Assembly (NCBI GenBank): GCA_964480705.1 | Contig: CAYZPC010000004.1 | Span: forward strand, 387 to 64,386 | DNA: 64,000 bases | Origin: an uncultured archaeon | GTDB lineage: Archaea > Iainarchaeota > Iainarchaeia > Iainarchaeales > VGJJ01 | Direction of reading: 5' to 3' | Part shown: one piece after another, positions 1 to 64,000 of the stretch | Layout of the letters: each line of letters opens with the position of its first letter | Numbering within the stretch: the first letter of the stretch is position 1 | Position numbers and translations under genes: made by a program | Notes under the pieces: model-generated | What the model saw: the letters and a program-made list of their open reading frames with translations, nothing else | What the model was told of the DNA's origin: nothing | Database searches by the model: none

Positions 1-339
1 TATGTATTCCTAGAATTTTTTTCAAGCACTGCGATGAGCCTCGTAGTGTTTGTCAGTCACAACCAAGGAAGGGGGATAACCCATGCGCGTCGAAGTCACC
101 GAGGAATTGCGTCTAAAGTTGCTTGAAGAAGAGTTTAAGCTCCGCTCAAAGCAGCCTACCGCTTGGACGAAAACAAAATTTCGCCCATACGCTAATTTCC
201 GCAGACCTAAGACGGAACAAGTTGTCCAGTAAGACAACTTGCCCGTGGGATTCCGAGAAAGTATTTCTCGGAAATAATTTCTTTTTCTATTTTGTTTTTC
301 GTTCACTATCCTTAAATAGCCGCTTTTCCTTTTCGAAGT

Positions 340-804
340 ATGGAAATTAACCGCGTCACGATTGGAATTGGATTGCTCATCATTGTCGGCCTCGCCGCAG
401 TGTATGTATTATCCCCCACCCTCTCCCCCACTGCTCTCGCCGCCGGAGCACTGCCCTCGGCATTACCCACCTACAATCCTTTCATCGGAAAAGTCACGCA
501 CGCGATTGAAAAAACATTTGCCAACAATCCTCAAGCCGTCGTTGAACAAACCGGACGCGTTGGTTTACTTCTACCGGGAGGAAACTCGGTGCAATTCGCT
601 ACTGACTCCACCACCTCCGATCAAGATGTTGTCATCATTCTCAACGCAACGACTAATACACTTACAAAATTCAATACTTATCCAACGTTTGTGCAGAACG
701 AGTTCACATACGTTCCCGCCGAACAGCTCGCAAATGAAGGGCCCTATATTGTTGCGCTATACCCTGCGGGATTTTATCTCATGCCCGTAAATGTGGAGAG
801 TTAA
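340..804 (+). CDS. hypothetical protein with an N-terminal TM/signal anchor, probably extracytoplasmic
   Basis: 154-aa ORF with an N-terminal hydrophobic helix (IGIGLLIIVGLAAVYVL); no recognisable motif. Confidence 0.4.
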   Translation: MEINRVTIGIGLLIIVGLAAVYVLSPTLSPTALAAGALPSALPTYNPFIGKVTHAIEKTFANNPQAVVEQTGRVGLLLPGGNSVQFATDSTTSDQDVVIILNATTNTLTKFNTYPTFVQNEFTYVPAEQLANEGPYIVALYPAGFYLMPVNVES

Positions 805-806
805 TC

Positions 807-1184
807 ATGCGCACCAACGAATGGTATGTGACAGTTGGCATGATATTGATTACCTATTTCACACTAGCCCTTCTCCCCAACTATCGATTATTCACCATGA
901 TTATTTTTTCATTTATTTTTGCTGCGATTGTCGCACGCGACGAATGGAGACTCGGCCGCATAGTGCTTCAAACCATTGTCCCGCTCCTAATTAGTGTGGT
1001 TCTCCTCTTCTCCGTTGCACTCGTGAGTTCTTCCCTCGATGCTAACTCCCCTCTTTCCTCCGGGCAAGCACCCGCGTTCGCACTCGCGTGTATTGTCCTG
1101 TTGTTTTTGAGTGTTCTGATTGGTGTTCCCCTCGCGTGGCTGGGTGCGCAGACGCGGCGTTTTTCAAATCCATCTCCTGCATAG
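807..1184 (+). CDS. hypothetical integral membrane protein (3–4 TM)
   Basis: 125-aa ORF with several hydrophobic helices; its 3' ~140 nt overlap convergently with the 3' end of the 1252-aa gene, so one of the two ends may be mis-called. Confidence 0.3.
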   Translation: MRTNEWYVTVGMILITYFTLALLPNYRLFTMIIFSFIFAAIVARDEWRLGRIVLQTIVPLLISVVLLFSVALVSSSLDANSPLSSGQAPAFALACIVLLFLSVLIGVPLAWLGAQTRRFSNPSPA

Positions 1185-4100
1185 CTGCTGCGCGGGGGAT
1201 TACTTGTTTTTGAATCACCACTTGATTTTTTTTCTTCCACTCTTTCCACCCTATCCACACAATAACGAGTAAAATTACTCCCGCTATCGGCCACACGACT
1301 GGAGGGAGGGAAATTAGCCCTGTTGCCTTGCTGCCATTCACAAACAATAACACACTCTGTGCCACAAAAAGACCTTTACCAAACTCGCCTTTTTCGTTCG
1401 CCGCATTAGCTTTTGCCACTGCTGATACAATATCCTCATTACTATTTCCGCTTGTTTCGCGCTTCAATTCAGCCACGCGCTCCACACTCGTATTTCGCAC
1501 GCTCCGCAGCGCACTTTCCATTTCTCCTTGAATTTGTTTCAATTCTTCACTCATTTCTTTCCATGTTTCTTGGTTTTTTCTCCATTCTTCTATTTGTTTT
1601 TCCTCGCTTAATTTTACCATCTTTTTTTCCATTGATGCAATTGTTTTTCCGTGGTTTGAAAGTATTTTTTTAGAATTTTTCAGCGAATCCTCCATTATAG
1701 GACAAATAAATCCAACTCCTGATAGTTTTTCACACCCCACACTAATTGCTTTCTCATATTCACTCGCCGCCTCACTTGCGTTCTTCCATATTTGCACATT
1801 TTCTTCCAACCAGTTGTTTTCACCACCGCTCTTTTTTTCATCCACACTCTTCTTGTTCTCTTTTTCATCAACCAATTTGACCAATGCTTCTCTCCATTTT
1901 GGAAAGTTCATTTTTTGGCGCGCTGCTTCTCCTGCGCGCACCCACAAATTATTTTCATCCGCTCCTTGCAGTGCGTGCATCCATTCGCTTTCCAATTGTG
2001 CAAACTCTTCTTCCAATAATTCTTTCTTGACCAGTAACCCACTGACTTCCATTTGCATCTCGCTCACTTTTTGCGCCAATGCTGCACTATTTTTTTCATT
2101 ATTCAACGCATACATTTTCATTTTGCTCTTTTTTGCCGCCGAACTAATCTCCTGAAAAGACGACTTTTCAAGCGCTTCCAGCTCTAACCTGAGATACTCT
2201 ACCGTGCTCAACCACTCTTCTAATCCTTCCTCTCGCTCCACCCGCACCCCATACGAACGCGTTCCTTGGGCAGGAATAACCTGCTTTACCAAAACTATCC
2301 CTCCGGCCGCATCCACTATTTCAGAAACTTTTTCTCCATTTTCATTCGAAATAAAAATACTATTCGCGCCTGCCCCACTCACCCCTGTAGAAATATTGGC
2401 CGTCACCTCTCCACTCAACCCATTTCGCACATTCACGCGATAGTATGTGAATTCTCTCCCCCATTCGGCGTGATGATTTTCAAGCGCCGTGTCTACGTGA
2501 ATGAGGTCGTTAACGCGGTATGATATTCGAACTTCCGTCGCTCCTTTCTCGAGGCGCGCGTTCCATTCTCCATTTTGAATACTCGCCGTTTTTCCACCCA
2601 CATAAACAAGCGGAAGCGCTTCCATCCCCGTTTCAGGAGGAAACCATTTTCCGCTTACTTGAATAGGATAAAAATGGGTTTCGAGCACGAAACGTTCATC
2701 CACCTGCGCATTATCACCAAGAGTGTTCACTCTCCACACTCTGCCAGTTTCGCGAACCCACGCCCCGCTCCCTTTTCCTCGAATAATAATGTCTTCTTTC
2801 CCAATGTTTTCCGACTCGAAAATCAACATCTCTCCATCCACCACTCCGCTCCACCCATCCGAAATTTCTTCAATACTTTCTATTCCTGGATTTGGAAGAA
2901 TAACCAAACTCCCTATACGCAGTTGTTCATTCCAATGCGCCCGCACCCTCACCTCAATCTCAACCCACTCTTCTTTTCCCATACTTATTTTTTCAGGATA
3001 AACGATTTTCCATTTTGCTTCGGCAAAAGCCCCATTAATCATTTCTCTAACTGCATTCTCTATTTCTGCTTGGCTATTTTCAAGCTCTCCAATTTCTTTC
3101 TGCAATTCCTCTGTGCGCAAGAATTCTTTTTCGCCCACCATCATTTCCTTTATTTGCTTCATTTTTTCTAAAGCATTTTTTTCCTCCGGCCAGTCTAGCG
3201 TATATGAGGCATTTTCGAGCGCGCGTTCATATTGCTGCATCACTGCTTTCAGCTCTTTCCATTCTTTTACTAAAAATTGGTTATCATATTCTCTCACGCG
3301 GCTCATCAGCGCCGCTTCACACGCATCGCTTTTTGCATTCTCAAAATACTCCACAAACCACTCCTCGCTTGTTAGTTCTGTGTCGAGCGCTTCCTCGACG
3401 TTATTCAATTTTTTCACGCATGCGCGCAGTCTGCCTTCATTCACGCTTCTGATTTTTTGATTAGCATTATTTTCAAGCAGAATGCGCTCATCCACTATTT
3501 TTGCACAATCATCTGCACTCACTTTGGTATTTTCTTCACTCCCCATTTTCCATTTTCCACATTCCGCGCCCATTTTTTCAAATAACATTTCTGTTTTTTC
3601 CATTTTTTCCCGAATACTTTCTCCTTTTCGCTGCCATTTTCTCCATTCAGCCGCACGTTTGCCTATTGGAACACTGTTTTGCACGCGTGCACTATGCAGC
3701 GCAGAATATTCATTTTTCCACTCCCGCACAATTTCAATAAAATCATCTTCTTTCACGTATTCGAATTCGACTAATTCATTCTCCCCGTTTAACACTCCAC
3801 TATTTTTCCATTTTTTTCCTTCGCTATCAATAATTCTCGCTTTTTCTTCCATTTCCACGATAGCCTCTGCTCCCTTCGCATTATTTTGTTCTTCTTCTGC
3901 GGCTAATTCACTAATAGCTGAATCAAATTTTCCCATTTTTTCCCACGCCTCAAAAATAATCCCATTTTGCGGAGCAGTAACCTGCTCGAGTTGTGCAATC
4001 ACTTCATTCGCACGAATCGTCGACACAAGTGAAAGCGCGTTGCCGCTTTTCCTTTTTCCTAGAAATGCACTTAGCGCGCCCTGCCACAATGGAGAAACCG

Positions 4101-4800
4101 CCATCAAAATCCGCACGCGATCCGGAACAGCAATATTCACGCCCGTGCGATACGTTCCATACACTGCATTCCATTCCACCCCATATTTGCCTGCTTTATT
4201 TTGTGAAATTTGTTTTCCAATATTTTCAAAATACTCTCGATTACTTTGCTGCATTTGCGACCATTCACTAACTGGATTTTGCGTTTCCATTCCGTGAACC
4301 ATTTGCACGATTTCCGCGTATTCTTCAAATGCTTTCGTATCTTTCACATTTTCCAATTCCAACTCCGCGCCCCGCACCACTGCTCTTTGCAGGGTGCGGT
4401 AGGTAAACTCCTGCGCCTCTTCACTATTTCTCAGCGCGCTCTGCAATTCACTCGCGCTTGCCACCGCTCCCGGAAGAATATCTGCAATACTCAATGCCGC
4501 ACAGCCGCGGTGAATCTGTTCAATGCTCGTCGATGCTGCCCGAATGGCACTCCACGCTCCTGCCACCCCTTTCCGTGCGCGGATGGAATCGCTTCCTACT
4601 GGAATTTGCTCAAACACACGCATGGGGTGAGTTTCGTCCAATCGCGCCTCGCATTCTTGAGGGGTTTTGCATTCCGGGATGAGCGAAGGCTGCGTATCAG
4701 TGGAGAGTAAACATAGCTGCGCCTCCCCTGGAGACAATTTTCCCTCCAAGCACCCGCTTCCTATTAGAATTAGCATTCCGAGCAAGATGATTTTGCGCAT
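1042..4800 (-). CDS. large secreted coiled-coil surface protein (1252 aa) with a signal peptide / lipobox-like Cys and a C-terminal TM helix followed by a KKK cluster
   Basis: N-terminus MRKIILLGMLILIGSGCLEGK (signal peptide, SGC lipobox-like); long E/K-rich heptad-like regions; C-terminal PPVVWPIAGVILLVIVWIGWKEWKKK; the plus-strand ORFs inside it are low-complexity antisense artefacts. Confidence 0.7.
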   Translation of the reverse strand: MRKIILLGMLILIGSGCLEGKLSPGEAQLCLLSTDTQPSLIPECKTPQECEARLDETHPMRVFEQIPVGSDSIRARKGVAGAWSAIRAASTSIEQIHRGCAALSIADILPGAVASASELQSALRNSEEAQEFTYRTLQRAVVRGAELELENVKDTKAFEEYAEIVQMVHGMETQNPVSEWSQMQQSNREYFENIGKQISQNKAGKYGVEWNAVYGTYRTGVNIAVPDRVRILMAVSPLWQGALSAFLGKRKSGNALSLVSTIRANEVIAQLEQVTAPQNGIIFEAWEKMGKFDSAISELAAEEEQNNAKGAEAIVEMEEKARIIDSEGKKWKNSGVLNGENELVEFEYVKEDDFIEIVREWKNEYSALHSARVQNSVPIGKRAAEWRKWQRKGESIREKMEKTEMLFEKMGAECGKWKMGSEENTKVSADDCAKIVDERILLENNANQKIRSVNEGRLRACVKKLNNVEEALDTELTSEEWFVEYFENAKSDACEAALMSRVREYDNQFLVKEWKELKAVMQQYERALENASYTLDWPEEKNALEKMKQIKEMMVGEKEFLRTEELQKEIGELENSQAEIENAVREMINGAFAEAKWKIVYPEKISMGKEEWVEIEVRVRAHWNEQLRIGSLVILPNPGIESIEEISDGWSGVVDGEMLIFESENIGKEDIIIRGKGSGAWVRETGRVWRVNTLGDNAQVDERFVLETHFYPIQVSGKWFPPETGMEALPLVYVGGKTASIQNGEWNARLEKGATEVRISYRVNDLIHVDTALENHHAEWGREFTYYRVNVRNGLSGEVTANISTGVSGAGANSIFISNENGEKVSEIVDAAGGIVLVKQVIPAQGTRSYGVRVEREEGLEEWLSTVEYLRLELEALEKSSFQEISSAAKKSKMKMYALNNEKNSAALAQKVSEMQMEVSGLLVKKELLEEEFAQLESEWMHALQGADENNLWVRAGEAARQKMNFPKWREALVKLVDEKENKKSVDEKKSGGENNWLEENVQIWKNASEAASEYEKAISVGCEKLSGVGFICPIMEDSLKNSKKILSNHGKTIASMEKKMVKLSEEKQIEEWRKNQETWKEMSEELKQIQGEMESALRSVRNTSVERVAELKRETSGNSNEDIVSAVAKANAANEKGEFGKGLFVAQSVLLFVNGSKATGLISLPPVVWPIAGVILLVIVWIGWKEWKKKNQVVIQKQVIPRAAAMQEMDLKNAASAHPATRGEHQSEHSKTTGQYTRVRTRVLARRKEGS

Positions 4801-4846
4801 GCACGCTCACGTTGCGCGGATGAATTAAAAATCTAGGGAAAATTTT

Positions 4847-5104
4847 TCACGTGCACTCATCAACCGCTGCTTTCCCATGACTCAAGTTTATTCCATTCAC
4901 TAAACAATCCACCTGCTCCTTGAGTAATTTGTTTTGCGCTTGAATTGATTCCGTGTTCTGCACTAATTGTGTTTTTCCGGGGTTAATCCAGGGAGACAGC
5001 GCATCGCTAATACTCGCCCCCAAAATAATTCCCACTAAAATGAGTCCAATTCCCAATGCCATTTTTCCCGAAATGCCTGACTTTTCTCTATTTTCACTGC
5101 TCAT
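4847..5104 (-). CDS. small membrane protein, hypothetical
   Basis: 85 aa with one TM helix (MALGIGLILVGIILGA), immediately upstream of the large surface-protein gene. Confidence 0.35.
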   Translation of the reverse strand: MSSENREKSGISGKMALGIGLILVGIILGASISDALSPWINPGKTQLVQNTESIQAQNKLLKEQVDCLVNGINLSHGKAAVDECT

Positions 5105-5148
5105 GCGTGTCCCTCTTTCTCATCATGGCAGGGTGATTAATAATCCCT

Positions 5149-5562
5149 TTGGTTTTGCCTTCTTTCATGCGCGCCCGCTGGTTTGCACCCTTGCTGAATC
5201 GGCCCGTGGGCGCTACTCAATTTCTCAAAGAACAATTTCCCGCTGTAAAGTTTCATTTAGAAAAACGTATTATCCGCGGCGGAAAAATGTACCGCTGGAT
5301 TCGATTTGATTTAGATGGAAAAACAGTTCTACGCGCACGCGCGGTTGTTGATTTACAAAAATCTCGGCCCGCCATTTCAAAAGCACTGCGCAAAACCGAT
5401 TTGCCAATTGGTTCTATCATTCAAAAATACCATGTCAAGCGCACGCGCCTTAAATCTACTACTCGCAGCCGCTCATTTCACTTTTTAGGGGATTTGCACG
5501 CGAGCGTGTGGGAGCGCTTCTACCATCTTCCCCCTACTCAGATTGATTCTTCATCTGATTGA
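5149..5562 (+). CDS. conserved hypothetical protein, tandem paralog A
   Basis: 137 aa; shares the motifs FDLxGxTxxRAR and RTRxxxTxRSRSFHFxGxLHxxxWERFYxLP with the next ORF. Confidence 0.5.
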   Translation: MVLPSFMRARWFAPLLNRPVGATQFLKEQFPAVKFHLEKRIIRGGKMYRWIRFDLDGKTVLRARAVVDLQKSRPAISKALRKTDLPIGSIIQKYHVKRTRLKSTTRSRSFHFLGDLHASVWERFYHLPPTQIDSSSD

Positions 5563-5629
5563 GGCGGACGCTCTCCCCTTTTCTCTTTATTTCCGCCCTC
5601 CTTATTAACAAAAAAAAGGTATATTCGCC

Positions 5630-6022
5630 ATGCGCCCGCCTGAAAAGAGATGGTACGCTTCCCTGCTAAAGCACCCGCGCGGAACAGCCGAGTTGATTCA
5701 CACTATTTTTCCTTCTGCGCAGTTTGTATTGGAGAAGCAAGAGAAAAAAACCAACAAACTTGTCCGGCATGTTCGATTCGATTTGCGGGGTCAAACTATC
5801 ATGCGTGCGCGTTCTGAAATTGATGTACTAAAGACATCTCCTAAAGTTTTGAAATTGTTGCAGGAAAATAAAATTCCTCTTGGAATAATTCTAAAAAAAT
5901 TTAATATTCGCCACACCCGCGTCAAATGCACCTCCCGCACGCGTTCATTTCATTTCATTGGCGAGTTGCATGGGAAAATTTGGGAACGATTTTACTATTT
6001 GCCAAAAGAAGATTCAAAATAA
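5630..6022 (+). CDS. conserved hypothetical protein, tandem paralog B
   Basis: 130 aa; collinear similarity to 5149..5562 (VRFDLRGQTIMRAR … TRSFHFIGELHGKIWERFYYLP). Confidence 0.5.
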   Translation: MRPPEKRWYASLLKHPRGTAELIHTIFPSAQFVLEKQEKKTNKLVRHVRFDLRGQTIMRARSEIDVLKTSPKVLKLLQENKIPLGIILKKFNIRHTRVKCTSRTRSFHFIGELHGKIWERFYYLPKEDSK

Positions 6023-6035
6023 TACTCCATTTTTT

Positions 6036-7184
6036 TCACTGCATGACGCCCATGTCATTTGGACTTTCTTTCACAGCTTGCGTGCCCTTTGAATACAATT
6101 CCGCATTCAAATTTTCCGGGGCGTGCTCCACATTCACGAGTTCAAAAAATTTATCAAAATCAATCCATGTTTTTTTGTTATACTTTTTCTTCGCAAGCAA
6201 AATAACATCGCTCGGAACATGTTCGCTGGCAAATTCATAATCGCCTTTCAAAAACTCCAGCACGCGCATTCCAAATTCTTTCACATATTCGTGCGTGGGC
6301 ATATGTTCGCGTGTCAATCGCTTCTGGCTTTCTCCCACGTGCATATACCCTTTGATTTCCACAAAATCCATGTCGGCCTTGCGAATCAACTCAGCATATT
6401 TTTCAGGAAGCACATCATTGATTCCTTTTACAATTGTTAAACGCGCGGTGGTGCGATATTTTTTCTCCGCACAATATTCCAAACTCTTCTGATAGCGCTC
6501 CCAATAATCATTGAACAATGGCACATCCACTTCTTTCAAAATTTCTTTCGTTGGCGCGTCCAAACTCAAATATAATTGTGTAATTGTGTGCAAATTCTTA
6601 ATCGCTTCCGGATACTGTGCATTCGTCACTAAAAATGTGGAAATTCCTTTCGCATGAAATGCTTTGCACAACTGATTCATCTTCGGATAAATAATGGGTT
6701 CGCCCGTCAAACTTAACGCGACGTGACCAACATGTTTGCTCTGTTCAAATGCGGCACGCGAAACTTTTTCATTTCCGCCAAACCCGTTTAGTAATGTGAG
6801 GTGCGCTTTGATTGCTTCTTCAATAATAAAATCAGGTTCATCGACTTCCCAATTCCATTCTTTTGAAACCGGTGCTTTGTACCCACGCCAACAAAATGTA
6901 CAGCGGTTGGCACAACTCATGTTAACCGTCATCTGCATGCATTTGTGGGATTGAATTCCATAAAATTTGAATTTGTAACAGCCGCCTTCTCCGCGCAGCA
7001 TGTTTTTAGTCCACCCGCACACTTTTACCGCGGAATGATTTCCCACGACGCGGTATTGCTGTTTCTCTAGCTCCGCGCGGTAGCGGGGGGATAACTGCCC
7101 GGCGTTTTCCCCACCCTCTTCTGACGTCTGAGCGCGGATATCTTCTGCCAAAATGGGGTTTTGCTCCAAAATAGGGAGGTTCAT
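6036..7184 (-). CDS. taw1: tRNA 4-demethylwyosine synthase (radical SAM), TYW1/Taw1
   Basis: Radical-SAM CxxxCxxC motif CANRCTFCWRG plus flanking TYW1-type motifs (YRVVGNHSAVKVCGWTK, GCYKFKFYGIQSHKC, LSLDAPTKE); start moved to the ATG at 7184 because the 65-aa upstream extension in the ORF track is GC-rich and non-protein-like. Confidence 0.85.
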   Translation of the reverse strand: MNLPILEQNPILAEDIRAQTSEEGGENAGQLSPRYRAELEKQQYRVVGNHSAVKVCGWTKNMLRGEGGCYKFKFYGIQSHKCMQMTVNMSCANRCTFCWRGYKAPVSKEWNWEVDEPDFIIEEAIKAHLTLLNGFGGNEKVSRAAFEQSKHVGHVALSLTGEPIIYPKMNQLCKAFHAKGISTFLVTNAQYPEAIKNLHTITQLYLSLDAPTKEILKEVDVPLFNDYWERYQKSLEYCAEKKYRTTARLTIVKGINDVLPEKYAELIRKADMDFVEIKGYMHVGESQKRLTREHMPTHEYVKEFGMRVLEFLKGDYEFASEHVPSDVILLAKKKYNKKTWIDFDKFFELVNVEHAPENLNAELYSKGTQAVKESPNDMGVMQ

Positions 7185-7189
7185 ACACT

Positions 7190-7485
7190 CAAATCCAGCC
7201 GAATCGTTAAAAACCGGCCCGCCGATACCCTCAAAAAGTCCAAAAGTGGGGGGTTTCCATGGCAAGTGAACCCCACGTCTATCGGAAGAGGCGGTTTGAG
7301 ACCCCGTACGAGTTTCGCAAGCGCCTCGAACAGGACGCCCTCCGCGACATCCGGCCGCACCCCAATCCAGACCGTCCACCCATCCGCCGTGCCCGGAGAA
7401 AACGCGAATAACATAACCTATTGGCCTTATTTTCCGCGCGCTTGGAAAACGTTTTTATATCCGCTTTACGTTCTTCCCGCACATA
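7190..7485. ncRNA. candidate structured non-coding RNA in a GC-rich divergent intergenic region; possibly SRP RNA or RNase P RNA, strand unresolved
   Basis: ~300-nt region with no convincing ORF, ~60% GC versus ~47% around it; several stable hairpins (e.g. GGGGGGUU…AACCCCAC); weak RNase-P-like motifs on the + strand (AAAGUCC near 7236; ACAUAAC…GGCCUUA near 7410) and SRP Alu-like CGGCGGAUGGGUGGA on the − strand; none decisive. Confidence 0.25.
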
Positions 7486-7500
7486 GGGGGTTTGTTTACT

Positions 7501-7770
7501 ATGTACAAGTATGCCATTGCCCGCCAGTTGGCGACCAAAAGAGTGATTACGAATCGAGGGGATGAAGTCGGACGCTTGTCAGACTTGCTTGTCGATGAGA
7601 ATTCGGGGAACATTGAAGCATTAATCGTCGAAGTGGACGCCGAGTCAAAAGTCATCAAACGAATGAATATGCAGGACCGCGTCATTCAAATTCCGTACGC
7701 TGCCGTCACCGCCGTTTCAGACGTTTTTATTGTTGACGAACGCGAAATTACTTCATTAGATGAGAAATAA
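7501..7770 (+). CDS. PRC-barrel domain protein
   Basis: 89 aa (MYKYAIARQLATKRVITNRGDEVGRLSDLLVDENSGNIEALIVE…), typical of small archaeal PRC-barrel proteins; ATG at 7501 chosen over the TTG at 7492. Confidence 0.6.
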   Translation: MYKYAIARQLATKRVITNRGDEVGRLSDLLVDENSGNIEALIVEVDAESKVIKRMNMQDRVIQIPYAAVTAVSDVFIVDEREITSLDEK

Positions 7771-7794
7771 GGGTTTGTTTCAACCAAACCCCCA

Positions 7795-8739
7795 CTATTT
7801 TTCATGGATGTCTAATTCTACCGTTCCATTTTCCGCATCAATGCGCGTGACGTAGGGCATTTTCTTCTTGATTTCATCCACTATTTTTCTCTCGGGGATT
7901 TTTTGTTTCAACCCGCGCTGCACTGCATCCAACAACAATTGCACTTCTTGAAAATTGGCATACACCCATTCCCCTTCCTTCTGCTTCGCTTCAATTTTTT
8001 TCTCCCATTCCTTCAATAATTCTTTTTGACGCTCTGCGTTCACGCGCAGCGCCTGCTTTTGCGATTCCAATTTGCTATCCACGAGTGGTTTTTTCCACTC
8101 CTCAATAATTTTTTCTTCCATTTCCGAAAAAATAGTTTGAATGGGAACTGCTTTTGAATTTTTTTCAAACACCGGGAGCAATTGCAATCGATTCTTTTCA
8201 GCTGTTAATGTGTATCCGTGGATTTTTTTTCCCAGCATCTCTTCAAGCGGATGTTTGTTCTTCCGTTCATTTTGCGGAGCCACATATTTCTCGCGCATTT
8301 TGAGGGTGCGTCCTTTCCATTCTTTGGCGCGGTGCACAAACTGAATAATATCTTTTTCATTCGTAATAATCAGGTTTCCTTCTCCAAATAATTCAACAAT
8401 AATGTTCGCACTATCTCCTCGCAACACGAGAATGCGGTCCATTCCTAATTGTTCTACGTGAACGATGCGCAAGTTATCCAACATTTTTTTGGTTGCGTTT
8501 ACAATCGGAGGCTGCTCTTCCGCATTTTCCCACTTTCTAGCAGATTCAATGAGCAAATGGGGGAGGGCGATGATTAATTGAATCGTATTCTGTTTCGTGT
8601 GAATTTTCAGCACGAATGTGTCCTCGTGCACGGCACGCAATTGCTGAACATATCCTCCTGACAACTCTTCATTCCATTTTTGGACAAGCGTGTGCAAAGT
8701 GACGCCGGGGACTTCGATGGTATTCGTACTCATACTCAT
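7795..8739 (-). CDS. NFACT-N-like protein (Rqc2/FbpA N-terminal domain homolog), short form
   Basis: 314 aa with N-terminal similarity to the NFACT-N / COG1293 family (…LKIHTKQNTIQLIIALPHLLIESARKW…) and a K/E-rich coiled-coil C-terminus; lacks the usual C-terminal domains. Confidence 0.45.
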   Translation of the reverse strand: MSMSTNTIEVPGVTLHTLVQKWNEELSGGYVQQLRAVHEDTFVLKIHTKQNTIQLIIALPHLLIESARKWENAEEQPPIVNATKKMLDNLRIVHVEQLGMDRILVLRGDSANIIVELFGEGNLIITNEKDIIQFVHRAKEWKGRTLKMREKYVAPQNERKNKHPLEEMLGKKIHGYTLTAEKNRLQLLPVFEKNSKAVPIQTIFSEMEEKIIEEWKKPLVDSKLESQKQALRVNAERQKELLKEWEKKIEAKQKEGEWVYANFQEVQLLLDAVQRGLKQKIPERKIVDEIKKKMPYVTRIDAENGTVELDIHEK

Positions 8740-8794
8740 TTCCTCTTTGTTTTCCTTTTTAGGATGCGCGGTCGGTGTGGGGGCATTTTTCTAT

Positions 8795-9376
8795 TTACAT
8801 GAACTGTTCATACGTTGCTGCGTTGAAACGGTAGAGTGCGCGCTTCAATTTTTTTCCATCAAACCGATATTTTTTGAAAACAAATGATTTGTCTCCATAG
8901 TATTTGAAAAAACCGTGATTTACACTCGGGTCCAGTAGGAGCGTTTTACCATTCACGTCCGTCATCACCACGGCGTGCGTGCGCAAGTCTTCCATCTCCA
9001 TGACATACACCATTGCTTTCTCATCACCCATTGCAAACAGTGCGGTGCACACGAGCACAGCTAAGTCTTCATCATCCGACACTTTGTGCGCGAGAATATC
9101 GGTGGGTGTGAGCCAGAAATTGATATTCAACTCATTCGGAGTGTAGCGGATTTCCTGCGTCACAAATTCAAACAATTGCTGTGCCGTAAACAAATAATCT
9201 TTTTCATACACAAATGTTTCAGGCTTGAATTTGGCCACGAGGCTTTGCACGCTCAAATCGTCCGGATTGATGAGGGCTTTAATCTCACCCACGGTGCGCT
9301 GCTCTTTCTGGTTGATAATGTCGGCATACTTGTCGAGCAGCATCTTGTAAAAAACAAGTTTATTGTCGGATTTCAT
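8795..9376 (-). CDS. transglutaminase-like (Cys-His-Asp papain-fold) superfamily protein
   Basis: 193 aa with a candidate catalytic triad in the order and spacing of the transglutaminase-like fold: VLVCTALFAMGD … THAVVMTD … LLLDPS. Confidence 0.45.
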   Translation of the reverse strand: MKSDNKLVFYKMLLDKYADIINQKEQRTVGEIKALINPDDLSVQSLVAKFKPETFVYEKDYLFTAQQLFEFVTQEIRYTPNELNINFWLTPTDILAHKVSDDEDLAVLVCTALFAMGDEKAMVYVMEMEDLRTHAVVMTDVNGKTLLLDPSVNHGFFKYYGDKSFVFKKYRFDGKKLKRALYRFNAATYEQFM

Positions 9377-9462
9377 ACACGTTCATATACATAAGTTGGC
9401 GGGACTTTTAACCCCTCCTTCGATGCAAGGGGGTTTTTATTGCCGATTTAAATGGTTTCTCC

Positions 9463-9867
9463 ATGCACTCCCGCGCCCAAGTTGGACTCGAATACTTGGT
9501 TTTCACCGCATTCCTCCTGCTCATGTCCGCACTCCTTTTTGCGTACGCGTATTCCAGCTACACCAATACCATTCAGGTTGTTCAAGCCCAATCCGCCGTG
9601 GATGCCCTCGCATCCGGAATTGACTTTGTGTACGCCAAAGGCCCCGGCAATGCGGTGGTGATTGATGTTAAACTTCCCGTTGGCCTCACTGAATTCCGCG
9701 TCGACCAAAATGTGGTGCGCGTCACCCTATCTCACTACGGCTCCACGTCCACGCTCTTTGCATTCACCAAAGCACAAATCGATCCAAACTATTTGTATTT
9801 CCAGGAAGGACAATACTCCCTCCGCGTGGCCATGGGTGATGCGAACGCGAGCGTGACCAATGTATGA
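9463..9867 (+). CDS. type IV pilin-like protein with a class III signal peptide (Q at +1)
   Basis: MHSRA|QVGLEYLVFTAFLLLMSALLF: short basic N-terminus, a G/A–Q cleavage-site motif, then a hydrophobic helix; first gene of a translationally coupled operon. Confidence 0.65.
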   Translation: MHSRAQVGLEYLVFTAFLLLMSALLFAYAYSSYTNTIQVVQAQSAVDALASGIDFVYAKGPGNAVVIDVKLPVGLTEFRVDQNVVRVTLSHYGSTSTLFAFTKAQIDPNYLYFQEGQYSLRVAMGDANASVTNV

Positions 9868-11582
9868 TGACCTTTTTGCAAGCAAAAAGCTCAACCAAAA
9901 AAAGCTTTTTAGAAAAAAGTTTGATCAAAAAGGCTCATCAAAAGCCAACGCGGGGATTTGCAAAGCAAATCCCCAGTAGTTGTCTGCCGACGCGCGGGGG
10001 CGGAACCCCGCGAGGGCAGGTATCCACTGAAATGCTTCTCGCCGTGCTCATGGTTCTCTTCATTTTTCTCATCGTTCTCCTTTTCATTGAACAAACCAAA
10101 GCCGATGCGCTGCGCAATCAGCAAAATGTACAAGAAGATGAAGTCTGCGCCAAACTCACCACGATTATTACCTACATGAGTTCCAATCCCCCCTACACGG
10201 AAACTATTTTTGAATTACGTTTAGATACGAATGTCATTAATGGAAAAATTTTTGTGGGCGATTCATTTTGTGGATTTTTAGGGCGCGCGCAAAACGTACA
10301 ATTGTATCCGGGAAAAGTCAAAGCATTTGATGTGAATGGGGTGGTAGTGCTCACGAATGATACTAACTATTCTCCACTCACTCCTCCGAGTGGTCCGCCC
10401 AACTCCGGTTCCAATCAGAGCGGTGGCATTTTGCTCTTAATTGATGACCAAAACAACACGTGGTCGAGTGAAGTACAATCCGATGATGCATTGTACGCAG
10501 CATCTGAAGATGACGCAAGTGAAGATCCGGATTGGGTTGAATTTCGCTTCACTAACTTAGGTTTGACGCAAGCCAATGTCATTAATGACGTGCGCTTCCT
10601 CGCTAAACATTTTGAATCCAGCCACTTGGGATTAAACGGAAACAAAAACCGCGTGCAATGCTGGGATGGCGCCGCGTGGACAGACATTGAAGCCTACACT
10701 CCCGTTTTCACAGAAACCTATTACCAATCCGGAAACCTCATCTCGTGTATTTCGGATTGGAATGCTGCCAACTCTGCCAAATTTAGAATGACGTATGAAC
10801 CCAATGGGGTGGGGGACACGATTTCAATTGATTACGGTCGCGTGGATGTAAATTATTCCCAAGTGGGTTCGCTCATTGATTTATGGGAACTCTCAACGGA
10901 CTTGCCGCAACCCGTTGATTTTCGCACGGACATCAACACGACCGCCAACACATTCGGTTGGAGTGTGGGAGATGACGGGTGGGATTGGCAGGCGAACACG
11001 TATGGAGGTTCACTGGCTGCTGTAGAATTTAACGCCGACCCCAATGCGGATGGAAATGCATCAGACTCTCGTGTTTCCACGGACAAACGCCTCGTCATAA
11101 AACTCGGCGGAGGAGTGAGCGGTGCTCCGGCAGACCCGGATGATAATTCTACCATTGGAATGGGCGCGAGCGGAGCCTATGGTGTGCAATTTGACTTGAA
11201 CGCCGACCAATGGACGCTCATTCAAGGGGGTTCTCAACTTCTCTTCACATTCACTTACACGATTGACGCGGACGCGGGGTGGGGAAATAGTTTAGATGCA
11301 GGAGAAGAAGGCTGGGTGAAAGTTCGCTTCACGGATGATGCCAACAATTCATTTTATTTGGGCAGCGACCTCGACCAAAATGTGGATGAAGATGCTACTA
11401 ATGAAATTTGGTGGAGTTATCAACCAACTGACGACACGGGATTTTTCTATGAAGATGTGTCTGCGTACGCTTCGGGCGCGGGAACATATTACATTGACAT
11501 TGGTGGCGGTCTCTCGGATTGGGATAATATTCGTGAAGGACTGGGAATCTATATAGACAACATCAACCTGGTGGTGATCTAA
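9864..11582 (+). CDS. large (572 aa) pilin-like protein with an internal class III signal motif
   Basis: ATGA start/stop overlap with the upstream gene; motif PRG|QVSTEMLLAVLMVLFIFLIVLLF lies 55 aa from the only upstream ATG; the rest is a Thr/Asn/Asp/Gly-rich β-type extracellular region. Confidence 0.5.
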   Translation: MMTFLQAKSSTKKSFLEKSLIKKAHQKPTRGFAKQIPSSCLPTRGGGTPRGQVSTEMLLAVLMVLFIFLIVLLFIEQTKADALRNQQNVQEDEVCAKLTTIITYMSSNPPYTETIFELRLDTNVINGKIFVGDSFCGFLGRAQNVQLYPGKVKAFDVNGVVVLTNDTNYSPLTPPSGPPNSGSNQSGGILLLIDDQNNTWSSEVQSDDALYAASEDDASEDPDWVEFRFTNLGLTQANVINDVRFLAKHFESSHLGLNGNKNRVQCWDGAAWTDIEAYTPVFTETYYQSGNLISCISDWNAANSAKFRMTYEPNGVGDTISIDYGRVDVNYSQVGSLIDLWELSTDLPQPVDFRTDINTTANTFGWSVGDDGWDWQANTYGGSLAAVEFNADPNADGNASDSRVSTDKRLVIKLGGGVSGAPADPDDNSTIGMGASGAYGVQFDLNADQWTLIQGGSQLLFTFTYTIDADAGWGNSLDAGEEGWVKVRFTDDANNSFYLGSDLDQNVDEDATNEIWWSYQPTDDTGFFYEDVSAYASGAGTYYIDIGGGLSDWDNIREGLGIYIDNINLVVI

Positions 11583-11583
11583 T

Positions 11584-12738
11584 ATGGATGCTCCCCGCGC
11601 TGCGATTCCAACACGCTTCGATTTGAAATGGCTCATTGGTCCATTTGCTATTATTCTAGCCGCCGCGCTCATCGCATTCTATCTTCCCACTATTCCTTCT
11701 TCCACGAACGCGCCGGTGACTCCGCTCGAACAGCCGGTGCTGGTGGACATCCCCATTGATGTTGACGCGGCCAAATTAGAAGCCGCGGCACAGTGTTCGC
11801 TTTCTTTCTCGTGTGACCAAGTCGATTGTTTGGAAAAAGTCCTCACGCACATTGATTCGGCAACCGTTTCCATTGACGCGGTGCTGCGCACGCCCGCTCC
11901 CAAAGTATTGCGCGACCATCTTCGACTTGCTATCAAACGAGGCGTGCGCGTGCAACTGGTTCTCGATCCCACTCTCAACCCTAAATTTTATTTACAGGAC
12001 GCTCACGTCCGCGTCAAACAAGTCAGCCGATTTGTAGCCACCAATTTCATGATTATTGACTCATCCATTGTCGTGCACGGCACCGACCCTCGAACGTATG
12101 CGGCTTCTCCCGATGTGATTAGTGTTTCATGCTCTGAGTTAGAACGCGAACCGTATTTAGTTTTGTTCAACCGCGTCTGGCAGGAAGAAAGCAACCCCTT
12201 TGTTTCAGAATCCAATCAAGAAGAAATTGTCCCCGATTCGGCATTAAGTTCTCCGAGCGGAGATGTTTGCACTGAATCCGCGTGCGGTAATGACACGTAC
12301 ACGTGCGTGGGCACCACGAAAGTGTATCAGGATTATTTCTGCGACTCGGGCGCGTGTGCATATCAAATTATTCCACTCGTGTATAGTTCTGACTGCGGAT
12401 ACACCAACCCTGGCTTTGATCCGAATGGAGATCCACTCATTATTATTACGGAAACAGAAGTGGACGAAGGACAAATTGCCAATGAATTCATTGAATTCAC
12501 TGCTCTCAAGCCCGTTGAATTGACAGGATTTACTCTCTTGAGAAATAATAACACGCTCATCACATTCACGGAAGCATTTATTCTCAATGGCGCCGCGCGC
12601 GTGTACACGGGACCGGGTACCACAACTACTACGGTGGTGTATCTCGACCAGTCCTCTCCATTATGGAATGTTTCAGGCACCACCGCCACGCTGCTCAACC
12701 CCAATCAATTTGTGGTGGCGGAGAGAACATTCGACTGA
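11584..12738 (+). CDS. membrane-anchored protein with a degenerate PLD-like (HKD-lacking) domain and a C-terminal lamin-tail-like domain
   Basis: N-terminal TM (LIGPFAIILAAALIAFYL); PLD-fold-like segment RGVRVQLVLDP…RFVATNFMIIDSSIVVHGT with the catalytic H and K replaced (A, N); C-terminus NEFIEFTALKPVELTGFTLL… resembles LTD. Confidence 0.5.
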   Translation: MDAPRAAIPTRFDLKWLIGPFAIILAAALIAFYLPTIPSSTNAPVTPLEQPVLVDIPIDVDAAKLEAAAQCSLSFSCDQVDCLEKVLTHIDSATVSIDAVLRTPAPKVLRDHLRLAIKRGVRVQLVLDPTLNPKFYLQDAHVRVKQVSRFVATNFMIIDSSIVVHGTDPRTYAASPDVISVSCSELEREPYLVLFNRVWQEESNPFVSESNQEEIVPDSALSSPSGDVCTESACGNDTYTCVGTTKVYQDYFCDSGACAYQIIPLVYSSDCGYTNPGFDPNGDPLIIITETEVDEGQIANEFIEFTALKPVELTGFTLLRNNNTLITFTEAFILNGAARVYTGPGTTTTTVVYLDQSSPLWNVSGTTATLLNPNQFVVAERTFD

Positions 12739-12747
12739 GGTCTCGGC

Positions 12748-13266
12748 ATGAAACCCGCACGCACTTTTTCTCACTCCTGTTCGCGCGCCCAAGCCACGCT
12801 TCCAGATATTCTCATGGCAACCATTCTTTTTCTTCTCATTTTAGTGGGCATTCTCACCTATTCTCAAAACACTCAAACGGCGGCACAAGACACAGTGGGG
12901 AGACAGCGCCTCGACGGTGTCACATCAACCATCGCCGAATTCATTATCAAAAACCCCGGCACCCCCTCCAATTGGGAGTTGCTCAATGACATTAACGCAG
13001 TCACTCAATTCGGTCTCGCCCAAAAGGACCGGGTGTTGGATTCGCAAAAAGTAGTAGCATTCATTAATTACTCCAACCTCGACTATACTGCCGTAAAATC
13101 CCGACTCAATATTCCTGGGTATGAATTTTACGTCCAACTTACCGGGGGAACGACACTCGATGCGGGACAATATCCTCCCGCCGACAAACCCGTGAGTGTG
13201 GTGCAGCGCCTTGTGACAATTAATGGAATTGAAACCACGTTCAAACTGATGGTGTATGAACCATAA
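12748..13266 (+). CDS. type IV pilin-like protein (class III signal peptide)
   Basis: MKPARTFSHSCSRA|QATLPDILMATILFLLILVGILTY. Confidence 0.6.
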   Translation: MKPARTFSHSCSRAQATLPDILMATILFLLILVGILTYSQNTQTAAQDTVGRQRLDGVTSTIAEFIIKNPGTPSNWELLNDINAVTQFGLAQKDRVLDSQKVVAFINYSNLDYTAVKSRLNIPGYEFYVQLTGGTTLDAGQYPPADKPVSVVQRLVTINGIETTFKLMVYEP

Positions 13267-16200
13267 TTTTTTTGAAAAAAAATCCCGCGCATTCGCGTTC
13301 AGCGCAGACGTCGTCCTCGCACTCATCCTCGTTACCAGCTTGTTTGTTTTTCTCTCCGCTCCCACTCAACCGGCGGCAAAGCTAGAAGAACGCCGCGTCG
13401 CCGACCAGTATGTGGATGACTTGTTTGTAGCACTCGACCACTCCGGTTTTATGTCACACGAATTAGATGTGAATGGGTATTCCATCGCCACTCTTCAAAA
13501 TGTGCACACGCGCGCAACATCACTTTTGCCCTCCAATTATTCGGCGTATCTCACCCTCACGCGTTATCCAGTGGATGTAAACTCCTGCCGCTCCGGCCAA
13601 GATTTCCAATCGTGTTTTCCCGATGCAAACGTTGCTTCTCTTTCCTATGGAACGGCACTCTCTCCTACTGCTGAATTTGTTCACGGCCGCCGCGTCTTTT
13701 TACAACAACAACCCGCGTCGCAGTGCAGCGCCTCTCCATCCGCCGCATCCTCCAATTGGCCCTTCGCTCTTTTTCCGGCGCAAGAACCTTACACCGCGTA
13801 TTTTTCCCACGATGTCAACCTAACATTTGATGTAAATGTTTCTCCCTCCGGTCCCCTCACGTGTGACCAAAATATTACTATTTCTTTGCAAATTTCTGGA
13901 AACACGGGCGCGCGAAAACCATTAGACATGGTCCTCGTTTTCGACCGCTCGGGAAGTATGTCGTGGGATGGACAAGAAGACACGACTGATGCATTTGGAA
14001 TCGCATTGTCTTCTAATGCCGCATTTATCGCAGACAGCACCTCGGGTTTGCGCGACATCAACATCATTAATCCTGGTTTGCCCAACCTACTTGGAACCTA
14101 CAACTCTCCCGGCACCGCGCGCGACGTGGATGTGAGCGGCAACTACGCTTATCTTGCGGACGGGACATCCGGTTTACGAATCGTAAACGTTTCAACGCTC
14201 ACCGCACCCACTTCCGTTGCCACCCTCGATGTGGGGGGCGATTCATACGGGGTTTTCACGCAAGACACACTCACGTATGTTGCCACGTATGGCACCAGCA
14301 CCACCGACCAAAGCAACATTGTCACTGCCAATCGAGATTTAGAAATTGGACAAAGCGCCTCCAACGCCACAGCTGCACAGTCGTTCCAACCCTCGCTTGA
14401 TTTTATTACCGGTGCAACAGTACACGTGCGCCGCGTGGGAAATCCCTCTGGAAATCTCTCGGTGAATCTCCGCTCTTCTCTCTCCGGAGCAGACTTAGCC
14501 ACCGCCACCATCACACCCGCGAGTCTCACGACATCCTACCAAGATATTGAGGTCACATTTCCCTCACTCGCGCAAGTAACGGGCGGCTCCACCTACTATC
14601 TCGTCCTCACCACCACTGCAAACAATTCATCCAACTATTACCAGTGGGGCGGCCGCGGCACAAATGGGTATGCGAATGGAACAGCTTATCAAAATAGTAC
14701 CAACCAAAGCCACGACATGCGTTTCCGCACGCACTACATTCCTGGTCTTATCAAAATTGACACTACCACCAAAAATTCTCCGAGCATTTTAGGAGCAGCC
14801 ACCCTCACGGCACCCTGGCGCGTGTTGGTGGAAAATGATTACGCATACGTTGCAGATGGTTCTGCCGGCATGCGCGTGTTTGATGTTTCAGCAGACACGC
14901 CCGTGGAAATAGGTTCATACAATACTCCCGGAACCGCCTACGATGTGACACTCGATGGAACATATGCCATTGTCTCAGATGGAACATCCGGCATTCGCAT
15001 CCTGGATGTTTCAACACCATCTTCTCCTACTTCGATTGCCACCTACAACACTCCCGGCACGGCCTACGCTGCGCGCGTGGACGCTGGCATTGCGTACGTG
15101 GCGGATGGAAGCTCAATACAAGTGATTGATATTTCCACTCCATCATCGCCCACCTTCTTGCGCTCGTACGCCACTCCCTACAATTACCGTGACCTCGAAA
15201 TCCAAAATGGGTGGGGATTTATTGCGGTGGATTCAAGCATCGAAGGATTAATGACATTCAACCTGTCTCTGGGTCCCAAAATTAATCAAGCCCAAGTAGC
15301 AGCTCAAACATTTGTTGATTTTAATGCGTGGGATTCAAACAATGATCAACTCGGCCTAGTCAGCTACTCCAGCTCAGCCACGACCGACCAAACACTCACC
15401 GGAAATTATGCACTTATCCGCTCCGACATTAATGCGCTTGTCGCAAGCGGGGGAACTGCCACTGGAGATGGAATCAACGCCGCCACGACTGAACTTATTA
15501 GTGCACGCCACAATCCTTCCGCGCTCAAATTCCAAATCCTCATGTCAGATGGTTTAACCAACTCGGGAGCGAACAGCGCAACTGCTGCCATTACTGCTGC
15601 CAACAATGGTATAGTGATTTACACCATTGGTTTCGGTGCAGAAGCCGATGTCGCTGAACTCAACAATATTGCCACCATCACGGGAGGAAAATATTATTCT
15701 GCATTAGACCAGAATGCGCTCATTGATGTGTACAATCTCATTGCCCAAGACATTCAGCTCATTGCCACGGACGCAAACGTGGTTGCTAACATTCCCACGG
15801 ATGTAAATATTGTGAGCGATGGAAATGGCTCCTTCATCAATGGAAATCTCATCTTTGATATCAACACGCAGGAACCCCAACCCTGGACCGTTGATTATAC
15901 GATTATTATTCCCTGCACATCTCAACTTGCATGCACCTCCACCCTCATTTCCGTTCCAAGTCCGGGAACCCAATTCCAATACGTGGACGCGAATGGAAAC
16001 ACCATTGTCATTGACTGGAACGTGTTCGAAACACAATCCTTCAATTATTACGATTTGAACCTTGAAATCGTTTCAGGAGATTTAGTCAGCACCAACAACA
16101 CTGACCTCACGGTAAAAGTATCCAGCGTTGGAAACCTAGACACGAATGCCACTTCCGTTTCATTCTACCAAAATGATCCCTCGTTTGGAAACCTACTCGC

Positions 16201-16426
16201 AACCAGTTCGGTTCCCGCACTCTGCGGCGCACTCAATCCCGGGTGCGTGACTTCGGATTATTTGTTCACGAGCAACGTGTCTGCGGAAGGAGAATTATGG
16301 GCTGTTGTGAATCCTAATCAGACGATTCCAGAATGTACCTACAATGATCGCGACGTGCTATTCTGCTATCAAAATCCCTCCACACAATTTTTCACGCTGG
16401 ATTATTGGGTGTGGTTGAATGAGTGA
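13256..16426 (+). CDS. giant pilin-like adhesin: class III signal peptide + vWA (MIDAS) domain interrupted by an LVIVD-repeat β-propeller
   Basis: N-terminus KKSRAFAFSADVVLALILVTSLFVFL; MIDAS motif LDMVLVFDRSGSMSWDG at ~aa 225; ~470-aa insertion with repeated YAYLADGTSGLRIVNVS / YAIVSDGTSGIRILDVSTPSSP units (LVIVD-like); remainder of the vWA fold (LGLVSYSS…TATGDGINAA…ILMSDGLTNSG…VIYTIGFG). Confidence 0.75.
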   Translation: MNHNFFEKKSRAFAFSADVVLALILVTSLFVFLSAPTQPAAKLEERRVADQYVDDLFVALDHSGFMSHELDVNGYSIATLQNVHTRATSLLPSNYSAYLTLTRYPVDVNSCRSGQDFQSCFPDANVASLSYGTALSPTAEFVHGRRVFLQQQPASQCSASPSAASSNWPFALFPAQEPYTAYFSHDVNLTFDVNVSPSGPLTCDQNITISLQISGNTGARKPLDMVLVFDRSGSMSWDGQEDTTDAFGIALSSNAAFIADSTSGLRDINIINPGLPNLLGTYNSPGTARDVDVSGNYAYLADGTSGLRIVNVSTLTAPTSVATLDVGGDSYGVFTQDTLTYVATYGTSTTDQSNIVTANRDLEIGQSASNATAAQSFQPSLDFITGATVHVRRVGNPSGNLSVNLRSSLSGADLATATITPASLTTSYQDIEVTFPSLAQVTGGSTYYLVLTTTANNSSNYYQWGGRGTNGYANGTAYQNSTNQSHDMRFRTHYIPGLIKIDTTTKNSPSILGAATLTAPWRVLVENDYAYVADGSAGMRVFDVSADTPVEIGSYNTPGTAYDVTLDGTYAIVSDGTSGIRILDVSTPSSPTSIATYNTPGTAYAARVDAGIAYVADGSSIQVIDISTPSSPTFLRSYATPYNYRDLEIQNGWGFIAVDSSIEGLMTFNLSLGPKINQAQVAAQTFVDFNAWDSNNDQLGLVSYSSSATTDQTLTGNYALIRSDINALVASGGTATGDGINAATTELISARHNPSALKFQILMSDGLTNSGANSATAAITAANNGIVIYTIGFGAEADVAELNNIATITGGKYYSALDQNALIDVYNLIAQDIQLIATDANVVANIPTDVNIVSDGNGSFINGNLIFDINTQEPQPWTVDYTIIIPCTSQLACTSTLISVPSPGTQFQYVDANGNTIVIDWNVFETQSFNYYDLNLEIVSGDLVSTNNTDLTVKVSSVGNLDTNATSVSFYQNDPSFGNLLATSSVPALCGALNPGCVTSDYLFTSNVSAEGELWAVVNPNQTIPECTYNDRDVLFCYQNPSTQFFTLDYWVWLNE

Positions 16427-17429
16427 ACGCTCCACTTTGCGCGGACAACGAGGAGTACTATTCACCTTTCTCACTTTCCTCTTCATCAGCGCAGTCGTAG
16501 GATTAATTGTCTTCAACACTAACCTCTCAAACCGCACATCCACTTCCACCGTTGAAATTTCCGTTCTCAACGCCATCAACGCCAAATACGATGACATTAC
16601 CGATGACATTATCACGCTCGACCACCCCATTGGAATTCCATCCATTCACCAGCGCATTCTGCCCTTCACTCATTCCACGGACAAAAACACCATTACTTTT
16701 CTCCAAACCCTCCCCATTGCCAGCGGAAAACTTTCTCTCTATTACGATTTGATTAACGCCTACGCTATTTTCGTCCGCGACCAAAACACATCCCGAACAT
16801 ACGATGGAGTGGATGTTGACATTGACGTACCCAAACCCCCTGCATGGGGAGGCGCTGCCCAATCTGCAGGATTCAACATTCTTCCCCAGTGTGTACAATA
16901 TCGCATTCTGGATACGAACACGATTAATTTTTCCAGCGACAGTACGATTGGATGCGAAACCGATTTCTCAATGCGCACCCACGTTTCGCGCATCGACATC
17001 AACATCTACCTCCCCACAACCACTGATGATTACAACGGCGCCACATGCTCATTCAATGGAACATTCTCCTGCCCGCACGAGGATTTCAACGCGCAGAATG
17101 GTCCATTTATTTCCATATTATTTTTCGATTCCAATTGTACAAACTGCACTCTCTCAACTAGTGACAAAAACATCTCCGGACACTTTGACCCGGACATCGT
17201 GAGCACGATAACCTATGCGTGTACGTCCGGAAACTGCAACTCTCAACCGCTCACATTCACTTTCTCCGATGGTCTCGAAATTAATCACGGCGGAACGGCC
17301 GCGACTCTCTCGATGGGCGTTTCATTTACGGAAAGTATACGCACGTTCTACTACCAAGATGCTAATTATTCCGTCAGCAAGAGTGGATTTGATACGATTA
17401 AAAGCAACGTCGTGGTGTTCCCCCAATGA
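16419..17429 (+). CDS. type IV pilin-like protein (class III signal peptide), 336 aa
   Basis: MSERSTLRG|QRGVLFTFLTFLFISAVVGLIVF; overlaps the upstream stop. Confidence 0.6.
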   Translation: MSERSTLRGQRGVLFTFLTFLFISAVVGLIVFNTNLSNRTSTSTVEISVLNAINAKYDDITDDIITLDHPIGIPSIHQRILPFTHSTDKNTITFLQTLPIASGKLSLYYDLINAYAIFVRDQNTSRTYDGVDVDIDVPKPPAWGGAAQSAGFNILPQCVQYRILDTNTINFSSDSTIGCETDFSMRTHVSRIDINIYLPTTTDDYNGATCSFNGTFSCPHEDFNAQNGPFISILFFDSNCTNCTLSTSDKNISGHFDPDIVSTITYACTSGNCNSQPLTFTFSDGLEINHGGTAATLSMGVSFTESIRTFYYQDANYSVSKSGFDTIKSNVVVFPQ

Positions 17430-18556
17430 GCCCCGGCGATGCTGCTACTATTCTAATCGCCCTCATCGTGACGGGTGCCATTGCATACTTTTTTGTCTTG
17501 CCCTCTCTGCAAACAAATGCTTCTTCCGCATCGGCTGAATTATTCGTCGAAGCTCCCTCCACCACACTCCCCAATCAATCCATCAACGTCACCATTGCCG
17601 CTAAATACGCCGAAGGAAAAACCATTCAAGCCACATCTGATGGACAAGCCAAAACATTTTCATGCGCCACCACGCCGTGCATTTTCTCCACCACGTTTTC
17701 CTATGCTCAACCCGGAGAAAAAACCATTTTAGTGCAATTAGATTCGCTCACGGAAACACGCACGATTAACGTGACGGCAGTCTCCAAACGCTGTCTCGAT
17801 GGCACCGTAGACGGAACGTGTTCCGCGCCCCCATTTTTTTGCGAAAACGCTCAACTGGTTTCCAATTGCACTCGCTGCGGCTGCCCCTCGGGAGAAGAAT
17901 GCATCTCCAACACGTGCACAAAACCCCCACTCACCTTTTCCATTCCTCTTGTTACCATTCCCGAAAATGTTTACACCACTGCCGTGGCGGCGGTGAATTA
18001 TTCTATTCAAAACACTTCCTCATTTGACGCGGATGGATTATTTTTACTCGTTGCCCAATCGTACTCTTCTTCGGAACAACTCCTTGATGAGCGCGCGCAG
18101 CAGATTCAACTCCACGATTTAGCGCCGGGAACAATTCACACGGGAACCGTGTCCATTTTGTTTCCGCTCAACACAACCAGTTTGCGCTTGCGCTTGTACG
18201 ACAACCCTTCTTCTTACCCTTCATCTACTCTCCTCGCCGAATCCGCTCGAGAAAATGTTCGCGTCACCACCGACACGACACCGCCCCTTCCCCCCACGCA
18301 ACTGGCTTCATCTTCCTCTGCCGGAGAAACACTTCTAACATGGACCGCATCCCCTTCCTCGGATGTAAAAAAATATATCATCTTTCAAGAAAACTTTTCC
18401 AACGGGGGATTCACCACCTATTCTACCGCGGGAGAAACCACCTCCACCCAGTTTTCTATTTCTTCTCCATCCTCTCCACTCGCCTACGTGGTTCGTGCCA
18501 TAGATGGTGCGGGAAACCAGAGTGAACCCACCTCTCCTGTGGTCGTTTCCTCTTAG
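17426..18556 (+). CDS. membrane-anchored protein with a Cys-rich segment and a C-terminal fibronectin type III-like domain
   Basis: N-terminal TM (ATILIALIVTGAIAYFFVL); Cys cluster CLDGTVDGTCSAPPFFCENAQLVSNCTRCGCPSGEECISNTC; FN3-like C-terminus (PPTQLASSSSAGETLLTWTASPSSDVKKYIIFQE…YVVRAIDGAGNQSEP); ATGA overlap with the upstream gene. Confidence 0.55.
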   Translation: MSPGDAATILIALIVTGAIAYFFVLPSLQTNASSASAELFVEAPSTTLPNQSINVTIAAKYAEGKTIQATSDGQAKTFSCATTPCIFSTTFSYAQPGEKTILVQLDSLTETRTINVTAVSKRCLDGTVDGTCSAPPFFCENAQLVSNCTRCGCPSGEECISNTCTKPPLTFSIPLVTIPENVYTTAVAAVNYSIQNTSSFDADGLFLLVAQSYSSSEQLLDERAQQIQLHDLAPGTIHTGTVSILFPLNTTSLRLRLYDNPSSYPSSTLLAESARENVRVTTDTTPPLPPTQLASSSSAGETLLTWTASPSSDVKKYIIFQENFSNGGFTTYSTAGETTSTQFSISSPSSPLAYVVRAIDGAGNQSEPTSPVVVSS

Positions 18557-18585
18557 GTTAAATACTCTAACTCATTTTTTCGGGC

Positions 18586-19197
18586 ATGGCCGACGCTCCC
18601 CCTGCCAGACCTGGATTATTTGCCGGGCTCGCCAAAATTCTTCATCTGCACCAGCTGCCGCAAGCCGCTCCAGGAACTAAAACTATTTCACCTAAAGGAG
18701 ATAGTGTGGTGATGGTGCCTCCCGTGCGCGCACCCGCGTCCTCTGCGAACACTTCCAAAACGCTTCCCACCCGTGCACCCATTCCTTCCCCCGTTTCTTC
18801 ACCCGCAAGCACGATGACTGCTCCGGTGTCGCGTCCAACTTCCCCTACACAACCAGCAGCTCCTCGTGCTCTCCCACACGCGACTGTTCCATCGGCAGGA
18901 TTATCCTCCATGGGAAACACGCACCCCAAGTGGGCCGTTTCACACGAAGTGAATCCTCCGCACACGCACGCACAACCCGGCGTATCAAAAGGAGTCATCG
19001 TCACCGATTACGATCGCATTCTCGATTTAGTAAAAGCCCGCCACCCCATCAAGTTGGATGAAATCGCGCGCCTTCTCTCTCTCAAAGAAGAATTAGTCGC
19101 ACAAGAATTGCAAACACTAGAAGACAATGGTTTAGTTGACGTGAAATATCCTGCATTTGGAGAACCACTCATCTATTTCAAAACACCCGAGGCCTGA
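18586..19197 (+). CDS. Pro/Ser/Thr-rich protein with a C-terminal winged-helix-like domain
   Basis: Low-complexity P/S/T-rich N-terminal 140 aa; C-terminus DRILDLVKARHPIKLDEIARLLSLKEELVAQELQTLEDNGLVDV reads as HTH/wHTH; sits immediately before the ATPase gene. Confidence 0.4.
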   Translation: MADAPPARPGLFAGLAKILHLHQLPQAAPGTKTISPKGDSVVMVPPVRAPASSANTSKTLPTRAPIPSPVSSPASTMTAPVSRPTSPTQPAAPRALPHATVPSAGLSSMGNTHPKWAVSHEVNPPHTHAQPGVSKGVIVTDYDRILDLVKARHPIKLDEIARLLSLKEELVAQELQTLEDNGLVDVKYPAFGEPLIYFKTPEA

Positions 19198-19200
19198 CGC

Positions 19201-20691
19201 ATGACATTCCAACGCATCGAAACGTATCCCATTCAAGCGGACATCACGGTGAGTGTGGACATTGGAAAAGATGACGTGGAGTTCGTCAAACGATACATTT
19301 TGCACACGCCCGAGTTTGGACTCGGAACGCGAGCGATGCTAAACGATTTGAAATCACGCATCGTGACAGAAGTAAACATCTCCTCCGAAAAAATGCTCGA
19401 TGCCAAATTTGTCGCCGAACTCAAAAAAACGTTTCACGAAAAAGCAGCCGTGCTCCTCGCGCGCGAACTCCCCGAACTCACGCAAGACGCGCGAGATCAA
19501 CTCTCCTCTGTCATTCTTAATGAAATGGTGGGACTGGGTCCCATTGAATTTCTCCTCGCGGATGGAAACCTCGAAGAAATTGTCGTGAACGCGGCCACAG
19601 AACCTGTGTGGGTGTATCACAAAAAACATGGCTGGTTGAAAACAAACATCATCATTACTCCAGAAGCCGAGATTCAAAATTACGCTAGCATCATTGCCCG
19701 CCGCGTTGGAAAACAAGTCACGGTGCTCAATCCCCTTCTCGATGCACACTTAGTCACAGGAGACCGTGCCAACTCCACACTCTTTCCAATTTCCTCGCGC
19801 GGAAACACGATTACTATTCGTCGTTTTCGCCGCGACCCGTGGACGGTAACCGATTTCATTGACACCAAAACATCCAACGCGGCATCCATGGCCATGCTCT
19901 GGCTCGCCATGGAATACGAACTAAACATCATTGTGTCCGGTGGAACTGGATCGGGAAAAACAACTCTCCTCAACGTCATGCTCCCATTCATACAGCCTAA
20001 CCAGCGTGTGCTAACCATTGAAGACACGCGCGAATTACAATTGCCTGACTTCCTGCACTGGGTCCCCATGACCACGCGCGAACCCAACTCCGAAGGAAAG
20101 GGCGGCGTGGGCATGCTTGATTTGCTCGTGAACTCCCTGCGAATGCGACCGGACCGAATCATTGTAGGTGAAATTCGTCGTCAGAGGGAAGCTGAAGTCA
20201 TGTTTGAAGCCATGCACACTGGACACTCGGTTTACGCGACGGTGCACGCCAACACCGCCGATGAAACCATTACGCGATTAGTAAGTCCGCCGATTGAAAT
20301 TCCCCCCTCTCTCTTAGAGGCCGTGCACTTGAACGTGGTCATGTTCCGTAATCGAAGATTAGGAGTGCGCCGTATCCTCCAACTTGCCGAATTCGTTCCT
20401 CAAAAAGCGGGAAGCGAAGGAAAAATACAAATCAAACCAAACATTTTGTACCGCTGGAGAGCATCCACGGACACTATTGAAAAATACGCGGAAAGTATTC
20501 GATTGTTTGATGAATTAGGCTTACATACGGGATACTCGGCGCAGGAACTCACCCAAAATTTATCTGAAAAACAACGCATCCTCGAATGGTTAGGCAAACA
20601 AAAAATACGCGACATTAATGAAGTGGGAAAAGTCATGGCAGAATATTATGCGGAACCCGAAACCGTGTTGAAACGCGCAGGAATCAAGTGA
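19201..20691 (+). CDS. type IV filament assembly ATPase (FlaI/TadA/VirB11 family)
   Basis: Walker A GGTGSGKTT; Asp box TIEDTRELQL; Walker B/His box region RPDRIIVGEIR…; 496 aa, typical for archaeal secretion-superfamily ATPases. Confidence 0.85.
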   Translation: MTFQRIETYPIQADITVSVDIGKDDVEFVKRYILHTPEFGLGTRAMLNDLKSRIVTEVNISSEKMLDAKFVAELKKTFHEKAAVLLARELPELTQDARDQLSSVILNEMVGLGPIEFLLADGNLEEIVVNAATEPVWVYHKKHGWLKTNIIITPEAEIQNYASIIARRVGKQVTVLNPLLDAHLVTGDRANSTLFPISSRGNTITIRRFRRDPWTVTDFIDTKTSNAASMAMLWLAMEYELNIIVSGGTGSGKTTLLNVMLPFIQPNQRVLTIEDTRELQLPDFLHWVPMTTREPNSEGKGGVGMLDLLVNSLRMRPDRIIVGEIRRQREAEVMFEAMHTGHSVYATVHANTADETITRLVSPPIEIPPSLLEAVHLNVVMFRNRRLGVRRILQLAEFVPQKAGSEGKIQIKPNILYRWRASTDTIEKYAESIRLFDELGLHTGYSAQELTQNLSEKQRILEWLGKQKIRDINEVGKVMAEYYAEPETVLKRAGIK

Positions 20692-20801
20692 GGTCTGCGC
20701 ATGATTGCACACTTAAACATCGGCCTTTTTTGCTTCGCAAAAAACCCCGGGGAAAATTTTGCATGTGTTTTGCATTACCTGTTCAAGTGGAGTGATCGTT
20801 C

Positions 20802-21695
20802 ATGATTGCACACTTTAACATGCCCCTGAATGTGCTGCCCATGCCCATGCTCCGATGGGCGAGCAAACATTTGCTTGGACTCGGCACCCAATTTGGAAAA
20901 CTCATGCCGCTCTCCGACAGCGACATGAAAAAAGCCGAAATACCCATGTCGGCAAAAGAATACTCCACCATGAGCCTCGTGATTGTTATTTTTTATTTCA
21001 TCTTTTTCGGATTCCTATTTTTTGTCATGACATTCCGATTATTTTCAAGTCTGGACATTCTTCTCCCATTAGGAGTTAGCTTTCTTTTTTCTATTTTAGT
21101 ATTAGTCCAACTCATCACATTTCCCATTATTCGCGTCACCAAAAAAGTCCGAGACTTAGACCGAAATCTCGTGTTTGCCCTGCGCACCATTCTCGTACAG
21201 CTTCGCTCGGGAGTAAGTTTGTTTGAATCCATGAAACTAGTGGGAGAAGGAAACTACGGCGCCGTGTCACGAGAATTCAAACGAGCCGTTGACCAAATTT
21301 CAACGGGAACGATTCAAGAAATTGCCCTCGAACGCATTGCAGAGTACAATCCGAGCATATTTTTTAGACGAGCCATCTGGCAAATCGTAAATGGAATGCG
21401 CGCCGGAGCAGACATTACAGTCGTATTGGGAGAAAGTGTGGACACTCTCACGGAAGCACAATCCATTCAAATTCGCAATTATGAAAGTCAAATGAAAATA
21501 CTCTCACTCGTTTACATGATGCTCGGCGTCATCGTTCCCGCGCTGGGAATCACCTTCCTCATCGTGCTCTCCTCTTTTCCCCAAATCAAAATCACCGAAC
21601 TCTATTTTTGGATTCTCCTCGCGGGAGTGAGCATCGCCCAATTCATGTATTTAGGTATTGTCAAAAGCAAGCGCCCGACGCTGCTGGGTGATTAA
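20802..21695 (+). CDS. pilus platform membrane protein, single T2SSF domain (TadB/EpdJ-like)
   Basis: 297 aa with TM helices and a GspF-type motif ALRTILVQLRSGVSLFESMKLV. Confidence 0.7.
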   Translation: MIAHFNMPLNVLPMPMLRWASKHLLGLGTQFGKLMPLSDSDMKKAEIPMSAKEYSTMSLVIVIFYFIFFGFLFFVMTFRLFSSLDILLPLGVSFLFSILVLVQLITFPIIRVTKKVRDLDRNLVFALRTILVQLRSGVSLFESMKLVGEGNYGAVSREFKRAVDQISTGTIQEIALERIAEYNPSIFFRRAIWQIVNGMRAGADITVVLGESVDTLTEAQSIQIRNYESQMKILSLVYMMLGVIVPALGITFLIVLSSFPQIKITELYFWILLAGVSIAQFMYLGIVKSKRPTLLGD

Positions 21696-21697
21696 AC

Positions 21698-22714
21698 ATG
21701 CCCTCCTCGCGCAACGATTTCATTTTTCTCCGCGCCATTATCGAAGCGTTTGAAACAGAGTTCGCCTACTTGGGAGTGCGAATCTCCTCGCGAAAATTCG
21801 TTCTCAACATGCTCATGTTTGCCTTCGCCGCGAGCGTGGGCTCCACTATTTTTACCAGCCTCGTGCTGCGCTGGCCATACTTTTTAGTGGTAGTGGGATT
21901 TTTCGCCACATTCATCCTCGTCATGGGGGGAATCTACATGTTTTTGGACTTGCAAGCCGAATCCCGCGGACGACAAGTCGAACGCGTTCTCCCCGATGCA
22001 TTGCAACTCATCGCCAGCAACATCAAATCCGGACTCACCACGGAACGCGCGCTCCTCGTTTCCGCGCGGCCGGAATTTGGTCCGCTTGAAACAGAGTTCA
22101 AACGCATCTCCACCCGAATACTATCGGGTGTTCCCATCGAGAAAGCCATCATGGAAGTGCCCAAACACATCAAATCAACTCTTGTTGAACGCACGATGTG
22201 GCTGCTCGCGCGCGGAATATCTTCCGGAGGAGAAATTGCGGATTTATTATTACAACTCTCCCGCAACCTTCGCTCCCAACTCACTCTGCAAAGCGAAGCC
22301 CGCGCATCTATCTCCATTTATGTTATTTTGATATTCTTCTCCGCCGCGTTTGGAGGGCCTGCACTTTATGCCGTGTCAAGTTTCATTGTCGAAGTCATGA
22401 GCTCGCAAATAGGAAACCAGCCCCAAATTGATCCAGGTGCGTTAGCCGCCGCGGGCGCACGATCATCTTCATTAGGCGCATTTGTGGGAGGAAGCTCTGG
22501 AATCATTTCCCCTGAATTCATCACCATGTTCGCGCAAATCATGTTATTTGTGGGAGGAATATTTGCCTCGCTCATTTTAGGGGCGATAGCCACCGGAAAA
22601 GAAAAAGATGGAATCAAATATTTGCCATTCGTCATGCTCTGCTCGTTCGGATTATTTTTCCTCATACGATTTGTGTTACACTCCGCATTTGGAACACTCT
22701 TGTTAGGCGGATAA
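21698..22714 (+). CDS. pilus platform membrane protein, single T2SSF domain (TadC/EpdK-like)
   Basis: 338 aa; LPDALQLIASNIKSGLTTERALLV…; polytopic membrane protein; adjacent to the TadB-like gene. Confidence 0.7.
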   Translation: MPSSRNDFIFLRAIIEAFETEFAYLGVRISSRKFVLNMLMFAFAASVGSTIFTSLVLRWPYFLVVVGFFATFILVMGGIYMFLDLQAESRGRQVERVLPDALQLIASNIKSGLTTERALLVSARPEFGPLETEFKRISTRILSGVPIEKAIMEVPKHIKSTLVERTMWLLARGISSGGEIADLLLQLSRNLRSQLTLQSEARASISIYVILIFFSAAFGGPALYAVSSFIVEVMSSQIGNQPQIDPGALAAAGARSSSLGAFVGGSSGIISPEFITMFAQIMLFVGGIFASLILGAIATGKEKDGIKYLPFVMLCSFGLFFLIRFVLHSAFGTLLLGG

Positions 22715-22760
22715 ATCGTTCGTGTGGCGCACACGAAATTATTATTGTGTAAATGGTACA

Positions 22761-23474
22761 CTACACTTGCGAGAATAATTCTTCTTTGGGAAGGACTTCA
22801 ATTCCGTGCGCAGTGATTCGTACGGGGCGGAGTTTGTCGCTGATTTTAGTATCGCGCATTTTGAGAATACCAATACTTCTCACAAAACGATTTTCCACGC
22901 GCGTGTGGTACAAGAGAACAACTCCATCCGCCACATATTCTTCCAATCCAAACAATCCTTCGTGCTGTCCCGTGGTGGATTCGTTGGTGACTATCGTGGT
23001 GACGTTTAATTTTTTCAACATTTTTCCCAAACTCAGGATGCGTTTTCGTGCATCTAATTCGCGTTCAAAATACAAATGAAAAATGACACCGGGGTCGATG
23101 ATGAGCCGCGATGCTTTGTGTTTCGCAACTAAATCCTCAATACTGTCTCTCAACTTGTCAAAATCATACAACTCAACGGTTTGCATGATTATTTTTCCTT
23201 TCTTAATCATCCCTTCCAAATCCCACCCAAAAATAGCGGCCGTCTCCATAAGCTCTTCAGGCTTTTCTTCCAGTGAAATAAACACGCCCGTTTCATTGTG
23301 TTTAGCCGCTCCATTGTACAAATATTGCAGGCAAAAAATGGTTTTTCCCGCTCCGGGGTCTCCCGTTAATACGACTAAATTTCCTTTCGGAATACCCCCC
23401 TCAATCAACTCGTCTAAACCCATGACTTCGGTCGGGGTGCGTTGCACGATGGCGTTGCCCATGACACTTTTCAC
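22761..23474 (-). CDS. KaiC/RecA-superfamily ATPase, FlaH-like
   Basis: Walker A LVVLTGDPGAGKTIF; Walker B-like ASRLIIDPG; ~230 aa as in FlaH; the true start may be the internal MGLDELIEGGIP (23423). Confidence 0.7.
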   Translation of the reverse strand: MKSVMGNAIVQRTPTEVMGLDELIEGGIPKGNLVVLTGDPGAGKTIFCLQYLYNGAAKHNETGVFISLEEKPEELMETAAIFGWDLEGMIKKGKIIMQTVELYDFDKLRDSIEDLVAKHKASRLIIDPGVIFHLYFERELDARKRILSLGKMLKKLNVTTIVTNESTTGQHEGLFGLEEYVADGVVLLYHTRVENRFVRSIGILKMRDTKISDKLRPVRITAHGIEVLPKEELFSQV

Positions 23475-23552
23475 ATTTCCTTAGATATATACCCATCGGG
23501 TGTGCAATTGCAGGCACTTTAACACACCCGCTTTCGCCGGAAACATGAACGT

Positions 23553-23561
23553 TTATATATC
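23553..23561 (+). promoter_or_regulatory. TATA box-like element of the major pilin gene
   Basis: TTTATATAT ~60 nt upstream of the ATG at 23618; SD AAGGAGGAG at 23601–23609 in the predicted 5'UTR. Confidence 0.4.
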
Positions 23562-23617
23562 GCGATTTGTTACCCTATCCAGCCAATTACCTTTCTTTGC
23601 AAAGGAGGAGAAAAAAT

Positions 23618-24079
23618 ATGAATTTCAAGAAACGAGGACAATCGGCACTCGAATACTTGATGACCTACGGCTGGGCCTTGGTCGTTATTGTAATTGCAGT
23701 TGCTGCATTAGTTGTATTAATTAATCCGAGTACGATTCAAGGAAATCAATGTGACGCTAAAATTGGACCGTTTACAGTTAGTCAAAGTCAAGTGACTGCT
23801 GCAACAACGCAGTTAGTTTTAGTTAATCAAACCGGACAGGGCGTGACATTAACTGATGTTAACGTTAGTGGTACGCACGGTGGTTCAACAACATACAATG
23901 ACACAGGTTCAACGTTTACTTCTGGAACGGTATTAAGCCCTAACCAGACAGTTACTGTGGTTGTTAATCAAACACCTGACATTAACACTGGATCATACAA
24001 TCTAACATATCAGTTGACGTATGATGCTGGTCAGTTACAAGGTGTTACCGCTTCAGGAAGCTGCCGCGGTACAATATAA
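23618..24079 (+). CDS. major type IV pilin (class III signal peptide, Q+1; DUF361-like)
   Basis: MNFKKRG|QSALEYLMTYGWALVVIVIAVAALVVLI (textbook archaeal prepilin N-terminus); 153 aa, Thr/Asn/Gly-rich β domain; own promoter, strong SD, downstream terminator. Confidence 0.8.
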   Translation: MNFKKRGQSALEYLMTYGWALVVIVIAVAALVVLINPSTIQGNQCDAKIGPFTVSQSQVTAATTQLVLVNQTGQGVTLTDVNVSGTHGGSTTYNDTGSTFTSGTVLSPNQTVTVVVNQTPDINTGSYNLTYQLTYDAGQLQGVTASGSCRGTI

Positions 24080-24094
24080 TTTGATTCATTTTCA

Positions 24095-24135
24095 GGGTTG
24101 TGCTCCGAAAGGAGCCACCCTTCTTTTTTTATTCT
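24095..24135 (+). terminator. hairpin + T-tract terminator after the major pilin gene
   Basis: GGGTTGTGCTCC-GAAA-GGAGCCACCC stem-loop followed by TTCTTTTTTTATTCT. Confidence 0.5.
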
Positions 24136-24155
24136 CGGTTTAACTCGTTTCTCGC

Positions 24156-24824
24156 ATGCCCAACTCATCTTTTCCCTCGCGCGCGGCAGTATCCAATTCT
24201 CCCCCTGAAAAATCGGCGCTCTCCGATGAACAACTCTCCGAACTTTTACGCCCGGGAAAAGATTTTGAAAATGCGCTCGGAGCATCCATCAAAACGCTTC
24301 CAGCAGGAACCACTAACCTTCTCATCGTGCGCCTCAAAGATTATGCCACCACGCCGCGCGCACTCTTAACCTATTTTGCGCAGGAAAAAATGCCCGGCGT
24401 ATATGTGAGCGTGAACAAACCCTACATGGACATTGTGAAAACCCTCCCAAACAAAGAAACATCCATTCCTCAAACACAATTCGTGGATGCGATCACTGCC
24501 CTTACCGGAAGAGGGGTTGAAGACAATCAAGTTGTCACGTTCATTGACTCTCCACTTGCGCTCGTGGAACTCAACCTCGCCATCTCGGATCGAATGAAAG
24601 GACTCGTGAGCAATCAAAAATTCTTAATACTCGATTCCGTGTCCACGCTCCTCGTGTATAATACTCCTCAATCCGTCGAAAAATTTTGCCACACGGTGAT
24701 TGCCAAAAACCGCGCGGAAAATGTGCTAGGATTATTCCTCATGATTGAATCCGAAGACCATCGCGGGGTAGTGGAAACGCTCGCGCAGTTTGTGGACAAT
24801 GTCATTACCGTCAAACCGCAATAA
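24156..24824 (+). CDS. degenerate KaiC/RecA-like protein lacking a P-loop
   Basis: KaiC-like topology (…FLILDSVSTLLV… Walker-B-like; LGLFLMIESEDHRGVVETLAQFVDNVI) but no GxxGxGKT motif. Confidence 0.4.
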   Translation: MPNSSFPSRAAVSNSPPEKSALSDEQLSELLRPGKDFENALGASIKTLPAGTTNLLIVRLKDYATTPRALLTYFAQEKMPGVYVSVNKPYMDIVKTLPNKETSIPQTQFVDAITALTGRGVEDNQVVTFIDSPLALVELNLAISDRMKGLVSNQKFLILDSVSTLLVYNTPQSVEKFCHTVIAKNRAENVLGLFLMIESEDHRGVVETLAQFVDNVITVKPQ

Positions 24825-24848
24825 TTTTTTCTAACTTTCAACGAAATA

Positions 24849-26024
24849 CTAGAACTCGACGACAACGCCCCAATTTTTGACGCACAACTCGCTCAATTCG
24901 CGCTTCAATTTTTCGGCCGCGTGCGAAAGATGTTCCTCTTCCTGCAAGTGCTCCGCGGCCACGCGCAATGACTCTTCTATTCCTCGCTGCGCCTCCGCTG
25001 CCTTGCTTTCCAAACCCACTTTCATGGAAAACAATTCGTGCTCCTGATACGCATTCACATTCCAACGAATCGCCTCATCCAACTGAATGAGTTGTTCAAA
25101 AAACAAAATGAATGATTCTTCTTCCAGTGCGTTCTCCAGCACGCTGCGAATCTCCTCGCGCTTTTCACTATTCGAAATCTCTGGCAATGATTCAACCGCC
25201 ATGCGTAGCAGCATGACTAATCCGGCGCCATGCACATCGCGCTGCACTGCATTTAGGGGATTGGCTAAATACCATTGCAACATTCGCATCTGCGCATTCT
25301 CCATTTCCTGAAAACGCGGTACATGTTCATTCAAATATTCTAAACACGGACGCACGCGCTCCCATGTTTCCAACCATGCTTGCGTGCGCGCCGTTTTTTC
25401 CTGCGTGAGTTTGTGAAACGACTCCTGCAAACGCATAAACGTATCAAACCCTCGGTGCTGCGAAAGCAATTCCAAGGATTGCTGCGCGGACATTAATGCA
25501 TTCTCCCACAACTGCGCATCCCTCTCCGCACTTTGCCGCGCGACAGCCATTTGGTTGCGCTGCACGAAAAGTTCGGCAATCATTTCCGCCAACTCATTTG
25601 GTTTAACTGCCGGGTGCTTTGACAAACCCTGCACGGTGATGCGGCGCATATCAATCAACACTTCATCGGCTTCCGCGAGCCAACCCTGAATCTGCGGAGG
25701 CACATTTTCTCCCCATCTGCGTTGAAGTAAAGGAACTATTTTCTCTGACCACTCTTGATGCGTGTGCGCCGCATACTTCAACAATTTTTGTTCACTCATG
25801 GGGGGAAGATGCTTCTCTAGTAATTGTGCTAACTCAGCGTCACCCATTTGTTCGGCATGTCTCGCGAGGCGCGTCACCACATGTTTCACCTGCGCGGCGC
25901 GCAACGCTAACGATTGAACCACTTTTCCCTGGTCTTTAGACAATCTTTCTTCAAAAAAAGCCCGGGCTTCCGCAAAGGAAATTTTCTGTCCGCTCTGCGT
26001 GTCTTTGCCCCACATACTGCTCAA
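24849..26024 (-). CDS. hypothetical α-helical protein (391 aa)
   Basis: Long ORF, charged/helical composition, no recognisable motif. Confidence 0.5.
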   Translation of the reverse strand: MSSMWGKDTQSGQKISFAEARAFFEERLSKDQGKVVQSLALRAAQVKHVVTRLARHAEQMGDAELAQLLEKHLPPMSEQKLLKYAAHTHQEWSEKIVPLLQRRWGENVPPQIQGWLAEADEVLIDMRRITVQGLSKHPAVKPNELAEMIAELFVQRNQMAVARQSAERDAQLWENALMSAQQSLELLSQHRGFDTFMRLQESFHKLTQEKTARTQAWLETWERVRPCLEYLNEHVPRFQEMENAQMRMLQWYLANPLNAVQRDVHGAGLVMLLRMAVESLPEISNSEKREEIRSVLENALEEESFILFFEQLIQLDEAIRWNVNAYQEHELFSMKVGLESKAAEAQRGIEESLRVAAEHLQEEEHLSHAAEKLKRELSELCVKNWGVVVEF

Positions 26025-26189
26025 CTTTCAGAACGGCGCGCGAATATATAATGGCCATTACTTCTGACGCAAAAGAAAGGGATATTGCTCTCGCCCTCTG
26101 ACACAATTACTGTGCTAAAGTACACGCGAATATCCGCCTGATTTAAAAAGGGCGAATTATTACTCAGACTGATAGTTGAGGGATGTACC

Positions 26190-26822
26190 ATGAAGATGAT
26201 TGGGATTGTAACAATGTTATTGCTTGGAATGCTTATACTCGTTCCAATTGTGTCTGCGAACGTGGTTACGACTACGATGACGTGGTTCGTTGCCTCGGCG
26301 AAATCAATTTCAGTATCATACGGTTCGCCTTGTACTTCTTCAGCGTTCTTCTTTGTTGAAACAAACGCCCAGTTTGACCCGGATTCGGATGGAAATGCTG
26401 CGCGAGTGGTGCCTACCTCTACCCGAATTGCGGACAGCAACTGTCAGTCATCCTCACAAGCTAGTATGGTTGTTACCAACACGGGAACAAGCACTCTGAA
26501 TGTGGATGCAAACTTTGGTTCGGCATTTGCAGGAGCCGATACTAACATTGTGTTAAAAGTGTGGCAAGGAACCGGAACAGGTTGTGGAACATTTGGATTA
26601 GGCGGCTGGGAAGCCACGTGTTCGGTTGTTACTGTAACATCCGCTCCCAACACGACAACGTGCCGAAACTTCAATGAACATAATGAACTTGCCGGTGCGC
26701 GAGTCATCACCAACTTAGCAGCCTTTGCCTCTCAGCAGCTCTGCTATTCGGGTGACTTTAACGCGTATGTGAGTGCAGGAGACCACAACGGATCGTTCCA
26801 GTTGGGTTCCGAATTCAGTTAA
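26190..26822 (+). CDS. secreted Thr/Ser/Gly-rich protein (Sec signal peptide)
   Basis: MKMIGIVTMLLLGMLILVPIVSA|NVV signal peptide; 210 aa β-type composition with 6 Cys. Confidence 0.5.
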   Translation: MKMIGIVTMLLLGMLILVPIVSANVVTTTMTWFVASAKSISVSYGSPCTSSAFFFVETNAQFDPDSDGNAARVVPTSTRIADSNCQSSSQASMVVTNTGTSTLNVDANFGSAFAGADTNIVLKVWQGTGTGCGTFGLGGWEATCSVVTVTSAPNTTTCRNFNEHNELAGARVITNLAAFASQQLCYSGDFNAYVSAGDHNGSFQLGSEFS

Positions 26823-26843
26823 TGGAATATATTCAACTCGTGT

Positions 26844-26890
26844 GTCCGCCTCATTTGGCGGACCACCATTTCTTTTTTCTCTTTTTTCCC
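26844..26890 (+). terminator. hairpin + T-tract terminator
   Basis: GTCCGCC-TCATTT-GGCGGAC followed by TTTCTTTTTTCTCTTTTTTCCC. Confidence 0.45.
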
Positions 26891-26951
26891 TTTGAAAAGT
26901 CAAAGATTTATTAATGCGAGGAGTATTCTCGTAGCGTTGGAGGAGTAAGAT

Positions 26952-27974
26952 ATGTCGAAACTATTTGCCGGGGGCGCATTCAAATCATCAAACAAATTAT
27001 TGTGGGGCGGAATTGCTATCATTGCCCTTGTCGGAGTATATTTCCTGTTCATGGTAAACCCTGCAGCGTCTGCGACGACAGACACTTCAACTAATTCATT
27101 AGGGACTATTCCTTCCGATTCAAGTGCATCGCCCATTTCGGCCAATACCACTGAGAATTTTTCTGAATCATTGAAGAGCGAGCTCAGTAAAGCCCGCTAC
27201 GTGAAAGAAGTATTCAAAATTAATCGTGTTGTGCTCGACTTATATGAAAAAGCAGCCATTTTTCGCGGAGAAACACTCGAGGAAGTAACTGAATTTTTTT
27301 ACAATTGCTGCGGACTCACGCAAGAAAGCGATATTTTTGCTGAATTGCCCCCTGTTCCTGCAGACTTTGCTGAAGTTGCGTATCAACTGCAAACGGGAAG
27401 ACTCTATCAAATTGGCGCATTAGGCGCAGAATATTATACGCAGCCTGAATTTTATTTTCAAGGAAACCTCACTGCATTAGTGAATCGACGACTCGCATTC
27501 CGTGCGTGGAGCGAACCCCAATTGCAATACTGGGGAGACTACGGCTTGAGTGTTTATCCCTCCACTCAAAACACCGATGTTGTCAAATCGACTCGACCCA
27601 CATTTACCGCAGTCATGTTTGCCAGCACGCCCTGGAATATTCAGAATTACATTGGAATGCAATTGATTGCCGACAGCAAGTCGAAAGAATATTTTGATAT
27701 CAAAATCTCCGAAGTGCGCACGGGACAACCCTACTTTTTACTCGAACCCACATTCCCCTATTTTTATCGAAATTGGGCAACCAAAGTGGTTATCGAAGGA
27801 AAAGTCAAACCGGACACGCCGCCCGGGGACTATGTCATTAACATCAACCCAACGCTCCCCCCATCGGAATTAAACATAACCTGGGCGGACCAGCATCCCG
27901 GATTATACGCCACGTACGGTGCATTATTCCCCGAAGATGGGTATGGTAAATTGTTCATCACGGTCTCCCCGTGA
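26952..27974 (+). CDS. N-terminally membrane-anchored extracellular protein, hypothetical
   Basis: 340 aa; TM LLWGGIAIIALVGVYFLFMV then a Thr/Ser-rich linker and a globular domain. Confidence 0.5.
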   Translation: MSKLFAGGAFKSSNKLLWGGIAIIALVGVYFLFMVNPAASATTDTSTNSLGTIPSDSSASPISANTTENFSESLKSELSKARYVKEVFKINRVVLDLYEKAAIFRGETLEEVTEFFYNCCGLTQESDIFAELPPVPADFAEVAYQLQTGRLYQIGALGAEYYTQPEFYFQGNLTALVNRRLAFRAWSEPQLQYWGDYGLSVYPSTQNTDVVKSTRPTFTAVMFASTPWNIQNYIGMQLIADSKSKEYFDIKISEVRTGQPYFLLEPTFPYFYRNWATKVVIEGKVKPDTPPGDYVININPTLPPSELNITWADQHPGLYATYGALFPEDGYGKLFITVSP

Positions 27975-28019
27975 TGGGCAAACCCACGCTTAATTAAATA
28001 CCAATTCATTCGCTTCTCC

Positions 28020-30026
28020 ATGTTTTCATGGACACGCGTCGCGCGACTCAGTGTAGCGGTGTTGCTCGCTTTCATCCTATTTTTTCCCGTCGCCACCGCA
28101 AACACGTCCACCACCACCGCCACATGGGTTCCGGGAGGAGATGTGGCATACACGGTCACACTCTCCTATCCGCAGTGTCCGCTCGCCAATGGAAACACCC
28201 AAATCCGCGCAGATGTAGAAGGAACCAACAACGGACAAATCATTGATGATGCCGTCGTGTATGCCACGATTCGAAAACCCGATTTGAGTACAACGGATGT
28301 CAATTTTTCAAACGATGGAAATGGAACGTACACGTACACGTACAACTTTGACCAAAATGGAACATACTTCATTGATGCAACCGCATTCAAATCTCCCTCA
28401 TCTTCAGGAGATGTGAATGGATATGTGTATCTAAACAACACGGATTTCAACATCACATTCATCAACAATGGATTCTCTCTCGACATTGGTGCGTTGGGAG
28501 AAATACAAAACTTTGTTTACAACACGGATGATGTGCTCGTGTTTGATTTGAACGCGAACACCACGCTCTATTATCCGAGCGGCTCTGTTGCGGATGCAAA
28601 CTTGACCATGACGCAAAATAATACCGGAGAATATGTTCGTTCATTCTTTGGACCATCTCCCGCAGGAAATTATTCCGTCACGAGCACATTCCAATGCGGC
28701 GCGCGCTATCACCAAAACACGGGAGGAACATTTACCGTAAACGCAGCCGCATCTTCCGGCGGGGGAAGCAGTGGCGGAGGAGATTCAGGCAGCGGGGGAG
28801 GCGGAGGAGGCGGTGGCGCGGGCGGTGGCGCAGGACCACGCTCACGCATTGTGTCCATTGACTTTCAACCGGTACTTGGAAAGGGAGCGCCTTCGCGAAT
28901 GCTCGCCACCGTACAAAATCTCACGAGCAGTGTAGTGGACTACACCCTCACTTACACCATTCAAACTCCCTCCGGACTTTTTTCAATAGGTGAAAGCGAC
29001 ATTATTGCAGTGGGGCCCTACGGCATAACAACCGTGGCAATCGAAGAAGCATTCATGCCCCTCGAGACAGGAACATACGTGCTCAACGCGGAATTATTCC
29101 GAATGAACACGATTGCACGCTTCGACACGTACGAACAAACGTATCTCGTGGAAGGAGAACACGCCGTTACATTAGACGTAGCGCCCTCTTCTGATAAAAC
29201 AGCCGTGGGACTAAGCTATCCCTTTTCCATTAATTTAGTCAACAATGGAGACTTCCTCGAAGAAAATGTTCAACTAACGTGGTATTTGATTAACGCGGAT
29301 GGAGAAGAATACATTCGCTCCACGCACAGCGTGGATCTTTCTCCCAATGAAACGGCGTCGCTTCCCTATTCTCCATTTATTCCCATCAATTCTCCCATGG
29401 GGCTGCACCAGTTAGTAGTGGAAATGCACGCCTATAATTTGACGCAAACTGCCACGGTCATTTTCACTGTGTCCTCGCCCAATGATTACTATTCGCAAGT
29501 CATCGCTGATTTAGAATTACGCATTTCTCAACTCGATGAAAAACTCGATGACTTATCTCAACGCGGATTTGACACGGCTGCGTTGGAATTAATTTTGCTC
29601 GACATTCGAACGGATGTGGCGCGCACCAAAGGAATGCTCCTCGCGGGAGAATTTGACACGCTAAATGACAACCTCATTGATTTATCCGGACGCGTAACGC
29701 GGTTAGCGGCAGAAGTGGACTCACTTGAGCAACAATCTCCCCTCCTCTCGCGCGAAGGACTCACTCTTCTGCTCTACATTGGCGCGGGGCTTTTGCTCGG
29801 AGCATTTGCGTGGCTGCTGCACTGGTTGTTGGAAAAAGAACGCAAGGAACGAGGCAAACGTGGGGGAGTAGTGCTTGTTCCCGCTTCTCCTGGCTGGCTC
29901 ACTTCCCTCTTAGGAGTGAATAATTGTTACATCCTCGCATCCGAACGCGAGAAGTTGAAGCGTAAGCCTTTAATAGACCGGATAATTGGATTGATGGAAG
30001 GTGAGTCTTCGCATGATAACCAGTGA
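28020..30026 (+). CDS. cell-surface protein with signal peptide, Gly-rich linker and C-terminal TM anchor
   Basis: Signal peptide MFSWTRVARLSVAVLLAFILFFPVATA; (G/S)-linker SGGGSSGGGDSGSGGGGGGGGAGGGAG; coiled-coil then TM LTLLLYIGAGLLLGAFAWLLHWLL + EKERKERGKRGG. Confidence 0.6.
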   Translation: MFSWTRVARLSVAVLLAFILFFPVATANTSTTTATWVPGGDVAYTVTLSYPQCPLANGNTQIRADVEGTNNGQIIDDAVVYATIRKPDLSTTDVNFSNDGNGTYTYTYNFDQNGTYFIDATAFKSPSSSGDVNGYVYLNNTDFNITFINNGFSLDIGALGEIQNFVYNTDDVLVFDLNANTTLYYPSGSVADANLTMTQNNTGEYVRSFFGPSPAGNYSVTSTFQCGARYHQNTGGTFTVNAAASSGGGSSGGGDSGSGGGGGGGGAGGGAGPRSRIVSIDFQPVLGKGAPSRMLATVQNLTSSVVDYTLTYTIQTPSGLFSIGESDIIAVGPYGITTVAIEEAFMPLETGTYVLNAELFRMNTIARFDTYEQTYLVEGEHAVTLDVAPSSDKTAVGLSYPFSINLVNNGDFLEENVQLTWYLINADGEEYIRSTHSVDLSPNETASLPYSPFIPINSPMGLHQLVVEMHAYNLTQTATVIFTVSSPNDYYSQVIADLELRISQLDEKLDDLSQRGFDTAALELILLDIRTDVARTKGMLLAGEFDTLNDNLIDLSGRVTRLAAEVDSLEQQSPLLSREGLTLLLYIGAGLLLGAFAWLLHWLLEKERKERGKRGGVVLVPASPGWLTSLLGVNNCYILASEREKLKRKPLIDRIIGLMEGESSHDNQ

Positions 30027-30285
30027 ACTCCTGATATCCGTTGGACTATTTGTGGTGCAAATGGTCATCGCCGTGTATCTCATACGCTATTCCAACCAGC
30101 AGCTCATGAAGAGCATTTCCGGCTTGCGAGACAAAAACTTAGAATTGATGAAACTCAACGCGCGATTAACCAAAACAGTCATCATGAATGAAGACAGCTT
30201 CCGAAAAGAACTCGATGGACTGCGCAAAGGTGCTCGATCAAGTGAGAAAACGGTTGTACAGCCTGTTGCGGCAAAGGCCGAGTGA
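30001..30285 (+). CDS. small TM + coiled-coil protein, tandem paralog 1
   Basis: 94 aa; shares the VAVYLIRYSNQQL core with the next ORF; 26-nt overlap with the upstream gene. Confidence 0.4.
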   Translation: MSLRMITSELLISVGLFVVQMVIAVYLIRYSNQQLMKSISGLRDKNLELMKLNARLTKTVIMNEDSFRKELDGLRKGARSSEKTVVQPVAAKAE

Positions 30286-30297
30286 GCGTGAGTTCAC

Positions 30298-30540
30298 ATG
30301 CCTTTCGCTGAAATCATTGTTTCGGTTGGATTCTTTGTCATGGCCATGCTCGTGGCCGTGTACCTCATACGCTATTCTAACCAGCAGCTCACGCGCTGCC
30401 TGACTTCATTGGAAGAAAAACACAATGAACTCGTTGATTTGAATGGAAAACTCGCCAAGCAAATATTTTCATCCGACAAAAAATTACGCGATGATTTAGA
30501 AGCCGTGAAACGCGCGCACAAGAAAGCAAACGCGTCATGA
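30298..30540 (+). CDS. small TM + coiled-coil protein, tandem paralog 2
   Basis: 80 aa; MPFAEIIVSVGFFVMAMLVAVYLIRYSNQQL…. Confidence 0.4.
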   Translation: MPFAEIIVSVGFFVMAMLVAVYLIRYSNQQLTRCLTSLEEKHNELVDLNGKLAKQIFSSDKKLRDDLEAVKRAHKKANAS

Positions 30541-30576
30541 TGTCGAATTAAAACACTTTTATTTTATTTTTCTACT

Positions 30577-31050
30577 ATGGGACAAGCCGAACGCGACAGA
30601 ATTCTAGAAAAATTCCGCGAAATGAACATTCCATTCGAACATCTCACGCATGAGCCCGTGTACACCAGTGAGCAAGCCATGCGCGCACGCAATGGAGAAT
30701 TGCACAATGGGGTGAAAGCTATGGTTTGCAAAACCGAACGCGGAACCATTCTCGCGCTATTGGCTGCGGACATGAAATTGGACATGGAAAAACTCGCGAA
30801 GTTAATTTTGTTCAAAAAATTATCCTTGGGAAGCAAAGAACGCGTACTCGCCGCGACAAACTGCGAACCCGGCTCGGTTCCCCCATTTGGTTTTGCGACA
30901 CCGCTTCCTACTTACATTGATGAATCCGTTTTCGACCACGAATGGGCGGAATTTAACATTGGTTTGCTCACGGAAAGCGTAAAGGTGCGCACCGAGGATT
31001 TGCGGAAAATACTGCCGCAGAAACTGCTTCAGTTTGCGGTGAAAGGGTAA
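30577..31050 (+). CDS. YbaK/ProX-type aminoacyl-tRNA deacylase
   Basis: 157 aa with YbaK-family hallmarks (…GVKAMVCKTERG…, GSVPPFGF). Confidence 0.65.
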   Translation: MGQAERDRILEKFREMNIPFEHLTHEPVYTSEQAMRARNGELHNGVKAMVCKTERGTILALLAADMKLDMEKLAKLILFKKLSLGSKERVLAATNCEPGSVPPFGFATPLPTYIDESVFDHEWAEFNIGLLTESVKVRTEDLRKILPQKLLQFAVKG

Positions 31051-31211
31051 CACCCCCCCAATTGCCGTTTTTTGGTCGGATTGAGAGTGTTTTCCAAAGG
31101 GTATTTTCCCAGCAAGCGAGGGGTTCGTTTATAATCCCTTCCCAGGGGTTTTCACGTATAACACGGCCAAAAAGGCCCAATGACCCCTGAAAAAGGGTGA
31201 GGTGAAACAAT

Positions 31212-31574
31212 ATGAGTACTGCATTTGAAGTTCCTGCCGAAGTCAAGGAAAAACAAGCCGAATTCTTGCAGGAATTAGTCAAAAAGAAAGGAAAAATCCG
31301 CATTGGTGTGAATGAAGTCACCAAAGCCATTGAGCGCGATACCGCAAAATTGGTTATTATTGCCAAAGACGTCAGCCCCGCTGAGCTTATCATGCACATC
31401 CCTTTGCTCTGCAAAGACAAGAAAGTTCCCTACTCCTACGCAGACACGCGAAAGGACTTAGGAACAGCCATCGGAATTGGAGTGGGAGCCGCTGCGGTTG
31501 CCATCACCGAAGCCGGGGACGCGCAACAAGGTTTAGAACAATTAATCAAAAAGGTCCAGGCACTGGCCAAGTAA
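31212..31574 (+). CDS. rpl7ae: ribosomal protein L7Ae
   Basis: 120 aa; KGKIRIGVNEVTKAIERDTAKLVIIAKDVSP…VPYSYADTRKDLGTAIGI. Confidence 0.9.
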   Translation: MSTAFEVPAEVKEKQAEFLQELVKKKGKIRIGVNEVTKAIERDTAKLVIIAKDVSPAELIMHIPLLCKDKKVPYSYADTRKDLGTAIGIGVGAAAVAITEAGDAQQGLEQLIKKVQALAK

Positions 31575-31589
31575 AAGGGATGATGACAC

Positions 31590-31799
31590 ATGGCTGAACT
31601 CGGAACACCGGCAGAAGTGGTCGAAGTCGTCAAACGCACAGGTGTGCACGGCGAAATTGCCCAAGTATTGTGCCGCATTTTAGACGGACCTGAAAAAGGA
31701 CGCGTAAAACGACGCAATGTCAAAGGAAACTTACGCGTGGGCGACAAACTCATTTTGTTAAACACGGAACGCGAAGCCAAGGAAATTCGCGCACACTAA
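31590..31799 (+). CDS. rps28e: ribosomal protein S28e
   Basis: 69 aa; [32 protein letters not shown]…. Confidence 0.85.
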
Positions 31800-31812
31800 G
31801 GGGGAATGAAAC

Positions 31813-32052
31813 ATGGACTGCTCATTTTGCGGAAAACTAATCCCTCGAGGAACCGGACTCATGTTCGTTCGAAAGACGGGACAAGTATACACGTTCTGCT
31901 CACGAAAGTGCGAACACAACATGATTCACTTAGGACGACAATCTCGAAAAACGCAGTGGACAAAAGACTACGCGAAAACAAAAACATCGAACATTGCCAT
32001 CCGAGCGCACGAGCAAGCCTCCAAAGCTTCTCCTGCAGCTGAGAAAAAATAG
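31813..32052 (+). CDS. rpl24e: ribosomal protein L24e
   Basis: CSFCGKLIPRGTGLMFVRKTGQVYTFCSRKCEHN zinc ribbon. Confidence 0.85.
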   Translation: MDCSFCGKLIPRGTGLMFVRKTGQVYTFCSRKCEHNMIHLGRQSRKTQWTKDYAKTKTSNIAIRAHEQASKASPAAEKK

Positions 32053-32066
32053 TGGTTGTGAATGCA

Positions 32067-32561
32067 ATGATGGAACGAACCCTCGTGTTGTTGAAGCCGG
32101 ACGCCGTGCAGCGTGCCCTCTCCGGAAGAATCATTCAACGATTTGAGGACGTGGGATTGAAAATCATTGGAATGAAAATGGTTCAAGCCTCGCGCGAACA
32201 CGCCACGACACACTACGCTGACGTGGGCGTGCGACGCGGACAAAAAATTCTCGACCAAAACGTGAACTTTTTGCAGGAAGGGCCGGTTATTGCACTCGTG
32301 CTAGAAGGAATTCAAGCAATCGAATTAGTCCGAAAAATGGTTGGAAGCACGGAATCAAAAGCCGCCCAACCCGGAACGATTCGCGGAGACTTTTCGCACC
32401 AAAGTTATGCGTACGCGGACGCACAAAACCAAGTCATCAAGAATTTGATTCACGCCTCTTCTTCATTGGATGATGCCAAAAAAGAAGTCGCCTTGTGGTT
32501 CAACGAAAGCGAATTGTGCAACTACAAAACCGTTCACGAAAAACACACGTTCGGAAAATAA
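32067..32561 (+). CDS. ndk: nucleoside diphosphate kinase
   Basis: ERTLVLLKPDAVQR…, active-site region NLIHASSS; canonical L7Ae-S28e-L24e-Ndk neighbourhood; ATG at 32067 preferred to the GTG at 32052. Confidence 0.9.
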   Translation: MMERTLVLLKPDAVQRALSGRIIQRFEDVGLKIIGMKMVQASREHATTHYADVGVRRGQKILDQNVNFLQEGPVIALVLEGIQAIELVRKMVGSTESKAAQPGTIRGDFSHQSYAYADAQNQVIKNLIHASSSLDDAKKEVALWFNESELCNYKTVHEKHTFGK

Positions 32562-32606
32562 CGTTTTATCAAAAAGTTTAATCAAAAAATATTTTTTGTT
32601 TGTATT

Positions 32607-32999
32607 TTATTCTTCTATTTTTTCGCTTGAATTATCTTCTTCCAAGTACATTTCTAATTTTTCAACAATGTTGTCCCATTTCATCATGAGATTTTTTCCC
32701 TGGTGATTTTTTGAAACTTCAATTTCACTAATGTTCGCCAAAATGTCATCCAACTCATCATTGAAATCAAATTTGGTGAAGGGTGTGAGAAAGTGGGCCG
32801 TTGCATTAATCGCATTAGGAGAAACGGGAGTGGATAAAATCATTCGCAACAGCAAAAAAGCCAAATCTTCTTTCATTTTCCGATTGCGCGTTCCTTTTGC
32901 TGAAAAATATTCGCGCAGTGCTTTCAGCTCACTCTCCACGTGAACGTGTTCCTCGGCATCGCTTTCGAGTTGGTCATTTTCGACTATTTTTTCAGTCAT
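32607..32999 (-). CDS. acidic hypothetical protein
   Basis: ~130 aa from an internal Met; no motif recognised; the longer track ORF would overlap dut. Confidence 0.3.
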   Translation of the reverse strand: MTEKIVENDQLESDAEEHVHVESELKALREYFSAKGTRNRKMKEDLAFLLLRMILSTPVSPNAINATAHFLTPFTKFDFNDELDDILANISEIEVSKNHQGKNLMMKWDNIVEKLEMYLEEDNSSEKIEE

Positions 33000-33034
33000 A
33001 CACATGCTTTTATTGCTCAAAATTATATTACGGT

Positions 33035-33460
33035 ATGCGGGTTCTCCTCCAAAAACTCTCGCCTGAAGCCATTTTGCCCAAATACGCCCTCGCACATGAC
33101 GCGGGAATGGACTTATTTTCAAACGAAACCATTGTTTTGCAGCCCCACGAAAAAAAAACCATCAAGACTGGAATTGCATTAGCCATTCCTCCCGGACACG
33201 TGGGGTTAGTCTGGGACAAAAGTGGTTTAGCGAGCAAATTTCACCTGCACACGTTTGCAGGAGTCATTGATGAAGCGTACCGCGGAGAACTGCAAGTCGT
33301 CTTAGGAAACTTTGGCACTGTCCCCTACACGATAGAAAAGGGAACCAAAATTGCCCAATTGCTCATTCAGCCCATTGTTCACGCTCAACTCGAAGAAGTA
33401 ACCTCTCTCGATCAAACTGAGCGCGGAACAGGCGGGTTTGGAAGCACGGGATTGCGCTAA
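33035..33460 (+). CDS. dut: dUTP diphosphatase
   Basis: dUTPase motifs AGMDL, GLVWDKSGL, IDEAYRGE, ERGTGGFGSTG. Confidence 0.8.
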   Translation: MRVLLQKLSPEAILPKYALAHDAGMDLFSNETIVLQPHEKKTIKTGIALAIPPGHVGLVWDKSGLASKFHLHTFAGVIDEAYRGELQVVLGNFGTVPYTIEKGTKIAQLLIQPIVHAQLEEVTSLDQTERGTGGFGSTGLR

Positions 33461-33519
33461 CGGCTCGTTCTCACGCACGCCCTGTGATGTTTTTAACTGC
33501 ATGAGGCGTATGTATTGCT

Positions 33520-34116
33520 ATGATTCTCTCCGATGGCGAAATCAAAGAACTCGTGCAGCAGGGAAACATCTACGTTCCCACGGACAACCACCCCATTGAG
33601 TTGGATTTACAAATGGGGCCCTCCTCATTGGACCTGCGATTGGGTCCCGAAATATTATTGTTTGACAACCACGCGATGCGACTCATTGACTTGTCCGAAA
33701 AAGCCCCTCCTCGCATGAGACGGGTGCAAATTGATGAAAAAGAAGGATTTGTTTTACACCCTGGTGAGTTTGTGTTGGGAACAACGGTTGAAGCGGTCAA
33801 AATTCCCGTAGAATTGGTGGGAAGACTCGAAGGACGCTCTTCCCTCGGGCGATTGGGGCTTGTAATTCACGCCACCGCCGGGTTCATCGATCCCGGTTTT
33901 GAGGGCCAAATCACGTTAGAAATGCAAAACATTGGGTCACAACCCCTGCTCTTACGGCCTTACCAGCGCGTGTGCCAACTCTGCTTCATCCGCATGAGCA
34001 AAGTCCCCGAAATGCCCTATTTCAAGAAGAAAGACAACAAATACCACGGCCAGTTTGGACCGGTGGCCTCGCGCATTGCCCGAGAACAGCGCCCCACGCG
34101 GGAAAATACGTTATAA
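33520..34116 (+). CDS. dcd: dCTP deaminase
   Basis: GRSSLGRLGLVIHATAGFIDPGFEGQITLEMQN. Confidence 0.85.
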   Translation: MILSDGEIKELVQQGNIYVPTDNHPIELDLQMGPSSLDLRLGPEILLFDNHAMRLIDLSEKAPPRMRRVQIDEKEGFVLHPGEFVLGTTVEAVKIPVELVGRLEGRSSLGRLGLVIHATAGFIDPGFEGQITLEMQNIGSQPLLLRPYQRVCQLCFIRMSKVPEMPYFKKKDNKYHGQFGPVASRIAREQRPTRENTL

Positions 34117-34248
34117 CCCTGCCCAACGCCACTTAGACTGATTTTTAAAGGATTTGGCGGGTCTTCAGTATAGAAGTTGTCGCTGGACCCACGTCGAAAT
34201 TGACAATCGACTCTGGCTGCAACCTGTATTCCGGGAAAGTGAAACCAG

Positions 34249-36030
34249 ATGTCTACTACACCAAACCAATTGCGCACGCCCATTGTCGCAGTCTTAGGAC
34301 ACGTGGACGCGGGAAAAACGAGTTTCCTCGACAAAGTTCGCTCCACCAACGTCGCGGCCAAAGAAGCCGGATTCATTACACAGCACATTGGAGCAACCGA
34401 AGTTCCGGTGCAAACCATCAAGGATATTGCCGGACCCCTCGTGCAAAAATTTGGATTCAACCTCAACATTCCCGGCCTTTTGTTCATTGACACGCCCGGT
34501 CACGAAGCATTTACTAATTTGCGCGAACGCGGAAGCAGCATTGCCGATTTGGCGGTGTTAATGGTGGACGCGCAAAAAGGATTGCAGCCGCAAACCAAAG
34601 AAGCCATGACCATTTTGCGCAACTACAAGGTGCCGTTCATCGTGTGCGTGAACAAAATAGACATCATTGATGGATATGACTCAAAATCGGGAAGTTTTTT
34701 GGCCAACCTCGCACAGCAAACACACGCAGTACAAGCAAAACTAGATGAACGATTGTACACGATTCTCGGAGAATTGTTTACCGCGGGATTTCAGAGCGAA
34801 CGCTTTGATCGAGTGCGCGACACCACAAAAGAAATTGCGATGATTCCCATTTGCGCAAACACCGGAGAAGGTTTGCCCGAGACACTTGTTTTCCTCGCGG
34901 GATTAGCTCAAAAGTTTTTGGAACAAAACCTCAAACTCGAAGCGAATGGTCCGGCGAAAGGAACGTGCTTAGAAGTGCGCGAAGAAAAAGGATTGGGAAC
35001 AACCTTGGATGTCATTTTGTATGATGGAAAATTGAGTGTGGGAGACGTGTTTGTCATCGCGGGAAAAAATGGTGTGATTGAAACAAAAGTCCGCGCACTC
35101 TTGCGGCCGAACGTGCTCACCGATATTCGTGCAGCGGAAAAGTTTGTAAACGTAAAAGAAGTGTACGCTGCCACCGGAGTAAAAATTTCTGCACCCAATT
35201 TAGACGAAGCATTGGCCGGAAGCCCATTCTTGGTTGTGAAAAATGGAAATGAAAAAGAAATAATTGAAAAAGAAGTCAAGCGCATCAAGATTGAAAGCGA
35301 TAGCATGGGAATCATTCTCAAAACAGACACGCTTGGAAGCCTCGAAGCATTAGTGAAACTCGTGCAATCGCACCAAATTAAAGTCAAGCGCGCCGACGTG
35401 GGAGAAGTCACGCGACGCGATATTATGGAAGCAGCCGCGATTCGAGCCAAAGAACCCTATTTAGGAGTCATTTTTGCATTCAACACTCTTGTACAGGATG
35501 CGGCGCGCAAAGACGCCCAACTCGCAAGCGTTCCCTTGTTTGAAAGCAACATTGTGTATTCCATCACCGAAGAATATGTGAAATGGGTTCAAACACAAGA
35601 AGCCGAGAAAAACAAACGCTTACTCGAACAAGCCATGTTCCCCGCTAAAATACAATTTTTGGCAGGATATGCGTTTCGAAATTCTAAACCCGCTGTAGTG
35701 GGTGTGCGCGTGCTCGAAGGGCGATTGAAAAATGGAATCGAACTCATGAATGAAAAAGGTGAACTCATTGGACGCGTTCAAGCAATACAATCCGAAAATG
35801 AATCCGTGAACATTGCACAAAAAAATGACGAAGTGGCCGTGTCCATCAGCGATGCGGTAGTCGGTCGAAACTTATTCGAAAATGATATTTTGTACACCGT
35901 GCTCACGCCCAACATGCTCCTCACACTCAAAAAAATAAACGCTCAACTCACGGAAGATGAAAAAGATTTACTCACACACATCACGACACAACTGACTTCA
36001 CACTCCTCAACAAATGAGAGGGAGGAATAA
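34249..36030 (+). CDS. infB: translation initiation factor aIF5B (IF-2 homolog)
   Basis: G-domain VLGHVDAGKTSFLD, DTPGHEAF, NKID; 593 aa. Confidence 0.9.
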   Translation: MSTTPNQLRTPIVAVLGHVDAGKTSFLDKVRSTNVAAKEAGFITQHIGATEVPVQTIKDIAGPLVQKFGFNLNIPGLLFIDTPGHEAFTNLRERGSSIADLAVLMVDAQKGLQPQTKEAMTILRNYKVPFIVCVNKIDIIDGYDSKSGSFLANLAQQTHAVQAKLDERLYTILGELFTAGFQSERFDRVRDTTKEIAMIPICANTGEGLPETLVFLAGLAQKFLEQNLKLEANGPAKGTCLEVREEKGLGTTLDVILYDGKLSVGDVFVIAGKNGVIETKVRALLRPNVLTDIRAAEKFVNVKEVYAATGVKISAPNLDEALAGSPFLVVKNGNEKEIIEKEVKRIKIESDSMGIILKTDTLGSLEALVKLVQSHQIKVKRADVGEVTRRDIMEAAAIRAKEPYLGVIFAFNTLVQDAARKDAQLASVPLFESNIVYSITEEYVKWVQTQEAEKNKRLLEQAMFPAKIQFLAGYAFRNSKPAVVGVRVLEGRLKNGIELMNEKGELIGRVQAIQSENESVNIAQKNDEVAVSISDAVVGRNLFENDILYTVLTPNMLLTLKKINAQLTEDEKDLLTHITTQLTSHSSTNEREE

Positions 36031-36033
36031 ACC

Positions 36034-36429
36034 ATGAACATAGTCGTATCAGACCCGAAAACAAGAAAGGCCCACGTCAAGAAAGTGGAAAGCATGCCCT
36101 ACCAGGGAGCTAAACTCGGACAAGAAGTGGATTTGAGTGAACTCGGGTTAGACGGGTACAAAGGAATCATTACCGGAGGAAGCGACAAAACAGGAACGCC
36201 CATGCGAACCAACTTTCCCGGAACCGGACGAAAAAAATTACTCATCTATCCGGGTGTGGGATTCCGAAAAGGAGAGAAAGGAGAACGACGCAAACGACCC
36301 TTGCGCGGAAACGTGGTGGCGAATGATATCCATCAATTGAATATCAAAGTCACACATCACGGAAGCCAGACGCTGGACGAGTTATTGCCGATGGCCCCCA
36401 AAGAAAAGAAGGAAGCCAAGAAAGAATAA
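36034..36429 (+). CDS. rps6e: ribosomal protein S6e
   Basis: 131 aa; …GYKGIITGGSDKTGTPMR…. Confidence 0.8.
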   Translation: MNIVVSDPKTRKAHVKKVESMPYQGAKLGQEVDLSELGLDGYKGIITGGSDKTGTPMRTNFPGTGRKKLLIYPGVGFRKGEKGERRKRPLRGNVVANDIHQLNIKVTHHGSQTLDELLPMAPKEKKEAKKE

Positions 36430-36528
36430 CCGTGAAGTTACCCATTAAGCCAATTACCCATCCAAAAGGCAGTTCCTATTGGCCGCGGGGATTGGCTTAA
36501 AGAAACTTCCCACCCCTTTCCACGTAAT

Positions 36529-37926
36529 ATGCCCCGCACAAAGAAAACAACCGAACCTGTCGCAGGCGAACAACCCCCCGTCTTGGAAAAAGTTCCAAAG
36601 ACACGAAAAAAGGGAGGGCTTTCTTCCGCAGGAGCTGCATTGGCAGCCCAATCCGATGAAAATGAAACCAAGACAAGTGAAAAAACAACTCACGCTCAAC
36701 CGAGTGCACACGCTCAACCGGGGAAAACACGCGCACACGATGATGTATTGCAAGCCGAAGTCAACATTGGACTCACAGGTCATGTGGATCATGGTAAAAC
36801 GAGTTTGACGAAAGCGCTGAGCGGAAAATGGACTGACACGCACTCGGAAGAACTGAAGAGAGGAATCTCCATCCGATTAGGTTACGCGGACACGACATTC
36901 TATGAATACGCGGGAAAAAATTCTCCTGAAAAATTTGGCGTGCATGCGGAAAAAGATGGAGTAAAAGGAAAAGTTCTGCGAAAAGTCTCCTTCATTGATG
37001 CGCCGGGACACGAAACACTCATGACAACGATGCTCTCCGGCGCTGCGTTGATGAATGGTGCTCTTCTCGTTATTGCCGCTAATGAAACATGCCCGCAACC
37101 CCGCACGGCCGAACACTTAATGGCCTTACAAATCGGGGGAATCAAAAATATTATTGTGGTGCAAAACAAAGTGGATTTAGTCGACAAAAAACGTGCCCTC
37201 GAGTCACACAACGAGATTAAAAAATTCTTGAAAGAATACGGGTATGAAAACGCGCCCATTGTTCCCATTTCAGCTAATTTTAATGCCAACATTGACGCGC
37301 TGATTAATACTATCCAACAGCACATTCCCACTCCCGCATTCGAGGAAAAAAAACCCTTGAAAATGTACATCTCCCGCTCATTCGACGTCAACAAACCGGG
37401 AACGCCCATTGAAAAATTACAAGGAGGCGTGTTAGGAGGAAGTATCGTGCAGGGAACTCTCTCTCCACATCAAAAAGTAGAAATCACTCCCGGAGTAAAT
37501 GGAAAACCCATTCAAATTGAAGCATTATCCCTCAACATTGCAACCGGACACTTGAATCAAGCACGCCCCGGCGGACTAATCGCAATGGGAACGATGCTCG
37601 ACCCAGGAATTACAAGCATGGACAAATTCAAAGGACAAATTGTCTGCGCCCCCGGTTCATTGCCCGCGCCAACGGATTATTTGAGCATTGATTTCAACGA
37701 GCTTCCCCGATTGCTAGGAGAAAAACTTCCATTCCCCCACACGAAAGAGCTCATGGTGCTTACGATTGGAACCAACACATTAGTGGGAGAAATTTCTCTC
37801 GTGAAAAAAAATCAGATTGACATGATTCTGAAAGGAAAAATGACGATTGAAAAAGGACAAAAAATTGCCATTTCCCGCCGAGATAAGGCGGGATGGCGAC
37901 TCGCAGGATGGGGCGTGGCGCGATAA
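36529..37926 (+). CDS. eif2g: translation initiation factor aIF2 gamma subunit, with an unusual ~75-aa Lys/Thr/Ala-rich N-terminal extension
   Basis: VNIGLTGHVDHGKTSL, DAPGHE, NKVD, Cys knuckle CPQPRTAEH; the extension has no canonical internal start. Confidence 0.85.
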   Translation: MPRTKKTTEPVAGEQPPVLEKVPKTRKKGGLSSAGAALAAQSDENETKTSEKTTHAQPSAHAQPGKTRAHDDVLQAEVNIGLTGHVDHGKTSLTKALSGKWTDTHSEELKRGISIRLGYADTTFYEYAGKNSPEKFGVHAEKDGVKGKVLRKVSFIDAPGHETLMTTMLSGAALMNGALLVIAANETCPQPRTAEHLMALQIGGIKNIIVVQNKVDLVDKKRALESHNEIKKFLKEYGYENAPIVPISANFNANIDALINTIQQHIPTPAFEEKKPLKMYISRSFDVNKPGTPIEKLQGGVLGGSIVQGTLSPHQKVEITPGVNGKPIQIEALSLNIATGHLNQARPGGLIAMGTMLDPGITSMDKFKGQIVCAPGSLPAPTDYLSIDFNELPRLLGEKLPFPHTKELMVLTIGTNTLVGEISLVKKNQIDMILKGKMTIEKGQKIAISRRDKAGWRLAGWGVAR

Positions 37927-37928
37927 TA

Positions 37929-38543
37929 TTACGCGCCGCTCGCCAACATCGCCGCTAAAGCGGCACCGGCAATAATTCCGCCCAGCACAAACACAATGAG
38001 AAGGGGCAGTAGCACTACTACTACACTTTTCATCGTGTTCAATTTGTTAGCCACTGAAACTAAAATGACCATCAAATACATGGAGTAGAGGAACCACCCA
38101 AGATTAATGAGTGCACCAATCAAGGGAATAATTCCGAGAATGGAAACAATAATGTTGGCCACAATCATGGGAACCAACAGTTTTGCGCCCAAAAAATAAT
38201 TAGCTTCAAACGTTCCGGTGCCTCCTACTACTTTAGCCACCAAATACATGACGCCGTATCCAATGTAGCTTCCAATTAATGTCACGAGCGCCATGACAAT
38301 GGGCATAATGATCACGGCTAACAAGCCGAGTCCGGCAATCAAACCAAAAACCAAATTATTCTGCGCCGCATTTCCAGCCACTGCACCAATGATGCCACCC
38401 AACACGGCGACACCCACACCCAACAATAAACCAATAATGGCACCATAAATAGCAAAACGCTTGTGCGCCCATTCCATATTCGTCTTTTTCACTTCGCTCC
38501 CCATTTTTTCGCGGGGGTGAAGAATAATCTCAAACAGTTCCAT
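37929..38543 (-). CDS. polytopic membrane protein (Yip1-like?), hypothetical
   Basis: 204 aa, 5 predicted TM helices. Confidence 0.45.
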   Translation of the reverse strand: MELFEIILHPREKMGSEVKKTNMEWAHKRFAIYGAIIGLLLGVGVAVLGGIIGAVAGNAAQNNLVFGLIAGLGLLAVIIMPIVMALVTLIGSYIGYGVMYLVAKVVGGTGTFEANYFLGAKLLVPMIVANIIVSILGIIPLIGALINLGWFLYSMYLMVILVSVANKLNTMKSVVVVLLPLLIVFVLGGIIAGAALAAMLASGA

Positions 38544-38686
38544 GCAACCCTCTCCTTGTCTGTGTAGACAAAAACATACGCACCAAGCCAGTATTTAAAG
38601 GAAAAGACTCCCCAAGCATTGGAGAAAGGTGATTATACATCGAGATTCCACGAGTAGCATTAGACACCAACATCCTCCTCGACGCC

Positions 38687-39019
38687 GTGCGGCTGAAAAT
38701 ACGCGTGGTAGAGGACATTCGCACGCTGGTTGGAAACTGCACCCTGGTGGTGCCCATCCAAGTGAAGCAGGAATTGCAAACACTCTCCATTGAAAAAGGA
38801 AAAAATGGCCTGGCCGCGCGAATTGCCCTGGAAACACTTTCCCAAAATGGGATCAAAACCGTTTCCGCCAGTGGAGAAGGGGGAGACCAAGCCCTGCTGG
38901 ATTTGGCTCAAAAAGGCTATATTGTGGCAACCAATGACCGAGGGCTCCGCCAAAGCCTTAAAAATACTCCCCAGCGAGTCATTGTGATACGCCAGTCCAA
39001 ATACGTGGCCTGGTTATAA
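38687..39019 (+). CDS. PIN-domain protein, N-terminus uncertain
   Basis: The in-frame upstream translation ALDTNILLDAV (PIN motif 1) lies before the first canonical start (GTG at 38687); …IVATNDRGLRQSL later; usual PIN position upstream of rpoE. Confidence 0.5.
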   Translation: MRLKIRVVEDIRTLVGNCTLVVPIQVKQELQTLSIEKGKNGLAARIALETLSQNGIKTVSASGEGGDQALLDLAQKGYIVATNDRGLRQSLKNTPQRVIVIRQSKYVAWL

Positions 39020-39050
39020 TGCATTTAACCGCCAAAACAGGGGTCAAACC

Positions 39051-39644
39051 ATGTACACGCTTGCTACGATTCGAGACACCATCCGCGTTCCGCCCAACAA
39101 ATTTTCAAGCGACTTGAACCAATCTATTCTAACGATTGTGCGAAGCGACTTGGAAGGACTCGTTGATTCGGATTTAGGCGTAGTCGTCGCGGTCACCGAA
39201 GCCAAGCGAAGAGGCGAAGGAAAAATTGTTCCCGGAGACGCTTCAGCCTATTTTGATTCTGAAATTACACTCTTGACATACAAGCCGCACGTCAATGAAA
39301 CGGTGGAAGGATTTATTTCCGAAGCCACTGAATTCGGCGCATTTTTGAAAACAGGCCCCGTTGAAGGATTAATTCACGTTTCACAAATTGCAGACGATTT
39401 CATTACATACGATGCTAAAGTCCCCGGATTCGTGGGACGCGACAGTAAACGCACCCTCAAAGTGGGCGACCAAGTCACGGCACGAATTGTCTCGGTGTCG
39501 ATGAAGAATACGATTCCCGATTCAAAGATTGGTTTAACGATGCGACAGCCCGGATTAGGAAAGAAAGAATGGGCCAAGCTCAAAAAAGTTGTTCGCGGAG
39601 AAAAGAAAGGAAAAGCCCCGCCTAAGGGAGGCGACTCCGAATGA
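39051..39644 (+). CDS. rpoE: DNA-directed RNA polymerase subunit E' (Rpo7)
   Basis: S1/OB architecture; …GFVGRDSKRTLKVGDQVTARIVSV…. Confidence 0.85.
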   Translation: MYTLATIRDTIRVPPNKFSSDLNQSILTIVRSDLEGLVDSDLGVVVAVTEAKRRGEGKIVPGDASAYFDSEITLLTYKPHVNETVEGFISEATEFGAFLKTGPVEGLIHVSQIADDFITYDAKVPGFVGRDSKRTLKVGDQVTARIVSVSMKNTIPDSKIGLTMRQPGLGKKEWAKLKKVVRGEKKGKAPPKGGDSE

Positions 39645-39835
39645 GTAAAGAAAAAGCCTGCCGCGCATGCCACAAGCTTTCCGAAGACGTGAAAGAATGC
39701 CCTGTGTGCAAGAGCACCGACTTGACAACGTTCTGGTCAGGATTTGTTTTGTTTGTCAACTCCGAAAAGAGTGAAATTGCTCAAAAAATGGGAATCAAGA
39801 CAAATGGAAAATACGCACTGCGCTTGAGCCGCTAA
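39641..39835 (+). CDS. spt4: transcription elongation factor Spt4 / RpoE''
   Basis: 64 aa zinc ribbon CRACHKL…CPVCKS; overlaps the rpoE stop. Confidence 0.75.
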   Translation: MSKEKACRACHKLSEDVKECPVCKSTDLTTFWSGFVLFVNSEKSEIAQKMGIKTNGKYALRLSR

Positions 39836-39852
39836 TCTCTGGGGGAACATGT

Positions 39853-40170
39853 ATGAGTATGGAAATCGAAATCGAAGGACGACACAAAAACAATTTGCTT
39901 CACCGCGAAGAAATAAACTTTGAAGTGTTGAATGTCAAAAAAACTCCCTCCCGAAAAGAAATCCGCTCCGCATTAGCCGGAAAATTGGGTGCGAATGAAG
40001 AATTAGTCATGATTGACGAAATCGACCACGAATTTGGAAGCATGCGCATCGTTGGATTTGCCAAACGATACGACTCCATTGAAGATTTGAAACGAATTGA
40101 GCCCACACACATGCGAAAACGCCACGGCGATGCCGACGAAAAAGCAGCCGTTGCTGCAAAGGGGGAATAA
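39853..40170 (+). CDS. rps24e: ribosomal protein S24e
   Basis: 105 aa; LLHREEINFEVL…TPSRKEIRSALA. Confidence 0.85.
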   Translation: MSMEIEIEGRHKNNLLHREEINFEVLNVKKTPSRKEIRSALAGKLGANEELVMIDEIDHEFGSMRIVGFAKRYDSIEDLKRIEPTHMRKRHGDADEKAAVAAKGE

Positions 40171-40173
40171 ATC

Positions 40174-40374
40174 ATGGCCGGAAAAGAAGCAGCCAAAAAA
40201 GGCAGTGCCGAAAAAAAATTCAGCAAATCAACCCTCTACGAAAGCAAGGGTGAACACGTTAAACGCATGCGAAAAGCCTGCCCCAAATGCGGACCGGGCG
40301 TTTTCCTCGCACAACATTCGACGCGAGAATCATGCGGAAACTGCGGGTTTAGCGAATGGAAAACCAAAGCGTAA
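40174..40374 (+). CDS. rps27ae: ribosomal protein S27ae
   Basis: 66 aa; C4 zinc ribbon CPKCGPG…CGNCG. Confidence 0.8.
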   Translation: MAGKEAAKKGSAEKKFSKSTLYESKGEHVKRMRKACPKCGPGVFLAQHSTRESCGNCGFSEWKTKA

Positions 40375-40418
40375 CGGCCTTTTTAGAAAAAAGCCCGGGG
40401 AAAAAAGGAGGGCATTGA

Positions 40419-40922
40419 TTGTATTTTCTTTCTCCCTCCTGGCTGATTATTCTCAGCATTATTGCCTATTTTGTCCTGAAAAAACCATTTGACAAACTAT
40501 TTGGAAACGTGAACGTGCACACGGACGTGCCACGAGGATTTTTCATTTTTTTTCAACTACTTCTGGTGGGCCTGCTCCTCGACAGCGTGTCGCGCACACT
40601 CGGAATTAACGACACGGCTCCCGTGGAAGTGTTCGCACAAACACTCTCCTCTCAACAATGGAGCGGGGCGCTGCAAATAATCATTAGTGCACTCGGAGAA
40701 GAATTATTTTTCAGGGGAATTATTTTCAACGTGCTGGGAAGCATTCCCTCCATTCTAATTTTTGGTGCGGCACACGCAGGATATGGCTCACTCGTACAAT
40801 TACTTGGAGCATTTGCCGCCGGATTCATCCTCATCCGCGCACGTGAACAATACGGGAGCATTTTCCCCGGCCTCCTGGGACACGCGTTATATAATCTCGC
40901 AGCGGTATTCGTGTTATTGTAA
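40419..40922 (+). CDS. CPBP-family (CAAX) intramembrane metalloprotease
   Basis: EELFFRG motif, FGAAHAGYG, conserved H (GHALYN). Confidence 0.65.
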   Translation: MYFLSPSWLIILSIIAYFVLKKPFDKLFGNVNVHTDVPRGFFIFFQLLLVGLLLDSVSRTLGINDTAPVEVFAQTLSSQQWSGALQIIISALGEELFFRGIIFNVLGSIPSILIFGAAHAGYGSLVQLLGAFAAGFILIRAREQYGSIFPGLLGHALYNLAAVFVLL

Positions 40923-40937
40923 AATCTCAACAAGGTA

Positions 40938-41927
40938 TTGAGGAAAAAAACCATGTACGCACTCGGAATTGAAAGCACCGCCCACACATTTGGAGTGGGA
41001 ATCGTGGATGACGCGTGCAACGTTCTCGCGAATGAAAAAATGGCATACACGCATCCAGACGCGGGAATTCATCCCCGCCTTGCTGCCGAATATCATCTTG
41101 CGAACGGGGGAAATGTTCTCCGCGCCGCACTCGAGAAAGCAAACCTAACCATGAAAGACATTGATGTAGTGGGGTTTGCACAAGGACCGGGATTAGGGCC
41201 GTGTTTGCGCGTGGGAGCAATTACCGCACGCTACCTTTCTTCACGCTACACTATTCCAATACTGGGCGTCAACCACTGCGTGGCACACGTTGAAATAGGA
41301 AAAGTCAAAACACCCGCACGTGATCCAGTAGTAGTGTACACGTCCGGGGCGAACACGCAAATTATCTCCGAAGAAAATGGAAAATATCGCGTGTTAGGCG
41401 AAACACTCGACATGGGAGTGGGAAACGCCCTCGACCAATTCGGACGAAAACTCGGATTAGGATTTCCTGCCGGTCCAGTCATTGACCAAAAATATTTCCT
41501 AGGGAAAAAATACATTCCGCTTCCTTATTCGGTAAAGGGAATGGACCTCGTTTTCGCCGGACTATTAACCGAGGCACAACGTCAAATAGGAAAACACGAT
41601 GTGGACGATTTGTGCTACTCCTTCATGCATACTGCATTCTGCATGGTAGCCGAAGTCACGGAGCGCGCACTCGCTCACGCGGAAAAAAAAGAAGTATTAG
41701 TCACGGGAGGAGTGGCCGCGTCTAAAGCACTCGCAACTATTCTCCAAAAACTCTGCGATGAAAGAGGAGCCACATTACACGTGGTGCCGCGCGCGTACGC
41801 CATGGACAATGGAGCGATGATCGCGTGGCAAACACTCATTGAACACCGTGGGGGGAGAAAACAAGCCATTTCGGAAACAAACGTGAACCAGCGCTTTCGC
41901 ACCGACCACGTGGATATTTTCTGGTAG
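40938..41927 (+). CDS. kae1: tRNA N6-adenosine threonylcarbamoyltransferase Kae1 (unfused)
   Basis: ALGIESTAHTFGVGIV…, HCVAH metal-binding motif, GGVAAS. Confidence 0.9.
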   Translation: MRKKTMYALGIESTAHTFGVGIVDDACNVLANEKMAYTHPDAGIHPRLAAEYHLANGGNVLRAALEKANLTMKDIDVVGFAQGPGLGPCLRVGAITARYLSSRYTIPILGVNHCVAHVEIGKVKTPARDPVVVYTSGANTQIISEENGKYRVLGETLDMGVGNALDQFGRKLGLGFPAGPVIDQKYFLGKKYIPLPYSVKGMDLVFAGLLTEAQRQIGKHDVDDLCYSFMHTAFCMVAEVTERALAHAEKKEVLVTGGVAASKALATILQKLCDERGATLHVVPRAYAMDNGAMIAWQTLIEHRGGRKQAISETNVNQRFRTDHVDIFW

Positions 41928-41946
41928 TTTTTTTTTTTTTTTTTTT
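41928..41946. terminator. T19 homopolymer between convergent genes (bidirectional T/A-tract terminator)
   Basis: 19 consecutive T starting right after the kae1 stop; A19 on the other strand after ribL. Confidence 0.5.
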
Positions 41947-41956
41947 AACTAATTTG

Positions 41957-42439
41957 TTAGTTGCTATTTTTTTCGTTCACGATGCGGGATTTCCATTTGG
42001 ATGACTTGTGAATATGCGGCGCATGGGAGGGTGCGCGAATAATGCTACAAATGAGTCCGCGCGCGGCCAACTTTTTTTGCAATTCTTTTTCATTCACCTT
42101 TTGATCATAACCCAAAACAATCAACTCAGGGCGTAACTGCACCACTTTGTCCAGAATGTCTCCTTTTCCACCTAATACCGCAGCATCCACTCCTTTTAGT
42201 GCGCGCACCATCTGCACACGGATGCGTTCTGGAAAAATGGGAGCGTGATGTTTGACGCGCTTCACCGTTGAATCGCGCGAAACAATCACTGTTAATTTTT
42301 TTCCATGTCGTTTTGCAAAATCCAAATAGCGAATGTGTCCCAAATGCAACACGTCAAATGTTCCTTGTGCTAACACGTGTGAAAATTTTGTTTGTTTGCG
42401 GGAATTTTGCATGGTTGCGCGTGTTTTCATGCAATTCAT
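41957..42439 (-). CDS. ribL: FAD synthetase (archaeal RibL, cytidylyltransferase-like)
   Basis: GTFDVLHLGHIRYL nucleotidyltransferase motif; 160 aa. Confidence 0.8.
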   Translation of the reverse strand: MNCMKTRATMQNSRKQTKFSHVLAQGTFDVLHLGHIRYLDFAKRHGKKLTVIVSRDSTVKRVKHHAPIFPERIRVQMVRALKGVDAAVLGGKGDILDKVVQLRPELIVLGYDQKVNEKELQKKLAARGLICSIIRAPSHAPHIHKSSKWKSRIVNEKNSN

Positions 42440-42514
42440 AATGTAGCAAACCTTTATATAGCACGAATTATTGACTGGACTAACAAATTATCTATCCATG
42501 GAGGATGATACCTA

Positions 42515-42715
42515 ATGGCACGAAGACGAAGACGCGCTGCAGCATCTACTGCACGCCGAACATCACGACGACGAACCGCTCGACGCAGTACCGCAAAAAC
42601 GGCACGACGATCAACTGCTCGCCGACGAACCGCACGCCGAGCAACCACTGCCCGACGCAGCACATCTCGACGAACAAGCACGCGACGCCGCGCGCGACGA
42701 AGCCGAAGAGCATAA
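42515..42715 (+). CDS. 66-aa arginine-rich repeat protein (RRSTARR/TARR units), possibly nucleic-acid binding
   Basis: ATG with SD GGAGG 10 nt upstream; 25 Arg in 66 aa; downstream imperfect hairpin + T-tracts; the mirror ORF on the − strand was rejected. Confidence 0.4.
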   Translation: MARRRRRAAASTARRTSRRRTARRSTAKTARRSTARRRTARRATTARRSTSRRTSTRRRARRSRRA

Positions 42716-42755
42716 TTTTGAGAATGGGCCCCTAGCGGCCATTCTTATTCTTTTT

Positions 42756-43055
42756 TTATACCAACTTTTTTTTGCGATTTAGACGACGAGCCACTCTAAA
42801 CGGGCGCGTCTGGCGATGAACCCAAATAGCCATTCCCACTAGGATAAGGAAAGCCGTCACGTTCCACGGAAAAGCCACCACATTCCAGTCGGGGTCCAAG
42901 TAAATAGCAATGGCTGCCGCAATTCCCACCGAAAGAATAATCTCAACCAGGCTCAACAAGGGAATGCGATAATCGGATTTCCACTGCCCCCACTTAAACC
43001 TAAAAATGGCTCTCCATGAAACATTCTCTCTGGAAAATGATTTGCTCTGCTTCAT
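42756..43055 (-). CDS. small 2-TM membrane protein, hypothetical
   Basis: Start MKQSKS… overlaps the stop of the upstream gene (ATGA). Confidence 0.4.
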   Translation of the reverse strand: MKQSKSFSRENVSWRAIFRFKWGQWKSDYRIPLLSLVEIILSVGIAAAIAIYLDPDWNVVAFPWNVTAFLILVGMAIWVHRQTRPFRVARRLNRKKKLV

Positions 43056-44875
43056 CACGGACACGCATCCCGAATAATATGGTTGAAAATATTGTCGCAT
43101 AACTCCGGTCCATTCGACGCCCCGGCTAAATAATCCCAGCACGTGTCGCGGGCAAGTCGGGCTTCATTCATGTCCTCAACAGGTTTCATTGGAATCGTCC
43201 CACAAATGGTCAAATTAGGAATTTTGTATCCCACTTTTGCGTAACACAATCCTTTTTCTTGCTGCGCGGGAATATACGCACACGCTGCCAATGAAAGCGT
43301 TACTTCCGCAACATCCGTGATACAATCATACTGCGTCACCAGGTTAGTGGTTATTTTGGTGCAATACTGCCAGTCTCCCAGCGATTTTGCCAACGCAAGG
43401 ACGCAGGGTTCTTTCATTTCTTTGTTAATTACTTTTTCACACAAGGCTTTCTGCTTCAAACTAATTGCCAAATCCGAATAACATTGGTCGCGTCCTAGGA
43501 CGTTAGTGATTGCTTCACACGCTGACGCATTTCCGGAAGCCGCTGCGACTTGCCCCACGCACGCGTCGCGGGTGGATTTATCTAAAATAGATTGACACAC
43601 AACCTCATTTTTTGTTTTAGTGGCAATCGACAAATAACAATTGTCCTTTGACGTGTCATTGGTGATTTCTCCACATCCTTGCGCATTCAACGCGGCTGTG
43701 CTCACGGTAAAATAACACGTATTCTTAGCATCCGGTGCATCCACGTTTGCGCAGAGCGTTGTTTGATTGGTGTCCAATGCAACGGTGGCGAAGCATTTGT
43801 CGGCATACGCAAATGATTCTGTGACAATGTTCAATTCTCCGCAAACAACAGAGTTGTGCGTCTGAATCGCCACTCCCAAAATACAACTCTCGCGCGCCAC
43901 ACCAGAAAGAATGTAACACGCTTCCTTCGTGCCCTTTCCCGCGACTACATCCGTGTAGCAGGTTTGGCGTTTCTCTTCTTCTTCAATTTTATTGCAAATA
44001 TTTTCATCCTTAATGCTTTTGGCAACTGCTGCAAAACAGTCATCTCTTTTTTCCAAATTAAGAATGCCGCTGCACAAATCAACCTGCTTATTGTTTACGG
44101 CTAAACTTTTCAAACAATCATCTTTCTTAGCCAAATCATTCAAACTCGCACACGAGTTGCTCGCTGCAGCCGCTGCCAACGCTTGCGACAAGCAAGATGC
44201 GCGAATGGCCTGCGTCGAAATAGCATTACACAATGATGCATTGGCCTGTGCAATAGCCACTTTCAACACACAATCTTCGCGTGACACGGAATCTGAAATA
44301 CGCAAGCAAGCGGCACTACTCTTAGCCTGCACGGCCGTGAGAATAAAACAATCCTCTCGCTTCTCTTCAGACGTAATCAGTTCACACACTTCGGGGCTGG
44401 ATGCTGCCTGTGCTAATTCCGTGAAACAATCGGTCTGCGCCGTATTCGTCAAATAACAAAATGCTTCATTCTTCTGAATGCGTGCCGCGTTACGGTAGCA
44501 ATCTTCCTGCGCAGCCGTGTCCGTTATTGCAGAGCATGAATCCACTTGGTTGAATGCCCCTGGCGCGGCATCGGCACAACTGTGCTGTGCACTATCATTC
44601 TGAATGAGCAAGCACACTAACCCATCTTTGGTTGCAAGTGCAACGCCGCGAATACAATCATCTTTGGTGTTTGCGGCAATGATGTGATTGCAAATTCCCT
44701 CATCTTTTTGGGCGAGTGCCGCGTCGCGGTAACAATTATCCTGCGACACCGTGTCGGTGAGAGCGATGCATGAAACAGTGTTGGCTCCCGCATTTGGGTC
44801 CAAAAAAATCTGGTCGATACACCCCGATGCGAAAATGATAATCAGAATAGGGATGAGGGTAGTGGGTTGCATCAT
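43055..44875 (-). CDS. secreted Cys-rich tandem-repeat protein (606 aa; ~30 units of ~18–19 aa)
   Basis: Signal peptide MMQPTTLIPILIIIFASGC; repeating C-x2-I-x5-7-(R/K)(D/E)xC-x4-(V/L)A units; >60 Cys. Confidence 0.7.
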   Translation of the reverse strand: MMQPTTLIPILIIIFASGCIDQIFLDPNAGANTVSCIALTDTVSQDNCYRDAALAQKDEGICNHIIAANTKDDCIRGVALATKDGLVCLLIQNDSAQHSCADAAPGAFNQVDSCSAITDTAAQEDCYRNAARIQKNEAFCYLTNTAQTDCFTELAQAASSPEVCELITSEEKREDCFILTAVQAKSSAACLRISDSVSREDCVLKVAIAQANASLCNAISTQAIRASCLSQALAAAAASNSCASLNDLAKKDDCLKSLAVNNKQVDLCSGILNLEKRDDCFAAVAKSIKDENICNKIEEEEKRQTCYTDVVAGKGTKEACYILSGVARESCILGVAIQTHNSVVCGELNIVTESFAYADKCFATVALDTNQTTLCANVDAPDAKNTCYFTVSTAALNAQGCGEITNDTSKDNCYLSIATKTKNEVVCQSILDKSTRDACVGQVAAASGNASACEAITNVLGRDQCYSDLAISLKQKALCEKVINKEMKEPCVLALAKSLGDWQYCTKITTNLVTQYDCITDVAEVTLSLAACAYIPAQQEKGLCYAKVGYKIPNLTICGTIPMKPVEDMNEARLARDTCWDYLAGASNGPELCDNIFNHIIRDACP

Positions 44876-44920
44876 AGCCCATCGGCAAAGGGCTATTTAA
44901 GGGTGCATTTTGGCGTTTTT

Positions 44921-45439
44921 TTAGACCGCGAGAATAGCAATCAACCCCACTCCCACCAAACGGAAAAGTATCGTTTGATTCGCCAGCCAAATGAGTGCGG
45001 ACGTGAGGATGGCAATCGGCCACGTGAGGACATACCCAGCTAGCTTGATTAATTTGCTCCCCATTGAAAGATTGCCTGAAGCGGTTTCACTAAAACGACG
45101 GGAAATAGCCGTGGGAATGTTGGTTGCGTCGGTCGTAGACGGAATGGCATGAAAGCCAATGGAGATGGCGAGCCAAAATAACACTGCTGCCAGCAAACTG
45201 TTTGTTTCTCCTGCTTGGTTAGCTGCTTGAAAAAATAAAAAACTCAAAATAGTTCCCGCCGCGAGAGGAGCAAACGCAATCATCCATGCATTGCGCGCGT
45301 TGGTGGGATCGTGCACCACCACTCCAGAGTTTGAACGCACGTGCACGCGATGCACTTTCACATTTCCTATTACGCACGCGAGGGCATGTGCTCCTTCGTG
45401 CACCCACACGCCTGGAAAAAAAATGCTCAGGGTGTTCAT
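44921..45439 (-). CDS. membrane protein with an HExxH zinc-metalloprotease motif
   Basis: VWVHEGAHALA near the N-terminus, then 4 TM helices. Confidence 0.45.
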   Translation of the reverse strand: MNTLSIFFPGVWVHEGAHALACVIGNVKVHRVHVRSNSGVVVHDPTNARNAWMIAFAPLAAGTILSFLFFQAANQAGETNSLLAAVLFWLAISIGFHAIPSTTDATNIPTAISRRFSETASGNLSMGSKLIKLAGYVLTWPIAILTSALIWLANQTILFRLVGVGLIAILAV

Positions 45440-45442
45440 TCA

Positions 45443-45904
45443 TCATCGCCGCTCTTTGAGCAAGGGTTTGTTCTCGTCTACTTCCATTCCAAATGCTTTG
45501 TCAATCTCTCGCGCGGTTTCCTGCATGCGCATGAAAATACGTTTGATATCTTCCTCCACTTCCTGCACCGTTCGCACCATACTTCGCGAGCGCGCAAAAT
45601 AATTTCGTCCTTGCTTTACTACTAAACCGGATAATTGTAAATTATTCAAGTGATGAATCACCGCGCCGCGGGAAAGTTGTATTTTTTCTGCAATATCCGT
45701 GGAAGAAATTCCTTTTCCATCTTCGGTTGCTTTTACAATAATTTTGAAAATATCTAAGGTGGCCTTGTCCTTGTTCACGGGACTCAAACCTAGTGATTGG
45801 CACAACCACTCCATTTCTTGTTCGGTATTTCTCTCGAAAGGGGGGTCGATGCGGCGGATTACTATTCTAAACGTGGTGCGGCGAATGCCATCCATACCCT
45901 GCAT
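45443..45904 (-). CDS. winged-helix transcriptional regulator, divergent from grpE
   Basis: HTH ISSTDIAEKIQLSRGAVIHHLNNLQLSGLVVKQGRNYFA (ArsR/Phr-like); start taken at an internal Met. Confidence 0.5.
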   Translation of the reverse strand: MQGMDGIRRTTFRIVIRRIDPPFERNTEQEMEWLCQSLGLSPVNKDKATLDIFKIIVKATEDGKGISSTDIAEKIQLSRGAVIHHLNNLQLSGLVVKQGRNYFARSRSMVRTVQEVEEDIKRIFMRMQETAREIDKAFGMEVDENKPLLKERR

Positions 45905-45970
45905 GGACACCAATACCCTTAAAAAAGGAATGATTGGAAAAGACAGTATATGTCTAAAATTATTAGACAA

Positions 45971-46538
45971 AATGGTGTTTAATATGTTCAAAACCCCCGA
46001 AAAAGCCCATTTGCCGCCCACGGAAGGAGCGTCTCCCGCCGAGGAAAAGGTGCGCGAACTCACGGAGACTGTGCAGCGCGTCCAAGCGGATTTCGAAAAT
46101 TACCGTAAACGCGCTCAAAATGAGCAGACCATCACCTATTTGCGCGGCAAGGCCGCGGCGTTGAAAGACATGTTAAGCATCATCGACACGCTCGATTCGG
46201 CGATAAGCAAAGAAAAAGATGGCACGCGCCACGCGCTAGAAAACATTCGCACGCACATGCTGCACATTCTATCGCAGAGCGGAGTGAAACCCATTCACAC
46301 GGTTGGAAAAATTTTCGACCCTTTCACGAGCGAATGCTTGATGCAGGGAAACGATCCCACCAAAAATGAAGATATTGTATTGGACGAAATGCAGCGCGGA
46401 TATTATTTTCACGAAGACGTTTTACGACCGGCGAAAGTGAAAGTAAACAAACGCCGCGAAGAAGAAAATGAAAATGAAAACAAAATGAATAATGATAATC
46501 AATCAAACAATACTACCGGAGGAATCAACCATGAGTAA
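45971..46538 (+). CDS. grpE: nucleotide exchange factor GrpE
   Basis: [16 protein letters not shown]…, C-terminal β domain; start at ATG 45971 to avoid the regulator on the other strand. Confidence 0.8.
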
Positions 46539-48390
46539 AGTAATTGGAATCGATTTAGGAACATCAAACTCGGCCGCGGCCGTATTAGAAGGAGGAAAAC
46601 CCCGCATCATTCCGAGTGCGGAAGGAAACACTCTCTATGGAAAAGCATTCCCCTCCGTGGTTGCATTCACGAAAGATGGACAAGTTCTTGTAGGTGAACC
46701 CGCGCGCCGACAAGCCGTATCCAATCCGGATGGAACCGTCATGGCCGCGAAACGAAAAATGGGAACCAATCATGCGTATAAAATAAACGGAAAAGATTAC
46801 ACTCCGCAGCAAATCTCTGCATTCATTTTACAAAAAATCAAAAAAGACGCGGAATCATTCCTAGGTGAAAAAGTCGACAAAGCTGTTATCACCGTTCCTG
46901 CGTATTTTGATGACAACCAGCGACAAGCCACGAAGGATGCAGGACAAATTGCCGGTCTTGAAGTCATTCGAATTGTAAACGAACCCACCGCGGCCTCACT
47001 CGCGTATGGTTTGGACAAAAAAAATTCCGAACAAAAAATTCTCGTGTTTGATTTAGGAGGCGGAACACTCGATGTCACCGTAATGGAATTCGGTGATGGC
47101 GTGTTTGAAGTTCGCTCCACGAGCGGAGATACGCAACTCGGCGGAACCGACATGGATGCAGCGGTGATCAATTGGATTGTTTCTGAATTTTCACGCACTG
47201 AACGCGCGGATTTGAGCAAAGACAAAGTAGCCATGCAGCGCGTCCGCGAAGCAGCGGAGAAAGCCAAAATTGAACTCTCCACCACGCTCGAAACGGAAAT
47301 TAATCTTCCATACATTACTGCGGATGCCAGCGGGCCCAAACACTTAGTCATGAAATTTAACCGCGCCAAGCTCGAAGAACTGGTGCAGCCCATTGTAAAG
47401 CGCTGCGAAAAGCCAGTAAATCAAGCCCTCGCGGATGCTAAACTTCTCCCCGCAGACATTTCGCGCGTCATTTTAGTTGGCGGACCCACGCGCATGCCTA
47501 TTGTGCAGCAATTCGTGGAACGCATTTTGGGAACCAAAACCGAACATGGAGTGGACCCCATGGAATGTGTGGCAATGGGTGCTGCCGTGCAAGCGGGCGT
47601 GTTGAGCGGAGAAATCAAGGACGTTCTATTGCTGGATGTCACTCCCCTCTCGCTTGGAATTGAAACCCTTGGGGGAGTCATGACCAAACTCGTTGAACGA
47701 AACACGACGATTCCTCACAAGAAGAGCCAAATCTTCTCAACGGCTGCGGACAATCAACCCGGGGTTGAAATCAAAGTGTATCAAGGAGAACGCGCCATGG
47801 CAGCGGACAACAAGTTGTTAGGAACATTTGTCCTGCAAGGAATCCCCCCCGCTCCGCGCGGCGTGCCGCAAATTGAAGTCTCATTTGATTTAGATGCAAA
47901 TGGAATCATGCACGTCTCTGCAAAGGACATGGGAACAGGAAAGGAACAGCGAATTCAAATTATTGCTGCCCAAAAATTAGATGAAAATGAAATCAAGCGC
48001 ATGCAAAAATCCGCCGAAGAATTTGCAGAAGCCGACAAAAAACGCAAAGAAGAAGTCGAAATAGTCAACCAAGCCGATGCCACCGTTTATCAAACGGAAA
48101 AAATGCTGGACGAAATGAAAGACAAGATTTCCGCACCAAACAAGAGCATGGTGGAGGCAGGGTTAAAAGAATTGAAAGACATGTTAGGACAAGAGCCTAA
48201 ACCCGTCGCACAATTGAAAACAAAATTAGAACAATTCAACAAAGACTTAATGAAAATAGGACAGGACATTTATGGAAAGCAAGGAAATAGTGCTCAATCA
48301 ACGGGAGGACAACATGAAGCAAATGAAACAAACGAAAGCGGAAATTCCGATGCCGTGGACGCTGACTTCAAAGTCAACGAAGGCAAGTAA
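46531..48390 (+). CDS. dnaK: chaperone DnaK (Hsp70), bacterial type
   Basis: [30 protein letters not shown]; SD GGAGG 7 nt upstream. Confidence 0.95.
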
Positions 48391-48515
48391 AATTCAAAAG
48401 AATAAAACGCTCGATGACCAGCGAAAGTTCATGGCCGCATGAACACGCGTTGAGCGGATTTTTATTCTGCATTGCATTTCATTCCATTTATTCACACTCA
48501 AACACGTGAGCACGC

Positions 48516-49682
48516 ATGGCTTCCAAAGACTATTACGCAACACTCGGACTCTCCAAGAACGCCAGCGATGCCGACATCAAATCGGCGTACAAAAAACTCG
48601 CGAAACAATGGCATCCGGATGTGAACAAGAGCCCAGAAGCCACCGAAAAATTCAAAGAAATTAGCGAAGCATATTCCATTCTCTCGGATTCACAAAAAAG
48701 ACAAACATACGACCAGTTTGGCAGCGACGCATTCTCTGGAGGAGGATTTGGAGGCGGCTCAGGCGGATTTCCAGGCGGAGGCGCCGGGTTTGATTTCTCT
48801 GACTTATTCCGCGAAGGATTTGGGGGCGCAGGAGGATATTCCTCCATGGATGACCTCTTGCGAAGCGCATTCGGAGAAGGATTTTCCGCGCAGCGTGAGC
48901 AAGCACAACCATTGCACGTGCGCACGGACGTAGAATTAACATTTGAAGAAGCCGCATTCGGCACCACTAAAACGATTGAGTTTGAACGACTATCCCCCTG
49001 CGACACATGCTCGGGAAGCGGGTCCGCGAGCGGAAAAAAACAGACGTGCACCACGTGTAAAGGGCGCGGCATGCACACGCAAACGCGCCGAACGCCTTTT
49101 GGAATTTTTCAAACCACGGGAACATGCTCCACGTGCGGGGGAACCGGACACTCGATTTCAGATCCATGCAAAACATGCAAAGGAAAAGGACACGTGAAAA
49201 AATGGCAAAAACTAGATGTCAAAATTCCCGCAGGAGTGGACACGGGAAATCATCTTCGACTTGCGAAACAAGGACACGTTCAACATGGAAAACATGGCGA
49301 CGTGTATGTAGTGCTGCACGTGCGACCGCACCCGGTATTTAGACGCGATGGCAGTGATGTGTATGTGGAACAGCCCATCTCGTACGCTGACGCGGTGTTA
49401 GGCGGAGAAGTGGACGTTCCATTGCTCGGAGGAAAAACTGCCACACTCACCATTCCCGCGGGAACTAAACCCGGAAAAGTGTTTCGAATGAAAGACAAAG
49501 GAATCAAATTCCTAAACGAGGATGCATTTGGAGATGAATTCGTGCGCGTAGAAATTGACGTTCCCGAAAAATTGAGCGCGGAAGAAAAAGCATTGCTGGA
49601 TGAGTTTCGAGCGCTTCACCAGCACGGAACCCCCAAATCAGCAGGAAAAAAGTCCAAAAAGAAAGGATTCTTTGGAATCTGA
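48516..49682 (+). CDS. dnaJ: co-chaperone DnaJ
   Basis: J-domain HPD (QWHPDVN), G/F region, four CxxCxGxG repeats. Confidence 0.9.
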   Translation: MASKDYYATLGLSKNASDADIKSAYKKLAKQWHPDVNKSPEATEKFKEISEAYSILSDSQKRQTYDQFGSDAFSGGGFGGGSGGFPGGGAGFDFSDLFREGFGGAGGYSSMDDLLRSAFGEGFSAQREQAQPLHVRTDVELTFEEAAFGTTKTIEFERLSPCDTCSGSGSASGKKQTCTTCKGRGMHTQTRRTPFGIFQTTGTCSTCGGTGHSISDPCKTCKGKGHVKKWQKLDVKIPAGVDTGNHLRLAKQGHVQHGKHGDVYVVLHVRPHPVFRRDGSDVYVEQPISYADAVLGGEVDVPLLGGKTATLTIPAGTKPGKVFRMKDKGIKFLNEDAFGDEFVRVEIDVPEKLSAEEKALLDEFRALHQHGTPKSAGKKSKKKGFFGI

Positions 49683-49753
49683 CCCGTTTTTTTCCTTTTT
49701 TGACAGGCTTGGCTTCATGCCTTTAAACCCTTTTCTGCGGCCAAATACATAGT

Positions 49754-52141
49754 ATGGCTGCCATTACCGAGAAACACTGGGACAAAGCCTGGGAAGCCCC
49801 CCTCTTAGAGAAATGGAAAGCTTCCGACGCGTACAAATTTGACATGAATGGGAAAAAACCCGTATTCTCGATTGACACGCCTCCACCCTACATTAATGCA
49901 CCCATTCACATGGGACATGCAGTCACGTATTCTATCATGGACTTTTTTGCGCGATACAAACGCAAAACAGGATACCGCGTGCTTTTCCCTTTGGGAATGG
50001 ACCGAAACGGTTTGCCCATTGAAAATGCAGCGGAAAAAAAATACAAAGTTCGCTTGCACGAAGTCGAGCGAAACAAATTCCTGGAAATGTGCCAAACGCT
50101 TTTGAATGAAAGCAGCACGGCATCAATTCATTCATTCTACCGCGCGGGAATCAGTTTTTGCTCATGGAACGTGGGAGCGGGAATTGGAGAAATGTACGAA
50201 ACGGATTCGAAACAATACCGCACGCTCACGCAAGAGACGTTCATTGATTTGTGGAACAAAGGATTAGTATACGAGGATTCGCGCCTGAATAATTATTGCC
50301 CCGGCTGCCGCACGACACTTTCCGATAGCGAAATTGAACGCACCGAAAAAGAAACATTCCTCAATCAGGTTATTTTCACGGAAACAAGCACGAATGAGAA
50401 ACTCATTATTGCCACGACGCGACCGGAGTTATTGTGCACGGCCGCGATGATTATTTTCAACCCCGCCGACAAGCGTTACACGCACTTAGAAGGAAAAAAA
50501 GCACGAACACCATTCTTTGAGAGTGAAGTGCCCATTGTCTCCCACCCCATGGCCGACCCGGCTTTTGGAACGGGATTAGTGTTCATGTCCCGCTCTGCCG
50601 GAGACACGGACGCGATACGCTTTCTCATCGAAATGGGAATTGAAGCCCAATCCTGTATCGACCAAACCGGACGAATGACAGAAGTCGCGGGAGAATTGAA
50701 AGGACTCAAAACAAAAGAAGCGCGCGAAAAAATCATCCAAGAAATGGAAGCACGCGGTTTGCTCGTCAAAAAAGAAAAAATAATGCACTCGGTCCCCATT
50801 TGCGAACGTAGTAAAGACGTGATTGAATTCATCACGATGCCCGAGTTGTACGTTAAACAAATGCACGTGAAAAAAGAAATGATCGACATTGCAAACGACT
50901 TAGACTTCTACGATGCATCCTCGCGGCAGATTTTAGTCGACTGGATTAACAACATCAAAATTGACTGGCCTATTTCACGAAGACGCTACTATGGAACGGA
51001 AATCCCCTTATGGTATTGCGCCGCATGCCGACACCCTCACGTGCCTGAAAAAGGAACGTATGTTCAGCCCTGGAAAGAAAAAGCCCCGTTTGAAAAATGC
51101 CAAAAGTGCAAACACACTGAATTCGTGGGAGAAACCCGCGTATTTGATACGTGGTTTGATTCCTCCAACTCGGGAGCGTACATCTTAGGAAAAGGACGGA
51201 ATGATGAATTCTTCAAAACGCATTTGCCCGTCACGCTGCGCCCGCAAGGAAAAGAAATCATCCGGACGTGGTTGTATTATTCGCTCTTGAAGCACTATTT
51301 GCTGCACGGAAAATCATTGTTTGATGTGGCATGGATTAACTATCATATTTTGGATGAAAAAGGAAACAAGATGAGCAAATCATTAGGAAATGTCATTGAC
51401 CCTGCGGAAATCATTGACCGATTTGGCGCGGAACCCTTCCGATTATGGATTGCCACTGAAGGAAACATTTCACGCACCGATTTAGCGTGCAGCTTACAAC
51501 GCATCGAAGGAGCGGGAAAAACACTCACCAAGTTTTGGAACGTCGCGCGATTCATCTCGGGATTTGAACGACCGATTCAAACGCCTAAATTACAACCATT
51601 AGATGAATGGATCATTCACGAATTAAACAACGTCATTGAAACCTCGCGCAAGGGATTTGAAAACTATGATTATTTTACTCCCGCATCTACCATGAAAGCA
51701 TTCTTATGGGACGCGTTCGCCTCCCACTATTTGGAATTAGTCAAAAACCGCGCGTACAATGAAGGGGGGTTATTCTCCAAAGAAGAATCCAACTCCGCCA
51801 AGTGGACATTGCATTACTGCCTCGACACCCTATTGCAATTATTTTCACCCATTTTACCTATGTTCACCGCATACATGAGTGAGGCGCTGTATTCCAAGAA
51901 TGTTCACGCGGGAGACTATCCTGCTATCATGAAGGTAAATTCCCCCGCATTTGAAAGCGAAAAATTATTCGACATGGACTCGCAAATCTGGAAAGCCAAG
52001 AAAGACAGCGGGGGTTCACTCAAGACACCGCTCCAAAAAATGGTGCTGACAACTGAATTCAAATCCATCGAGAAAGACCTCGCCCTCGCCCATTCGGCAC
52101 AAAACGTTTCATTTGGAAACGCGTTTGAACTAGAACTTTAA
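49754..52141 (+). CDS. valS: class I aminoacyl-tRNA synthetase, most likely valyl-tRNA synthetase
   Basis: HIGH (PIHMGHA) and KMSKS motifs, editing-domain-sized insert, FDTWFDSS; 795 aa; ValRS versus Ile/LeuRS not formally resolved. Confidence 0.55.
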   Translation: MAAITEKHWDKAWEAPLLEKWKASDAYKFDMNGKKPVFSIDTPPPYINAPIHMGHAVTYSIMDFFARYKRKTGYRVLFPLGMDRNGLPIENAAEKKYKVRLHEVERNKFLEMCQTLLNESSTASIHSFYRAGISFCSWNVGAGIGEMYETDSKQYRTLTQETFIDLWNKGLVYEDSRLNNYCPGCRTTLSDSEIERTEKETFLNQVIFTETSTNEKLIIATTRPELLCTAAMIIFNPADKRYTHLEGKKARTPFFESEVPIVSHPMADPAFGTGLVFMSRSAGDTDAIRFLIEMGIEAQSCIDQTGRMTEVAGELKGLKTKEAREKIIQEMEARGLLVKKEKIMHSVPICERSKDVIEFITMPELYVKQMHVKKEMIDIANDLDFYDASSRQILVDWINNIKIDWPISRRRYYGTEIPLWYCAACRHPHVPEKGTYVQPWKEKAPFEKCQKCKHTEFVGETRVFDTWFDSSNSGAYILGKGRNDEFFKTHLPVTLRPQGKEIIRTWLYYSLLKHYLLHGKSLFDVAWINYHILDEKGNKMSKSLGNVIDPAEIIDRFGAEPFRLWIATEGNISRTDLACSLQRIEGAGKTLTKFWNVARFISGFERPIQTPKLQPLDEWIIHELNNVIETSRKGFENYDYFTPASTMKAFLWDAFASHYLELVKNRAYNEGGLFSKEESNSAKWTLHYCLDTLLQLFSPILPMFTAYMSEALYSKNVHAGDYPAIMKVNSPAFESEKLFDMDSQIWKAKKDSGGSLKTPLQKMVLTTEFKSIEKDLALAHSAQNVSFGNAFELEL

Positions 52142-52165
52142 ATAGGACAACCGGTTCATGCGCAC

Positions 52166-52726
52166 ATGCGCGCGCCCATTCTACTCGCCAGCGTTTTGCT
52201 CATCCTTTTTGCTAGTGGATGTATCTTTGGGGGAGACGCCACCAATACTGCCCAACAACTCGCCGGGGTGCGCGACTCCTACATTTCAAATGGACTCCTC
52301 GCGCCCACATCCCCATCGGCACGCGAGCAATACCGCGATGAAATCCTCCCTTTTCGTGCAACCATTAACAGTGTGCCCGGAAGCGAAGGAGACGCGCTGA
52401 AAGCCTACTTGAATGGAAGCCTATCTCTTCTCGCCATGGTGCAAGCAACGGATGACGCTCTCGCGCTCATTCAAAAAATCAATTTTGACGCGCCTGATTG
52501 CGGAACCAATTCTTCATTGTCTAAATCCATCAAACTCCTCGCGGAGGCGCAAACGCACGCCGAATCAACCTATGATTATTTTTCCCGCGTGCAGGAAAAC
52601 TCCTCCATGGCAAACGAGTTGGGCGCCGACTACGTGCTAAACGCCGCCGAAACTGCTCAAGGAGTCGCACAAACCCACGCGGAACGAATAAACGAACTTA
52701 AAACCGTGTGCGGATTAACCGTATAA
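52166..52726 (+). CDS. secreted/lipobox protein, hypothetical
   Basis: MRAPILLASVLLILFASGC signal peptide + Cys; helical. Confidence 0.45.
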   Translation: MRAPILLASVLLILFASGCIFGGDATNTAQQLAGVRDSYISNGLLAPTSPSAREQYRDEILPFRATINSVPGSEGDALKAYLNGSLSLLAMVQATDDALALIQKINFDAPDCGTNSSLSKSIKLLAEAQTHAESTYDYFSRVQENSSMANELGADYVLNAAETAQGVAQTHAERINELKTVCGLTV

Positions 52727-53418
52727 TGCCCCCCCAAAAAAAGAAAGCAAAAATGATTTCTGAAATTATTTCCATTGGAGCGGAAGCCACTCTTGAAAAA
52801 AAGAAACTATTTGGAAAAAATACTATTGTAAAAACACGCGTCGTGAAAGGATACCGAAACCCTTTGCTAGACGCTCCCCTGCGGCGTGAACGAACATCTC
52901 ACGAAGCAAAAATGCTCCACACTGTCAAAAAAATAGGCGTGTCCACCCCAATGGTGTATTTAGTGGACGCGCCCAAGAGCACCATCTACATGGAATACGT
53001 GGACGCGCCCCGACTGAAACATGTTTTGTTAGATGCAAAAATAAAAAATGTTGAAAAAATGCGCTTGTGCGAAGAATATGGCAAAATCATTGCCACGATG
53101 CACGCACACCATTTGATTCATGGAGATTTAACCACGTCAAACGTTCTCGTGCGCAAAATGAAAACGAATTCAAAACTAAAATCAAATGAAAAATCGAAAA
53201 ATGAACTCGTGATGATTGACTTCGGACTCGCCGCGTACTCGCATAAAGCTGAAGATGCCGCGGTTGATTTAGTTAATTTGAAAAAAACATTCTCCGCTAC
53301 GCATTCCACGATTGAAAAAGGATGGGAAGAAATCCAACGAGGGTATTTGGAAAACGGCGGCGCGAAGAGTGTGCTCAAAAAAATGGACGAAGTGGAAAGT
53401 AGAATTCGTTACGCGTGA
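52708..53418 (+). CDS. bud32: Kae1-associated kinase Bud32 (unfused)
   Basis: Short RIO-like kinase with HGDLTTSNVLV catalytic loop and DFGLA; the true start may be the internal MISEIIS (52753). Confidence 0.75.
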   Translation: MRINRIMPPQKKKAKMISEIISIGAEATLEKKKLFGKNTIVKTRVVKGYRNPLLDAPLRRERTSHEAKMLHTVKKIGVSTPMVYLVDAPKSTIYMEYVDAPRLKHVLLDAKIKNVEKMRLCEEYGKIIATMHAHHLIHGDLTTSNVLVRKMKTNSKLKSNEKSKNELVMIDFGLAAYSHKAEDAAVDLVNLKKTFSATHSTIEKGWEEIQRGYLENGGAKSVLKKMDEVESRIRYA

Positions 53419-53433
53419 AATTTTCAGCAAAAA

Positions 53434-53970
53434 TTATTTAGGCAATTGTTTTTGACGCGTTTTATCAATGTAAAAATTAATGACGTCATGATAGGCCGCA
53501 ATTGATTTGGTGTACGTGTTGTAAAACACTTTATGACGAAAACCTAATTTTTCTTTCAAAAAAGAAATAACTCCAGGGATGGACGATTTGCTGCCGCTGT
53601 GCCACACTTGCTCCATGCGCACGCGCACTACTTTTCTTTCCGCGGGAGAAAAAACCATTGCTGCTGCGAGTGCGCGAGACAACGCGAGCTGCTGAATTTT
53701 ATTCATGATTTTTATTTCAATCACATGAATGTTCTGCTCTGCTTTCCGGCGAACGGTTTCGCTCAACGGGTCGCGCGTTCGGCGAAGAATCTGCTCATCG
53801 TTAACCATCTCCTCAATCAGGGGCAAAAACTCTTTGCGAATCGTCTCATGTTTGGCTCCCAACAAGGCTCGCTTCCGGATGCGCTGAATCTGCGTAATCT
53901 TCTGAAAAAAAGACTTTTTACGCAAACGAACCGGTTGAGCGGGTTTGGGGGTGAATTTTGGAGGTCGCAC
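53434..53970 (-). CDS. basic hypothetical protein
   Basis: 178 aa, K/R-rich; no motif recognised. Confidence 0.35.
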   Translation of the reverse strand: MRPPKFTPKPAQPVRLRKKSFFQKITQIQRIRKRALLGAKHETIRKEFLPLIEEMVNDEQILRRTRDPLSETVRRKAEQNIHVIEIKIMNKIQQLALSRALAAAMVFSPAERKVVRVRMEQVWHSGSKSSIPGVISFLKEKLGFRHKVFYNTYTKSIAAYHDVINFYIDKTRQKQLPK

Positions 53971-54145
53971 GTGAAACCTAGTAAAACGACCTTTATAGGG
54001 CTTTTACCCGTTCAGCACGGTAAAACCTATATAAACCCTCCCCAGGGGAAAGTCTGTATCTTGGTTCTAACCAAGCTTGGGGCATTCCTCAAAAGATGCC
54101 CTTGGTGGCCACGCTCAATGAGGGTGGTTTTTGGAGATGATAACT

Positions 54146-54559
54146 ATGGCTGCAAAGCAGGAAAAGCAGGGCCAGTACGTGGACTACTCCCTGAAAGAAA
54201 TCGAAGAATTGATTGTCCAATTATCCAATCAGGGTATGAACCCCGCGCAGATTGGACTCGCATTGCGAGACCAGTACGGCATTCCCAATGTGAAAGCCGC
54301 GACGCAAAAACGCGTGAATGAAATTCTCACCGAGAAAAAACTCGCGACAGACATTCCCATTGACATGCTCAACTTGATTGAACGAAGTGTGGCACTGCAA
54401 AAACACATGACTGCGAATAAGAAAGACTACTCTGCGCAGCGCGGATACCGCATCACGGTGTCAAAAATCAGACGATTAGCACATTATTACGTTAAAGCGG
54501 GCAAACTCCCAGCCGGATGGAAATTCACGGCGGAAACAGCCGCATTGCTGGTGAAATAG
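54146..54559 (+). CDS. rps15: ribosomal protein S15 (uS15 / S13e type)
   Basis: S13e N-terminal domain (QGMNPAQIGLALRDQYGIPNVK) + S15 fold. Confidence 0.85.
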   Translation: MAAKQEKQGQYVDYSLKEIEELIVQLSNQGMNPAQIGLALRDQYGIPNVKAATQKRVNEILTEKKLATDIPIDMLNLIERSVALQKHMTANKKDYSAQRGYRITVSKIRRLAHYYVKAGKLPAGWKFTAETAALLVK

Positions 54560-54571
54560 GGGGGATGACAC

Positions 54572-55207
54572 ATGCAAATGATTGACGAACCAACCAATAA
54601 GAAAGAAAACAAAAAAGAAAGTGCAGCACCCCGCGCCCGCAAGCGAAAGGGTGTGGATAAATGGAAAACCAAGAAATGGTTCACCGTTTTAGCACCGGCG
54701 AATTTCAACAACGCCGTTATCGCACACACGCCCGGCGAAGAGCCCGAAGGACTCATGGGACGCACCGTCATGGTGTCAGCTCGCGAACTCACGGGAAACA
54801 TTAAGAAAAACCAACTCATGCTGGGATTCAAAGTCAACAATGTGCAAGGTTTGAACGCGTACACGCGATTCGAACACATTGAAGTACAACCCTCTGCATT
54901 GCGACGATTGGTGCGCAGACGCTCATCCAAAGTGGAGAGCGTGGACGATGTGTTATGCAAAGACGGTGTGCGCGCACGAATTAAGAGCGTAGCATTAACC
55001 GCCAACAAAATCTCTCGACCCCAGCAAGCAGCGGTGCGACGCATCCTGCACGCAGAGGCTGCCGAATTTGCTGCCGGAAATGATTTCGAAGCCGTGCTCA
55101 ATCAATGCGCGACAAGCGAACCTATCGCTAAAGCCATTGAGAAAGCCCGAAAAATTGCCCCGATGAAGCGCGTGGACGTGTTAAAAGTCACGCGCCTCGC
55201 GGAGTAA
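54572..55207 (+). CDS. rps3ae: ribosomal protein S3Ae (eS1)
   Basis: …KWKTKKWFTVLAPANFNNAVIAHTPG…, 211 aa. Confidence 0.85.
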   Translation: MQMIDEPTNKKENKKESAAPRARKRKGVDKWKTKKWFTVLAPANFNNAVIAHTPGEEPEGLMGRTVMVSARELTGNIKKNQLMLGFKVNNVQGLNAYTRFEHIEVQPSALRRLVRRRSSKVESVDDVLCKDGVRARIKSVALTANKISRPQQAAVRRILHAEAAEFAAGNDFEAVLNQCATSEPIAKAIEKARKIAPMKRVDVLKVTRLAE

Positions 55208-55232
55208 TCCCTGAGGAAGTGAACCATTCCCC

Positions 55233-55907
55233 ATGTTTTTGGAAGAATGGGTCATTGTTTTCGCAGTGCTGGCGTTTGTATTAGTACTTATTCTCCGCAA
55301 ACGCCTACTCAAACCAACGGCCATTGCCACCGGACTCGTTACTGCGTTGTTTGTAGCGTGGCGCGGCGGCTTGGGAGCATTTTTTGCTATTATTCTATTT
55401 TTCCTGATCGGAGAATTTGTCACACGAATGATAAGAGACAAACACGCGAGTAAAAAACACGGCACGCGCTCCACGAGCAACATTGTGGGAAACATTGGGC
55501 CGGCGATTATTGCATTAGCCATCAACCCATCTCCCTTCAACATCATGTTTTTTGCCTCACTCTCCGCCGCATTCGCCGACACGCTATCAAGTGAAATTGG
55601 CGTGCTCTCGCGCGAACAGCCCCTCCTGATAACAACTCTCAAACCCGTCACCCCGGGAACCGATGGTGGCGTTTCCACTCTCGGATTTGCCGCCGCCGCG
55701 CTGGGAGGGCTCATCTATGCGCTGATTGCATTCGGCGTGAGCGGAAATGTATTTTTGTCCGCCATGGTATTCGCCGCGGGCGTTTTTGGATCCGTGTTAG
55801 ATAGTTTTTTGGGCGCTACCCTGCAATCGCGCGGATACTTGGATAATAATTTGGTTAATTTTGTTTCCTCGTTGAGCGTGGGAATTATTTTCGCGCTTGT
55901 GTTCTAA
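55233..55907 (+). CDS. DUF92/TMEM19-family membrane protein
   Basis: Polytopic; …SEIGVLSREQP… motif region. Confidence 0.5.
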   Translation: MFLEEWVIVFAVLAFVLVLILRKRLLKPTAIATGLVTALFVAWRGGLGAFFAIILFFLIGEFVTRMIRDKHASKKHGTRSTSNIVGNIGPAIIALAINPSPFNIMFFASLSAAFADTLSSEIGVLSREQPLLITTLKPVTPGTDGGVSTLGFAAAALGGLIYALIAFGVSGNVFLSAMVFAAGVFGSVLDSFLGATLQSRGYLDNNLVNFVSSLSVGIIFALVF

Positions 55908-55929
55908 TTCAGCAAGATCTTTTTGTGTG

Positions 55930-56625
55930 CTATGCCTGCAAAAGACTGTTTAGCGTATACTCCACAATGGTTCTCTCGGCAGGAGGAGCATTTTTCAAAA
56001 TATTTTCTTTGAGAGCTTGAATGTCCACTTTTTTTTCGTGCAAAGCATGCTGTAATTTTTTTCGGCTGAAAAAATTAATCTCCTCAATCTCCACAAAAAT
56101 GGGTTTGCCATTTTGATTAATCACGTTTACTGGATGGTTGCTCACCCAAATACCCGACTCTCGCTTAATCTGCTCGACAATATCTTGCTGCTTGATTGCG
56201 AATGACGCGTGCGGAAGCCCGCCCGCGAAAATGGGGTCGGTGTAAAAAGTGTGGTGGAAAAGCTTGTAATCGTGCGAACGATTTCGGATAATTTCAGAAG
56301 TCATTCCCAATTCTTGCTTGCCGTCAATCGTGGCAACCGCCAGACTCAGGGGTTTAATCCCATATTGAGGATACAATGCGTAAAAAATTTTGTGAAAAAC
56401 ATATTTCCAAATGGTATTCGTTCGGTCAATGCCCGTGCGAAAAAATACCCTCTTGTTCTTGCCCGTTCGAATCAGGTACACGCGCGCTTCCTGTGAGGGA
56501 CTTTTTCTGAAAACGCGACGAATATTGGAACGCTCCGAATACGGGCGCGGGCCCCTCATTATAGGAGGTTTTGCTTTCGGCTTTTTACTTGCCGTGCGGC
56601 GCACGATGCGAGGAGGGTCAGGCAT
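55930..56625 (-). CDS. hypothetical protein with a basic N-terminus
   Basis: 231-aa ORF; no motif recognised. Confidence 0.35.
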   Translation of the reverse strand: MPDPPRIVRRTASKKPKAKPPIMRGPRPYSERSNIRRVFRKSPSQEARVYLIRTGKNKRVFFRTGIDRTNTIWKYVFHKIFYALYPQYGIKPLSLAVATIDGKQELGMTSEIIRNRSHDYKLFHHTFYTDPIFAGGLPHASFAIKQQDIVEQIKRESGIWVSNHPVNVINQNGKPIFVEIEEINFFSRKKLQHALHEKKVDIQALKENILKNAPPAERTIVEYTLNSLLQA

Positions 56626-56671
56626 GTTTCCAAAAGGAAAAATGCTTTCTTAATAATTGCGTTTTCGCACA

Positions 56672-57763
56672 CTATTCTGCGCGAATGCCTGCTTGCTCGG
56701 CAGAGGAAATGGGACTCACACTACTGGAAATCCCTTTTCCAAATGAAGCGCCCGCGGAAAAGAGCAAATCCCAAATGGTCAACTCTTTTTCCAAATAATA
56801 TCGCACGCTCGGCTTTCCTTCAATGCCCATCATTTCGCCCGCTTTCATTAATGCTTCCTCGCGCGTGAGCGCAGCATCAATCAAACCCGCGTTCAATGCT
56901 TGTCTTCCGGAGAGAATGCGACCATCCAGCACTTCCGCAAATAATGTGGGGTTTATTTTTTCGCCGCGAAATGCTAACACATCATTTTTGAATGATTCAA
57001 AGGCTTCATCCACAATCATTTGCATAATTTGTTTTTCTTCATCCGTAAACTCATTGAAGGGAGAACCAATGTCTTTCAACTCGCCCGTTTTCACGGTATT
57101 CATTTTCACACCCACTTTTTGCATTAACTCTTCAAGGGTGGGCTGCATGGAAATAACGCCAATGCTTCCCGTAATGGAATCGGCGTCCGCGGTCGCATAA
57201 TCGGTTGCGGAAGCAATGTAATACGCTCCACTCGCACCCACGTCACCTATCCAGCTCATGACGGGCTTCTCCAGCAAGCGAATTTTGGACACCACTTGCT
57301 TGCTTGCCACCACGCTTCCGCCGCCGGAATCAATATCCAAGAAAATAACCCCTACTGCTGGGTCGGCTTCGGCTTCTTCGAGAGCAGCAATAATTTCTGG
57401 AAAACCCGTGGTGTCCTTACTTGAATACGAGGCAATTTCTCCCTGAATGGGGATAATAGCTACTTCACTTGCTCCACCGAATGAAAAACCACTGGATGAC
57501 GAACTGCTTGATGATGAAGATGAAAATCCTCCGAGCAAAAACAATGCTACGTAAAACATGAGCAAAAAAGCCAATCCCAGCACAATCCAATCTCTCATTG
57601 ACCGGCCTCGCGTACGAGAATGAGGGGAGGGAGTGGTCTCCAACGCCTCATCGTCCATCCAGGGAGTAATTTTAGGGTCGCGCTCTGCTGCCGAAGACTG
57701 CGCTCCCGCGCTGGCGGAAGCCGATTGTTTGGACCAGGAAAGCGGTTTAGAAGGGACAGTCAT
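56672..57763 (-). CDS. sppA: signal peptide peptidase SppA (S49 family)
   Basis: ClpP/crotonase-like fold with catalytic Ser region (…IGDVGASGAYYIA…), N-terminal TM anchor. Confidence 0.75.
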   Translation of the reverse strand: MTVPSKPLSWSKQSASASAGAQSSAAERDPKITPWMDDEALETTPSPHSRTRGRSMRDWIVLGLAFLLMFYVALFLLGGFSSSSSSSSSSSGFSFGGASEVAIIPIQGEIASYSSKDTTGFPEIIAALEEAEADPAVGVIFLDIDSGGGSVVASKQVVSKIRLLEKPVMSWIGDVGASGAYYIASATDYATADADSITGSIGVISMQPTLEELMQKVGVKMNTVKTGELKDIGSPFNEFTDEEKQIMQMIVDEAFESFKNDVLAFRGEKINPTLFAEVLDGRILSGRQALNAGLIDAALTREEALMKAGEMMGIEGKPSVRYYLEKELTIWDLLFSAGASFGKGISSSVSPISSAEQAGIRAE

Positions 57764-57842
57764 GCGGGTATTCTCCTTTTGGCGAGCAATACTCTATCGT
57801 GCACCCATTTCCTTTTAATCCGGTTCCGCATGTTGTGAGAGT

Positions 57843-58355
57843 ATGGATCCCCTGTGGATTTACCTCTTTTTTACGGCACTGCCATTATACGTGGCTAATT
57901 CTTCCGCCATGCTCTTCGGAGGGAAAACCCCCATTGATGGAAACAAAAACTGGGACGATGGCCGGCCCATTTTTGGAAAAGGAAAAACATGGAAAGGAAC
58001 CGGAATGGGCGTGCTCATTGGAACATTCACCGGACTCATTCTGAATTATTTTTTCCCCGCACTCACCCTGGTTGTTTCCAGCGAGTACGTGGCATATGCT
58101 TTCCTTCTTTCCATCGGAGGATTAGTGGGGGATATTGCGGGAAGCTTCATTAAACGACGAATGAATATCGCGCGCGGAGAGTCCGCGCAAATACTCGACC
58201 AATTGGATTTTGTGGTGGGGGGAGTCGTGTTCAGCATTGCCATTTCAAAACCCGACTGGACCGGGCTCATTCTCCTCGTGATGATCACCCCATTCATGCA
58301 TTTGGCATTCAACCGACTCGCGTACATGCTTGGAATCAAAAACGTGCCGTGGTGA
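57843..58355 (+). CDS. carS: CDP-archaeol synthase
   Basis: 170-aa DUF46-type membrane protein (…PIDGNKNWDDGRPIFGKGKTWKG…). Confidence 0.65.
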   Translation: MDPLWIYLFFTALPLYVANSSAMLFGGKTPIDGNKNWDDGRPIFGKGKTWKGTGMGVLIGTFTGLILNYFFPALTLVVSSEYVAYAFLLSIGGLVGDIAGSFIKRRMNIARGESAQILDQLDFVVGGVVFSIAISKPDWTGLILLVMITPFMHLAFNRLAYMLGIKNVPW

Positions 58356-58381
58356 AGCATTAAGAAGAATCATTTGATTGA

Positions 58382-58900
58382 TTGCACATGGCAGCTAATA
58401 TGATGCACACCACCCTGCGTCGATTTTTGTTTCGCTTTTTTGCTATCTTTCTAGTAGTAGAAGTAATTTTGAGTATTTTTCCTCCAGTATTTTTCCAAGA
58501 ATGGTTGGCGCGCATTATTGGAAATATGCTTGACATTCCCGTGCAAGGGGTATTTGTGCACGTGAATAATTTGCGATTTGAAATAAGCGCATTCTGCACC
58601 GGACTCTCTACCATTGGATTGTGGTTAGGATTAGTGTATGGTTTTCCATTTCCTCCCGCGCGGGAAAAAACGCGCTACGCACTTGCAGGTGGGGGAATTA
58701 TTTTGCTCGCGAATGTGATTCGACTCGTTGGAATCGTTTACGTGGGAATGCTATCTTCCTTTGCTGCCGTGGACACGTTGCATACTATTACGTGGTTTGT
58801 GATGAGCGCCCTTGTCTGCGGGATGTGGTATTATTTGCTCGCGAAAAAAATAGGAACATTCGATTCCAAAAAAATAGCCCAAAAGTTACTCGAAATGTAA
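58382..58900 (+). CDS. exosortase/archaeosortase-family protein, short form
   Basis: Conserved exosortase-like motifs EISAFCTGLST (Cys) and ANVIRLVG (Arg); 172 aa, multi-TM. Confidence 0.5.
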   Translation: MHMAANMMHTTLRRFLFRFFAIFLVVEVILSIFPPVFFQEWLARIIGNMLDIPVQGVFVHVNNLRFEISAFCTGLSTIGLWLGLVYGFPFPPAREKTRYALAGGGIILLANVIRLVGIVYVGMLSSFAAVDTLHTITWFVMSALVCGMWYYLLAKKIGTFDSKKIAQKLLEM

Positions 58901-58934
58901 AAAAGAGCGAGTGGAGGCGCGGGGTGCACACTGA

Positions 58935-60671
58935 TTATTGTGCAGGAGCATCTTTCTCATGATGCTTTTTGGGCGCGAGAACCACTTTAATAATTTCCTG
59001 GAACGCGGGGCGGGAAATCAACACACCCATCAAAATTCCCGCGATGGTGGTGATGGCAAAACCGCTCAACTTTCCAATTCCGCTTCCCAACACGAGCAAG
59101 GGAATAATCGCCGCTAGTCCGGTTGACGCAGACGCGGCCACAATGAAAAATGCGCGCTTGGCCTTAGACAACCAGCCCTTCTCATCTTGCGCTTCCTCCG
59201 TGTCTCCCTGCAAAATTTCATCCGTCATGATGACTTCACTATCCACGCCCGTTCCAACGGCCGCGAGAATTCCAGCCATGGATGCTAAATCCAAATTCCA
59301 CTTTACTAATGCGGCGAAACCCAAAATCATCAACACTTCCGACAAACCCACTACCAATACGGGGGCAACTACTTTCCATTTTCGATAGCGAATGTACACA
59401 ATCAACGAGACCACGGCCAATGCGAGCAAACCCATAATCCACACATTCGTCAAAAACTGCTCACCCAATGCAGGAGAAACCGTTTGCTTGTTAATGGCAA
59501 TAATGGGAATGGGCAGCGCACCACTTTTCAACAAAATTCGCAAATCATCCAAACGCTGTTTAGCAATCGCTGCATTGGGGGCCGTGCCCTGAATGACTAA
59601 GAACTGAAGGGGCTTCACTTCTTCTTTGGTTGCAATAAAGGGATCATTGCCCGTAATGCTGGGAGAAAGTGCAATCACATCGCGCAAACCCGAAACATCA
59701 GTAATCCATGGAGTGGTTTTACTTACGGTGACTTTAGTAATGGGTAAATCCGTTGTGGCATCCAACGCGGCGTAGGAAACATCATCTAATGTGGATGGAA
59801 CGAGAACGGATTTGAATTTGCTCTCCGCATTCTGAATGACTGAGAGCTGTGCGGCCGAAAAACCATTGGAATCGGGTTGAACTAATTCCAAATCCGCATT
59901 CTCCAAAATTTCCTGTGTCGAAATAGTCGAAGGAAAATCATGCGCGCCCAAATCAAGCTTGGCATCATCATCGCGCTGCGTGGAGGAGGGGTACACTACG
60001 ATTGCTGTGCTCGGTCGGTCAATGAAAAAATACGTGAAAGCACAATCCCACTCGGCTTGATTGTTGGAGAAGCCGGACTGCACGCACTGGTGGAATGACG
60101 CTTCCGAAAATGCGCGCGCGGCGCGGTCATTCAACAAAAAAGGAAGCGTCCACGCGTAACTATCTCCAATTCCAGTGGGGTGGGCACCATACCCTTGCTG
60201 CGCATTCTCCACGACTTGAACAATTTCACTTCCATCAAAAACAAGGACACCATTCAAAAACGATTCAAAACGACCCTGCTTGAGCAAGAGGGATTGAAGG
60301 TTACTCACTTCTGCGGGGTCGGTCTCCGCGACCTGCGCGAGAACCAAACTATTTCCCGTGTTGTTAACTACTACGTCTTTGATTCCCGTGGGGTTCAAAC
60401 GCTTCTCCACAATCAAGCGGATTTCACTCATCTCTTGCTGACTTGCCGGTTGGGCGAGCTGTAACTGAAACAATGTTCCACCGGAGAATTCGCTGCCCAA
60501 TTTGAGATTGTGGCCAATCGTAAAACCATTGGAGAAATCAATCTTCACAATGGCCGCGAGGGACATCACCATAATGAGGGCCCACGCCCAGACTTTCCAA
60601 CTAGAATACCATTTCTTCGAACTCATTCTTAGGCCTCGTGCAAGTTTCCGTGTTTCTTCTCCCAATACCAC
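58935..60671 (-). CDS. secD: protein-export membrane protein SecD
   Basis: 578 aa; periplasmic domain + C-terminal 6-TM bundle; follows secF. Confidence 0.7.
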   Translation of the reverse strand: MVLGEETRKLARGLRMSSKKWYSSWKVWAWALIMVMSLAAIVKIDFSNGFTIGHNLKLGSEFSGGTLFQLQLAQPASQQEMSEIRLIVEKRLNPTGIKDVVVNNTGNSLVLAQVAETDPAEVSNLQSLLLKQGRFESFLNGVLVFDGSEIVQVVENAQQGYGAHPTGIGDSYAWTLPFLLNDRAARAFSEASFHQCVQSGFSNNQAEWDCAFTYFFIDRPSTAIVVYPSSTQRDDDAKLDLGAHDFPSTISTQEILENADLELVQPDSNGFSAAQLSVIQNAESKFKSVLVPSTLDDVSYAALDATTDLPITKVTVSKTTPWITDVSGLRDVIALSPSITGNDPFIATKEEVKPLQFLVIQGTAPNAAIAKQRLDDLRILLKSGALPIPIIAINKQTVSPALGEQFLTNVWIMGLLALAVVSLIVYIRYRKWKVVAPVLVVGLSEVLMILGFAALVKWNLDLASMAGILAAVGTGVDSEVIMTDEILQGDTEEAQDEKGWLSKAKRAFFIVAASASTGLAAIIPLLVLGSGIGKLSGFAITTIAGILMGVLISRPAFQEIIKVVLAPKKHHEKDAPAQ

Positions 60672-61693
60672 AACAAAATGGGGGCGTTGGTCAACCAGGT
60701 GGCAACCAAATCGCCCACCATACCAAACAACACCACTGCGGAGATTTCAAAAATAATACTAATCTGAGCAAAATAGGAAACAATCAGCATGGCAAACATG
60801 GCGCCCATCACGGTTGCGGAAACGGTGAGGCCGGTTTGCAATGTGTCATTGCAGCGCGCCAGAACATCCTTGTCTTTGCGTTTCAACACGCGCGTGGTCA
60901 ACAGAACATCGGTGTCCACACTAAAACCCACGAGCATGAGCAATGATGCCACTGTCGAAAGAGTAAATGAAAAACCAAAAAGAGTGGAGAGCGCGACCGC
61001 GGTGAGCATGTCAAACAACGCTGCTTCCACAATGGCAAGAGAAGGAATGAGCTCGCGGAAGAAAATGAACACAACAATCGTGAGCAAAATAATAGACGCA
61101 ATGCCCACTTGCAATGCATTCATCAAAAAGTCTTTTCCAACCGTGGGGGCGACTTCTTCCGTTGTAAAAGGAGTGTCGGCGGGTAAATTGAATGAAGAAA
61201 TAAGGGTTTCCCTGACTTGCGTGGAGATGCGCTGGCTCTCTTCATTAATGGCTTGCGCGGCGAGCGTGATTAAATCAGTGATATCATCCGAATCAGAGGT
61301 TTTTCCCATGAGTTGCAATGCACTGGCTAATTTTTGTTTAGCCAATTCAGGAGAAGAATCCTTGCTCACGATGGCCTCATCCAACAACACGCGCGCATCG
61401 GAAATATTCTTGGGTTCCGCATACTCAATGCGCGTGCTACTACCAAAAGGAGAACTCACGCTAACCACCTTCACTTCAGGCAGGTTTAGTGTGTTTGTCA
61501 ACAGCGCAGAAACGGCTTGGTCGTCCAGCGCATCCGTGTTCACAATCACGCGTGTGCCCCCCACAAAGTCCAATCCGAGGGTGACTTGAGGGTAGACAAA
61601 TAGAATAAAGAGGAAAATGACCGTCAGGGCAGCGGGCAAGAGCATGAGGCGCTTGTAATTTTTATCATAGAGTTTGAAGCCCATACTATTCAC
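60629..61693 (-). CDS. secF: protein-export membrane protein SecF
   Basis: 354 aa; LDFVGGT motif region; C-terminal TM bundle. Confidence 0.7.
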   Translation of the reverse strand: MNSMGFKLYDKNYKRLMLLPAALTVIFLFILFVYPQVTLGLDFVGGTRVIVNTDALDDQAVSALLTNTLNLPEVKVVSVSSPFGSSTRIEYAEPKNISDARVLLDEAIVSKDSSPELAKQKLASALQLMGKTSDSDDITDLITLAAQAINEESQRISTQVRETLISSFNLPADTPFTTEEVAPTVGKDFLMNALQVGIASIILLTIVVFIFFRELIPSLAIVEAALFDMLTAVALSTLFGFSFTLSTVASLLMLVGFSVDTDVLLTTRVLKRKDKDVLARCNDTLQTGLTVSATVMGAMFAMLIVSYFAQISIIFEISAVVLFGMVGDLVATWLTNAPILLWYWEKKHGNLHEA

Positions 61694-61790
61694 CTATACC
61701 ACGCATACATTGCCCAAAAGCCTTATAATTCGCCCTTCGACGCTCAACGGCCGGCACGGGCTTATAAAAGGCTCCTCGCACGTTCCTTTT

Positions 61791-62777
61791 ATGCAACTCT
61801 ACTCCCTGGAAGCGCCGGAAAAGCTGATTGAAAGCGCCTTCACCCACGCACGCAAACTGCCTCCCATGAAACGCACTCGAAATAGTGCCGTTCAAAATAG
61901 AAAGGAAAAAGTCGTGCGAAAAATGGAAGCATTCTATGATTATTTAGACAAGCAACTCGAACGAATGGAACAGTCGGTGCCGCGATTTGACACGTTGCAT
62001 GCATTCTACAAAGAATTATTGCCCGAAACCATGGAAGTGGGAAAAATGAAACAAGCCGCCTCGCAGATTGTGAGCGTGCGACGCTTGTTGAAACGACAAC
62101 TAGTTGAAGGAAAGAGACACATGCACTCCCCCTCCACGGATGCCATTGCACACATGCACGCGGCTTCCGCAAAATACTTTGGAAGAAGTGCGAGCATTGT
62201 GAAAAGTCTGAAAGCAAATGTAGAATTGCTGAAACACGCCAACCAAATGATGAAAGAAGTGCCCGATGTAAAAGTAGAAATGCCCACATTGATTTTGGCG
62301 GGATTTCCCAACACGGGAAAAACAACCATGCTAAAACGAATGACGGGAAGCAAAGCTCAAATTGCCGCATACCCGTTTACGACCAAATCATTGCAACTTG
62401 GATATTTCACCATGAAGTACCGCGAATTCCAAGTGATGGACACGCCCGGACTATTGGACCGCGAAGACGATGATTACAACCCCATTGAAAAGAAAGCCCT
62501 CGCCGCACTCCGACATTTGGCCACGTGCGTGGTGTTTGTGGTTGATCCTACTCCTGCGTCGGGATACACGCTGGATCAACAAGTAAGGTTGTATGAGCGA
62601 TTACAGAAGCAAATCCCCGTGAAATATTTAGTGGTGTTAAACAAGTGCGATTTAGCCACTGTTGAACAACTATCCGAAGCGCAGCGCGTGTTTGGCGCAG
62701 ATGCCATGCGCGAAGGGGAAGGAATTGAGAGCAATTTGAAAGAAAACCTCTGGCGCGCGCTCGGGTTTTCACGCTAA
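61791..62777 (+). CDS. Nog1-like GTP-binding protein
   Basis: G1 GFPNTGKTT, G3 DTPGLLDR, G4 NKCD; start at an internal Met to avoid overlap with secF. Confidence 0.6.
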   Translation: MQLYSLEAPEKLIESAFTHARKLPPMKRTRNSAVQNRKEKVVRKMEAFYDYLDKQLERMEQSVPRFDTLHAFYKELLPETMEVGKMKQAASQIVSVRRLLKRQLVEGKRHMHSPSTDAIAHMHAASAKYFGRSASIVKSLKANVELLKHANQMMKEVPDVKVEMPTLILAGFPNTGKTTMLKRMTGSKAQIAAYPFTTKSLQLGYFTMKYREFQVMDTPGLLDREDDDYNPIEKKALAALRHLATCVVFVVDPTPASGYTLDQQVRLYERLQKQIPVKYLVVLNKCDLATVEQLSEAQRVFGADAMREGEGIESNLKENLWRALGFSR

Positions 62778-62901
62778 ACGCGTGAGGGCGATGGGTTTAA
62801 GAAACTCATAACCATTCGGAGTATGGTGTCCTTTTACTGGACACTATGCCTTGACATCGGCGACTCGTTAAAAGGTCAATCGGAGTAGGTGACTACCTAT
62901 T

Positions 62902-63186
62902 ATGCCAAAGAAAAAAATAGACATTCAAGCAGTGAAGAGCGACATTACGGCCATCGCAGAACTCATGGGGGGTGTTGTAGAAGACAATGCCGTTCCACGA
63001 AACATTCGAGCGGCAGTGGATGAAGCGAAAAAAACAATATTGTCTGCGACAGACGATGTGGCTATTTCGCGCGCGATTTATTTGCTGGATGATGTGAGCA
63101 ATGACATTAATTTGCCCGCGCACGCACGAACCGACCTGTGGACGATTATCTCCGAACTCGAGACATTGAAAGAAAAGTTCGGGTAA
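62902..63186 (+). CDS. UPF0147-family small archaeal protein
   Basis: 94-aa helical protein, family-typical size and composition. Confidence 0.55.
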   Translation: MPKKKIDIQAVKSDITAIAELMGGVVEDNAVPRNIRAAVDEAKKTILSATDDVAISRAIYLLDDVSNDINLPAHARTDLWTIISELETLKEKFG

Positions 63187-63191
63187 TCCAC

Positions 63192-64000
63192 GTGAACACG
63201 GAAGAAACGATTCAAACACCAACCCTTTCTCCTTCTCCATTAAAAGAGACGTCCGAATCAACCATTACTCCTTCGCTTGAAAAAATAGAACCATCAGCCA
63301 AACCCGCATTGCACGCGCGCGAAACCATTCTTGCCCACGCGGAAAAAAAAGGCCTCATGCTGCATCCGAGCGCGTTAGAATTACTCACGCAAACACACGC
63401 ATTTTCAACTATCCTCGACCAACTCGCCACCGAAAACACGTTCATGATTACTCACGTGCACGTCGAACGAAAAATAAAATCAAACACGCGAATGGAATTG
63501 TACTCGACAACGCCGCAAAGCGTGCCATCGACACCTAAACCACTCGCGACAGAATATTCTTCCAATTATCGCATTTTGCACCACTTGAATTATTCAGGAG
63601 AGTCTGTTTCCAAAGGAAAAGCACAGGATTTTTTGCAACTATTTCAAGACAAATATTCTTTTTTACACGGCGAACTCAAAAATCGCGGATACCAGCCACG
63701 CTCACTCGCTAAAATAGACCGGCAAGGAAGAGACAGCGAATTTGACGTTGTCATCATGGTCACCGAAAAAACCCTCACCAAAAATGGACACATTTTGTTG
63801 AGCGTGGAAGACATGGAGGGACAAGGAAAAGCCCTCATCCCCGCATCGGATGAAGAGCTCATCGCGAAAGCAAAACGCTTGACGGTGGATGATGTAATTG
63901 GAATGAAATGCAAACTCGCACGGACGGGAGAATTAATGATTGTCAAAGACTTTTCATGGCCGGACTTGCCCCAACGCAAAGCCAAAACAAGCGATGTGGA
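63192..64000 (+). CDS. polB: DNA polymerase II small subunit (PolD DP1), N-terminal part; runs off the window
   Basis: Open frame to the window edge; N-terminal linker then an OB-fold-like segment (HILLSVEDMEGQGKALIP… MKCKLARTGELMIVKD); start codon uncertain (GTG 63192 or a later ATG). Confidence 0.4.
   Translation, partial: MNTEETIQTPTLSPSPLKETSESTITPSLEKIEPSAKPALHARETILAHAEKKGLMLHPSALELLTQTHAFSTILDQLATENTFMITHVHVERKIKSNTRMELYSTTPQSVPSTPKPLATEYSSNYRILHHLNYSGESVSKGKAQDFLQLFQDKYSFLHGELKNRGYQPRSLAKIDRQGRDSEFDVVIMVTEKTLTKNGHILLSVEDMEGQGKALIPASDEELIAKAKRLTVDDVIGMKCKLARTGELMIVKDFSWPDLPQRKAKTSDV

Follow-up and report, generated by a model that had tools for sequence, protein, structure and literature searches.

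The question raised by this locus is which kind of surface machinery it encodes, and whether that machinery differs from those already described in archaea. The window analysed, a 64-kb stretch of DNA, belongs to a Candidatus Iainarchaeum-type DPANN archaeon, and its segment 9463–24824 combines the gene of a secretion-family ATPase with those of two single-T2SSF platform proteins that are paralogues of each other. Six further products start with class III (prepilin) signal peptides; a KaiC-family ATPase, its putatively degenerate KaiC-like partner (DUF7504), and cytoplasmic and membrane-anchored accessory proteins make up the rest (Table 1). All open reading frames listed by the initial annotation were found in place. 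Judging by the genes present, their domain families, the conservation of cleavage motifs and synteny, and the folds predicted, the locus is in all probability a complete gene cluster for an archaeal type IV pilus (TFF superfamily) of the Epd-like/"clade 2" kind, a class assignment that covers both clade 1/System 1 and clade 2 and in which the ATPase is placed by profile and PDB matches. It most likely functions as an adhesive pilus whose tip complex consists of minor pilins, and which likely serves in attachment to surfaces, glycans, or partner or host cells.

Table 1. Features of the pilus locus and its flank, in window coordinates; a slash marks the predicted cleavage site.
Coordinates	Strand	Feature	Evidence
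8795..9376	-	Transglutaminase-like cysteine peptidase-fold protein (DUF553)	PF04473, 27.9 bits (cut-off 20.5)
9463..9867	+	Minor pilin, 134 aa	Class III signal MHSRA/QVGLEY, E at +5, Y at +6; motif screen
9864..11582	+	Modular minor pilin, 572 aa	Site RG/QVSTE; 51-aa leader; AF2 and Foldseek
11584..12738	+	Membrane-anchored (N-terminal) PLD-like and lamin-tail (Ig-like) protein	LTD E 1.2e-5, PLDc_2 E 0.0076, both Pfam matches under cut-off
12748..13266	+	Minor pilin, 172 aa, DUF7287	PF23958, 27.1 bits (cut-off 27), residues 12-169
13256..16426	+	Large modular pilin/adhesin, 1056 aa	Site SRA/FAFSAD; LVIVD 117 bits, VWA 65.8 bits
16419..17429	+	Minor pilin, 336 aa	Conserved site RG/VLFTF; window reads RGQRG/VLFTF
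17426..18556	+	N-terminally anchored all-beta surface protein, 376 aa	Orthologue N-termini; weak Ig-like matches
18586..19197	+	Cytoplasmic protein, Pro-rich low-complexity N-terminal region and C-terminal winged helix	Weak wHTH matches, residues 144-187
19201..20691	+	Pilus assembly ATPase (secretion ATPase family), 496 aa	T2SSE PF00437, 137 bits
20802..21695	+	Platform protein 1, single T2SSF, ~4 TM segments	PF00482, 52.8 bits
21698..22714	+	Platform protein 2, single T2SSF, ~5 TM segments	PF00482, 51.3 bits
22761..23474	-	Single-domain KaiC-family ATPase	PF06745, 200 bits
23618..24079	+	Major pilin, 153 aa	Site KKRG/QSALEYLMTYGWA
24156..24824	+	DUF7504 protein	PF24336, 49.1 bits

A FlaFind-like motif screen of the 180 ORFs in the whole 64-kb window that reach a length of 80 aa returned exactly the six genes that had been proposed to encode class III signals, plus two antisense shadow ORFs, and thus the six N-termini are all confined to the pilus locus; orthologues from as many as ~50 loci keep these motifs. 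It had also been claimed that five of them carry Q at +1 as a signature of EppA substrates. This was not supported, since Q is found in four of the six (the pilins starting at 9463, 9864, 12748 and 23618), the conserved site of the 336-aa protein being RG/V and the 1056-aa protein carrying F, and the DUF361/Class_IIIsignal HMM reached 10.2 bits at the locus, under its cut-off of 23.7. As had been noted initially, no A24 prepilin peptidase is encoded in the 64-kb window, where the polytopic ORFs all have either a different Pfam assignment or no assignment, and a TM-based screen of 80 related neighbourhoods found no prepilin peptidase either; therefore, pilin processing would rest on a gene encoded elsewhere.

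Regarding the small pilins, ~30 orthologues of the first one (9463) keep [KR][GA]/QxxxEY followed by a hydrophobic stretch, and the DUF7287 pilin has the site SRA/QATLPD with D at +6, its orthologues keeping [KR]G/Qxxx(x)D. The 336-aa protein has no acidic residue at +5 or +6 and no Pfam or NCBIfam match, and the N-termini of its orthologues read [KR]G/[VI][LIF]F[TS] and are free of D and E through residue 10, which makes it a candidate tip-capping subunit. In both modular pilins the N-terminal motif is conserved in orthologues. The leader of the 572-aa protein is atypical in its length. The AF2 model of this protein (mean pLDDT 83) leaves residues 1–48 disordered and places a helix at 52–107, starting at the predicted +1 residue, and beta domains at 185–333 and 373–571, so that a long N-terminal helix with a small beta head, followed by two jelly-roll modules resembling CBMs or lectins, is predicted. 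Foldseek matched the model to SGBP-B, CBM22, CBM16, CBM4 and neuropilin b1b2 (E 4e-8 to 1e-4), with TM-scores that are low because the query is multidomain. In the 1056-aa protein, the vWA domain is split by a nested LVIVD beta-propeller and resumes at 677–825; its MIDAS motif is intact (DRSGSM at residue 230) and is kept in ~35 orthologues, in which the length of the insertion varies.

That the major pilin is encoded by a separate gene, as first proposed, was borne out: it forms a monocistronic unit with a TATA box of its own (23552–23559), a Shine-Dalgarno sequence (23604–23610) ahead of ATG 23618, which is the start rather than TTG 23567, and a terminator-like hairpin with T-run downstream (24095–24130), its high expression being a prediction. 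The modelled protein has an N-terminal helix followed by an Ig-like beta sandwich and resembles archaeal pilins and archaellins, in matches no better than those to generic Ig-like domains.

The remaining pilins are encoded in a tightly packed operon. Nine coupled genes had been placed in 9463–19197; the coupled run into the ATPase gene is real, but this interval holds eight ORFs and the ninth gene is that of the ATPase. The successive junctions up to the latter are -4 (ATGA), +1, +9, -11, -8, -4 (ATGA), +29 and +3 nt, the two ATGA overlaps joining genes 9463/9864 and 16419/17426. Among the accessory products, the PLD-like/lamin-tail protein is clade-specific, its gene being found, among the loci compared, only in the closest clade (L001–L008). 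The 376-aa surface protein was ruled out as a class III substrate from the N-termini of its orthologues, the distant ones of which have lipoprotein-like anchors. The protein encoded immediately before the ATPase has weak winged-helix matches (HVO_A0114, MarR and others) and may act as a regulator or as a scaffold associated with the ATPase. Its C-terminal domain recurs directly upstream of the ATPase gene, not only in Iainarchaeota but in loci of Woesearchaeota, Aenigmarchaeota and Nanoarchaeia as well. On the other side of the operon, the divergent DUF553 gene, whose product has no signal peptide, adjoins the gene of the first pilin in 20 or more related loci, so that this conserved neighbour is a possible accessory component; archaeal T4P have been linked to transglutaminase-family peptidases (PMC4858521).

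The locus had initially been described as unusual and as not matching known loci. The synteny comparison argues otherwise: eight close relatives share the whole gene order, most of the Iainarchaeota loci retrieved contain the core, and in other DPANN phyla the ATPase-platform-pilin module is found as well. Because it is kept across dozens of Iainarchaeota MAGs, the locus is typical of its lineage and not exceptional. Moreover, archaeal Epd-like/clade 2 systems, those of DPANN included, are already known to have a split platform, numerous pilins, KaiC ATPases and neighbours of the transglutaminase type, and the same component set has been reported for archaeal T4P (PMC4858521; 10.64898/2026.04.22.720090).

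The ATPase and the KaiC-family protein could also recall a divergent, rotary archaellum in which the KaiC-like protein would act as FlaH/ArlH, and by score FlaI is indeed the top NCBIfam match of the ATPase. However, this match (268 bits) is half the equivalog cut-off of 550, TadA is likewise below its own (202 bits, cut-off 373), and among PDB chains FlaI (170 bits) ranks under afGspE (2OAP, 230 bits over the full length) and CpaF (185 bits). The Pfam matches of the core machinery (T2SSE, both T2SSF and KaiC) lie above the curated cut-offs, but the ATPase does not classify as FlaI, and its PDB matches suggest that it is nearer to archaeal pilus-type afGspE and bacterial CpaF than to FlaI. The two platform proteins, recognised as single-T2SSF proteins from the start, are paralogues (26% identity, E 1e-10), the second with weak UpsF and ArlJ matches, a split arrangement unlike the single two-domain ArlJ. 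The KaiC-family ATPase, probably starting at ATG 23462 (233 aa in public assemblies), has intact Walker A, Walker B and EE pair and is a true family member; its FlaH-like character was not supported, and it is no FlaH/ArlH orthologue, since it scores 42.5 bits against the ArlH cut-off of 215, its PDB matches are KaiC CI domains (E 1e-56) and no chain named FlaH or ArlH is among its 47 PDB matches at E <= 1e-5. Furthermore, its gene lies outside the operon, divergent from the major pilin gene, and no archaellin (PF01917), ArlF/G or ArlC/D/E/X match was found in the locus. Although the modelled pilin fold may recall archaellins and FlaF, an archaellum is therefore effectively refuted, with next to no probability left to it, and a TFF/type IV pilus-like locus with a Tad/Epd-style split platform and pilin-like adhesins is supported, as originally suggested.

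Two other uses of such a machinery were considered. It is unlikely, though less so than the archaellum, that the locus builds a bindosome-like or type II secretion-like pseudopilus, a short envelope-spanning assembly capturing glycan substrates for uptake. The CBM-like modules on the 572-aa class III protein are consistent with this reading, as are a partial BasE match of the ATPase (144 bits) and the proposal of "functionalised" TFF machineries with SPIII binding proteins (10.64898/2026.04.22.720090). Nevertheless, the BasE match lies far under the cut-off of 1000, the ORFs scanned in and immediately around the locus revealed no ABC transporter or solute-binding-protein fold, a vWA/propeller module is characteristic of adhesins, and a dedicated small pilin, invariant across DPANN and with its own strong expression signals, points to a real filament. 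A competence-type pilus for DNA uptake, by which a nucleotide-auxotrophic DPANN archaeon would scavenge nucleic acids with the PLD-like/LTD protein as extracellular nuclease or DNA binder, is very improbable. Nucleotide biosynthesis is commonly absent in DPANN, which counts for it together with the occurrence of a membrane-anchored PLD-like fold and lamin-tail protein in the operon; yet the PLD-like domain lacks the catalytic HxK in 8/8 orthologues and is matched by Pfam under cut-off, its gene is limited to the closest clade, and no ComEC-like channel was found in the scanned ORFs of the locus and immediate flanks.

As regards the adhesive type IV pilus, we infer that a prepilin peptidase from another part of the genome would trim the short basic leaders off the six pilins, and that the ATPase, as a hexamer, would drive a heterodimeric platform of the two T2SSF proteins, which would pull pilins out of the membrane and polymerise them. 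The five operon-encoded minor pilins may come together first, in a complex that primes assembly and forms the tip, with the 336-aa subunit as its cap, and the two modular pilins could display their adhesion modules, namely the lectin/CBM-like jelly-rolls and the MIDAS vWA with its propeller, at the tip or along the fibre, whereas the shaft would be formed by the separately and, as predicted, strongly expressed 153-aa pilin. The KaiC ATPase is presumed to be a regulator and, with DUF7504 and the wHTH protein, may regulate or scaffold assembly. DUF7504, whose gene directly follows that of the KaiC ATPase in most Iainarchaeota loci, appears from its alignment to the KaiC profile (hhalign probability 76.6%, E 2.2e-5) to be a degenerate, P-loop-less KaiC/RecA-like partner of this ATPase.

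Among known systems, bacterial Tad/Flp pili share the split platform, the CpaF-like ATPase, the G/xxxxEY-type mature N-terminus (QSALEY, QVGLEY) and a vWA-containing pseudopilin analogous to TadG, but differ in that secretin, TadZ and TadD are absent here, the TadA HMM stays below cut-off, the major pilin, in contrast to Flp, includes a globular domain, and envelope and lineage are archaeal. Modular pilins of a similar sort have been established for Streptococcus sanguinis, in which PilB joins a class III N-terminus to a vWA module and PilC to a lectin module, and the pilus operon contains both genes along with those of further minor pilins (PMC8179133, PMC9934059); that machinery is bacterial and T4aP-like, the vWA here contains a nested propeller, and the likeness would be one of architecture only.

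Epd of Methanococcus maripaludis and its relatives (System 1/clade 1), a system reported in DPANN, likewise pairs one ATPase gene with two separate platform genes, has several class III pilins, most with Q at +1, in a multigene operon, and has a transglutaminase-family neighbour, whereas its major pilin lacks the globular, Ig-like head predicted here and its locus has its own 9-TM EppA peptidase (Makarova et al. 2016, PMC4858521; Sivabalasarma & Albers 2026, bioRxiv 10.64898/2026.04.22.720090). The locus studied here also differs in giving no DUF361 HMM match. System 2 in the 2026 classification has only one platform gene and its ATPases are extended at the N-terminus, in contrast to the split platform and 496-aa ATPase found here. 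Euryarchaeal clade 2 PilA-type T4P (Haloferax volcanii PilB3/PilC3 with PilA1-6, PilB4-type loci, Archaeoglobus afGspE) include the best match of the ATPase among solved structures, afGspE, which aligns over its full length, and share a major pilin with globular head encoded apart from the assembly operon and a set of minor pilins, one of which here matches DUF7287. The haloarchaeal PilA N-terminus PF07790 gave no match except one weak hit among 47 family members; the DUF7287 and DUF7504 families, we take it, derive from haloarchaeal proteins. KaiC-family ATPases have been tied to clade 2 systems, many of which have two tadC genes (PMC4858521). The cluster is thus real and well conserved, and the system is an already described kind of archaeal pilus.

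The pilus locus proposed in the initial annotation is genuine, conserved and complete apart from the peptidase; that annotation was right in outline, although it overstated how unusual the locus is. Fourteen ORFs make up the locus, and a fifteenth, conserved neighbour lies just upstream. The motor is a secretion-family (PilB/FlaI/TadA) ATPase (PF00437, 137 bits, cut-off 24.9), whose best match among solved structures was afGspE, the Archaeoglobus pilus-type ATPase, over its full length at 230 bits, followed by bacterial CpaF (185 bits) and, in third place, by FlaI (170 bits). The two platform proteins carry one T2SSF domain each (PF00482, 52.8 and 51.3 bits, cut-off 25.2) and 4–5 TM segments, and they are paralogues (26% identity, E 1e-10); therefore, the platform is split, as in Tad and Epd systems. 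A sequence search of solved structures returned no match for either platform protein, the 153-aa pilin or the DUF7504 protein.

Features of the pilus locus and its surroundings in window coordinates (a single number is the start of the gene; the arrow marks the predicted class III cleavage site)
Feature	Position	Strand	Size (aa)	Conserved site or remark
Large unannotated surface protein	1042-4800	-	1252	N-terminal lipoprotein-like signal (…GSGC)
Small ORF	5149-5562	+	137	tandem paralogue
Small ORF	5630-6022	+	130	tandem paralogue
Transglutaminase-like protein (DUF553)	8795-9376	-		conserved upstream neighbour
Whole pilus locus	9463-24824			fourteen ORFs
Pilin	9463	+	134	[KR][GA]↓QxxxEY
Pilin	9864	+	572	[KR][GA]↓QVSxE
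Leader of the 572-aa pilin	9864-10016	+	51	Lys-rich
Accessory protein	11584	+	384	PLD-like and lamin-tail domains
Pilin (DUF7287)	12748	+	172	[KR]G↓Qxxx(x)D
Pilin	13256	+	1056	[KR][GA]↓F[AV]FSxD
Pilin	16419	+	336	[KR]G↓[VI][LIF]F[TS]
Accessory protein	17426	+	376	
Accessory protein	18586-19197	+	203	C-terminal winged helix
ATPase	19201-20691	+		
Platform protein	20802-21695	+		one T2SSF domain
Platform protein	21698-22714	+		one T2SSF domain
KaiC protein	22761-23474	-		divergent from the major pilin gene
TATA box of the major pilin gene	23552-23559			
Shine-Dalgarno of the major pilin gene	23604-23610			strong
Major pilin	23618-24079	+	153	[KR]G↓Q[SA]ALEYLMTYGWA, near-invariant from Iainarchaeota to Aenigmarchaeota, Woesearchaeota and Altiarchaeota
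Hairpin and T-run	24095-24130			past the major pilin stop codon
DUF7504 protein	24156-24824	+		
Three secreted/anchored proteins	26190-30026	+	210, 340, 668	after the locus

The 180 window ORFs that reach 80 aa were all screened with a FlaFind-like rule, which gave eight matches, namely the six genes already singled out as class III pilins and two antisense shadow ORFs. The signal ([KR][GA]↓ followed by a hydrophobic helix) is thus carried by six proteins and, within the window, is restricted to the locus; the motifs are kept in orthologues taken from 80 related loci, and the helices start at +1 in the AF2 models. In the 336-aa protein (RGQRG↓VLFTF), cleavage most likely occurs after the second RG, and Q is therefore expected at +1 in four of the six pilins and not in five, as had been counted; the 336-aa orthologues share a site with V or I at this position, and the 1056-aa pilin has F. 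The 376-aa and 384-aa proteins were also considered as class III substrates and were rejected once orthologue N-termini had been inspected, since they have plain N-terminal anchors and the class III site is not conserved. A literature search for DUF7504 and DUF7287 found no paper.

No A24 class III signal peptidase (PibD/FlaK/EppA) is encoded in the 64-kb window, as the initial annotation had stated: every polytopic ORF was either assigned otherwise (Yip1, Rce1-like, M50B-like, DUF92, CarS, SecD/F) or left without assignment. Additionally, a TM-based screen of 80 related neighbourhoods yielded no prepilin peptidase candidate. The tight packing of the genes upstream of the ATPase was borne out, with junctions of -4, +1, +9, -11, -8, -4, +29 and +3 nt, but the coupled run described as nine genes consists of eight ORFs between 9463 and 19197, the ninth being the ATPase gene itself. 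A TATA box and a Shine-Dalgarno sequence of its own precede the major pilin gene, and a hairpin follows it; these signals are consistent with separate, high expression. A shared regulatory motif upstream of the genes at 9463 and 24156 was discarded, since it resembles the general promoter/leaderless-transcript layout found upstream of many window genes; a bacterial promoter/terminator scan gives no information for an archaeon.

The AF2 model of the major pilin, built with 47 homologues (mean pLDDT 82), consists of a helix (residues 7-35) and an eight-strand beta sandwich. Its profile retrieved 6845 cluster representatives (50% identity) at E <= 1e-3 among 1.84 billion, and the family (homologues P0001-P0302) is matched by no Pfam or NCBIfam model. 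Since this family is very abundant in metagenomes and has no Pfam model, a curated family would improve the annotation of DPANN genomes. In the source annotations its members are 'hypothetical' or 'class III signal peptide-containing', and the N-terminus of the DPANN family reads QSALEYLMTYGWA.

Two of the remaining pilins are modular. In the model of the 572-aa pilin (pLDDT 83), a disordered leader (1-48) precedes a long helix (52-107) starting at the predicted +1 residue, beyond which lie a small beta head and two jelly-roll domains (residues about 185-571) with likeness, at E 4e-8 to 1e-4, to galactose-binding-like domains and to carbohydrate-binding modules. In the 1056-aa pilin, the first strand and MIDAS of a vWA domain (DRSGSM, residue 230) are set apart from its remainder (677-825) by LVIVD beta-propeller repeats; the MIDAS motif is kept in about 35 orthologues, and the length of the insert varies. 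The leader of the 572-aa pilin is much longer than those of its orthologues (5-26 aa), and it is equally long in P0121, a 93%-identical relative; TTG at codons 5 and 20 are the only in-frame alternative starts, and the stop codon of the preceding gene is overlapped by the ATG (ATGA).

As regards the accessory genes, the putative regulatory ATPase had been called FlaH-like, a label that does not hold: it scored 42.5 bits against the ArlH model NF052589 (cut-off 215) versus 200.5 bits against Pfam KaiC (PF06745), it matched KaiC in the PDB at E 1e-56, and no chain named FlaH or ArlH was present among its 47 PDB matches at E <= 1e-5. Walker A, Walker B and the catalytic glutamates were found, the sequence containing GDPGAGKT, SLEE and RLIIDP, with G34, G37, K40, E65 and D123 invariant in 25 orthologues. 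The protein is a genuine KaiC homologue of the single-domain type. The DUF7504 gene directly follows the KaiC gene in most Iainarchaeota loci, and we read its product as a putative P-loop-less KaiC-like partner; direct BLASTP against KaiC was negative, and the relationship emerged only from profile-profile comparison, in which the two aligned from just past Walker A to the C-terminus (probability 77%, E 2e-5). In most relatives (compared in loci L010, L013, L040, L049, L051 and L058), KaiC and DUF7504 are in tandem, co-oriented and several kb from the platform genes. The clade of the window differs in that KaiC is inverted, with the major pilin gene between it and DUF7504; through this local rearrangement, the pilin promoter has come to lie next to that of KaiC.

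The winged-helix domain of the 203-aa protein, whose gene ends 3 nt before the ATPase gene, occurs at the same position in several DPANN phyla. In the gene upstream of the ATPase, including its equivalents in loci L009-L063, a C-terminal winged helix of about 65 aa is retained; the N-terminal part varies in length, from about 100 aa in the window, where it is Pro-rich, to over 800 aa in other Iainarchaeota, where it is Lys/Glu-rich and resembles a coiled coil. This points to a scaffold instead of a simple transcription factor. The 384-aa protein was found in the closest clade only; an active nuclease in the operon was dismissed, since the HxK catalytic residues are missing in all orthologues. 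In the DUF553 protein, which lacks a signal peptide, an apparent Cys/His/Asp set can be recognized (VCTALFA ... RTHAVV ... LLLDPS); in at least 20 Iainarchaeota loci, its gene divergently adjoins that of the first pilin. The protein might conceivably take part in pilin processing or turnover. Transglutaminase-family peptidases were earlier linked to archaeal T4P (PMC4858521).

MAGs named Candidatus Iainarchaeum or Diapherotrites contain the nearest relatives of the ATPase (identity 92%, 90% and lower), which places the organism in Iainarchaeota, among the DPANN archaea. In eight close relatives (L001-L008) the full order is retained: transglutaminase-like gene, five pilins with accessory genes, wHTH, ATPase, two platform genes, KaiC, pilin and DUF7504. 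The pilin set recurs with wHTH, ATPase, platform and major pilin in most Iainarchaeota loci; in other DPANN phyla, the recurring part comprises ATPase, platform and pilin, often with KaiC. The three secreted/anchored proteins after the locus are conserved in L001-L007 and may be S-layer or envelope proteins tied to it; the 210-aa and 668-aa proteins have a common 'AN-TTT-TW' start past a Sec-type signal, and the latter combines a YtkA-like/Ig-like domain with coiled-coil hints and a TM segment at the C-terminus. Elsewhere in the window, nothing in Pfam truly matched the 1252-aa surface protein (FliD_N weakly, at E 0.015), and the 137-aa and 130-aa ORFs share the similar sequences …RP.G…FP…F.LEK…VR.IRFDL.G.T..RAR….

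An origin of the locus in a provirus or mobile island was weighed and ruled out: a PHROGs search gave no meaningful viral match and the GC content of the locus (0.47-0.51) is near that of the remaining window. The other window genes are archaeal housekeeping genes, such as those for an aIF5B-like GTPase, L7Ae, S6e, Kae1, CDP-archaeol synthase and SecD/F, and the locus is a native part of the chromosome. As for horizontal transfer, loci of the Iainarchaeota type (ATPase 52-64% identical) were met on six contigs (L018, L040, L044, L058, L060 and L072) in bins named Falkowbacteria, Chloroflexota/Chloroflexi, Thaumarchaeota and Methanosarcinales, odd names that most likely reflect binning contamination and not transfer between lineages.

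An adhesive type IV pilus is the best-supported explanation of the locus, everything past gene identification being what we infer. The ATPase and a heterodimeric platform would polymerise the 153-aa pilin, and the operon-encoded minor pilins would prime assembly and sit at the tip. The 336-aa subunit, which has no acidic +5/+6 residue, could be the cap, by analogy with bacterial GspK and PilX, for which this role is established. The lectin-like and vWA/propeller modules may provide binding, as has been demonstrated in Streptococcus sanguinis with its modular pilins PilC and PilB (PMC9934059, PMC8179133), and KaiC with DUF7504, as well as the wHTH protein, are presumed regulators or scaffolds. 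A more specific and rather doubtful possibility is that the five-pilin operon is the archaeal counterpart of the bacterial minor-pilin tip complex, with an acid-less cap and two modular pilins, one bearing the lectin/CBM-like pair and the other the vWA domain with its nested propeller, that together these set partner or host choice, and that KaiC and DUF7504 jointly gate the ATPase as a functional analogue of ArlH specific to the pilus. If true, these genes would give an uncultured DPANN phylum its first host-recognition determinants that are concrete and testable. We know of no cultured representative of Iainarchaeota, whose lifestyle, free-living or host-associated, is debated. The conserved locus provides annotatable names for about 15 'hypothetical' genes per genome, and its lectin-like and vWA/propeller pilins are candidates for binding assays, antibody/FISH-based host identification and cryo-ET interpretation.

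Among known systems, the ATPase, the T2SSF platform proteins and the class III subunits with predicted cleavage place the locus in the TFF superfamily and among archaeal T4P. An archaellum, which the initial annotation had already argued against, was rejected: the ATPase scored 267.7 bits against the FlaI/ArlI equivalog NF058587, below its cut-off of 550, the KaiC protein likewise fell below the ArlH cut-off, and no locus protein matched a Pfam or NCBIfam model of archaellins, ArlF/ArlG, ArlC/D/E or ArlX. Furthermore, the archaellum has a single two-domain ArlJ, whereas the platform here is split. Bacterial Tad is characterized by the TadA/CpaF equivalog TIGR03819, against which the ATPase reached 201.9 bits, below the cut-off of 373, and the scanned ORFs of the locus and its flanks include no families matching the secretin RcpA, TadZ or TadD.

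Euryarchaeal clade 1 and clade 2 T4P were described with two tadC genes, minor pilin sets and adhesins, as well as with PilA-type major pilins apart from the operon, KaiC-family ATPases and transglutaminase-like peptidases (Makarova et al. 2016, PMC4858521), and DPANN T4P islands were found to be rich in unannotated pilins (Makarova et al. 2019, PMC6393860). A recent study defined 'System 1' (Epd), reported also in DPANN, by a split platform together with many pilins, adhesin-like proteins and a galactose-binding protein with SPIII (Sivabalasarma & Albers 2026, bioRxiv 10.64898/2026.04.22.720090). By the platform criterion of that study, the division into two genes is a likeness to System 1. 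However, the System 1 major pilin is devoid of a C-terminal globular domain (arCOG06620, Flp-like), in contrast to the eight-strand sandwich of the 153-aa pilin, and a dedicated 9-TM EppA, often encoded in the System 1 locus, is absent from both locus and window here. The locus fits this description of System 1 save for the globular-headed pilin and the lack of EppA in cis. It is a further example of the known Epd/Tad-like archaeal pili and leaves the known picture unchanged.

Follow-up and report, generated by a model that had tools for sequence, protein, structure and literature searches.

A candidate modular minor pilin of an Iainarchaeota type IV pilus, with a propeller-bearing vWA head inserted in a pilin-sized scaffold

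The type IV pilus operon

The window analysed is a 64,000-nt stretch of DNA from an uncultured Iainarchaeota (DPANN) archaeon, the source evidently being a metagenome-assembled genome. An ORF with an ATG start on the plus strand (positions 13256-16426) encodes a protein of 1056 aa, exactly as given in a preliminary description of this stretch. The ORF is located in a type IV pilus (T4P) operon with the following components (a slash in a leader marks the putative cleavage site).

9463..13266, plus strand: upstream genes p134 (leader SRA/QVGLEYL), p572 (PRG/QVSTEML), p384 and p172 (SRA/QATLPD)
13256..16426, plus strand: gene for the 1056-aa protein
16419..19197, plus strand: downstream genes p336 (RG/VLFTF leader), p376 (N-terminal TM segment) and p203
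19201..22714, plus strand: pilus motor, i.e. a T2SSE-type ATPase (496 aa) and two T2SSF/TadC-like platform proteins (297 and 338 aa)
22761-23474, minus strand: KaiC-like ATPase, a conserved downstream gene
23567-24079, plus strand: candidate major pilin p170 (KRG/QSALEYL), a conserved downstream gene
24156-24824, plus strand: DUF7504 KaiC-like protein, a conserved downstream gene

Pfam scores for the motor genes were E 8.4e-40 for T2SSE and E 4.8e-14 and 1.4e-13 for T2SSF. Among the other products, p572 is a modular pilin-like protein, p384 combines a TM segment with PLD-like and lamin-tail domains, p172 belongs to DUF7287 and p203 has a C-terminal wHTH-like HVO_A0114 match. Upstream gene order is conserved in Iainarchaeota loci; p384 was found in the close clade only and distant loci match only the N-terminal part of p572. 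In each of the 26 related loci examined (L001-L026), the gene for the 1056-aa protein lies in the same slot, with the ATPase and both platform genes downstream, and it is strictly co-conserved with p172, p336 and p376. At least four other genes of the operon encode class-III-like leaders, and no A24 prepilin peptidase was recognised in those ORFs of the window that were scanned. Assignment of the protein to a pilus setting, as proposed in the preliminary description, is thus borne out by both its pilin-type leader and its position in a conserved T4P operon.

Split vWA domain, nested propeller and pilin-sized scaffold

Segments of the 1056-aa protein are given below from the N- to the C-terminus.

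13256..13363, plus strand, aa 1-36: class-III-signal-like leader (MNHNFFEKKSRA / FAFSAD...) and hydrophobic N-terminal helix
13364..13723, plus strand, aa 37-156: pilin-sized N-module with three helices and beta strands
13724..13900, plus strand, aa 157-215: entry linker and beta segment with invariant C157 and C203
13901..13966, plus strand, aa 216-237: vWA part 1, strand beta1 and MIDAS loop LDMVLVFDRSGSMS (D230, S232, S234)
13967..14293, plus strand, aa 238-346: first part of an LVIVD beta-propeller (repeats 1 and 2 plus the first half of 3)
14294..14743, plus strand, aa 347-496: DUF4082-like beta-sandwich, in the repeat 3 hairpin between YVATYG and GLIKID
14744..15271, plus strand, aa 497-672: second part of the LVIVD beta-propeller (the other half of repeat 3, then repeats 4-7, which close the ring)
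15272..15769, plus strand, aa 673-838: vWA part 2, alpha1 through alpha6, with MIDAS residues T734 and D765
15770..16372, plus strand, aa 839-1039: two C-terminal all-beta (Ig/CARDB-like) domains, all-beta in the secondary structure of the model
16373..16426, plus strand, aa 1040-1056: terminal strand STQFFTLDYWVWLNE and stop codon

The vWA domain is split, with the beta1/MIDAS strand (aa 223-236) separated from the remainder (aa 673-838) by 436 aa. A Pfam search identified VWA at E 7.4e-18 (65.8 bits against a cutoff of 23.8), with aa 677-825 matching positions 18-171 of the 174-position profile; as this match starts at profile position 18, the beta1/DxSxS part is missing from aa 677-825. Splicing of the two halves (aa 216-240 joined to 668-839) restored profile positions 1-17, with a match to positions 1-171 at 81.1 bits, a gain of 15 bits over the C-terminal part alone. 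A contiguous vWA domain is present at the homologous position in homolog P0148. The sequence motifs are located at aa 230-236 (DRSGSMS), 732-739 (GGTATGDG) and 762-767 (LMSDGL), in agreement with the MIDAS motif and the later TATGDG and MSDGL motifs described previously. The MIDAS (D230-x-S232-x-S234, T734 and D765) is complete and strongly conserved across the split: D230, S232, G233, S234, T734, D765 and G766 were invariant in 35 homologs, 63 of 64 aligned members had D-S-S-T-D at the site, and both vWA halves were the most conserved segments of the protein. In the AF2 model, strand 223-230 (pLDDT >90) is followed by an all-beta region (239-669) and then by the canonical alternating beta/alpha secondary structure of vWA part 2. 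This order, with a pLDDT of >90 over aa 220-830, is consistent with a single intact fold, and beta1 is predicted from sequence and model to dock into the vWA sheet. A vWA domain interrupted by an LVIVD propeller, the central element of the preliminary description, is therefore upheld by the Pfam matches for both domains, the spliced-halves score and the order of the model.

The insert spans 436 aa (aa 237-672) and not the ~470 aa previously estimated. Pfam LVIVD (PF08309) matched in five stretches with an E-value of 1.7e-34 (117.3 bits against a cutoff of 20.2), seven repeats can be read by eye, and the propeller anticipated from the sequence is a closed, 7-bladed, LVIVD-type ring. Both the LVIVD and the VWA match are much stronger than chance would give. 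The insert does not consist of such repeats throughout, as aa 347-496 form a separate DUF4082-like domain within repeat 3. This 150-aa domain carries seven N-x-S/T sequons and had no match to Pfam DUF4082 (PF13313) at E<=1 in the 1056-aa protein itself; the homologous domains of P0008, in which the module is duplicated, scored 30.1 bits against a cutoff of 28.4, and precomputed PF13313 matches exist for P0032 and P0042. The module is absent from 23 propeller-only orthologs and occurs elsewhere in repeat 4 (P0027/28) or in the vWA alpha3-beta4 loop (P0010-type proteins), its insertions into different blades and loops being independent.

The N-terminus of the protein reads KKSRA/FAFSADVVLALILVTSLFVFL, with the putative prepilin-peptidase site between A12 and F13 and a helix at 16-33 in the model. 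A leader motif, [KR][GA]/F[AV]F[ST]x[DE], followed by ~20 hydrophobic residues, is present family-wide, and so the class III signal-like N-terminus noted initially is a conserved feature. The N-module has conserved cysteines (C111/C120) and ends in the strand HGRRVFLQQQP; no pilin fold was detectable within this module. The entry linker and beta segment (aa 157-215), whose loop at aa 160-186 was of low confidence (pLDDT <50), is missing from small stand-alone orthologs. These homologs of 168-173 aa consist of the N-module plus the terminal strand motif, and one of them, P0274, is encoded at this position of the operon in another genome. The terminal motif, with W1053 invariant among homologs, recurs in almost every complete member of the family (650-2207 aa), and strand 141-151 was formed in the full-length model but not in a model of residues 1-220. 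The scaffold is accordingly a ~170-aa pilin-sized domain made up of aa 1-156 and the last strand (aa 1042-1054), with a head of ~880 aa inserted between its last two strands; as judged from sequence and model, the terminal strand would return to the N-module and complete it. Domain insertion is thus four levels deep, with the DUF4082-like domain inside the propeller, the propeller inside the vWA domain and the vWA domain inside the pilin-sized scaffold. The innermost and outermost of these nestings go beyond the preliminary description, as does the variability of the insertion site among orthologs (see below).

Conserved cysteines are also present in the C-terminal beta domains (887/893, 990/997 and 1027/1037, invariant among homologs), for which weak CARDB matches were obtained in homologs P0026 and P0139. 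Overall, the protein contains 10 conserved cysteines and 18 N-x-S/T sequons, which fits an extracellular location.

Variability of the insertion site and proposed role

A hot spot for insertions is the loop immediately after DxSxS, which connects beta1 to alpha1 on the same face of the fold as the metal site. Across orthologs, this loop is either empty or contains one or two small beta modules, a propeller with or without a DUF4082-like domain, or lectin-type domains amounting to 1-1.5 kaa, with insert length classes of 9, ~125, ~240, ~295, ~440 and 585 aa. Clades with bootstrap values of 0.90-0.96 mix insert types. In long relatives, two to three Laminin_G_3 (ConA-like) domains are present between beta1/MIDAS and the remaining vWA domain, and pentaxin-like, sialidase-N-like and neurotoxin receptor-binding-like domains were found at the same site. 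As the propeller is missing or replaced in orthologs, it is a late and optional acquisition. The presence of different modules at one spot in relatives suggests a target-recognising pilus adhesin. Some orthologs lack the whole vWA head.

We consider that the 1056-aa protein is probably a modular minor pilin of the Iainarchaeota T4P, acting as an adhesin located at the pilus tip. The adhesin role suggested in the preliminary description is the best reading of the data, given the ConA-like lectin, pentaxin-like and toxin-receptor-binding-like modules that relatives carry at the same site. A prepilin peptidase would cut after A12, and the hydrophobic helix may dock the protein, together with other pilin-like products of the operon, into a priming complex that would end up at the filament tip. 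There, the MIDAS metal could bind an acidic group on the target, with the module inserted beside the MIDAS determining which target is recognised. Possible targets are the envelope of a host cell or a glycan or protein on a surface, and the pilus would be retargeted by exchange of the inserted module. It is possible, as a more tentative proposal, that the post-DxSxS loop is a cassette-exchange site that sets pilus binding, and that, in the propeller variants, propeller and MIDAS form a joint, integrin-head-like site in a single chain. If so, Iainarchaeota, and possibly related DPANN archaea as well, would redirect their pili to other host envelopes or substrates by swapping propeller, lectin or beta-sandwich modules next to a metal site that stays constant, and the gene would be a determinant of host or substrate range in these ultrasmall archaea. 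Modulation of the metal site by the propeller, as raised in the preliminary description, is conceivable. The gene is a concrete candidate for the means by which DPANN archaea recognise surfaces or partner cells and hold on to them, having a fixed slot in a T4P operon, a strongly conserved metal site and an adjoining module that changes between close relatives.

A different location was weighed, namely that the protein is a membrane-anchored surface adhesin or a pilus-base anchor whose helix stays in the membrane, either unprocessed or processed but never polymerised. Rather than being carried at the filament tip, it would then function on the cell surface or hold the pilus in place, a role hypothesised for bacterial TadG. 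In favour of this, no pilin fold was detectable in the N-module, the scanned ORFs of the window include no peptidase gene, and TadG-like proteins (PF13400 plus VWA) were among the vWA-level matches. This reading is nevertheless unlikely, as the family-wide [KR][GA]/F.F[ST].[DE] motif would be needless for a plain signal-anchor and the smallest ortholog, at 168 aa, has the size of a pilin and is encoded where the operon has its minor-pilin slot; moreover, archaea are not known to have a secretin that would exclude a bulky tip subunit. Alternatively, the MIDAS could bind another pilus protein, making the protein an assembly or structural component with inserts that are decoration (e.g. for glycan shielding or antigenic variation) and play no part in target recognition. 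vWA domains often mediate complex assembly, conservation of the vWA core far exceeds that of the inserts, fitting a constant internal partner, and strict co-conservation with p172, p336 and p376 points the same way. We regard this role as quite improbable: the inserts of relatives are typical ligand-binding modules, inserts in the MIDAS-serine loop would obstruct a constant partner as readily as an external one, and the existence of orthologs without the entire vWA head indicates that the slot can serve its basic function in the absence of the head.

An origin of the architecture in a chimeric contig or fused ORFs, for which the metagenomic source might speak, has a negligible probability and was refuted by independent assemblies. 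More than 50 independently assembled homologs have the same split vWA domain and propeller, among them a database entry of 100% identity and orthologs of 62-79% identity that occur with identical synteny in the genomes of 12 GTDB species. Common ancestry of the vWA-plus-propeller unit with that of PilY1/PilC was also considered, since both proteins combine a vWA-type domain with a beta-propeller, both are tied to T4P (PilY1/PilC being found at the tip of bacterial T4aP) and PilY1/PilC has a role in adhesion, as well as being known as a mechanosensor. A remote PilY-like adhesin has, in addition, been reported in a different archaeal subsystem, 4A/B (preprint 10.64898/2026.04.22.720090). Homology is very improbable, however, as no Pfam match to the PilY1/PilC propeller domain (PF05567/IPR008707) was obtained at E<=1, the propeller being of the LVIVD type, and a PDB sequence search returned no PilY1 chain. 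PilY1 is not a pilin but docks on minor pilins, and its C-terminal propeller comes after the vWA domain, whereas the protein described here has a pilin-type leader and nested domains, with orthologs that lack the propeller or carry other modules instead. The PilY1-family architecture put forward in the preliminary description can hence be retained only as an analogy.

Comparison with known systems

The modular minor-pilin adhesin proposed here resembles PilB of Streptococcus sanguinis, a vWA-bearing bimodular minor pilin and proven MIDAS-dependent T4P adhesin whose bulk has been taken as an argument for a location at the tip (PMC8179133). Shared features are the pilin-type N-terminus, the complete MIDAS of the vWA domain, the extra 'arms' flanking the MIDAS and the encoding of the protein in a T4P locus. 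In PilB, however, the vWA domain is grafted on the C-terminal end of a canonical pilin fold, whereas here the head sits before the last strand of the N-module; the arms of PilB are short, whereas 'arm 1' is here an entire 7-bladed propeller that itself contains another nested domain. PilB comes from a bacterium and the 1056-aa protein from a DPANN archaeon, and no sequence relationship between the two was found beyond the generic vWA fold. The concept of 'modular pilins', so far analysed in bacteria, is thereby extended to archaea, with insertion into a pilin-sized scaffold as opposed to grafting at its end. RrgA of Streptococcus pneumoniae also has a vWA domain with inserted arms flanking the MIDAS and is positioned at a pilus tip (PMC8179133), but in a sortase-assembled pilus of unrelated type and with arms that are small rather than whole domains.

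TadG, a pseudopilin-like protein of bacterial Tad/Flp pili, shares the N-terminal pilin-like hydrophobic segment, the vWA domain and a Tad/Epd-type locus with one ATPase and two TadB/C-type platform genes. The 1056-aa protein had no match to PF13400 (TadE/G-like) at E<=1, and TadG, at ~350-500 aa, has a contiguous vWA domain without the propeller, DUF4082-like domain, Ig domains or terminal return strand. GspK, a minor pseudopilin of type II secretion, carries a single alpha-domain insert, in contrast to the ~880-aa multi-domain adhesin head described here. The integrin head has a 7-bladed propeller next to a vWA-type domain with a MIDAS, and nesting is found there as well, with alpha-I inside the propeller and beta-I inside the hybrid domain, itself inside the PSI domain. 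In the Iainarchaeota protein the nesting is reversed, with a propeller of an unrelated family inside the vWA domain, and both are parts of one chain.

The split vWA domain and its metal site

The ORF at 13256-16426 (+) was present in the window with a product of 1056 aa, in which Pfam detected LVIVD repeats in five stretches (E 1.7e-34) and a VWA domain (E 7.4e-18) at aa 677-825, i.e. profile positions 18-171 of 174. As the VWA match starts at profile position 18, aa 677-825 lack the first strand together with the DxSxS motif. This piece was found at aa 223-236 (LDMVLVFDRSGSMS), and splicing of aa 216-240 to 668-839 extended the match to profile positions 1-171 and raised the score from 65.8 to 81.1 bits. 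The gap in the Pfam match and the gain upon splicing bear out the preliminary description of a vWA domain split by an LVIVD propeller. That description had the insert consist of LVIVD-type repeats, which was correct as to the presence of the propeller, but the insert is 436 aa and aa 347-496 form a separate beta domain.

Residues D230, S232, G233, S234, T734, D765 and G766 were invariant in an alignment of 35 homologs, and D-S-S-T-D occupied the five positions of the MIDAS (i.e. the vWA metal site) in 63 of 64 aligned members. Both vWA pieces were the most conserved segments family-wide, with mean pairwise identities of 0.64-0.81 and 0.53-0.71 as compared to 0.34-0.47 for the remaining domains. 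A homolog from a Micrarchaeota MAG (P0148) has the same vWA domain uninterrupted. The PDB structures matched by Foldseek were propellers (DDB1 among them), ITIH1 and a vWA protein of bacterial origin (4fx5), which fits the domains present and is uninformative on topology; matches in a PDB sequence search were confined to the generic vWA (aa 672-859). Family members bear no database names other than 'VWA domain-containing protein' and 'LVIVD repeat protein'.

Variable modules at the MIDAS loop

The length of the cassette (i.e. the module inserted after DxSGSM) was measured on the alignment.

Cassette classes among family members
9 aa: nothing inserted
114-145 aa: single small Cys-containing beta module
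~240 aa: two small modules
286-303 aa: propeller
435-452 aa: propeller and mid domain (the DUF4082-like beta domain)
585 aa: propeller and two mid domains

A bootstrapped neighbour-joining tree of the core columns (~570) grouped differing cassette classes together with support of 0.90-0.96; for example, P0139 (two small modules) clustered with P0130 and P0133 (propeller), and P0028 with P0038. In longer relatives (1.2-2.2 kaa), beta1 and the MIDAS motif lie near aa 210-325 and the vWA match picks up again at profile position 16-20, some 950-1570 aa further on. The intervening stretch contains 2-3 Laminin_G_3 (ConA-like lectin) domains together with pentaxin-like, sialidase-N-like and clostridial-toxin receptor-binding-like domains, which are typical ligand-recognition modules. 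The cassette site is the beta1-alpha1 loop, which bears the MIDAS serines, so that on the known vWA fold the cassette would have to lie at the metal-site face.

Propeller-less orthologs were also observed (P0122, P0128, P0135, P0136, P0139-P0142 and P0146; e.g. 10001-12247 of locus L002), with one or two ~125-aa Cys-containing beta modules at the MIDAS-loop site (example pieces, ...DDDCGGGCPELY...GTWKVYGWNDYPAIDVNVYV). This module had no match in Pfam and is thus an undescribed domain.

The mid domain of the 1056-aa protein is a non-propeller domain that breaks LVIVD repeat 3 between YVATYG and GLIKID. Among the 64 aligned members, 23 had a propeller without a mid domain and 30 had both, while one homolog (P0008) carries the mid domain twice. 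The P0008 mid domain matched Pfam DUF4082 with 30.1 bits against a threshold of 28.4; the copy in the 1056-aa protein itself gave no DUF4082 match in Pfam. Two homologs nested within a propeller-only clade (P0027 and P0028; bootstrap 0.90-0.96) have a module of this type in LVIVD repeat 4, not 3, and P0010-type proteins have one inside the vWA domain, where it follows the position of aa 749 in the alpha3-beta4 loop. Given these several distinct sites, the module behaves as one inserted repeatedly and independently.

The pilin-sized scaffold

A search with aa 1-240 against 1.84 billion representative proteins returned only 126 matches, with lengths of 116 to 2207 aa. Complete small homologs of 168-173 aa (P0265, P0274, P0279 and P0309 among them) align to aa 11-153 (BLASTP E 3e-17) and then straight to the C-terminus, i.e. 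the last ~10 residues (..QFFTLDYWVW). One of these, P0274 (168 aa), is encoded in a second genome, in a syntenic operon and at exactly the place of the 1056-aa gene; there, a transglutaminase-like gene (minus strand) is followed by genes of 134, 117, 163, 168 and 316 aa. A [FY][FY]x[ILV][DE]Y[WY]xW motif ends nearly all complete family members regardless of length. Since small homologs match both ends and share the terminal motif, and one of them sits in the same operon slot, ~aa 157-1041 are predicted to be inserted into a small protein of pilin size, ahead of its final strand and behind the penultimate one. Included in this insertion are a linker, the vWA domain together with the domains nested in it, and a pair of Ig-like domains. 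With this head inside the scaffold and the further insert levels within the vWA domain, nesting is four-deep: scaffold, vWA, propeller and DUF4082-like domain.

Strand 141-151 was predicted in the full-length model and was absent from a model of aa 1-220 alone. C157 and C1037, which flank the entry and exit of the inserted head, are invariant and are missing from the small forms; both patterns agree indirectly with insertion into the scaffold, and the two residues would presumably form a disulfide. No similarity of the N-module (i.e. the pilin-sized N-terminal part) to solved pilins was detectable. The N-terminus conforms family-wide to [KR][GA]|F[AV]F[ST]x[DE] followed by ~20 hydrophobic residues, confirming the pilin-type leader noted previously, and the ten conserved Cys and 18 sequons of the protein fit an extracellular location.

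Twelve members of the representative library with lengths of 650-840 aa (P0223, P0258, P0264, P0248, P0255, P0229, P0263, P0246, P0217, P0232, P0224 and P0228) retain both the N-module and the YWxW strand at the end. A DxSxSM pattern search did not find the motif in these members, in which the scaffold may house a head other than vWA.

Pilus operon, proposed role and known systems

The window is archaeal chromosome, encoding aIF2-gamma, aIF5B, Kae1, Rpo7, CDP-archaeol synthase and ribosomal protein S3Ae, and close relatives came from Candidatus Iainarchaeum (Diapherotrites) MAGs. A homolog with 40% identity and the same architecture (P0137) is labelled 'Bacteroidota bacterium' at NCBI and is probably a mis-binned Iainarchaeota contig, not a bacterial homolog. 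The gene lies within an operon at 9463-22714 (+), whose genes are named here by product length in aa.

Genes of the pilus operon and of the adjoining trio
Gene 1 (+): p134, leader SRA|QVGLEYL
Gene 2, 9864-11582 (+): p572, class-III-like site PRG|QVSTEML
Gene 3, 11584-12738 (+): p384
Gene 4 (+): p172, leader SRA|QATLPD, DUF7287
Gene 5, 13256-16426 (+): the 1056-aa protein
Gene 6 (+): p336, leader RG|VLFTF
Genes 7 and 8 (+): p376, then p203
Operon end (+): T2SSE ATPase, then two T2SSF platform proteins
22761-24824, 3' of the platform genes: KaiC-like ATPase, small candidate major pilin (classic N-terminus, KRG|QSALEYL) and DUF7504 KaiC-related gene

The order was kept in the 26 related loci examined (L001-L026), whichever modules the vWA protein bears, and in nearly all related loci the trio came next after the platform genes, in agreement with the association of KaiC with T4P pointed out by Makarova et al. 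2016. The set of one ATPase and two platform genes corresponds to 'system 1' among archaeal type IV filaments, which is Epd-like and has been reported in DPANN (10.64898/2026.04.22.720090). A prepilin peptidase was not found among the window ORFs scanned.

Neighbouring genes showed further features. p572 has a pilin-sized N-part, a Pro/Gly/Ser linker and ~400 aa of beta-rich domains, and looks like a second modular pilin; with p572 as tblastn query, distant Iainarchaeota loci matched at the slot of a 112-120 aa gene (23-29% identity). The start as annotated makes for a leader of ~50 aa, which is unusually long, and translation may actually begin further downstream. p384 (N-terminal TM segment, weak PLD-like and TrmB-like matches, lamin-tail domain) is an operon member solely in the clade nearest the window (L004-L013 and L015); Iainarchaeota operons more distant than these lack it. 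A divergent transglutaminase-like/CEP76-peptidase-like gene (8795-9376, -) immediately upstream of the pilus operon is kept there in most related loci, including L083 with its minimal 168-aa ortholog, and may encode a functional partner of the pilus, e.g. in cross-linking or processing. Elsewhere, a 668-aa protein (28020-30026, +) with YtkA-like, filamin and Big_1 Ig-like matches is probably another surface protein, and a 1252-aa ORF (1042-4800, -) had no Pfam match at E<=0.01 and lies where the GC skew is strongly negative (from -0.23 to -0.40 across 1-4 kb).

Domain content, nesting, conservation, operon context and cassette variability are observed features, their structural side being prediction throughout; as to function, we consider it rather probable that the protein is a modular minor pilin. 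Its leader would be processed, and together with the other pilin-like products of the operon the protein would prime the pilus and come to lie at the tip, where the conserved MIDAS would bind targets and the inserted module beside it would supply specificity. A TadG-type role as a membrane-anchored adhesin or as an anchor is unlikely, and a MIDAS that serves assembly internally is less likely still. The PilY1-family architecture proposed in the preliminary description was abandoned and true PilY1 homology is very improbable, because the protein had no match to the PilY1/PilC propeller in Pfam, has its domains nested and not in sequence, and bears a leader of pilin type. An artefactual architecture has a negligible probability, and an assembly artefact was considered and rejected.

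Literature searches yielded no paper joining LVIVD and vWA in a pilin, none on Diapherotrites pili adhesins and none describing this family. In Makarova 2016, vWA proteins encoded close to archaeal T4P loci are treated as regulators. An Anaerolineae protein (P0159) was rejected as the same vWA-plus-propeller type, as its vWA domain is uninterrupted and has PD40 repeats on either side. Among experimental precedents, PilB of S. sanguinis comes closest, a vWA-bearing modular pilin whose MIDAS is required for T4P function and flanked by two arms, as in RrgA, and whose vWA module binds host proteins (PMC8179133). In its putative role of a pilus-presented vWA/MIDAS adhesin, the 1056-aa protein resembles PilB, TadG, PilY1 and RrgA; Pfam found no TadE/G motif in it. 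Its head-in-pilin-sized-module topology resembles GspK more than PilB. The modular pilin adhesin is a known kind; new here are a candidate adhesin of this kind in DPANN, the unusual four-level nesting and an exchangeable cassette in the loop of the metal site.

Follow-up and report, generated by a model that had tools for sequence, protein, structure and literature searches.

What are a KaiC-family ATPase and a KaiC-like protein without a P-loop doing on either side of a pilin gene? The question is raised by a 64,000-nucleotide stretch of DNA from a small, uncultured DPANN archaeon of the Iainarchaeota (this whole stretch is referred to below as the window). For the attachment of DPANN archaea to the host cells on which they live, type IV pili are leading candidates; to our knowledge, DPANN pilus machines are known from gene lists only. 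A first-pass annotation, made from the sequence alone, had proposed that the two proteins are a FlaH/pseudo-FlaH pair that serves as a motor scaffold. Both open reading frames are present where that annotation placed them, and the pilin gene that they flank does belong to a type IV pilus locus, but the FlaH identity of the pair did not survive our analysis: the two proteins are not a FlaH pair and probably assist or regulate pilus assembly. The argument draws on the following features of the window.

13256..19197, plus strand: upstream part of the pilus locus (open reading frames and Pfam matches)
19201..20691, plus strand: type IV pilus assembly ATPase of the T2SSE/VirB11 family with a PilB3-like C-terminus (Pfam T2SSE, 137 bits)
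20802..22714, plus strand: two short TadC/FlaJ-like platform genes, 20802-21695 and 21698-22714 (Pfam T2SSF, 52.8 and 51.3 bits)
22761..23474, minus strand: single-domain KaiC-family ATPase, 237 aa (Pfam KaiC PF06745 and a match to solved KaiC CI)
23475..23617, no strand: divergent intergenic region with putative promoters for both flanking genes (read from the sequence)
23618..24079, plus strand: type IV pilin with a class III signal, 153 aa (translation starts MNFKKRGQSALEYLMTYGWALVVIV)
24102..24129, plus strand: short GC hairpin (GCTCC-GAAA-GGAGC) and, after it, a T7 run, downstream of the pilin stop codon (read from the sequence)
24156..24824, plus strand: P-loop-less KaiC-like protein of the iKaiC type, 222 aa (Pfam DUF7504)
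24849..26024, minus strand: 391-aa protein, predicted to be all-helical, convergent with the DUF7504 gene

The window contains an archaeal type IV pilus locus, with a T2SSE ATPase, TadC-like platform genes and a pilin that carries a class III signal. The T2SSE protein reached the cutoff of neither NCBIfam model that might have named it more narrowly (FlaI, 267.7 against a cutoff of 550; TadA TIGR03819, 201.9 against 373). Its PilB3_C match is weak at 19.6 bits; in a related operon, that of locus L055, the same domain scores 35.8 against a cutoff of 27. No ParA/MinD-like gene was found among the locus ORFs scanned, which sets the locus apart from a bacterial-type Tad pilus (TadA, TadZ/CpaE), and the archaellin, ArlF/G and ArlCDE/X genes of an archaellum operon were likewise not found at the locus. 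Within the 64-kb window there is neither a second KaiC gene nor a second T2SSE gene. In the upstream part of the locus, the gene for a 1056-aa VWA and LVIVD-repeat protein is joined by two genes whose start and stop codons overlap and whose products are pilin-like or unknown, and by one for a 203-aa protein that ends in a winged helix (18586-19197); the gene order of this part is kept in loci L001, L002 and L008-L020. In Iainarchaeota and Aenigmatarchaeota alike, the pilus loci always include an HTH protein. At the other end, where the window encodes the 391-aa protein, relatives encode a syntenic, fast-evolving counterpart of 427-450 aa; the 391-aa protein shows weak collinear similarity to the L089 protein (E 0.004), including an NPL..(L/V)..D motif. 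Its single-sequence AF2 model is all-helical, with low confidence (pLDDT 56), and it is a possible third component alongside the KaiC/DUF7504 pair.

The 153-aa protein is probably the major pilin. Its class III signal peptide reads KRG/QSALEYLMTYGWALVV, and orthologous pilins occupy the equivalent position in L087, L088 and the Aenigmatarchaeota locus L004 (15816-16193). The pilin ATG is preceded by the ribosome-binding site GGAGGAG. From the sequence of the divergent intergenic region we infer a TATA-like box for the pilin gene (TTTATATA, at about 23553-23560) and another for the KaiC gene (TATATATCTAAG, minus strand, immediately before the start of that gene). The hairpin downstream of the pilin could possibly be a weak candidate terminator, in which case the pilin gene would be monocistronic; a simple sigma-70 promoter/terminator scan, a kind of scan unsuited to archaea, did not report it. 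As read here, the KaiC, pilin and DUF7504 genes look like separate transcription units.

The product of the minus-strand gene is a member of the KaiC family: it scored 200.5 bits (E 3e-59) against Pfam KaiC PF06745, whose gathering cutoff is 26.6, and matched solved KaiC CI domains with an E of 1e-56 in a PDB sequence search. The ORF starts with GTG, and an alternative ATG at 23462 would yield a 233-aa protein, which is the length of several of its orthologues. The Walker A motif GDPGAGKT is intact, as had been annotated, and is accompanied by a catalytic SLEE, a Walker B RLIIDP and an arginine finger KMRD; in a residue alignment, GDPGAGKT, SLEE, IIDP and KMR line up with the corresponding motifs of KaiC CI. 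Retention of the catalytic Glu-Glu argues for ATP hydrolysis, and the protein fits an active KaiC-CI-type ATPase as far as its residues can tell. The pattern GxxxxGK[ST] is retained in 117 out of 120 homologues. Across ten related loci this ATPase shows the highest conservation in the locus (79-95% identity), on par with T2SSE and TadC, and its dN/dS is about 0.03-0.04, with dS near saturation. It is not a circadian KaiC proper, as it has a single domain and scored 170.4 bits on the KaiC equivalog model, whose cutoff is 408; no KaiB-like gene was found among the locus ORFs. Where the CII domain of KaiC has its Ser-Thr phosphosites, the alignment places a Glu-Tyr in the window ATPase.

The first-pass annotation had described this ATPase as FlaH-like, and the description holds for size and superfamily but not for orthology. 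Against the NCBIfam ArlH model NF052589 the protein scored 42.5 bits (cutoff 215), and it also failed the FlaH models PRK06067 (40.8; cutoff 194) and PRK08533 (31.0; cutoff 215). Among solved structures, FlaH (4wia) was matched with an E of 2.8e-5 over residues 19-76 only (58 residues), compared with 1e-56 for KaiC CI. The RadB and RadA models were missed as clearly (37.6 against a cutoff of 172 and 30.7 against 259), so that the comparison of FlaH, KaiC and RadA profiles proposed as a check came out in favor of KaiC and against ArlH, RadB and RadA. We therefore reject ArlH orthology as well as membership in RadB or RadA. A true FlaH/pseudo-FlaH pair, in which the two proteins would scaffold the motor on its cytoplasmic side much as FlaH links FlaI to the FlaX ring, would still have in its favor the shared superfamily and size, the setting in a type IV filament locus, and the conserved helical, possibly coiled-coil protein of 390-450 aa that always lies beside the pair and could be FlaX-like. 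Nevertheless, we consider such a pair quite improbable: the ATPase falls far below the ArlH/FlaH models and lies far nearer to KaiC CI, the archaellum genes listed above are missing from the locus, and the window's single T2SSE fails the FlaI cutoff. Rotation, moreover, is not known to us for pili of this type.

The second protein of the pair scored 49.1 bits against Pfam DUF7504 (cutoff 27) and is thus a member of that family. All 19 members of our alignment A3 match DUF7504, 9 of them individually match Pfam KaiC, and relatives of the window protein also match DUF7090, DUF835 and KaiC. In agreement with the annotation, FLILDS and LFLMIESEDHRG are present and GxxxxGK[ST] is absent. The Walker A loop is replaced by LKDYATTP (versus GDPGAGKT) and the catalytic Glu-Glu by NKPY (versus LEEK), whereas the Walker-B-like FLILDS is retained; with neither the Walker A Lys/Thr nor the catalytic Glu, the protein appears to have lost its ATPase site. 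None of the 149 top representatives of the DUF7504-like family contains GxxxxGK[ST]. The N-terminal 50 residues form an Iainarchaeota-specific extension with a conserved LSDEQLxELLRPGKEFE.

AlphaFold (AF2) models this protein with a pLDDT of 82.6, and the predicted fold is KaiC/RecA-like, as had been suggested: Foldseek matched the model to PH0284, SSO2452, PH0321, PH0250 and KaiC (prob 1.0, TM 0.54-0.62). The solved structures matched by the DUF7504 profile were KaiC-like proteins (KaiC, SSO2452 and PH0284) and not FlaH, a further point against a FlaH pair; in sequence searches of solved structures with the protein or the profile, no hit was significant, the best being KaiC with an E of 0.025. 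A comparison of the KaiC and DUF7504 family profiles with hhalign gave an E of 0.015, which is weak, yet the alignment is in P-loop register. Because this profile-profile similarity is weak, the homology between KaiC and DUF7504 rests on the fold search and on the intermediate members.

The lost Walker A loop and catalytic glutamates could be taken to mean that the gene is a functionless, decaying remnant of a duplicated KaiC gene. This idea is effectively refuted by the size of the family (4289 representative clusters at E<=1e-3 and 541 at E<=1e-30, with the P-loop missing from every top representative), by residues that are invariant across phyla (D111, P133, D160, S161, S163, L166, F177 and H179), and by a dN/dS of 0.08-0.18 (dS near saturation); the gene is under purifying selection. 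Since orthologue matches extend down to E 1e-137 and the dN/dS of both genes is low, the genes of the locus are not there by chance.

To place the pair in a wider context, we scanned genomes with alignment A4; two conserved peptide patterns were used to find the loci, and the sample is biased for that reason. For all 13 close loci and for 41 out of 66 distant ones, spread over several archaeal phyla, a KaiC-like gene lies no more than 800 bp from the DUF7504-like gene (35 of the 54 distant loci that have at least 1 kb of flank on both sides). The two often form an overlapping, same-strand KaiC-to-DUF7504 operon. Viewed from the KaiC side, the DUF7504 gene starts 1-5 nt downstream in all three KaiC homologues inspected (~61-63% identical and picked because their contigs are long). 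This operon was split in the window's clade when the two-gene pilin-KaiC segment became inverted, which is why the pair there flanks the pilin gene. That KaiC and DUF7504 constitute a conserved adjacent pair is what our analysis adds, with the proposals of Makarova et al. (2017) judged through the papers that cite them.

The link to pili is also recurrent. A T2SSE or T2SSF gene occurs in the fetched flanks (within 10 kb) in 11 of 13 close and 23 of 66 distant loci, sometimes in one operon with the pair, and in 10 of the 23 distant loci for which each flank extends at least 8 kb. The background, taken as the chance of such a gene in 20 kb drawn at random from an archaeal genome of 1-2 Mb, is ~5% by a rough estimate of ours rather than by measurement. 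The pilus-linked loci come from Iainarchaeota, Aenigmatarchaeota, Woesearchaeota, Altiarchaeota and Hydrothermarchaeaceae. In L055, a same-strand operon reads KaiC'-DUF7504-KaiC-x-T2SSE(PilB3_C)-T2SSF, and the pattern is also found in L037, L041, L048 and L079. Even ribosomal protein genes are syntenic within the close clade, so local synteny alone proves little; the pilus association, however, recurs in at least five distant lineages with the genes ordered and oriented differently, and shared ancestry of gene order cannot explain that. The first-pass annotation would have been undone by two unrelated RecA-family proteins with no pilus genes near them in other genomes, and co-occurrence in at least five archaeal lineages is the reverse of this. 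These results bear equally on the view that both proteins are repair or recombination factors of the RadA-paralogue type, or are otherwise unrelated to pili, with accidental synteny. The structural match to SSO2452, a RadA paralogue, is among the closest and would suit this view, as would the synteny of the ribosomal protein genes, but the RadB and RadA scores far below cutoff and the breadth of the pilus association make it highly improbable.

The pair is nonetheless not confined to pili. Among the distant loci that have long flanks, about one in two lacks any pilus ATPase or platform gene within 8-10 kb, and the TACK and Asgard members of DUF7504 are mostly alone, without a KaiC neighbor. 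The module is therefore not pilus-specific, which suits a regulatory role at least as well as that of a motor scaffold. This brings in a signaling explanation, in which the pair controls the expression of pilus genes, or several outputs, at the transcript level and without contacting the motor, the dead KaiC acting as an input or output adaptor that perhaps feeds the winged-helix protein at 18586-19197. The frequent distance from any pilus gene favors it, as does the constant HTH protein; a CI-like ATPase with Glu-Tyr for the CII phosphosites would be compatible with a slow timer or switch; and the window KaiC gene is divergently oriented, like cirA beside the arl genes of Haloferax, where CirA reduces the transcription of arl genes (PMC10983859). 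A role as signaling hubs in archaea has also been proposed for KaiC-like ATPases and the inactivated homologues of these (Makarova, Galperin & Koonin 2017, cited in PMC5847659). On the other hand, same-strand operons with KaiC and DUF7504 directly upstream of T2SSE/T2SSF are more usual for machine subunits, the conservation of KaiC equals that of the motor proteins, and ArlH, the one KaiC-like component of type IV filament machines whose biochemistry has been studied, works by direct binding. We regard signaling without motor contact as possible but doubtful.

In our judgment the pair most likely forms a module that assists or regulates the pilus machine in a nucleotide-dependent way, the dead copy being the adaptor. 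The specific form that we favor, tentatively and with somewhat less than even confidence, is an ancient two-protein module of KaiC ATPase and iKaiC that serves a PilB3-type pilus machine as ring and adaptor or cap and gates assembly. The KaiC ATPase would form a nucleotide-dependent ring, as KaiC and ArlH do, to which the dead DUF7504 partner would bind; the complex would then act post-translationally on the assembly ATPase or the platform, doing the job that ArlH does at the archaellum without being its orthologue. In a bolder version, which we think unlikely, the helical protein of 390-450 aa would join the two in a cytoplasmic ring/adaptor complex. The adhesive pili of DPANN, Altiarchaeota and their relatives would then have this complex as an unrecognized core component, the functional counterpart of ArlH plus ArlX, and the conserved polar pocket of the dead copy (N87, D111, D160/S161/S163, H179 and D214) would accommodate a ligand or partner peptide in place of ATP.

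A highly conserved KaiC ATPase with a catalytically dead twin is a testable candidate for switching or scaffolding pilus assembly. If the gating model is true, it would supply the first function for Pfam DUF7504, which has thousands of members, and it would add a case for KaiC-like proteins and their inactivated copies as switches of general use in archaea. Binding of the pair to the assembly ATPase, if it occurs, would make ArlH-like control general to archaeal type IV filaments and not a peculiarity of the archaellum.

Several known systems resemble this one in part. The premise of the first-pass annotation that pili other than the archaellum have no known FlaH-like partners is outdated: KaiC-family ATPases are strongly associated with several archaeal type IV pilus systems (Makarova, Koonin & Albers, 2016; PMC4858521), and genes of arCOG01171, arCOG01174 and arCOG01175 sit in or beside non-archaellum operons, including those of 'clade 2', whose two tadC genes and PilB3-type ATPase appear to be matched by the architecture of our locus. 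That study, which predates most DPANN genomes, does not mention an inactivated KaiC partner, whereas the window locus has one. KaiC-family ATPases at such loci and inactivated KaiC domains (iKaiC) are thus both already in the literature, the latter attributed to Makarova et al. (2017) in PMC5847659. As described in that citing paper, the iKaiC domains of archaeal signaling proteins share with the window DUF7504 protein a KaiC fold and a degenerate ATPase site, but they are fused to REC, HalOD1 or other domains, whereas ours is stand-alone and adjoins an active KaiC and often pilus genes. CirA of Haloferax volcanii is likewise KaiC-like, with a divergent gene beside the arl genes whose expression it affects (PMC10983859); it acts on archaellum genes and cell shape, and a paired dead KaiC has not been reported for it. 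Cyanobacterial KaiC, through its CI domain, is the best sequence match of the window ATPase, with Walker A, Glu-Glu, Walker B and arginine finger all aligned, but it has two tandem domains rather than one, Ser-Thr rather than Glu-Tyr at the CII phosphosites, and KaiA/KaiB partners whose genes the window locus lacks. ArlH/FlaH, finally, also has a single KaiC/RecA-fold domain, a Walker A motif and a length of ~230 aa and is encoded among type IV filament genes, and it binds and stimulates the homologous ATPase ArlI (PMC8978795), much as the window ATPase could plausibly partner its VirB11/T2SSE-family neighbor. The differences are that ArlH binds ATP and autophosphorylates without hydrolyzing it (PMC8978795), whereas the window ATPase has the catalytic Glu-Glu of KaiC CI, that ArlH is accompanied by archaellum genes, and that no P-loop-less twin has been reported for ArlH, whereas the window ATPase is paired with one.

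From the names that its nearest homologues carry, the window belongs to a DPANN archaeon related to Candidatus Iainarchaeum/Diapherotrites. Its T4P locus, as delineated from the ORFs and their Pfam matches, spans 13256-30026 and contains the following features:

13256-18556 (+), locus start: 1056-aa protein with VWA plus LVIVD repeats and a hydrophobic N-terminus, followed by two further genes
18586-19197 (+): 203-aa protein with a C-terminal winged helix, directly 5' of the T2SSE gene
19201-20691 (+): T2SSE/VirB11-family assembly ATPase
20802-21695 and 21698-22714 (+): two TadC-like platform genes
22761-23474 (-): KaiC-family ATPase, 237 aa (Pfam KaiC, 200.5 bits)
23618-24079 (+): pilin with class-III signal KRG/QSALEYLMTYGWAL, between the KaiC and DUF7504 genes
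24156-24824 (+): DUF7504 protein, 222 aa (sole Pfam match DUF7504, 49.1 bits, cutoff 27)
24849-26024 (-): all-helical protein, 391 aa, convergent with the DUF7504 gene
after the helical protein: several secreted/membrane proteins

The two genes following that for the 1056-aa protein overlap both it and one another at their start and stop codons (4-8 nt, at 16419 and 17426), and one of them encodes a 336-aa protein that starts with RGQ and a hydrophobic, pilin-like signal; the products of 13256-18556 are probably pilus-tip or adhesin components. The assembly ATPase scores below the cutoffs for both FlaI (267.7 vs 550 bits) and TadA (201.9 vs 373 bits), and its C-terminus gives a weak PilB3-type match. 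In some relatives its gene is about twice as long (L088 2239-5355, L017 3564-6608, L008 3367-5403), and the L088 version carries an intein plus LAGLIDADG domains within the T2SSE domain, making it an intein-containing pilus ATPase. Tandem paralogous small genes, 30001-30285 (94 aa) and 30298-30540 (80 aa), both (+), encode proteins with nearly the same transmembrane segment (VGLFVVQMVIAVYLIRYSNQQL in the first, VGFFVMAMLVAVYLIRYSNQQL in the second) and a helical tail after it. Neither matches Pfam, and both are conserved in L001 and L002, two loci with the same gene order, where they likewise lie at the pilus locus's end.

KaiC-like, DUF7504 and T2SSE genes each occur once in the 64-kb window. 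The alignment of the KaiC-family protein with solved KaiC CI domains (E 1e-56) covers GDPGAGKT (Walker A), SLEE (catalytic Glu-Glu), IIDP (Walker B) and KMR (Arg finger). The protein is CI-like, with Glu-Tyr where KaiC CII has its phosphosites. GxxxxGK[ST] is found in 117 of 120 of its homologues, and no other protein of the locus is as conserved (79-95% identity in related loci, vs 75-93% for T2SSE and 46-81% for DUF7504). From its sequence, this appears to be an active ATPase of the KaiC-CI type. The first-pass annotation had called it FlaH-like, an identity that we reject: against the ArlH (FlaH) model, whose cutoff is 215, it reaches 42.5 bits, and it matches a solved FlaH with just E 3e-5 across 58 residues. 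No archaellum genes were found in the 64-kb window.

The DUF7504 protein has no NCBIfam match and no significant sequence match among solved structures. An AlphaFold model built with 23 orthologues as input (pLDDT 82.6) has as its best structural matches KaiC-like/RecA-superfamily proteins (PH0284, SSO2452, PH0321, PH0250 and KaiC; probability 1.0, TM 0.54-0.62). The profile-profile match to the KaiC-neighbour family is weak (E 0.015), yet it aligns LLIVRLKDYATTP exactly on LVVLTGDPGAGKT, and 9 of 19 family members individually match Pfam KaiC. The protein retains a Walker-B-like FLILDS; an invariant N-K-P-Y takes the place of the catalytic LEE, and GxxxxGK[ST] occurs in none of 149 family representatives. 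A relic gene is rejected by the 4289 representative clusters (E<=1e-3), residues invariant across phyla and a dN/dS of 0.08-0.18. Sequence and model together indicate a conserved, non-catalytic, KaiC-fold partner. The earlier description of an intact KaiC ATPase and a P-loop-less KaiC-like protein around a pilin gene is confirmed.

Residues 1-50 of the DUF7504 protein (24156-24310) form an Iainarchaeota-specific N-terminal extension, missing in Aenigmatarchaeota and other homologues, with the motif L-S-D-E-Q-L-x-E-L-L-R-P-G-K-E-F-E (L31 and P33 invariant; E36 and E38 kept in 90% of sequences or more); it is a possible docking peptide. Locus L007 (3434-6193, -, near 10001-10618) contains a weakly related DUF7504/DUF7090 gene that retains a degenerate GPSLSGKRR loop. 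Some 4 kb separate this gene from a Bil-like ubiquitin-like conjugation cluster (BilD_N/ThiF, Prok-JAB, BilB-like), and pilus genes are not nearby.

Thirteen related loci share the order T2SSE-TadC-TadC-KaiC(-)-pilin(+)-DUF7504(+)-helical(-), which alone proves little because nearby ribosomal protein genes are syntenic too. A scan of species-representative genomes gave 79 loci, in Iainarchaeota, Micrarchaeota, Woesearchaeota, Aenigmatarchaeota, Altiarchaeota, Nanohaloarchaeota, Methanosarcinales, Hydrothermarchaeaceae, Bathyarchaeia, Thaumarchaeota and Asgard lineages; these loci were then searched with HMMs. Among the 66 distant loci (<=38% identity), 41 have a KaiC-like gene within 800 bp (35 of 54 when each flank is 1 kb or longer). 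The proposed link of the pair to pili is supported by T2SSE or T2SSF in the fetched flanks of 23 of these 66 (10 of 23 when each flank is 8 kb or longer), compared with a background of about 5% for a random 20-kb stretch, which is our estimate and not a measured control. Conversely, each of three KaiC homologues, picked solely for their long contigs, has a DUF7504 gene 1-5 nt to its 3' side, and two of the three lie directly 3' of T2SSE-TadC-TadC and an orthologous pilin gene in opposite orientation.

The arrangements vary between lineages, which argues against inherited synteny: KaiC and DUF7504 genes are same-strand and overlapping in other Iainarchaeota; divergent and back to back in Aenigmatarchaeota, another phylum, where they mark one end of a T4P locus with pilins, two TadC genes, T2SSE and an HTH-CBS protein; and in Woesearchaeota DUF7504 occurs in tandem copies adjoining TadC and T2SSE. 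Five loci (L055 and four similar ones) have complete same-strand operons, KaiC'-DUF7504-KaiC-x-T2SSE(PilB3_C)-TadC. In L055, from an uncultured archaeon, a DNA gyrase A C-terminal beta-propeller repeat protein (14941-16452, +; 224.7 bits), an unexpected domain in a pilus operon, lies between two TadC-like genes.

Relative to two further loci (L087 7337-8693 and L088 7319-8696), window positions 22761-24079 are a two-gene [pilin-KaiC] segment inverted in the window's clade; other Iainarchaeota-type loci read TadC(+), pilin(-), KaiC(+), DUF7504(+). The comparison shows that this inversion split the ancestral KaiC-DUF7504 operon, whose genes otherwise overlap, and left the pilin gene between the two. 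A helical protein of 390-450 aa always follows the DUF7504 gene convergently (as in L087 9378-10700 and, in another locus, L089 9415-10698, both -). It is fast-evolving (25-60% identity even in close relatives), retains collinearity and an NPL..(L/V)..D motif, and has no Pfam match and a low-confidence single-sequence AF2 model (pLDDT 56); it is a candidate third component of the module.

The pair is recurrently embedded in T4P operons. ArlH, a KaiC-like protein, is hexameric when it binds ArlI, the homologous ATPase, and this binding depends on nucleotide and phosphorylation (PMC8978795). By analogy, the KaiC ATPase would assemble into a ring, the dead copy would cap or bridge that ring, and the complex would gate the assembly ATPase or the platform. 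The chief alternative is a CirA-like signalling role with transcription as its target (PMC10983859). Two points favor it: many loci lack pilus genes nearby, and the pilus loci regularly include an HTH protein. DUF7504 members from TACK and Asgard mostly have neither a KaiC neighbor nor pilus genes nearby. ArlH-like gating and CirA-like signalling are compatible, not mutually exclusive. The winged-helix protein at 18586-19197, whose N-terminal half is Pro/Ala/Ser-rich, may be a locus-specific regulator; the Aenigmatarchaeota locus (L004) has a CBS-CBS-HTH protein (19615-20343, -) in its place.

Of the first-pass interpretation, a real and pilus-linked pair stands; the FlaH assignment does not, the scaffold role stays hypothetical, and the general kind of association was already known. 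Makarova, Koonin and Albers (2016) strongly tied KaiC-family ATPases (arCOG01171/01174/01175) to T4P loci of archaea, among them clade 2 systems, which have two tadC genes, with no mention of an inactivated partner (PMC4858521). A passage of PMC5847659 credits inactivated KaiC-like (iKaiC) domains to Makarova, Galperin and Koonin (2017). We found no literature on DUF7504, which Pfam curates as a family; its systematic pairing with KaiC and the link of the pair to pili in DPANN and allied lineages may add a new detail.
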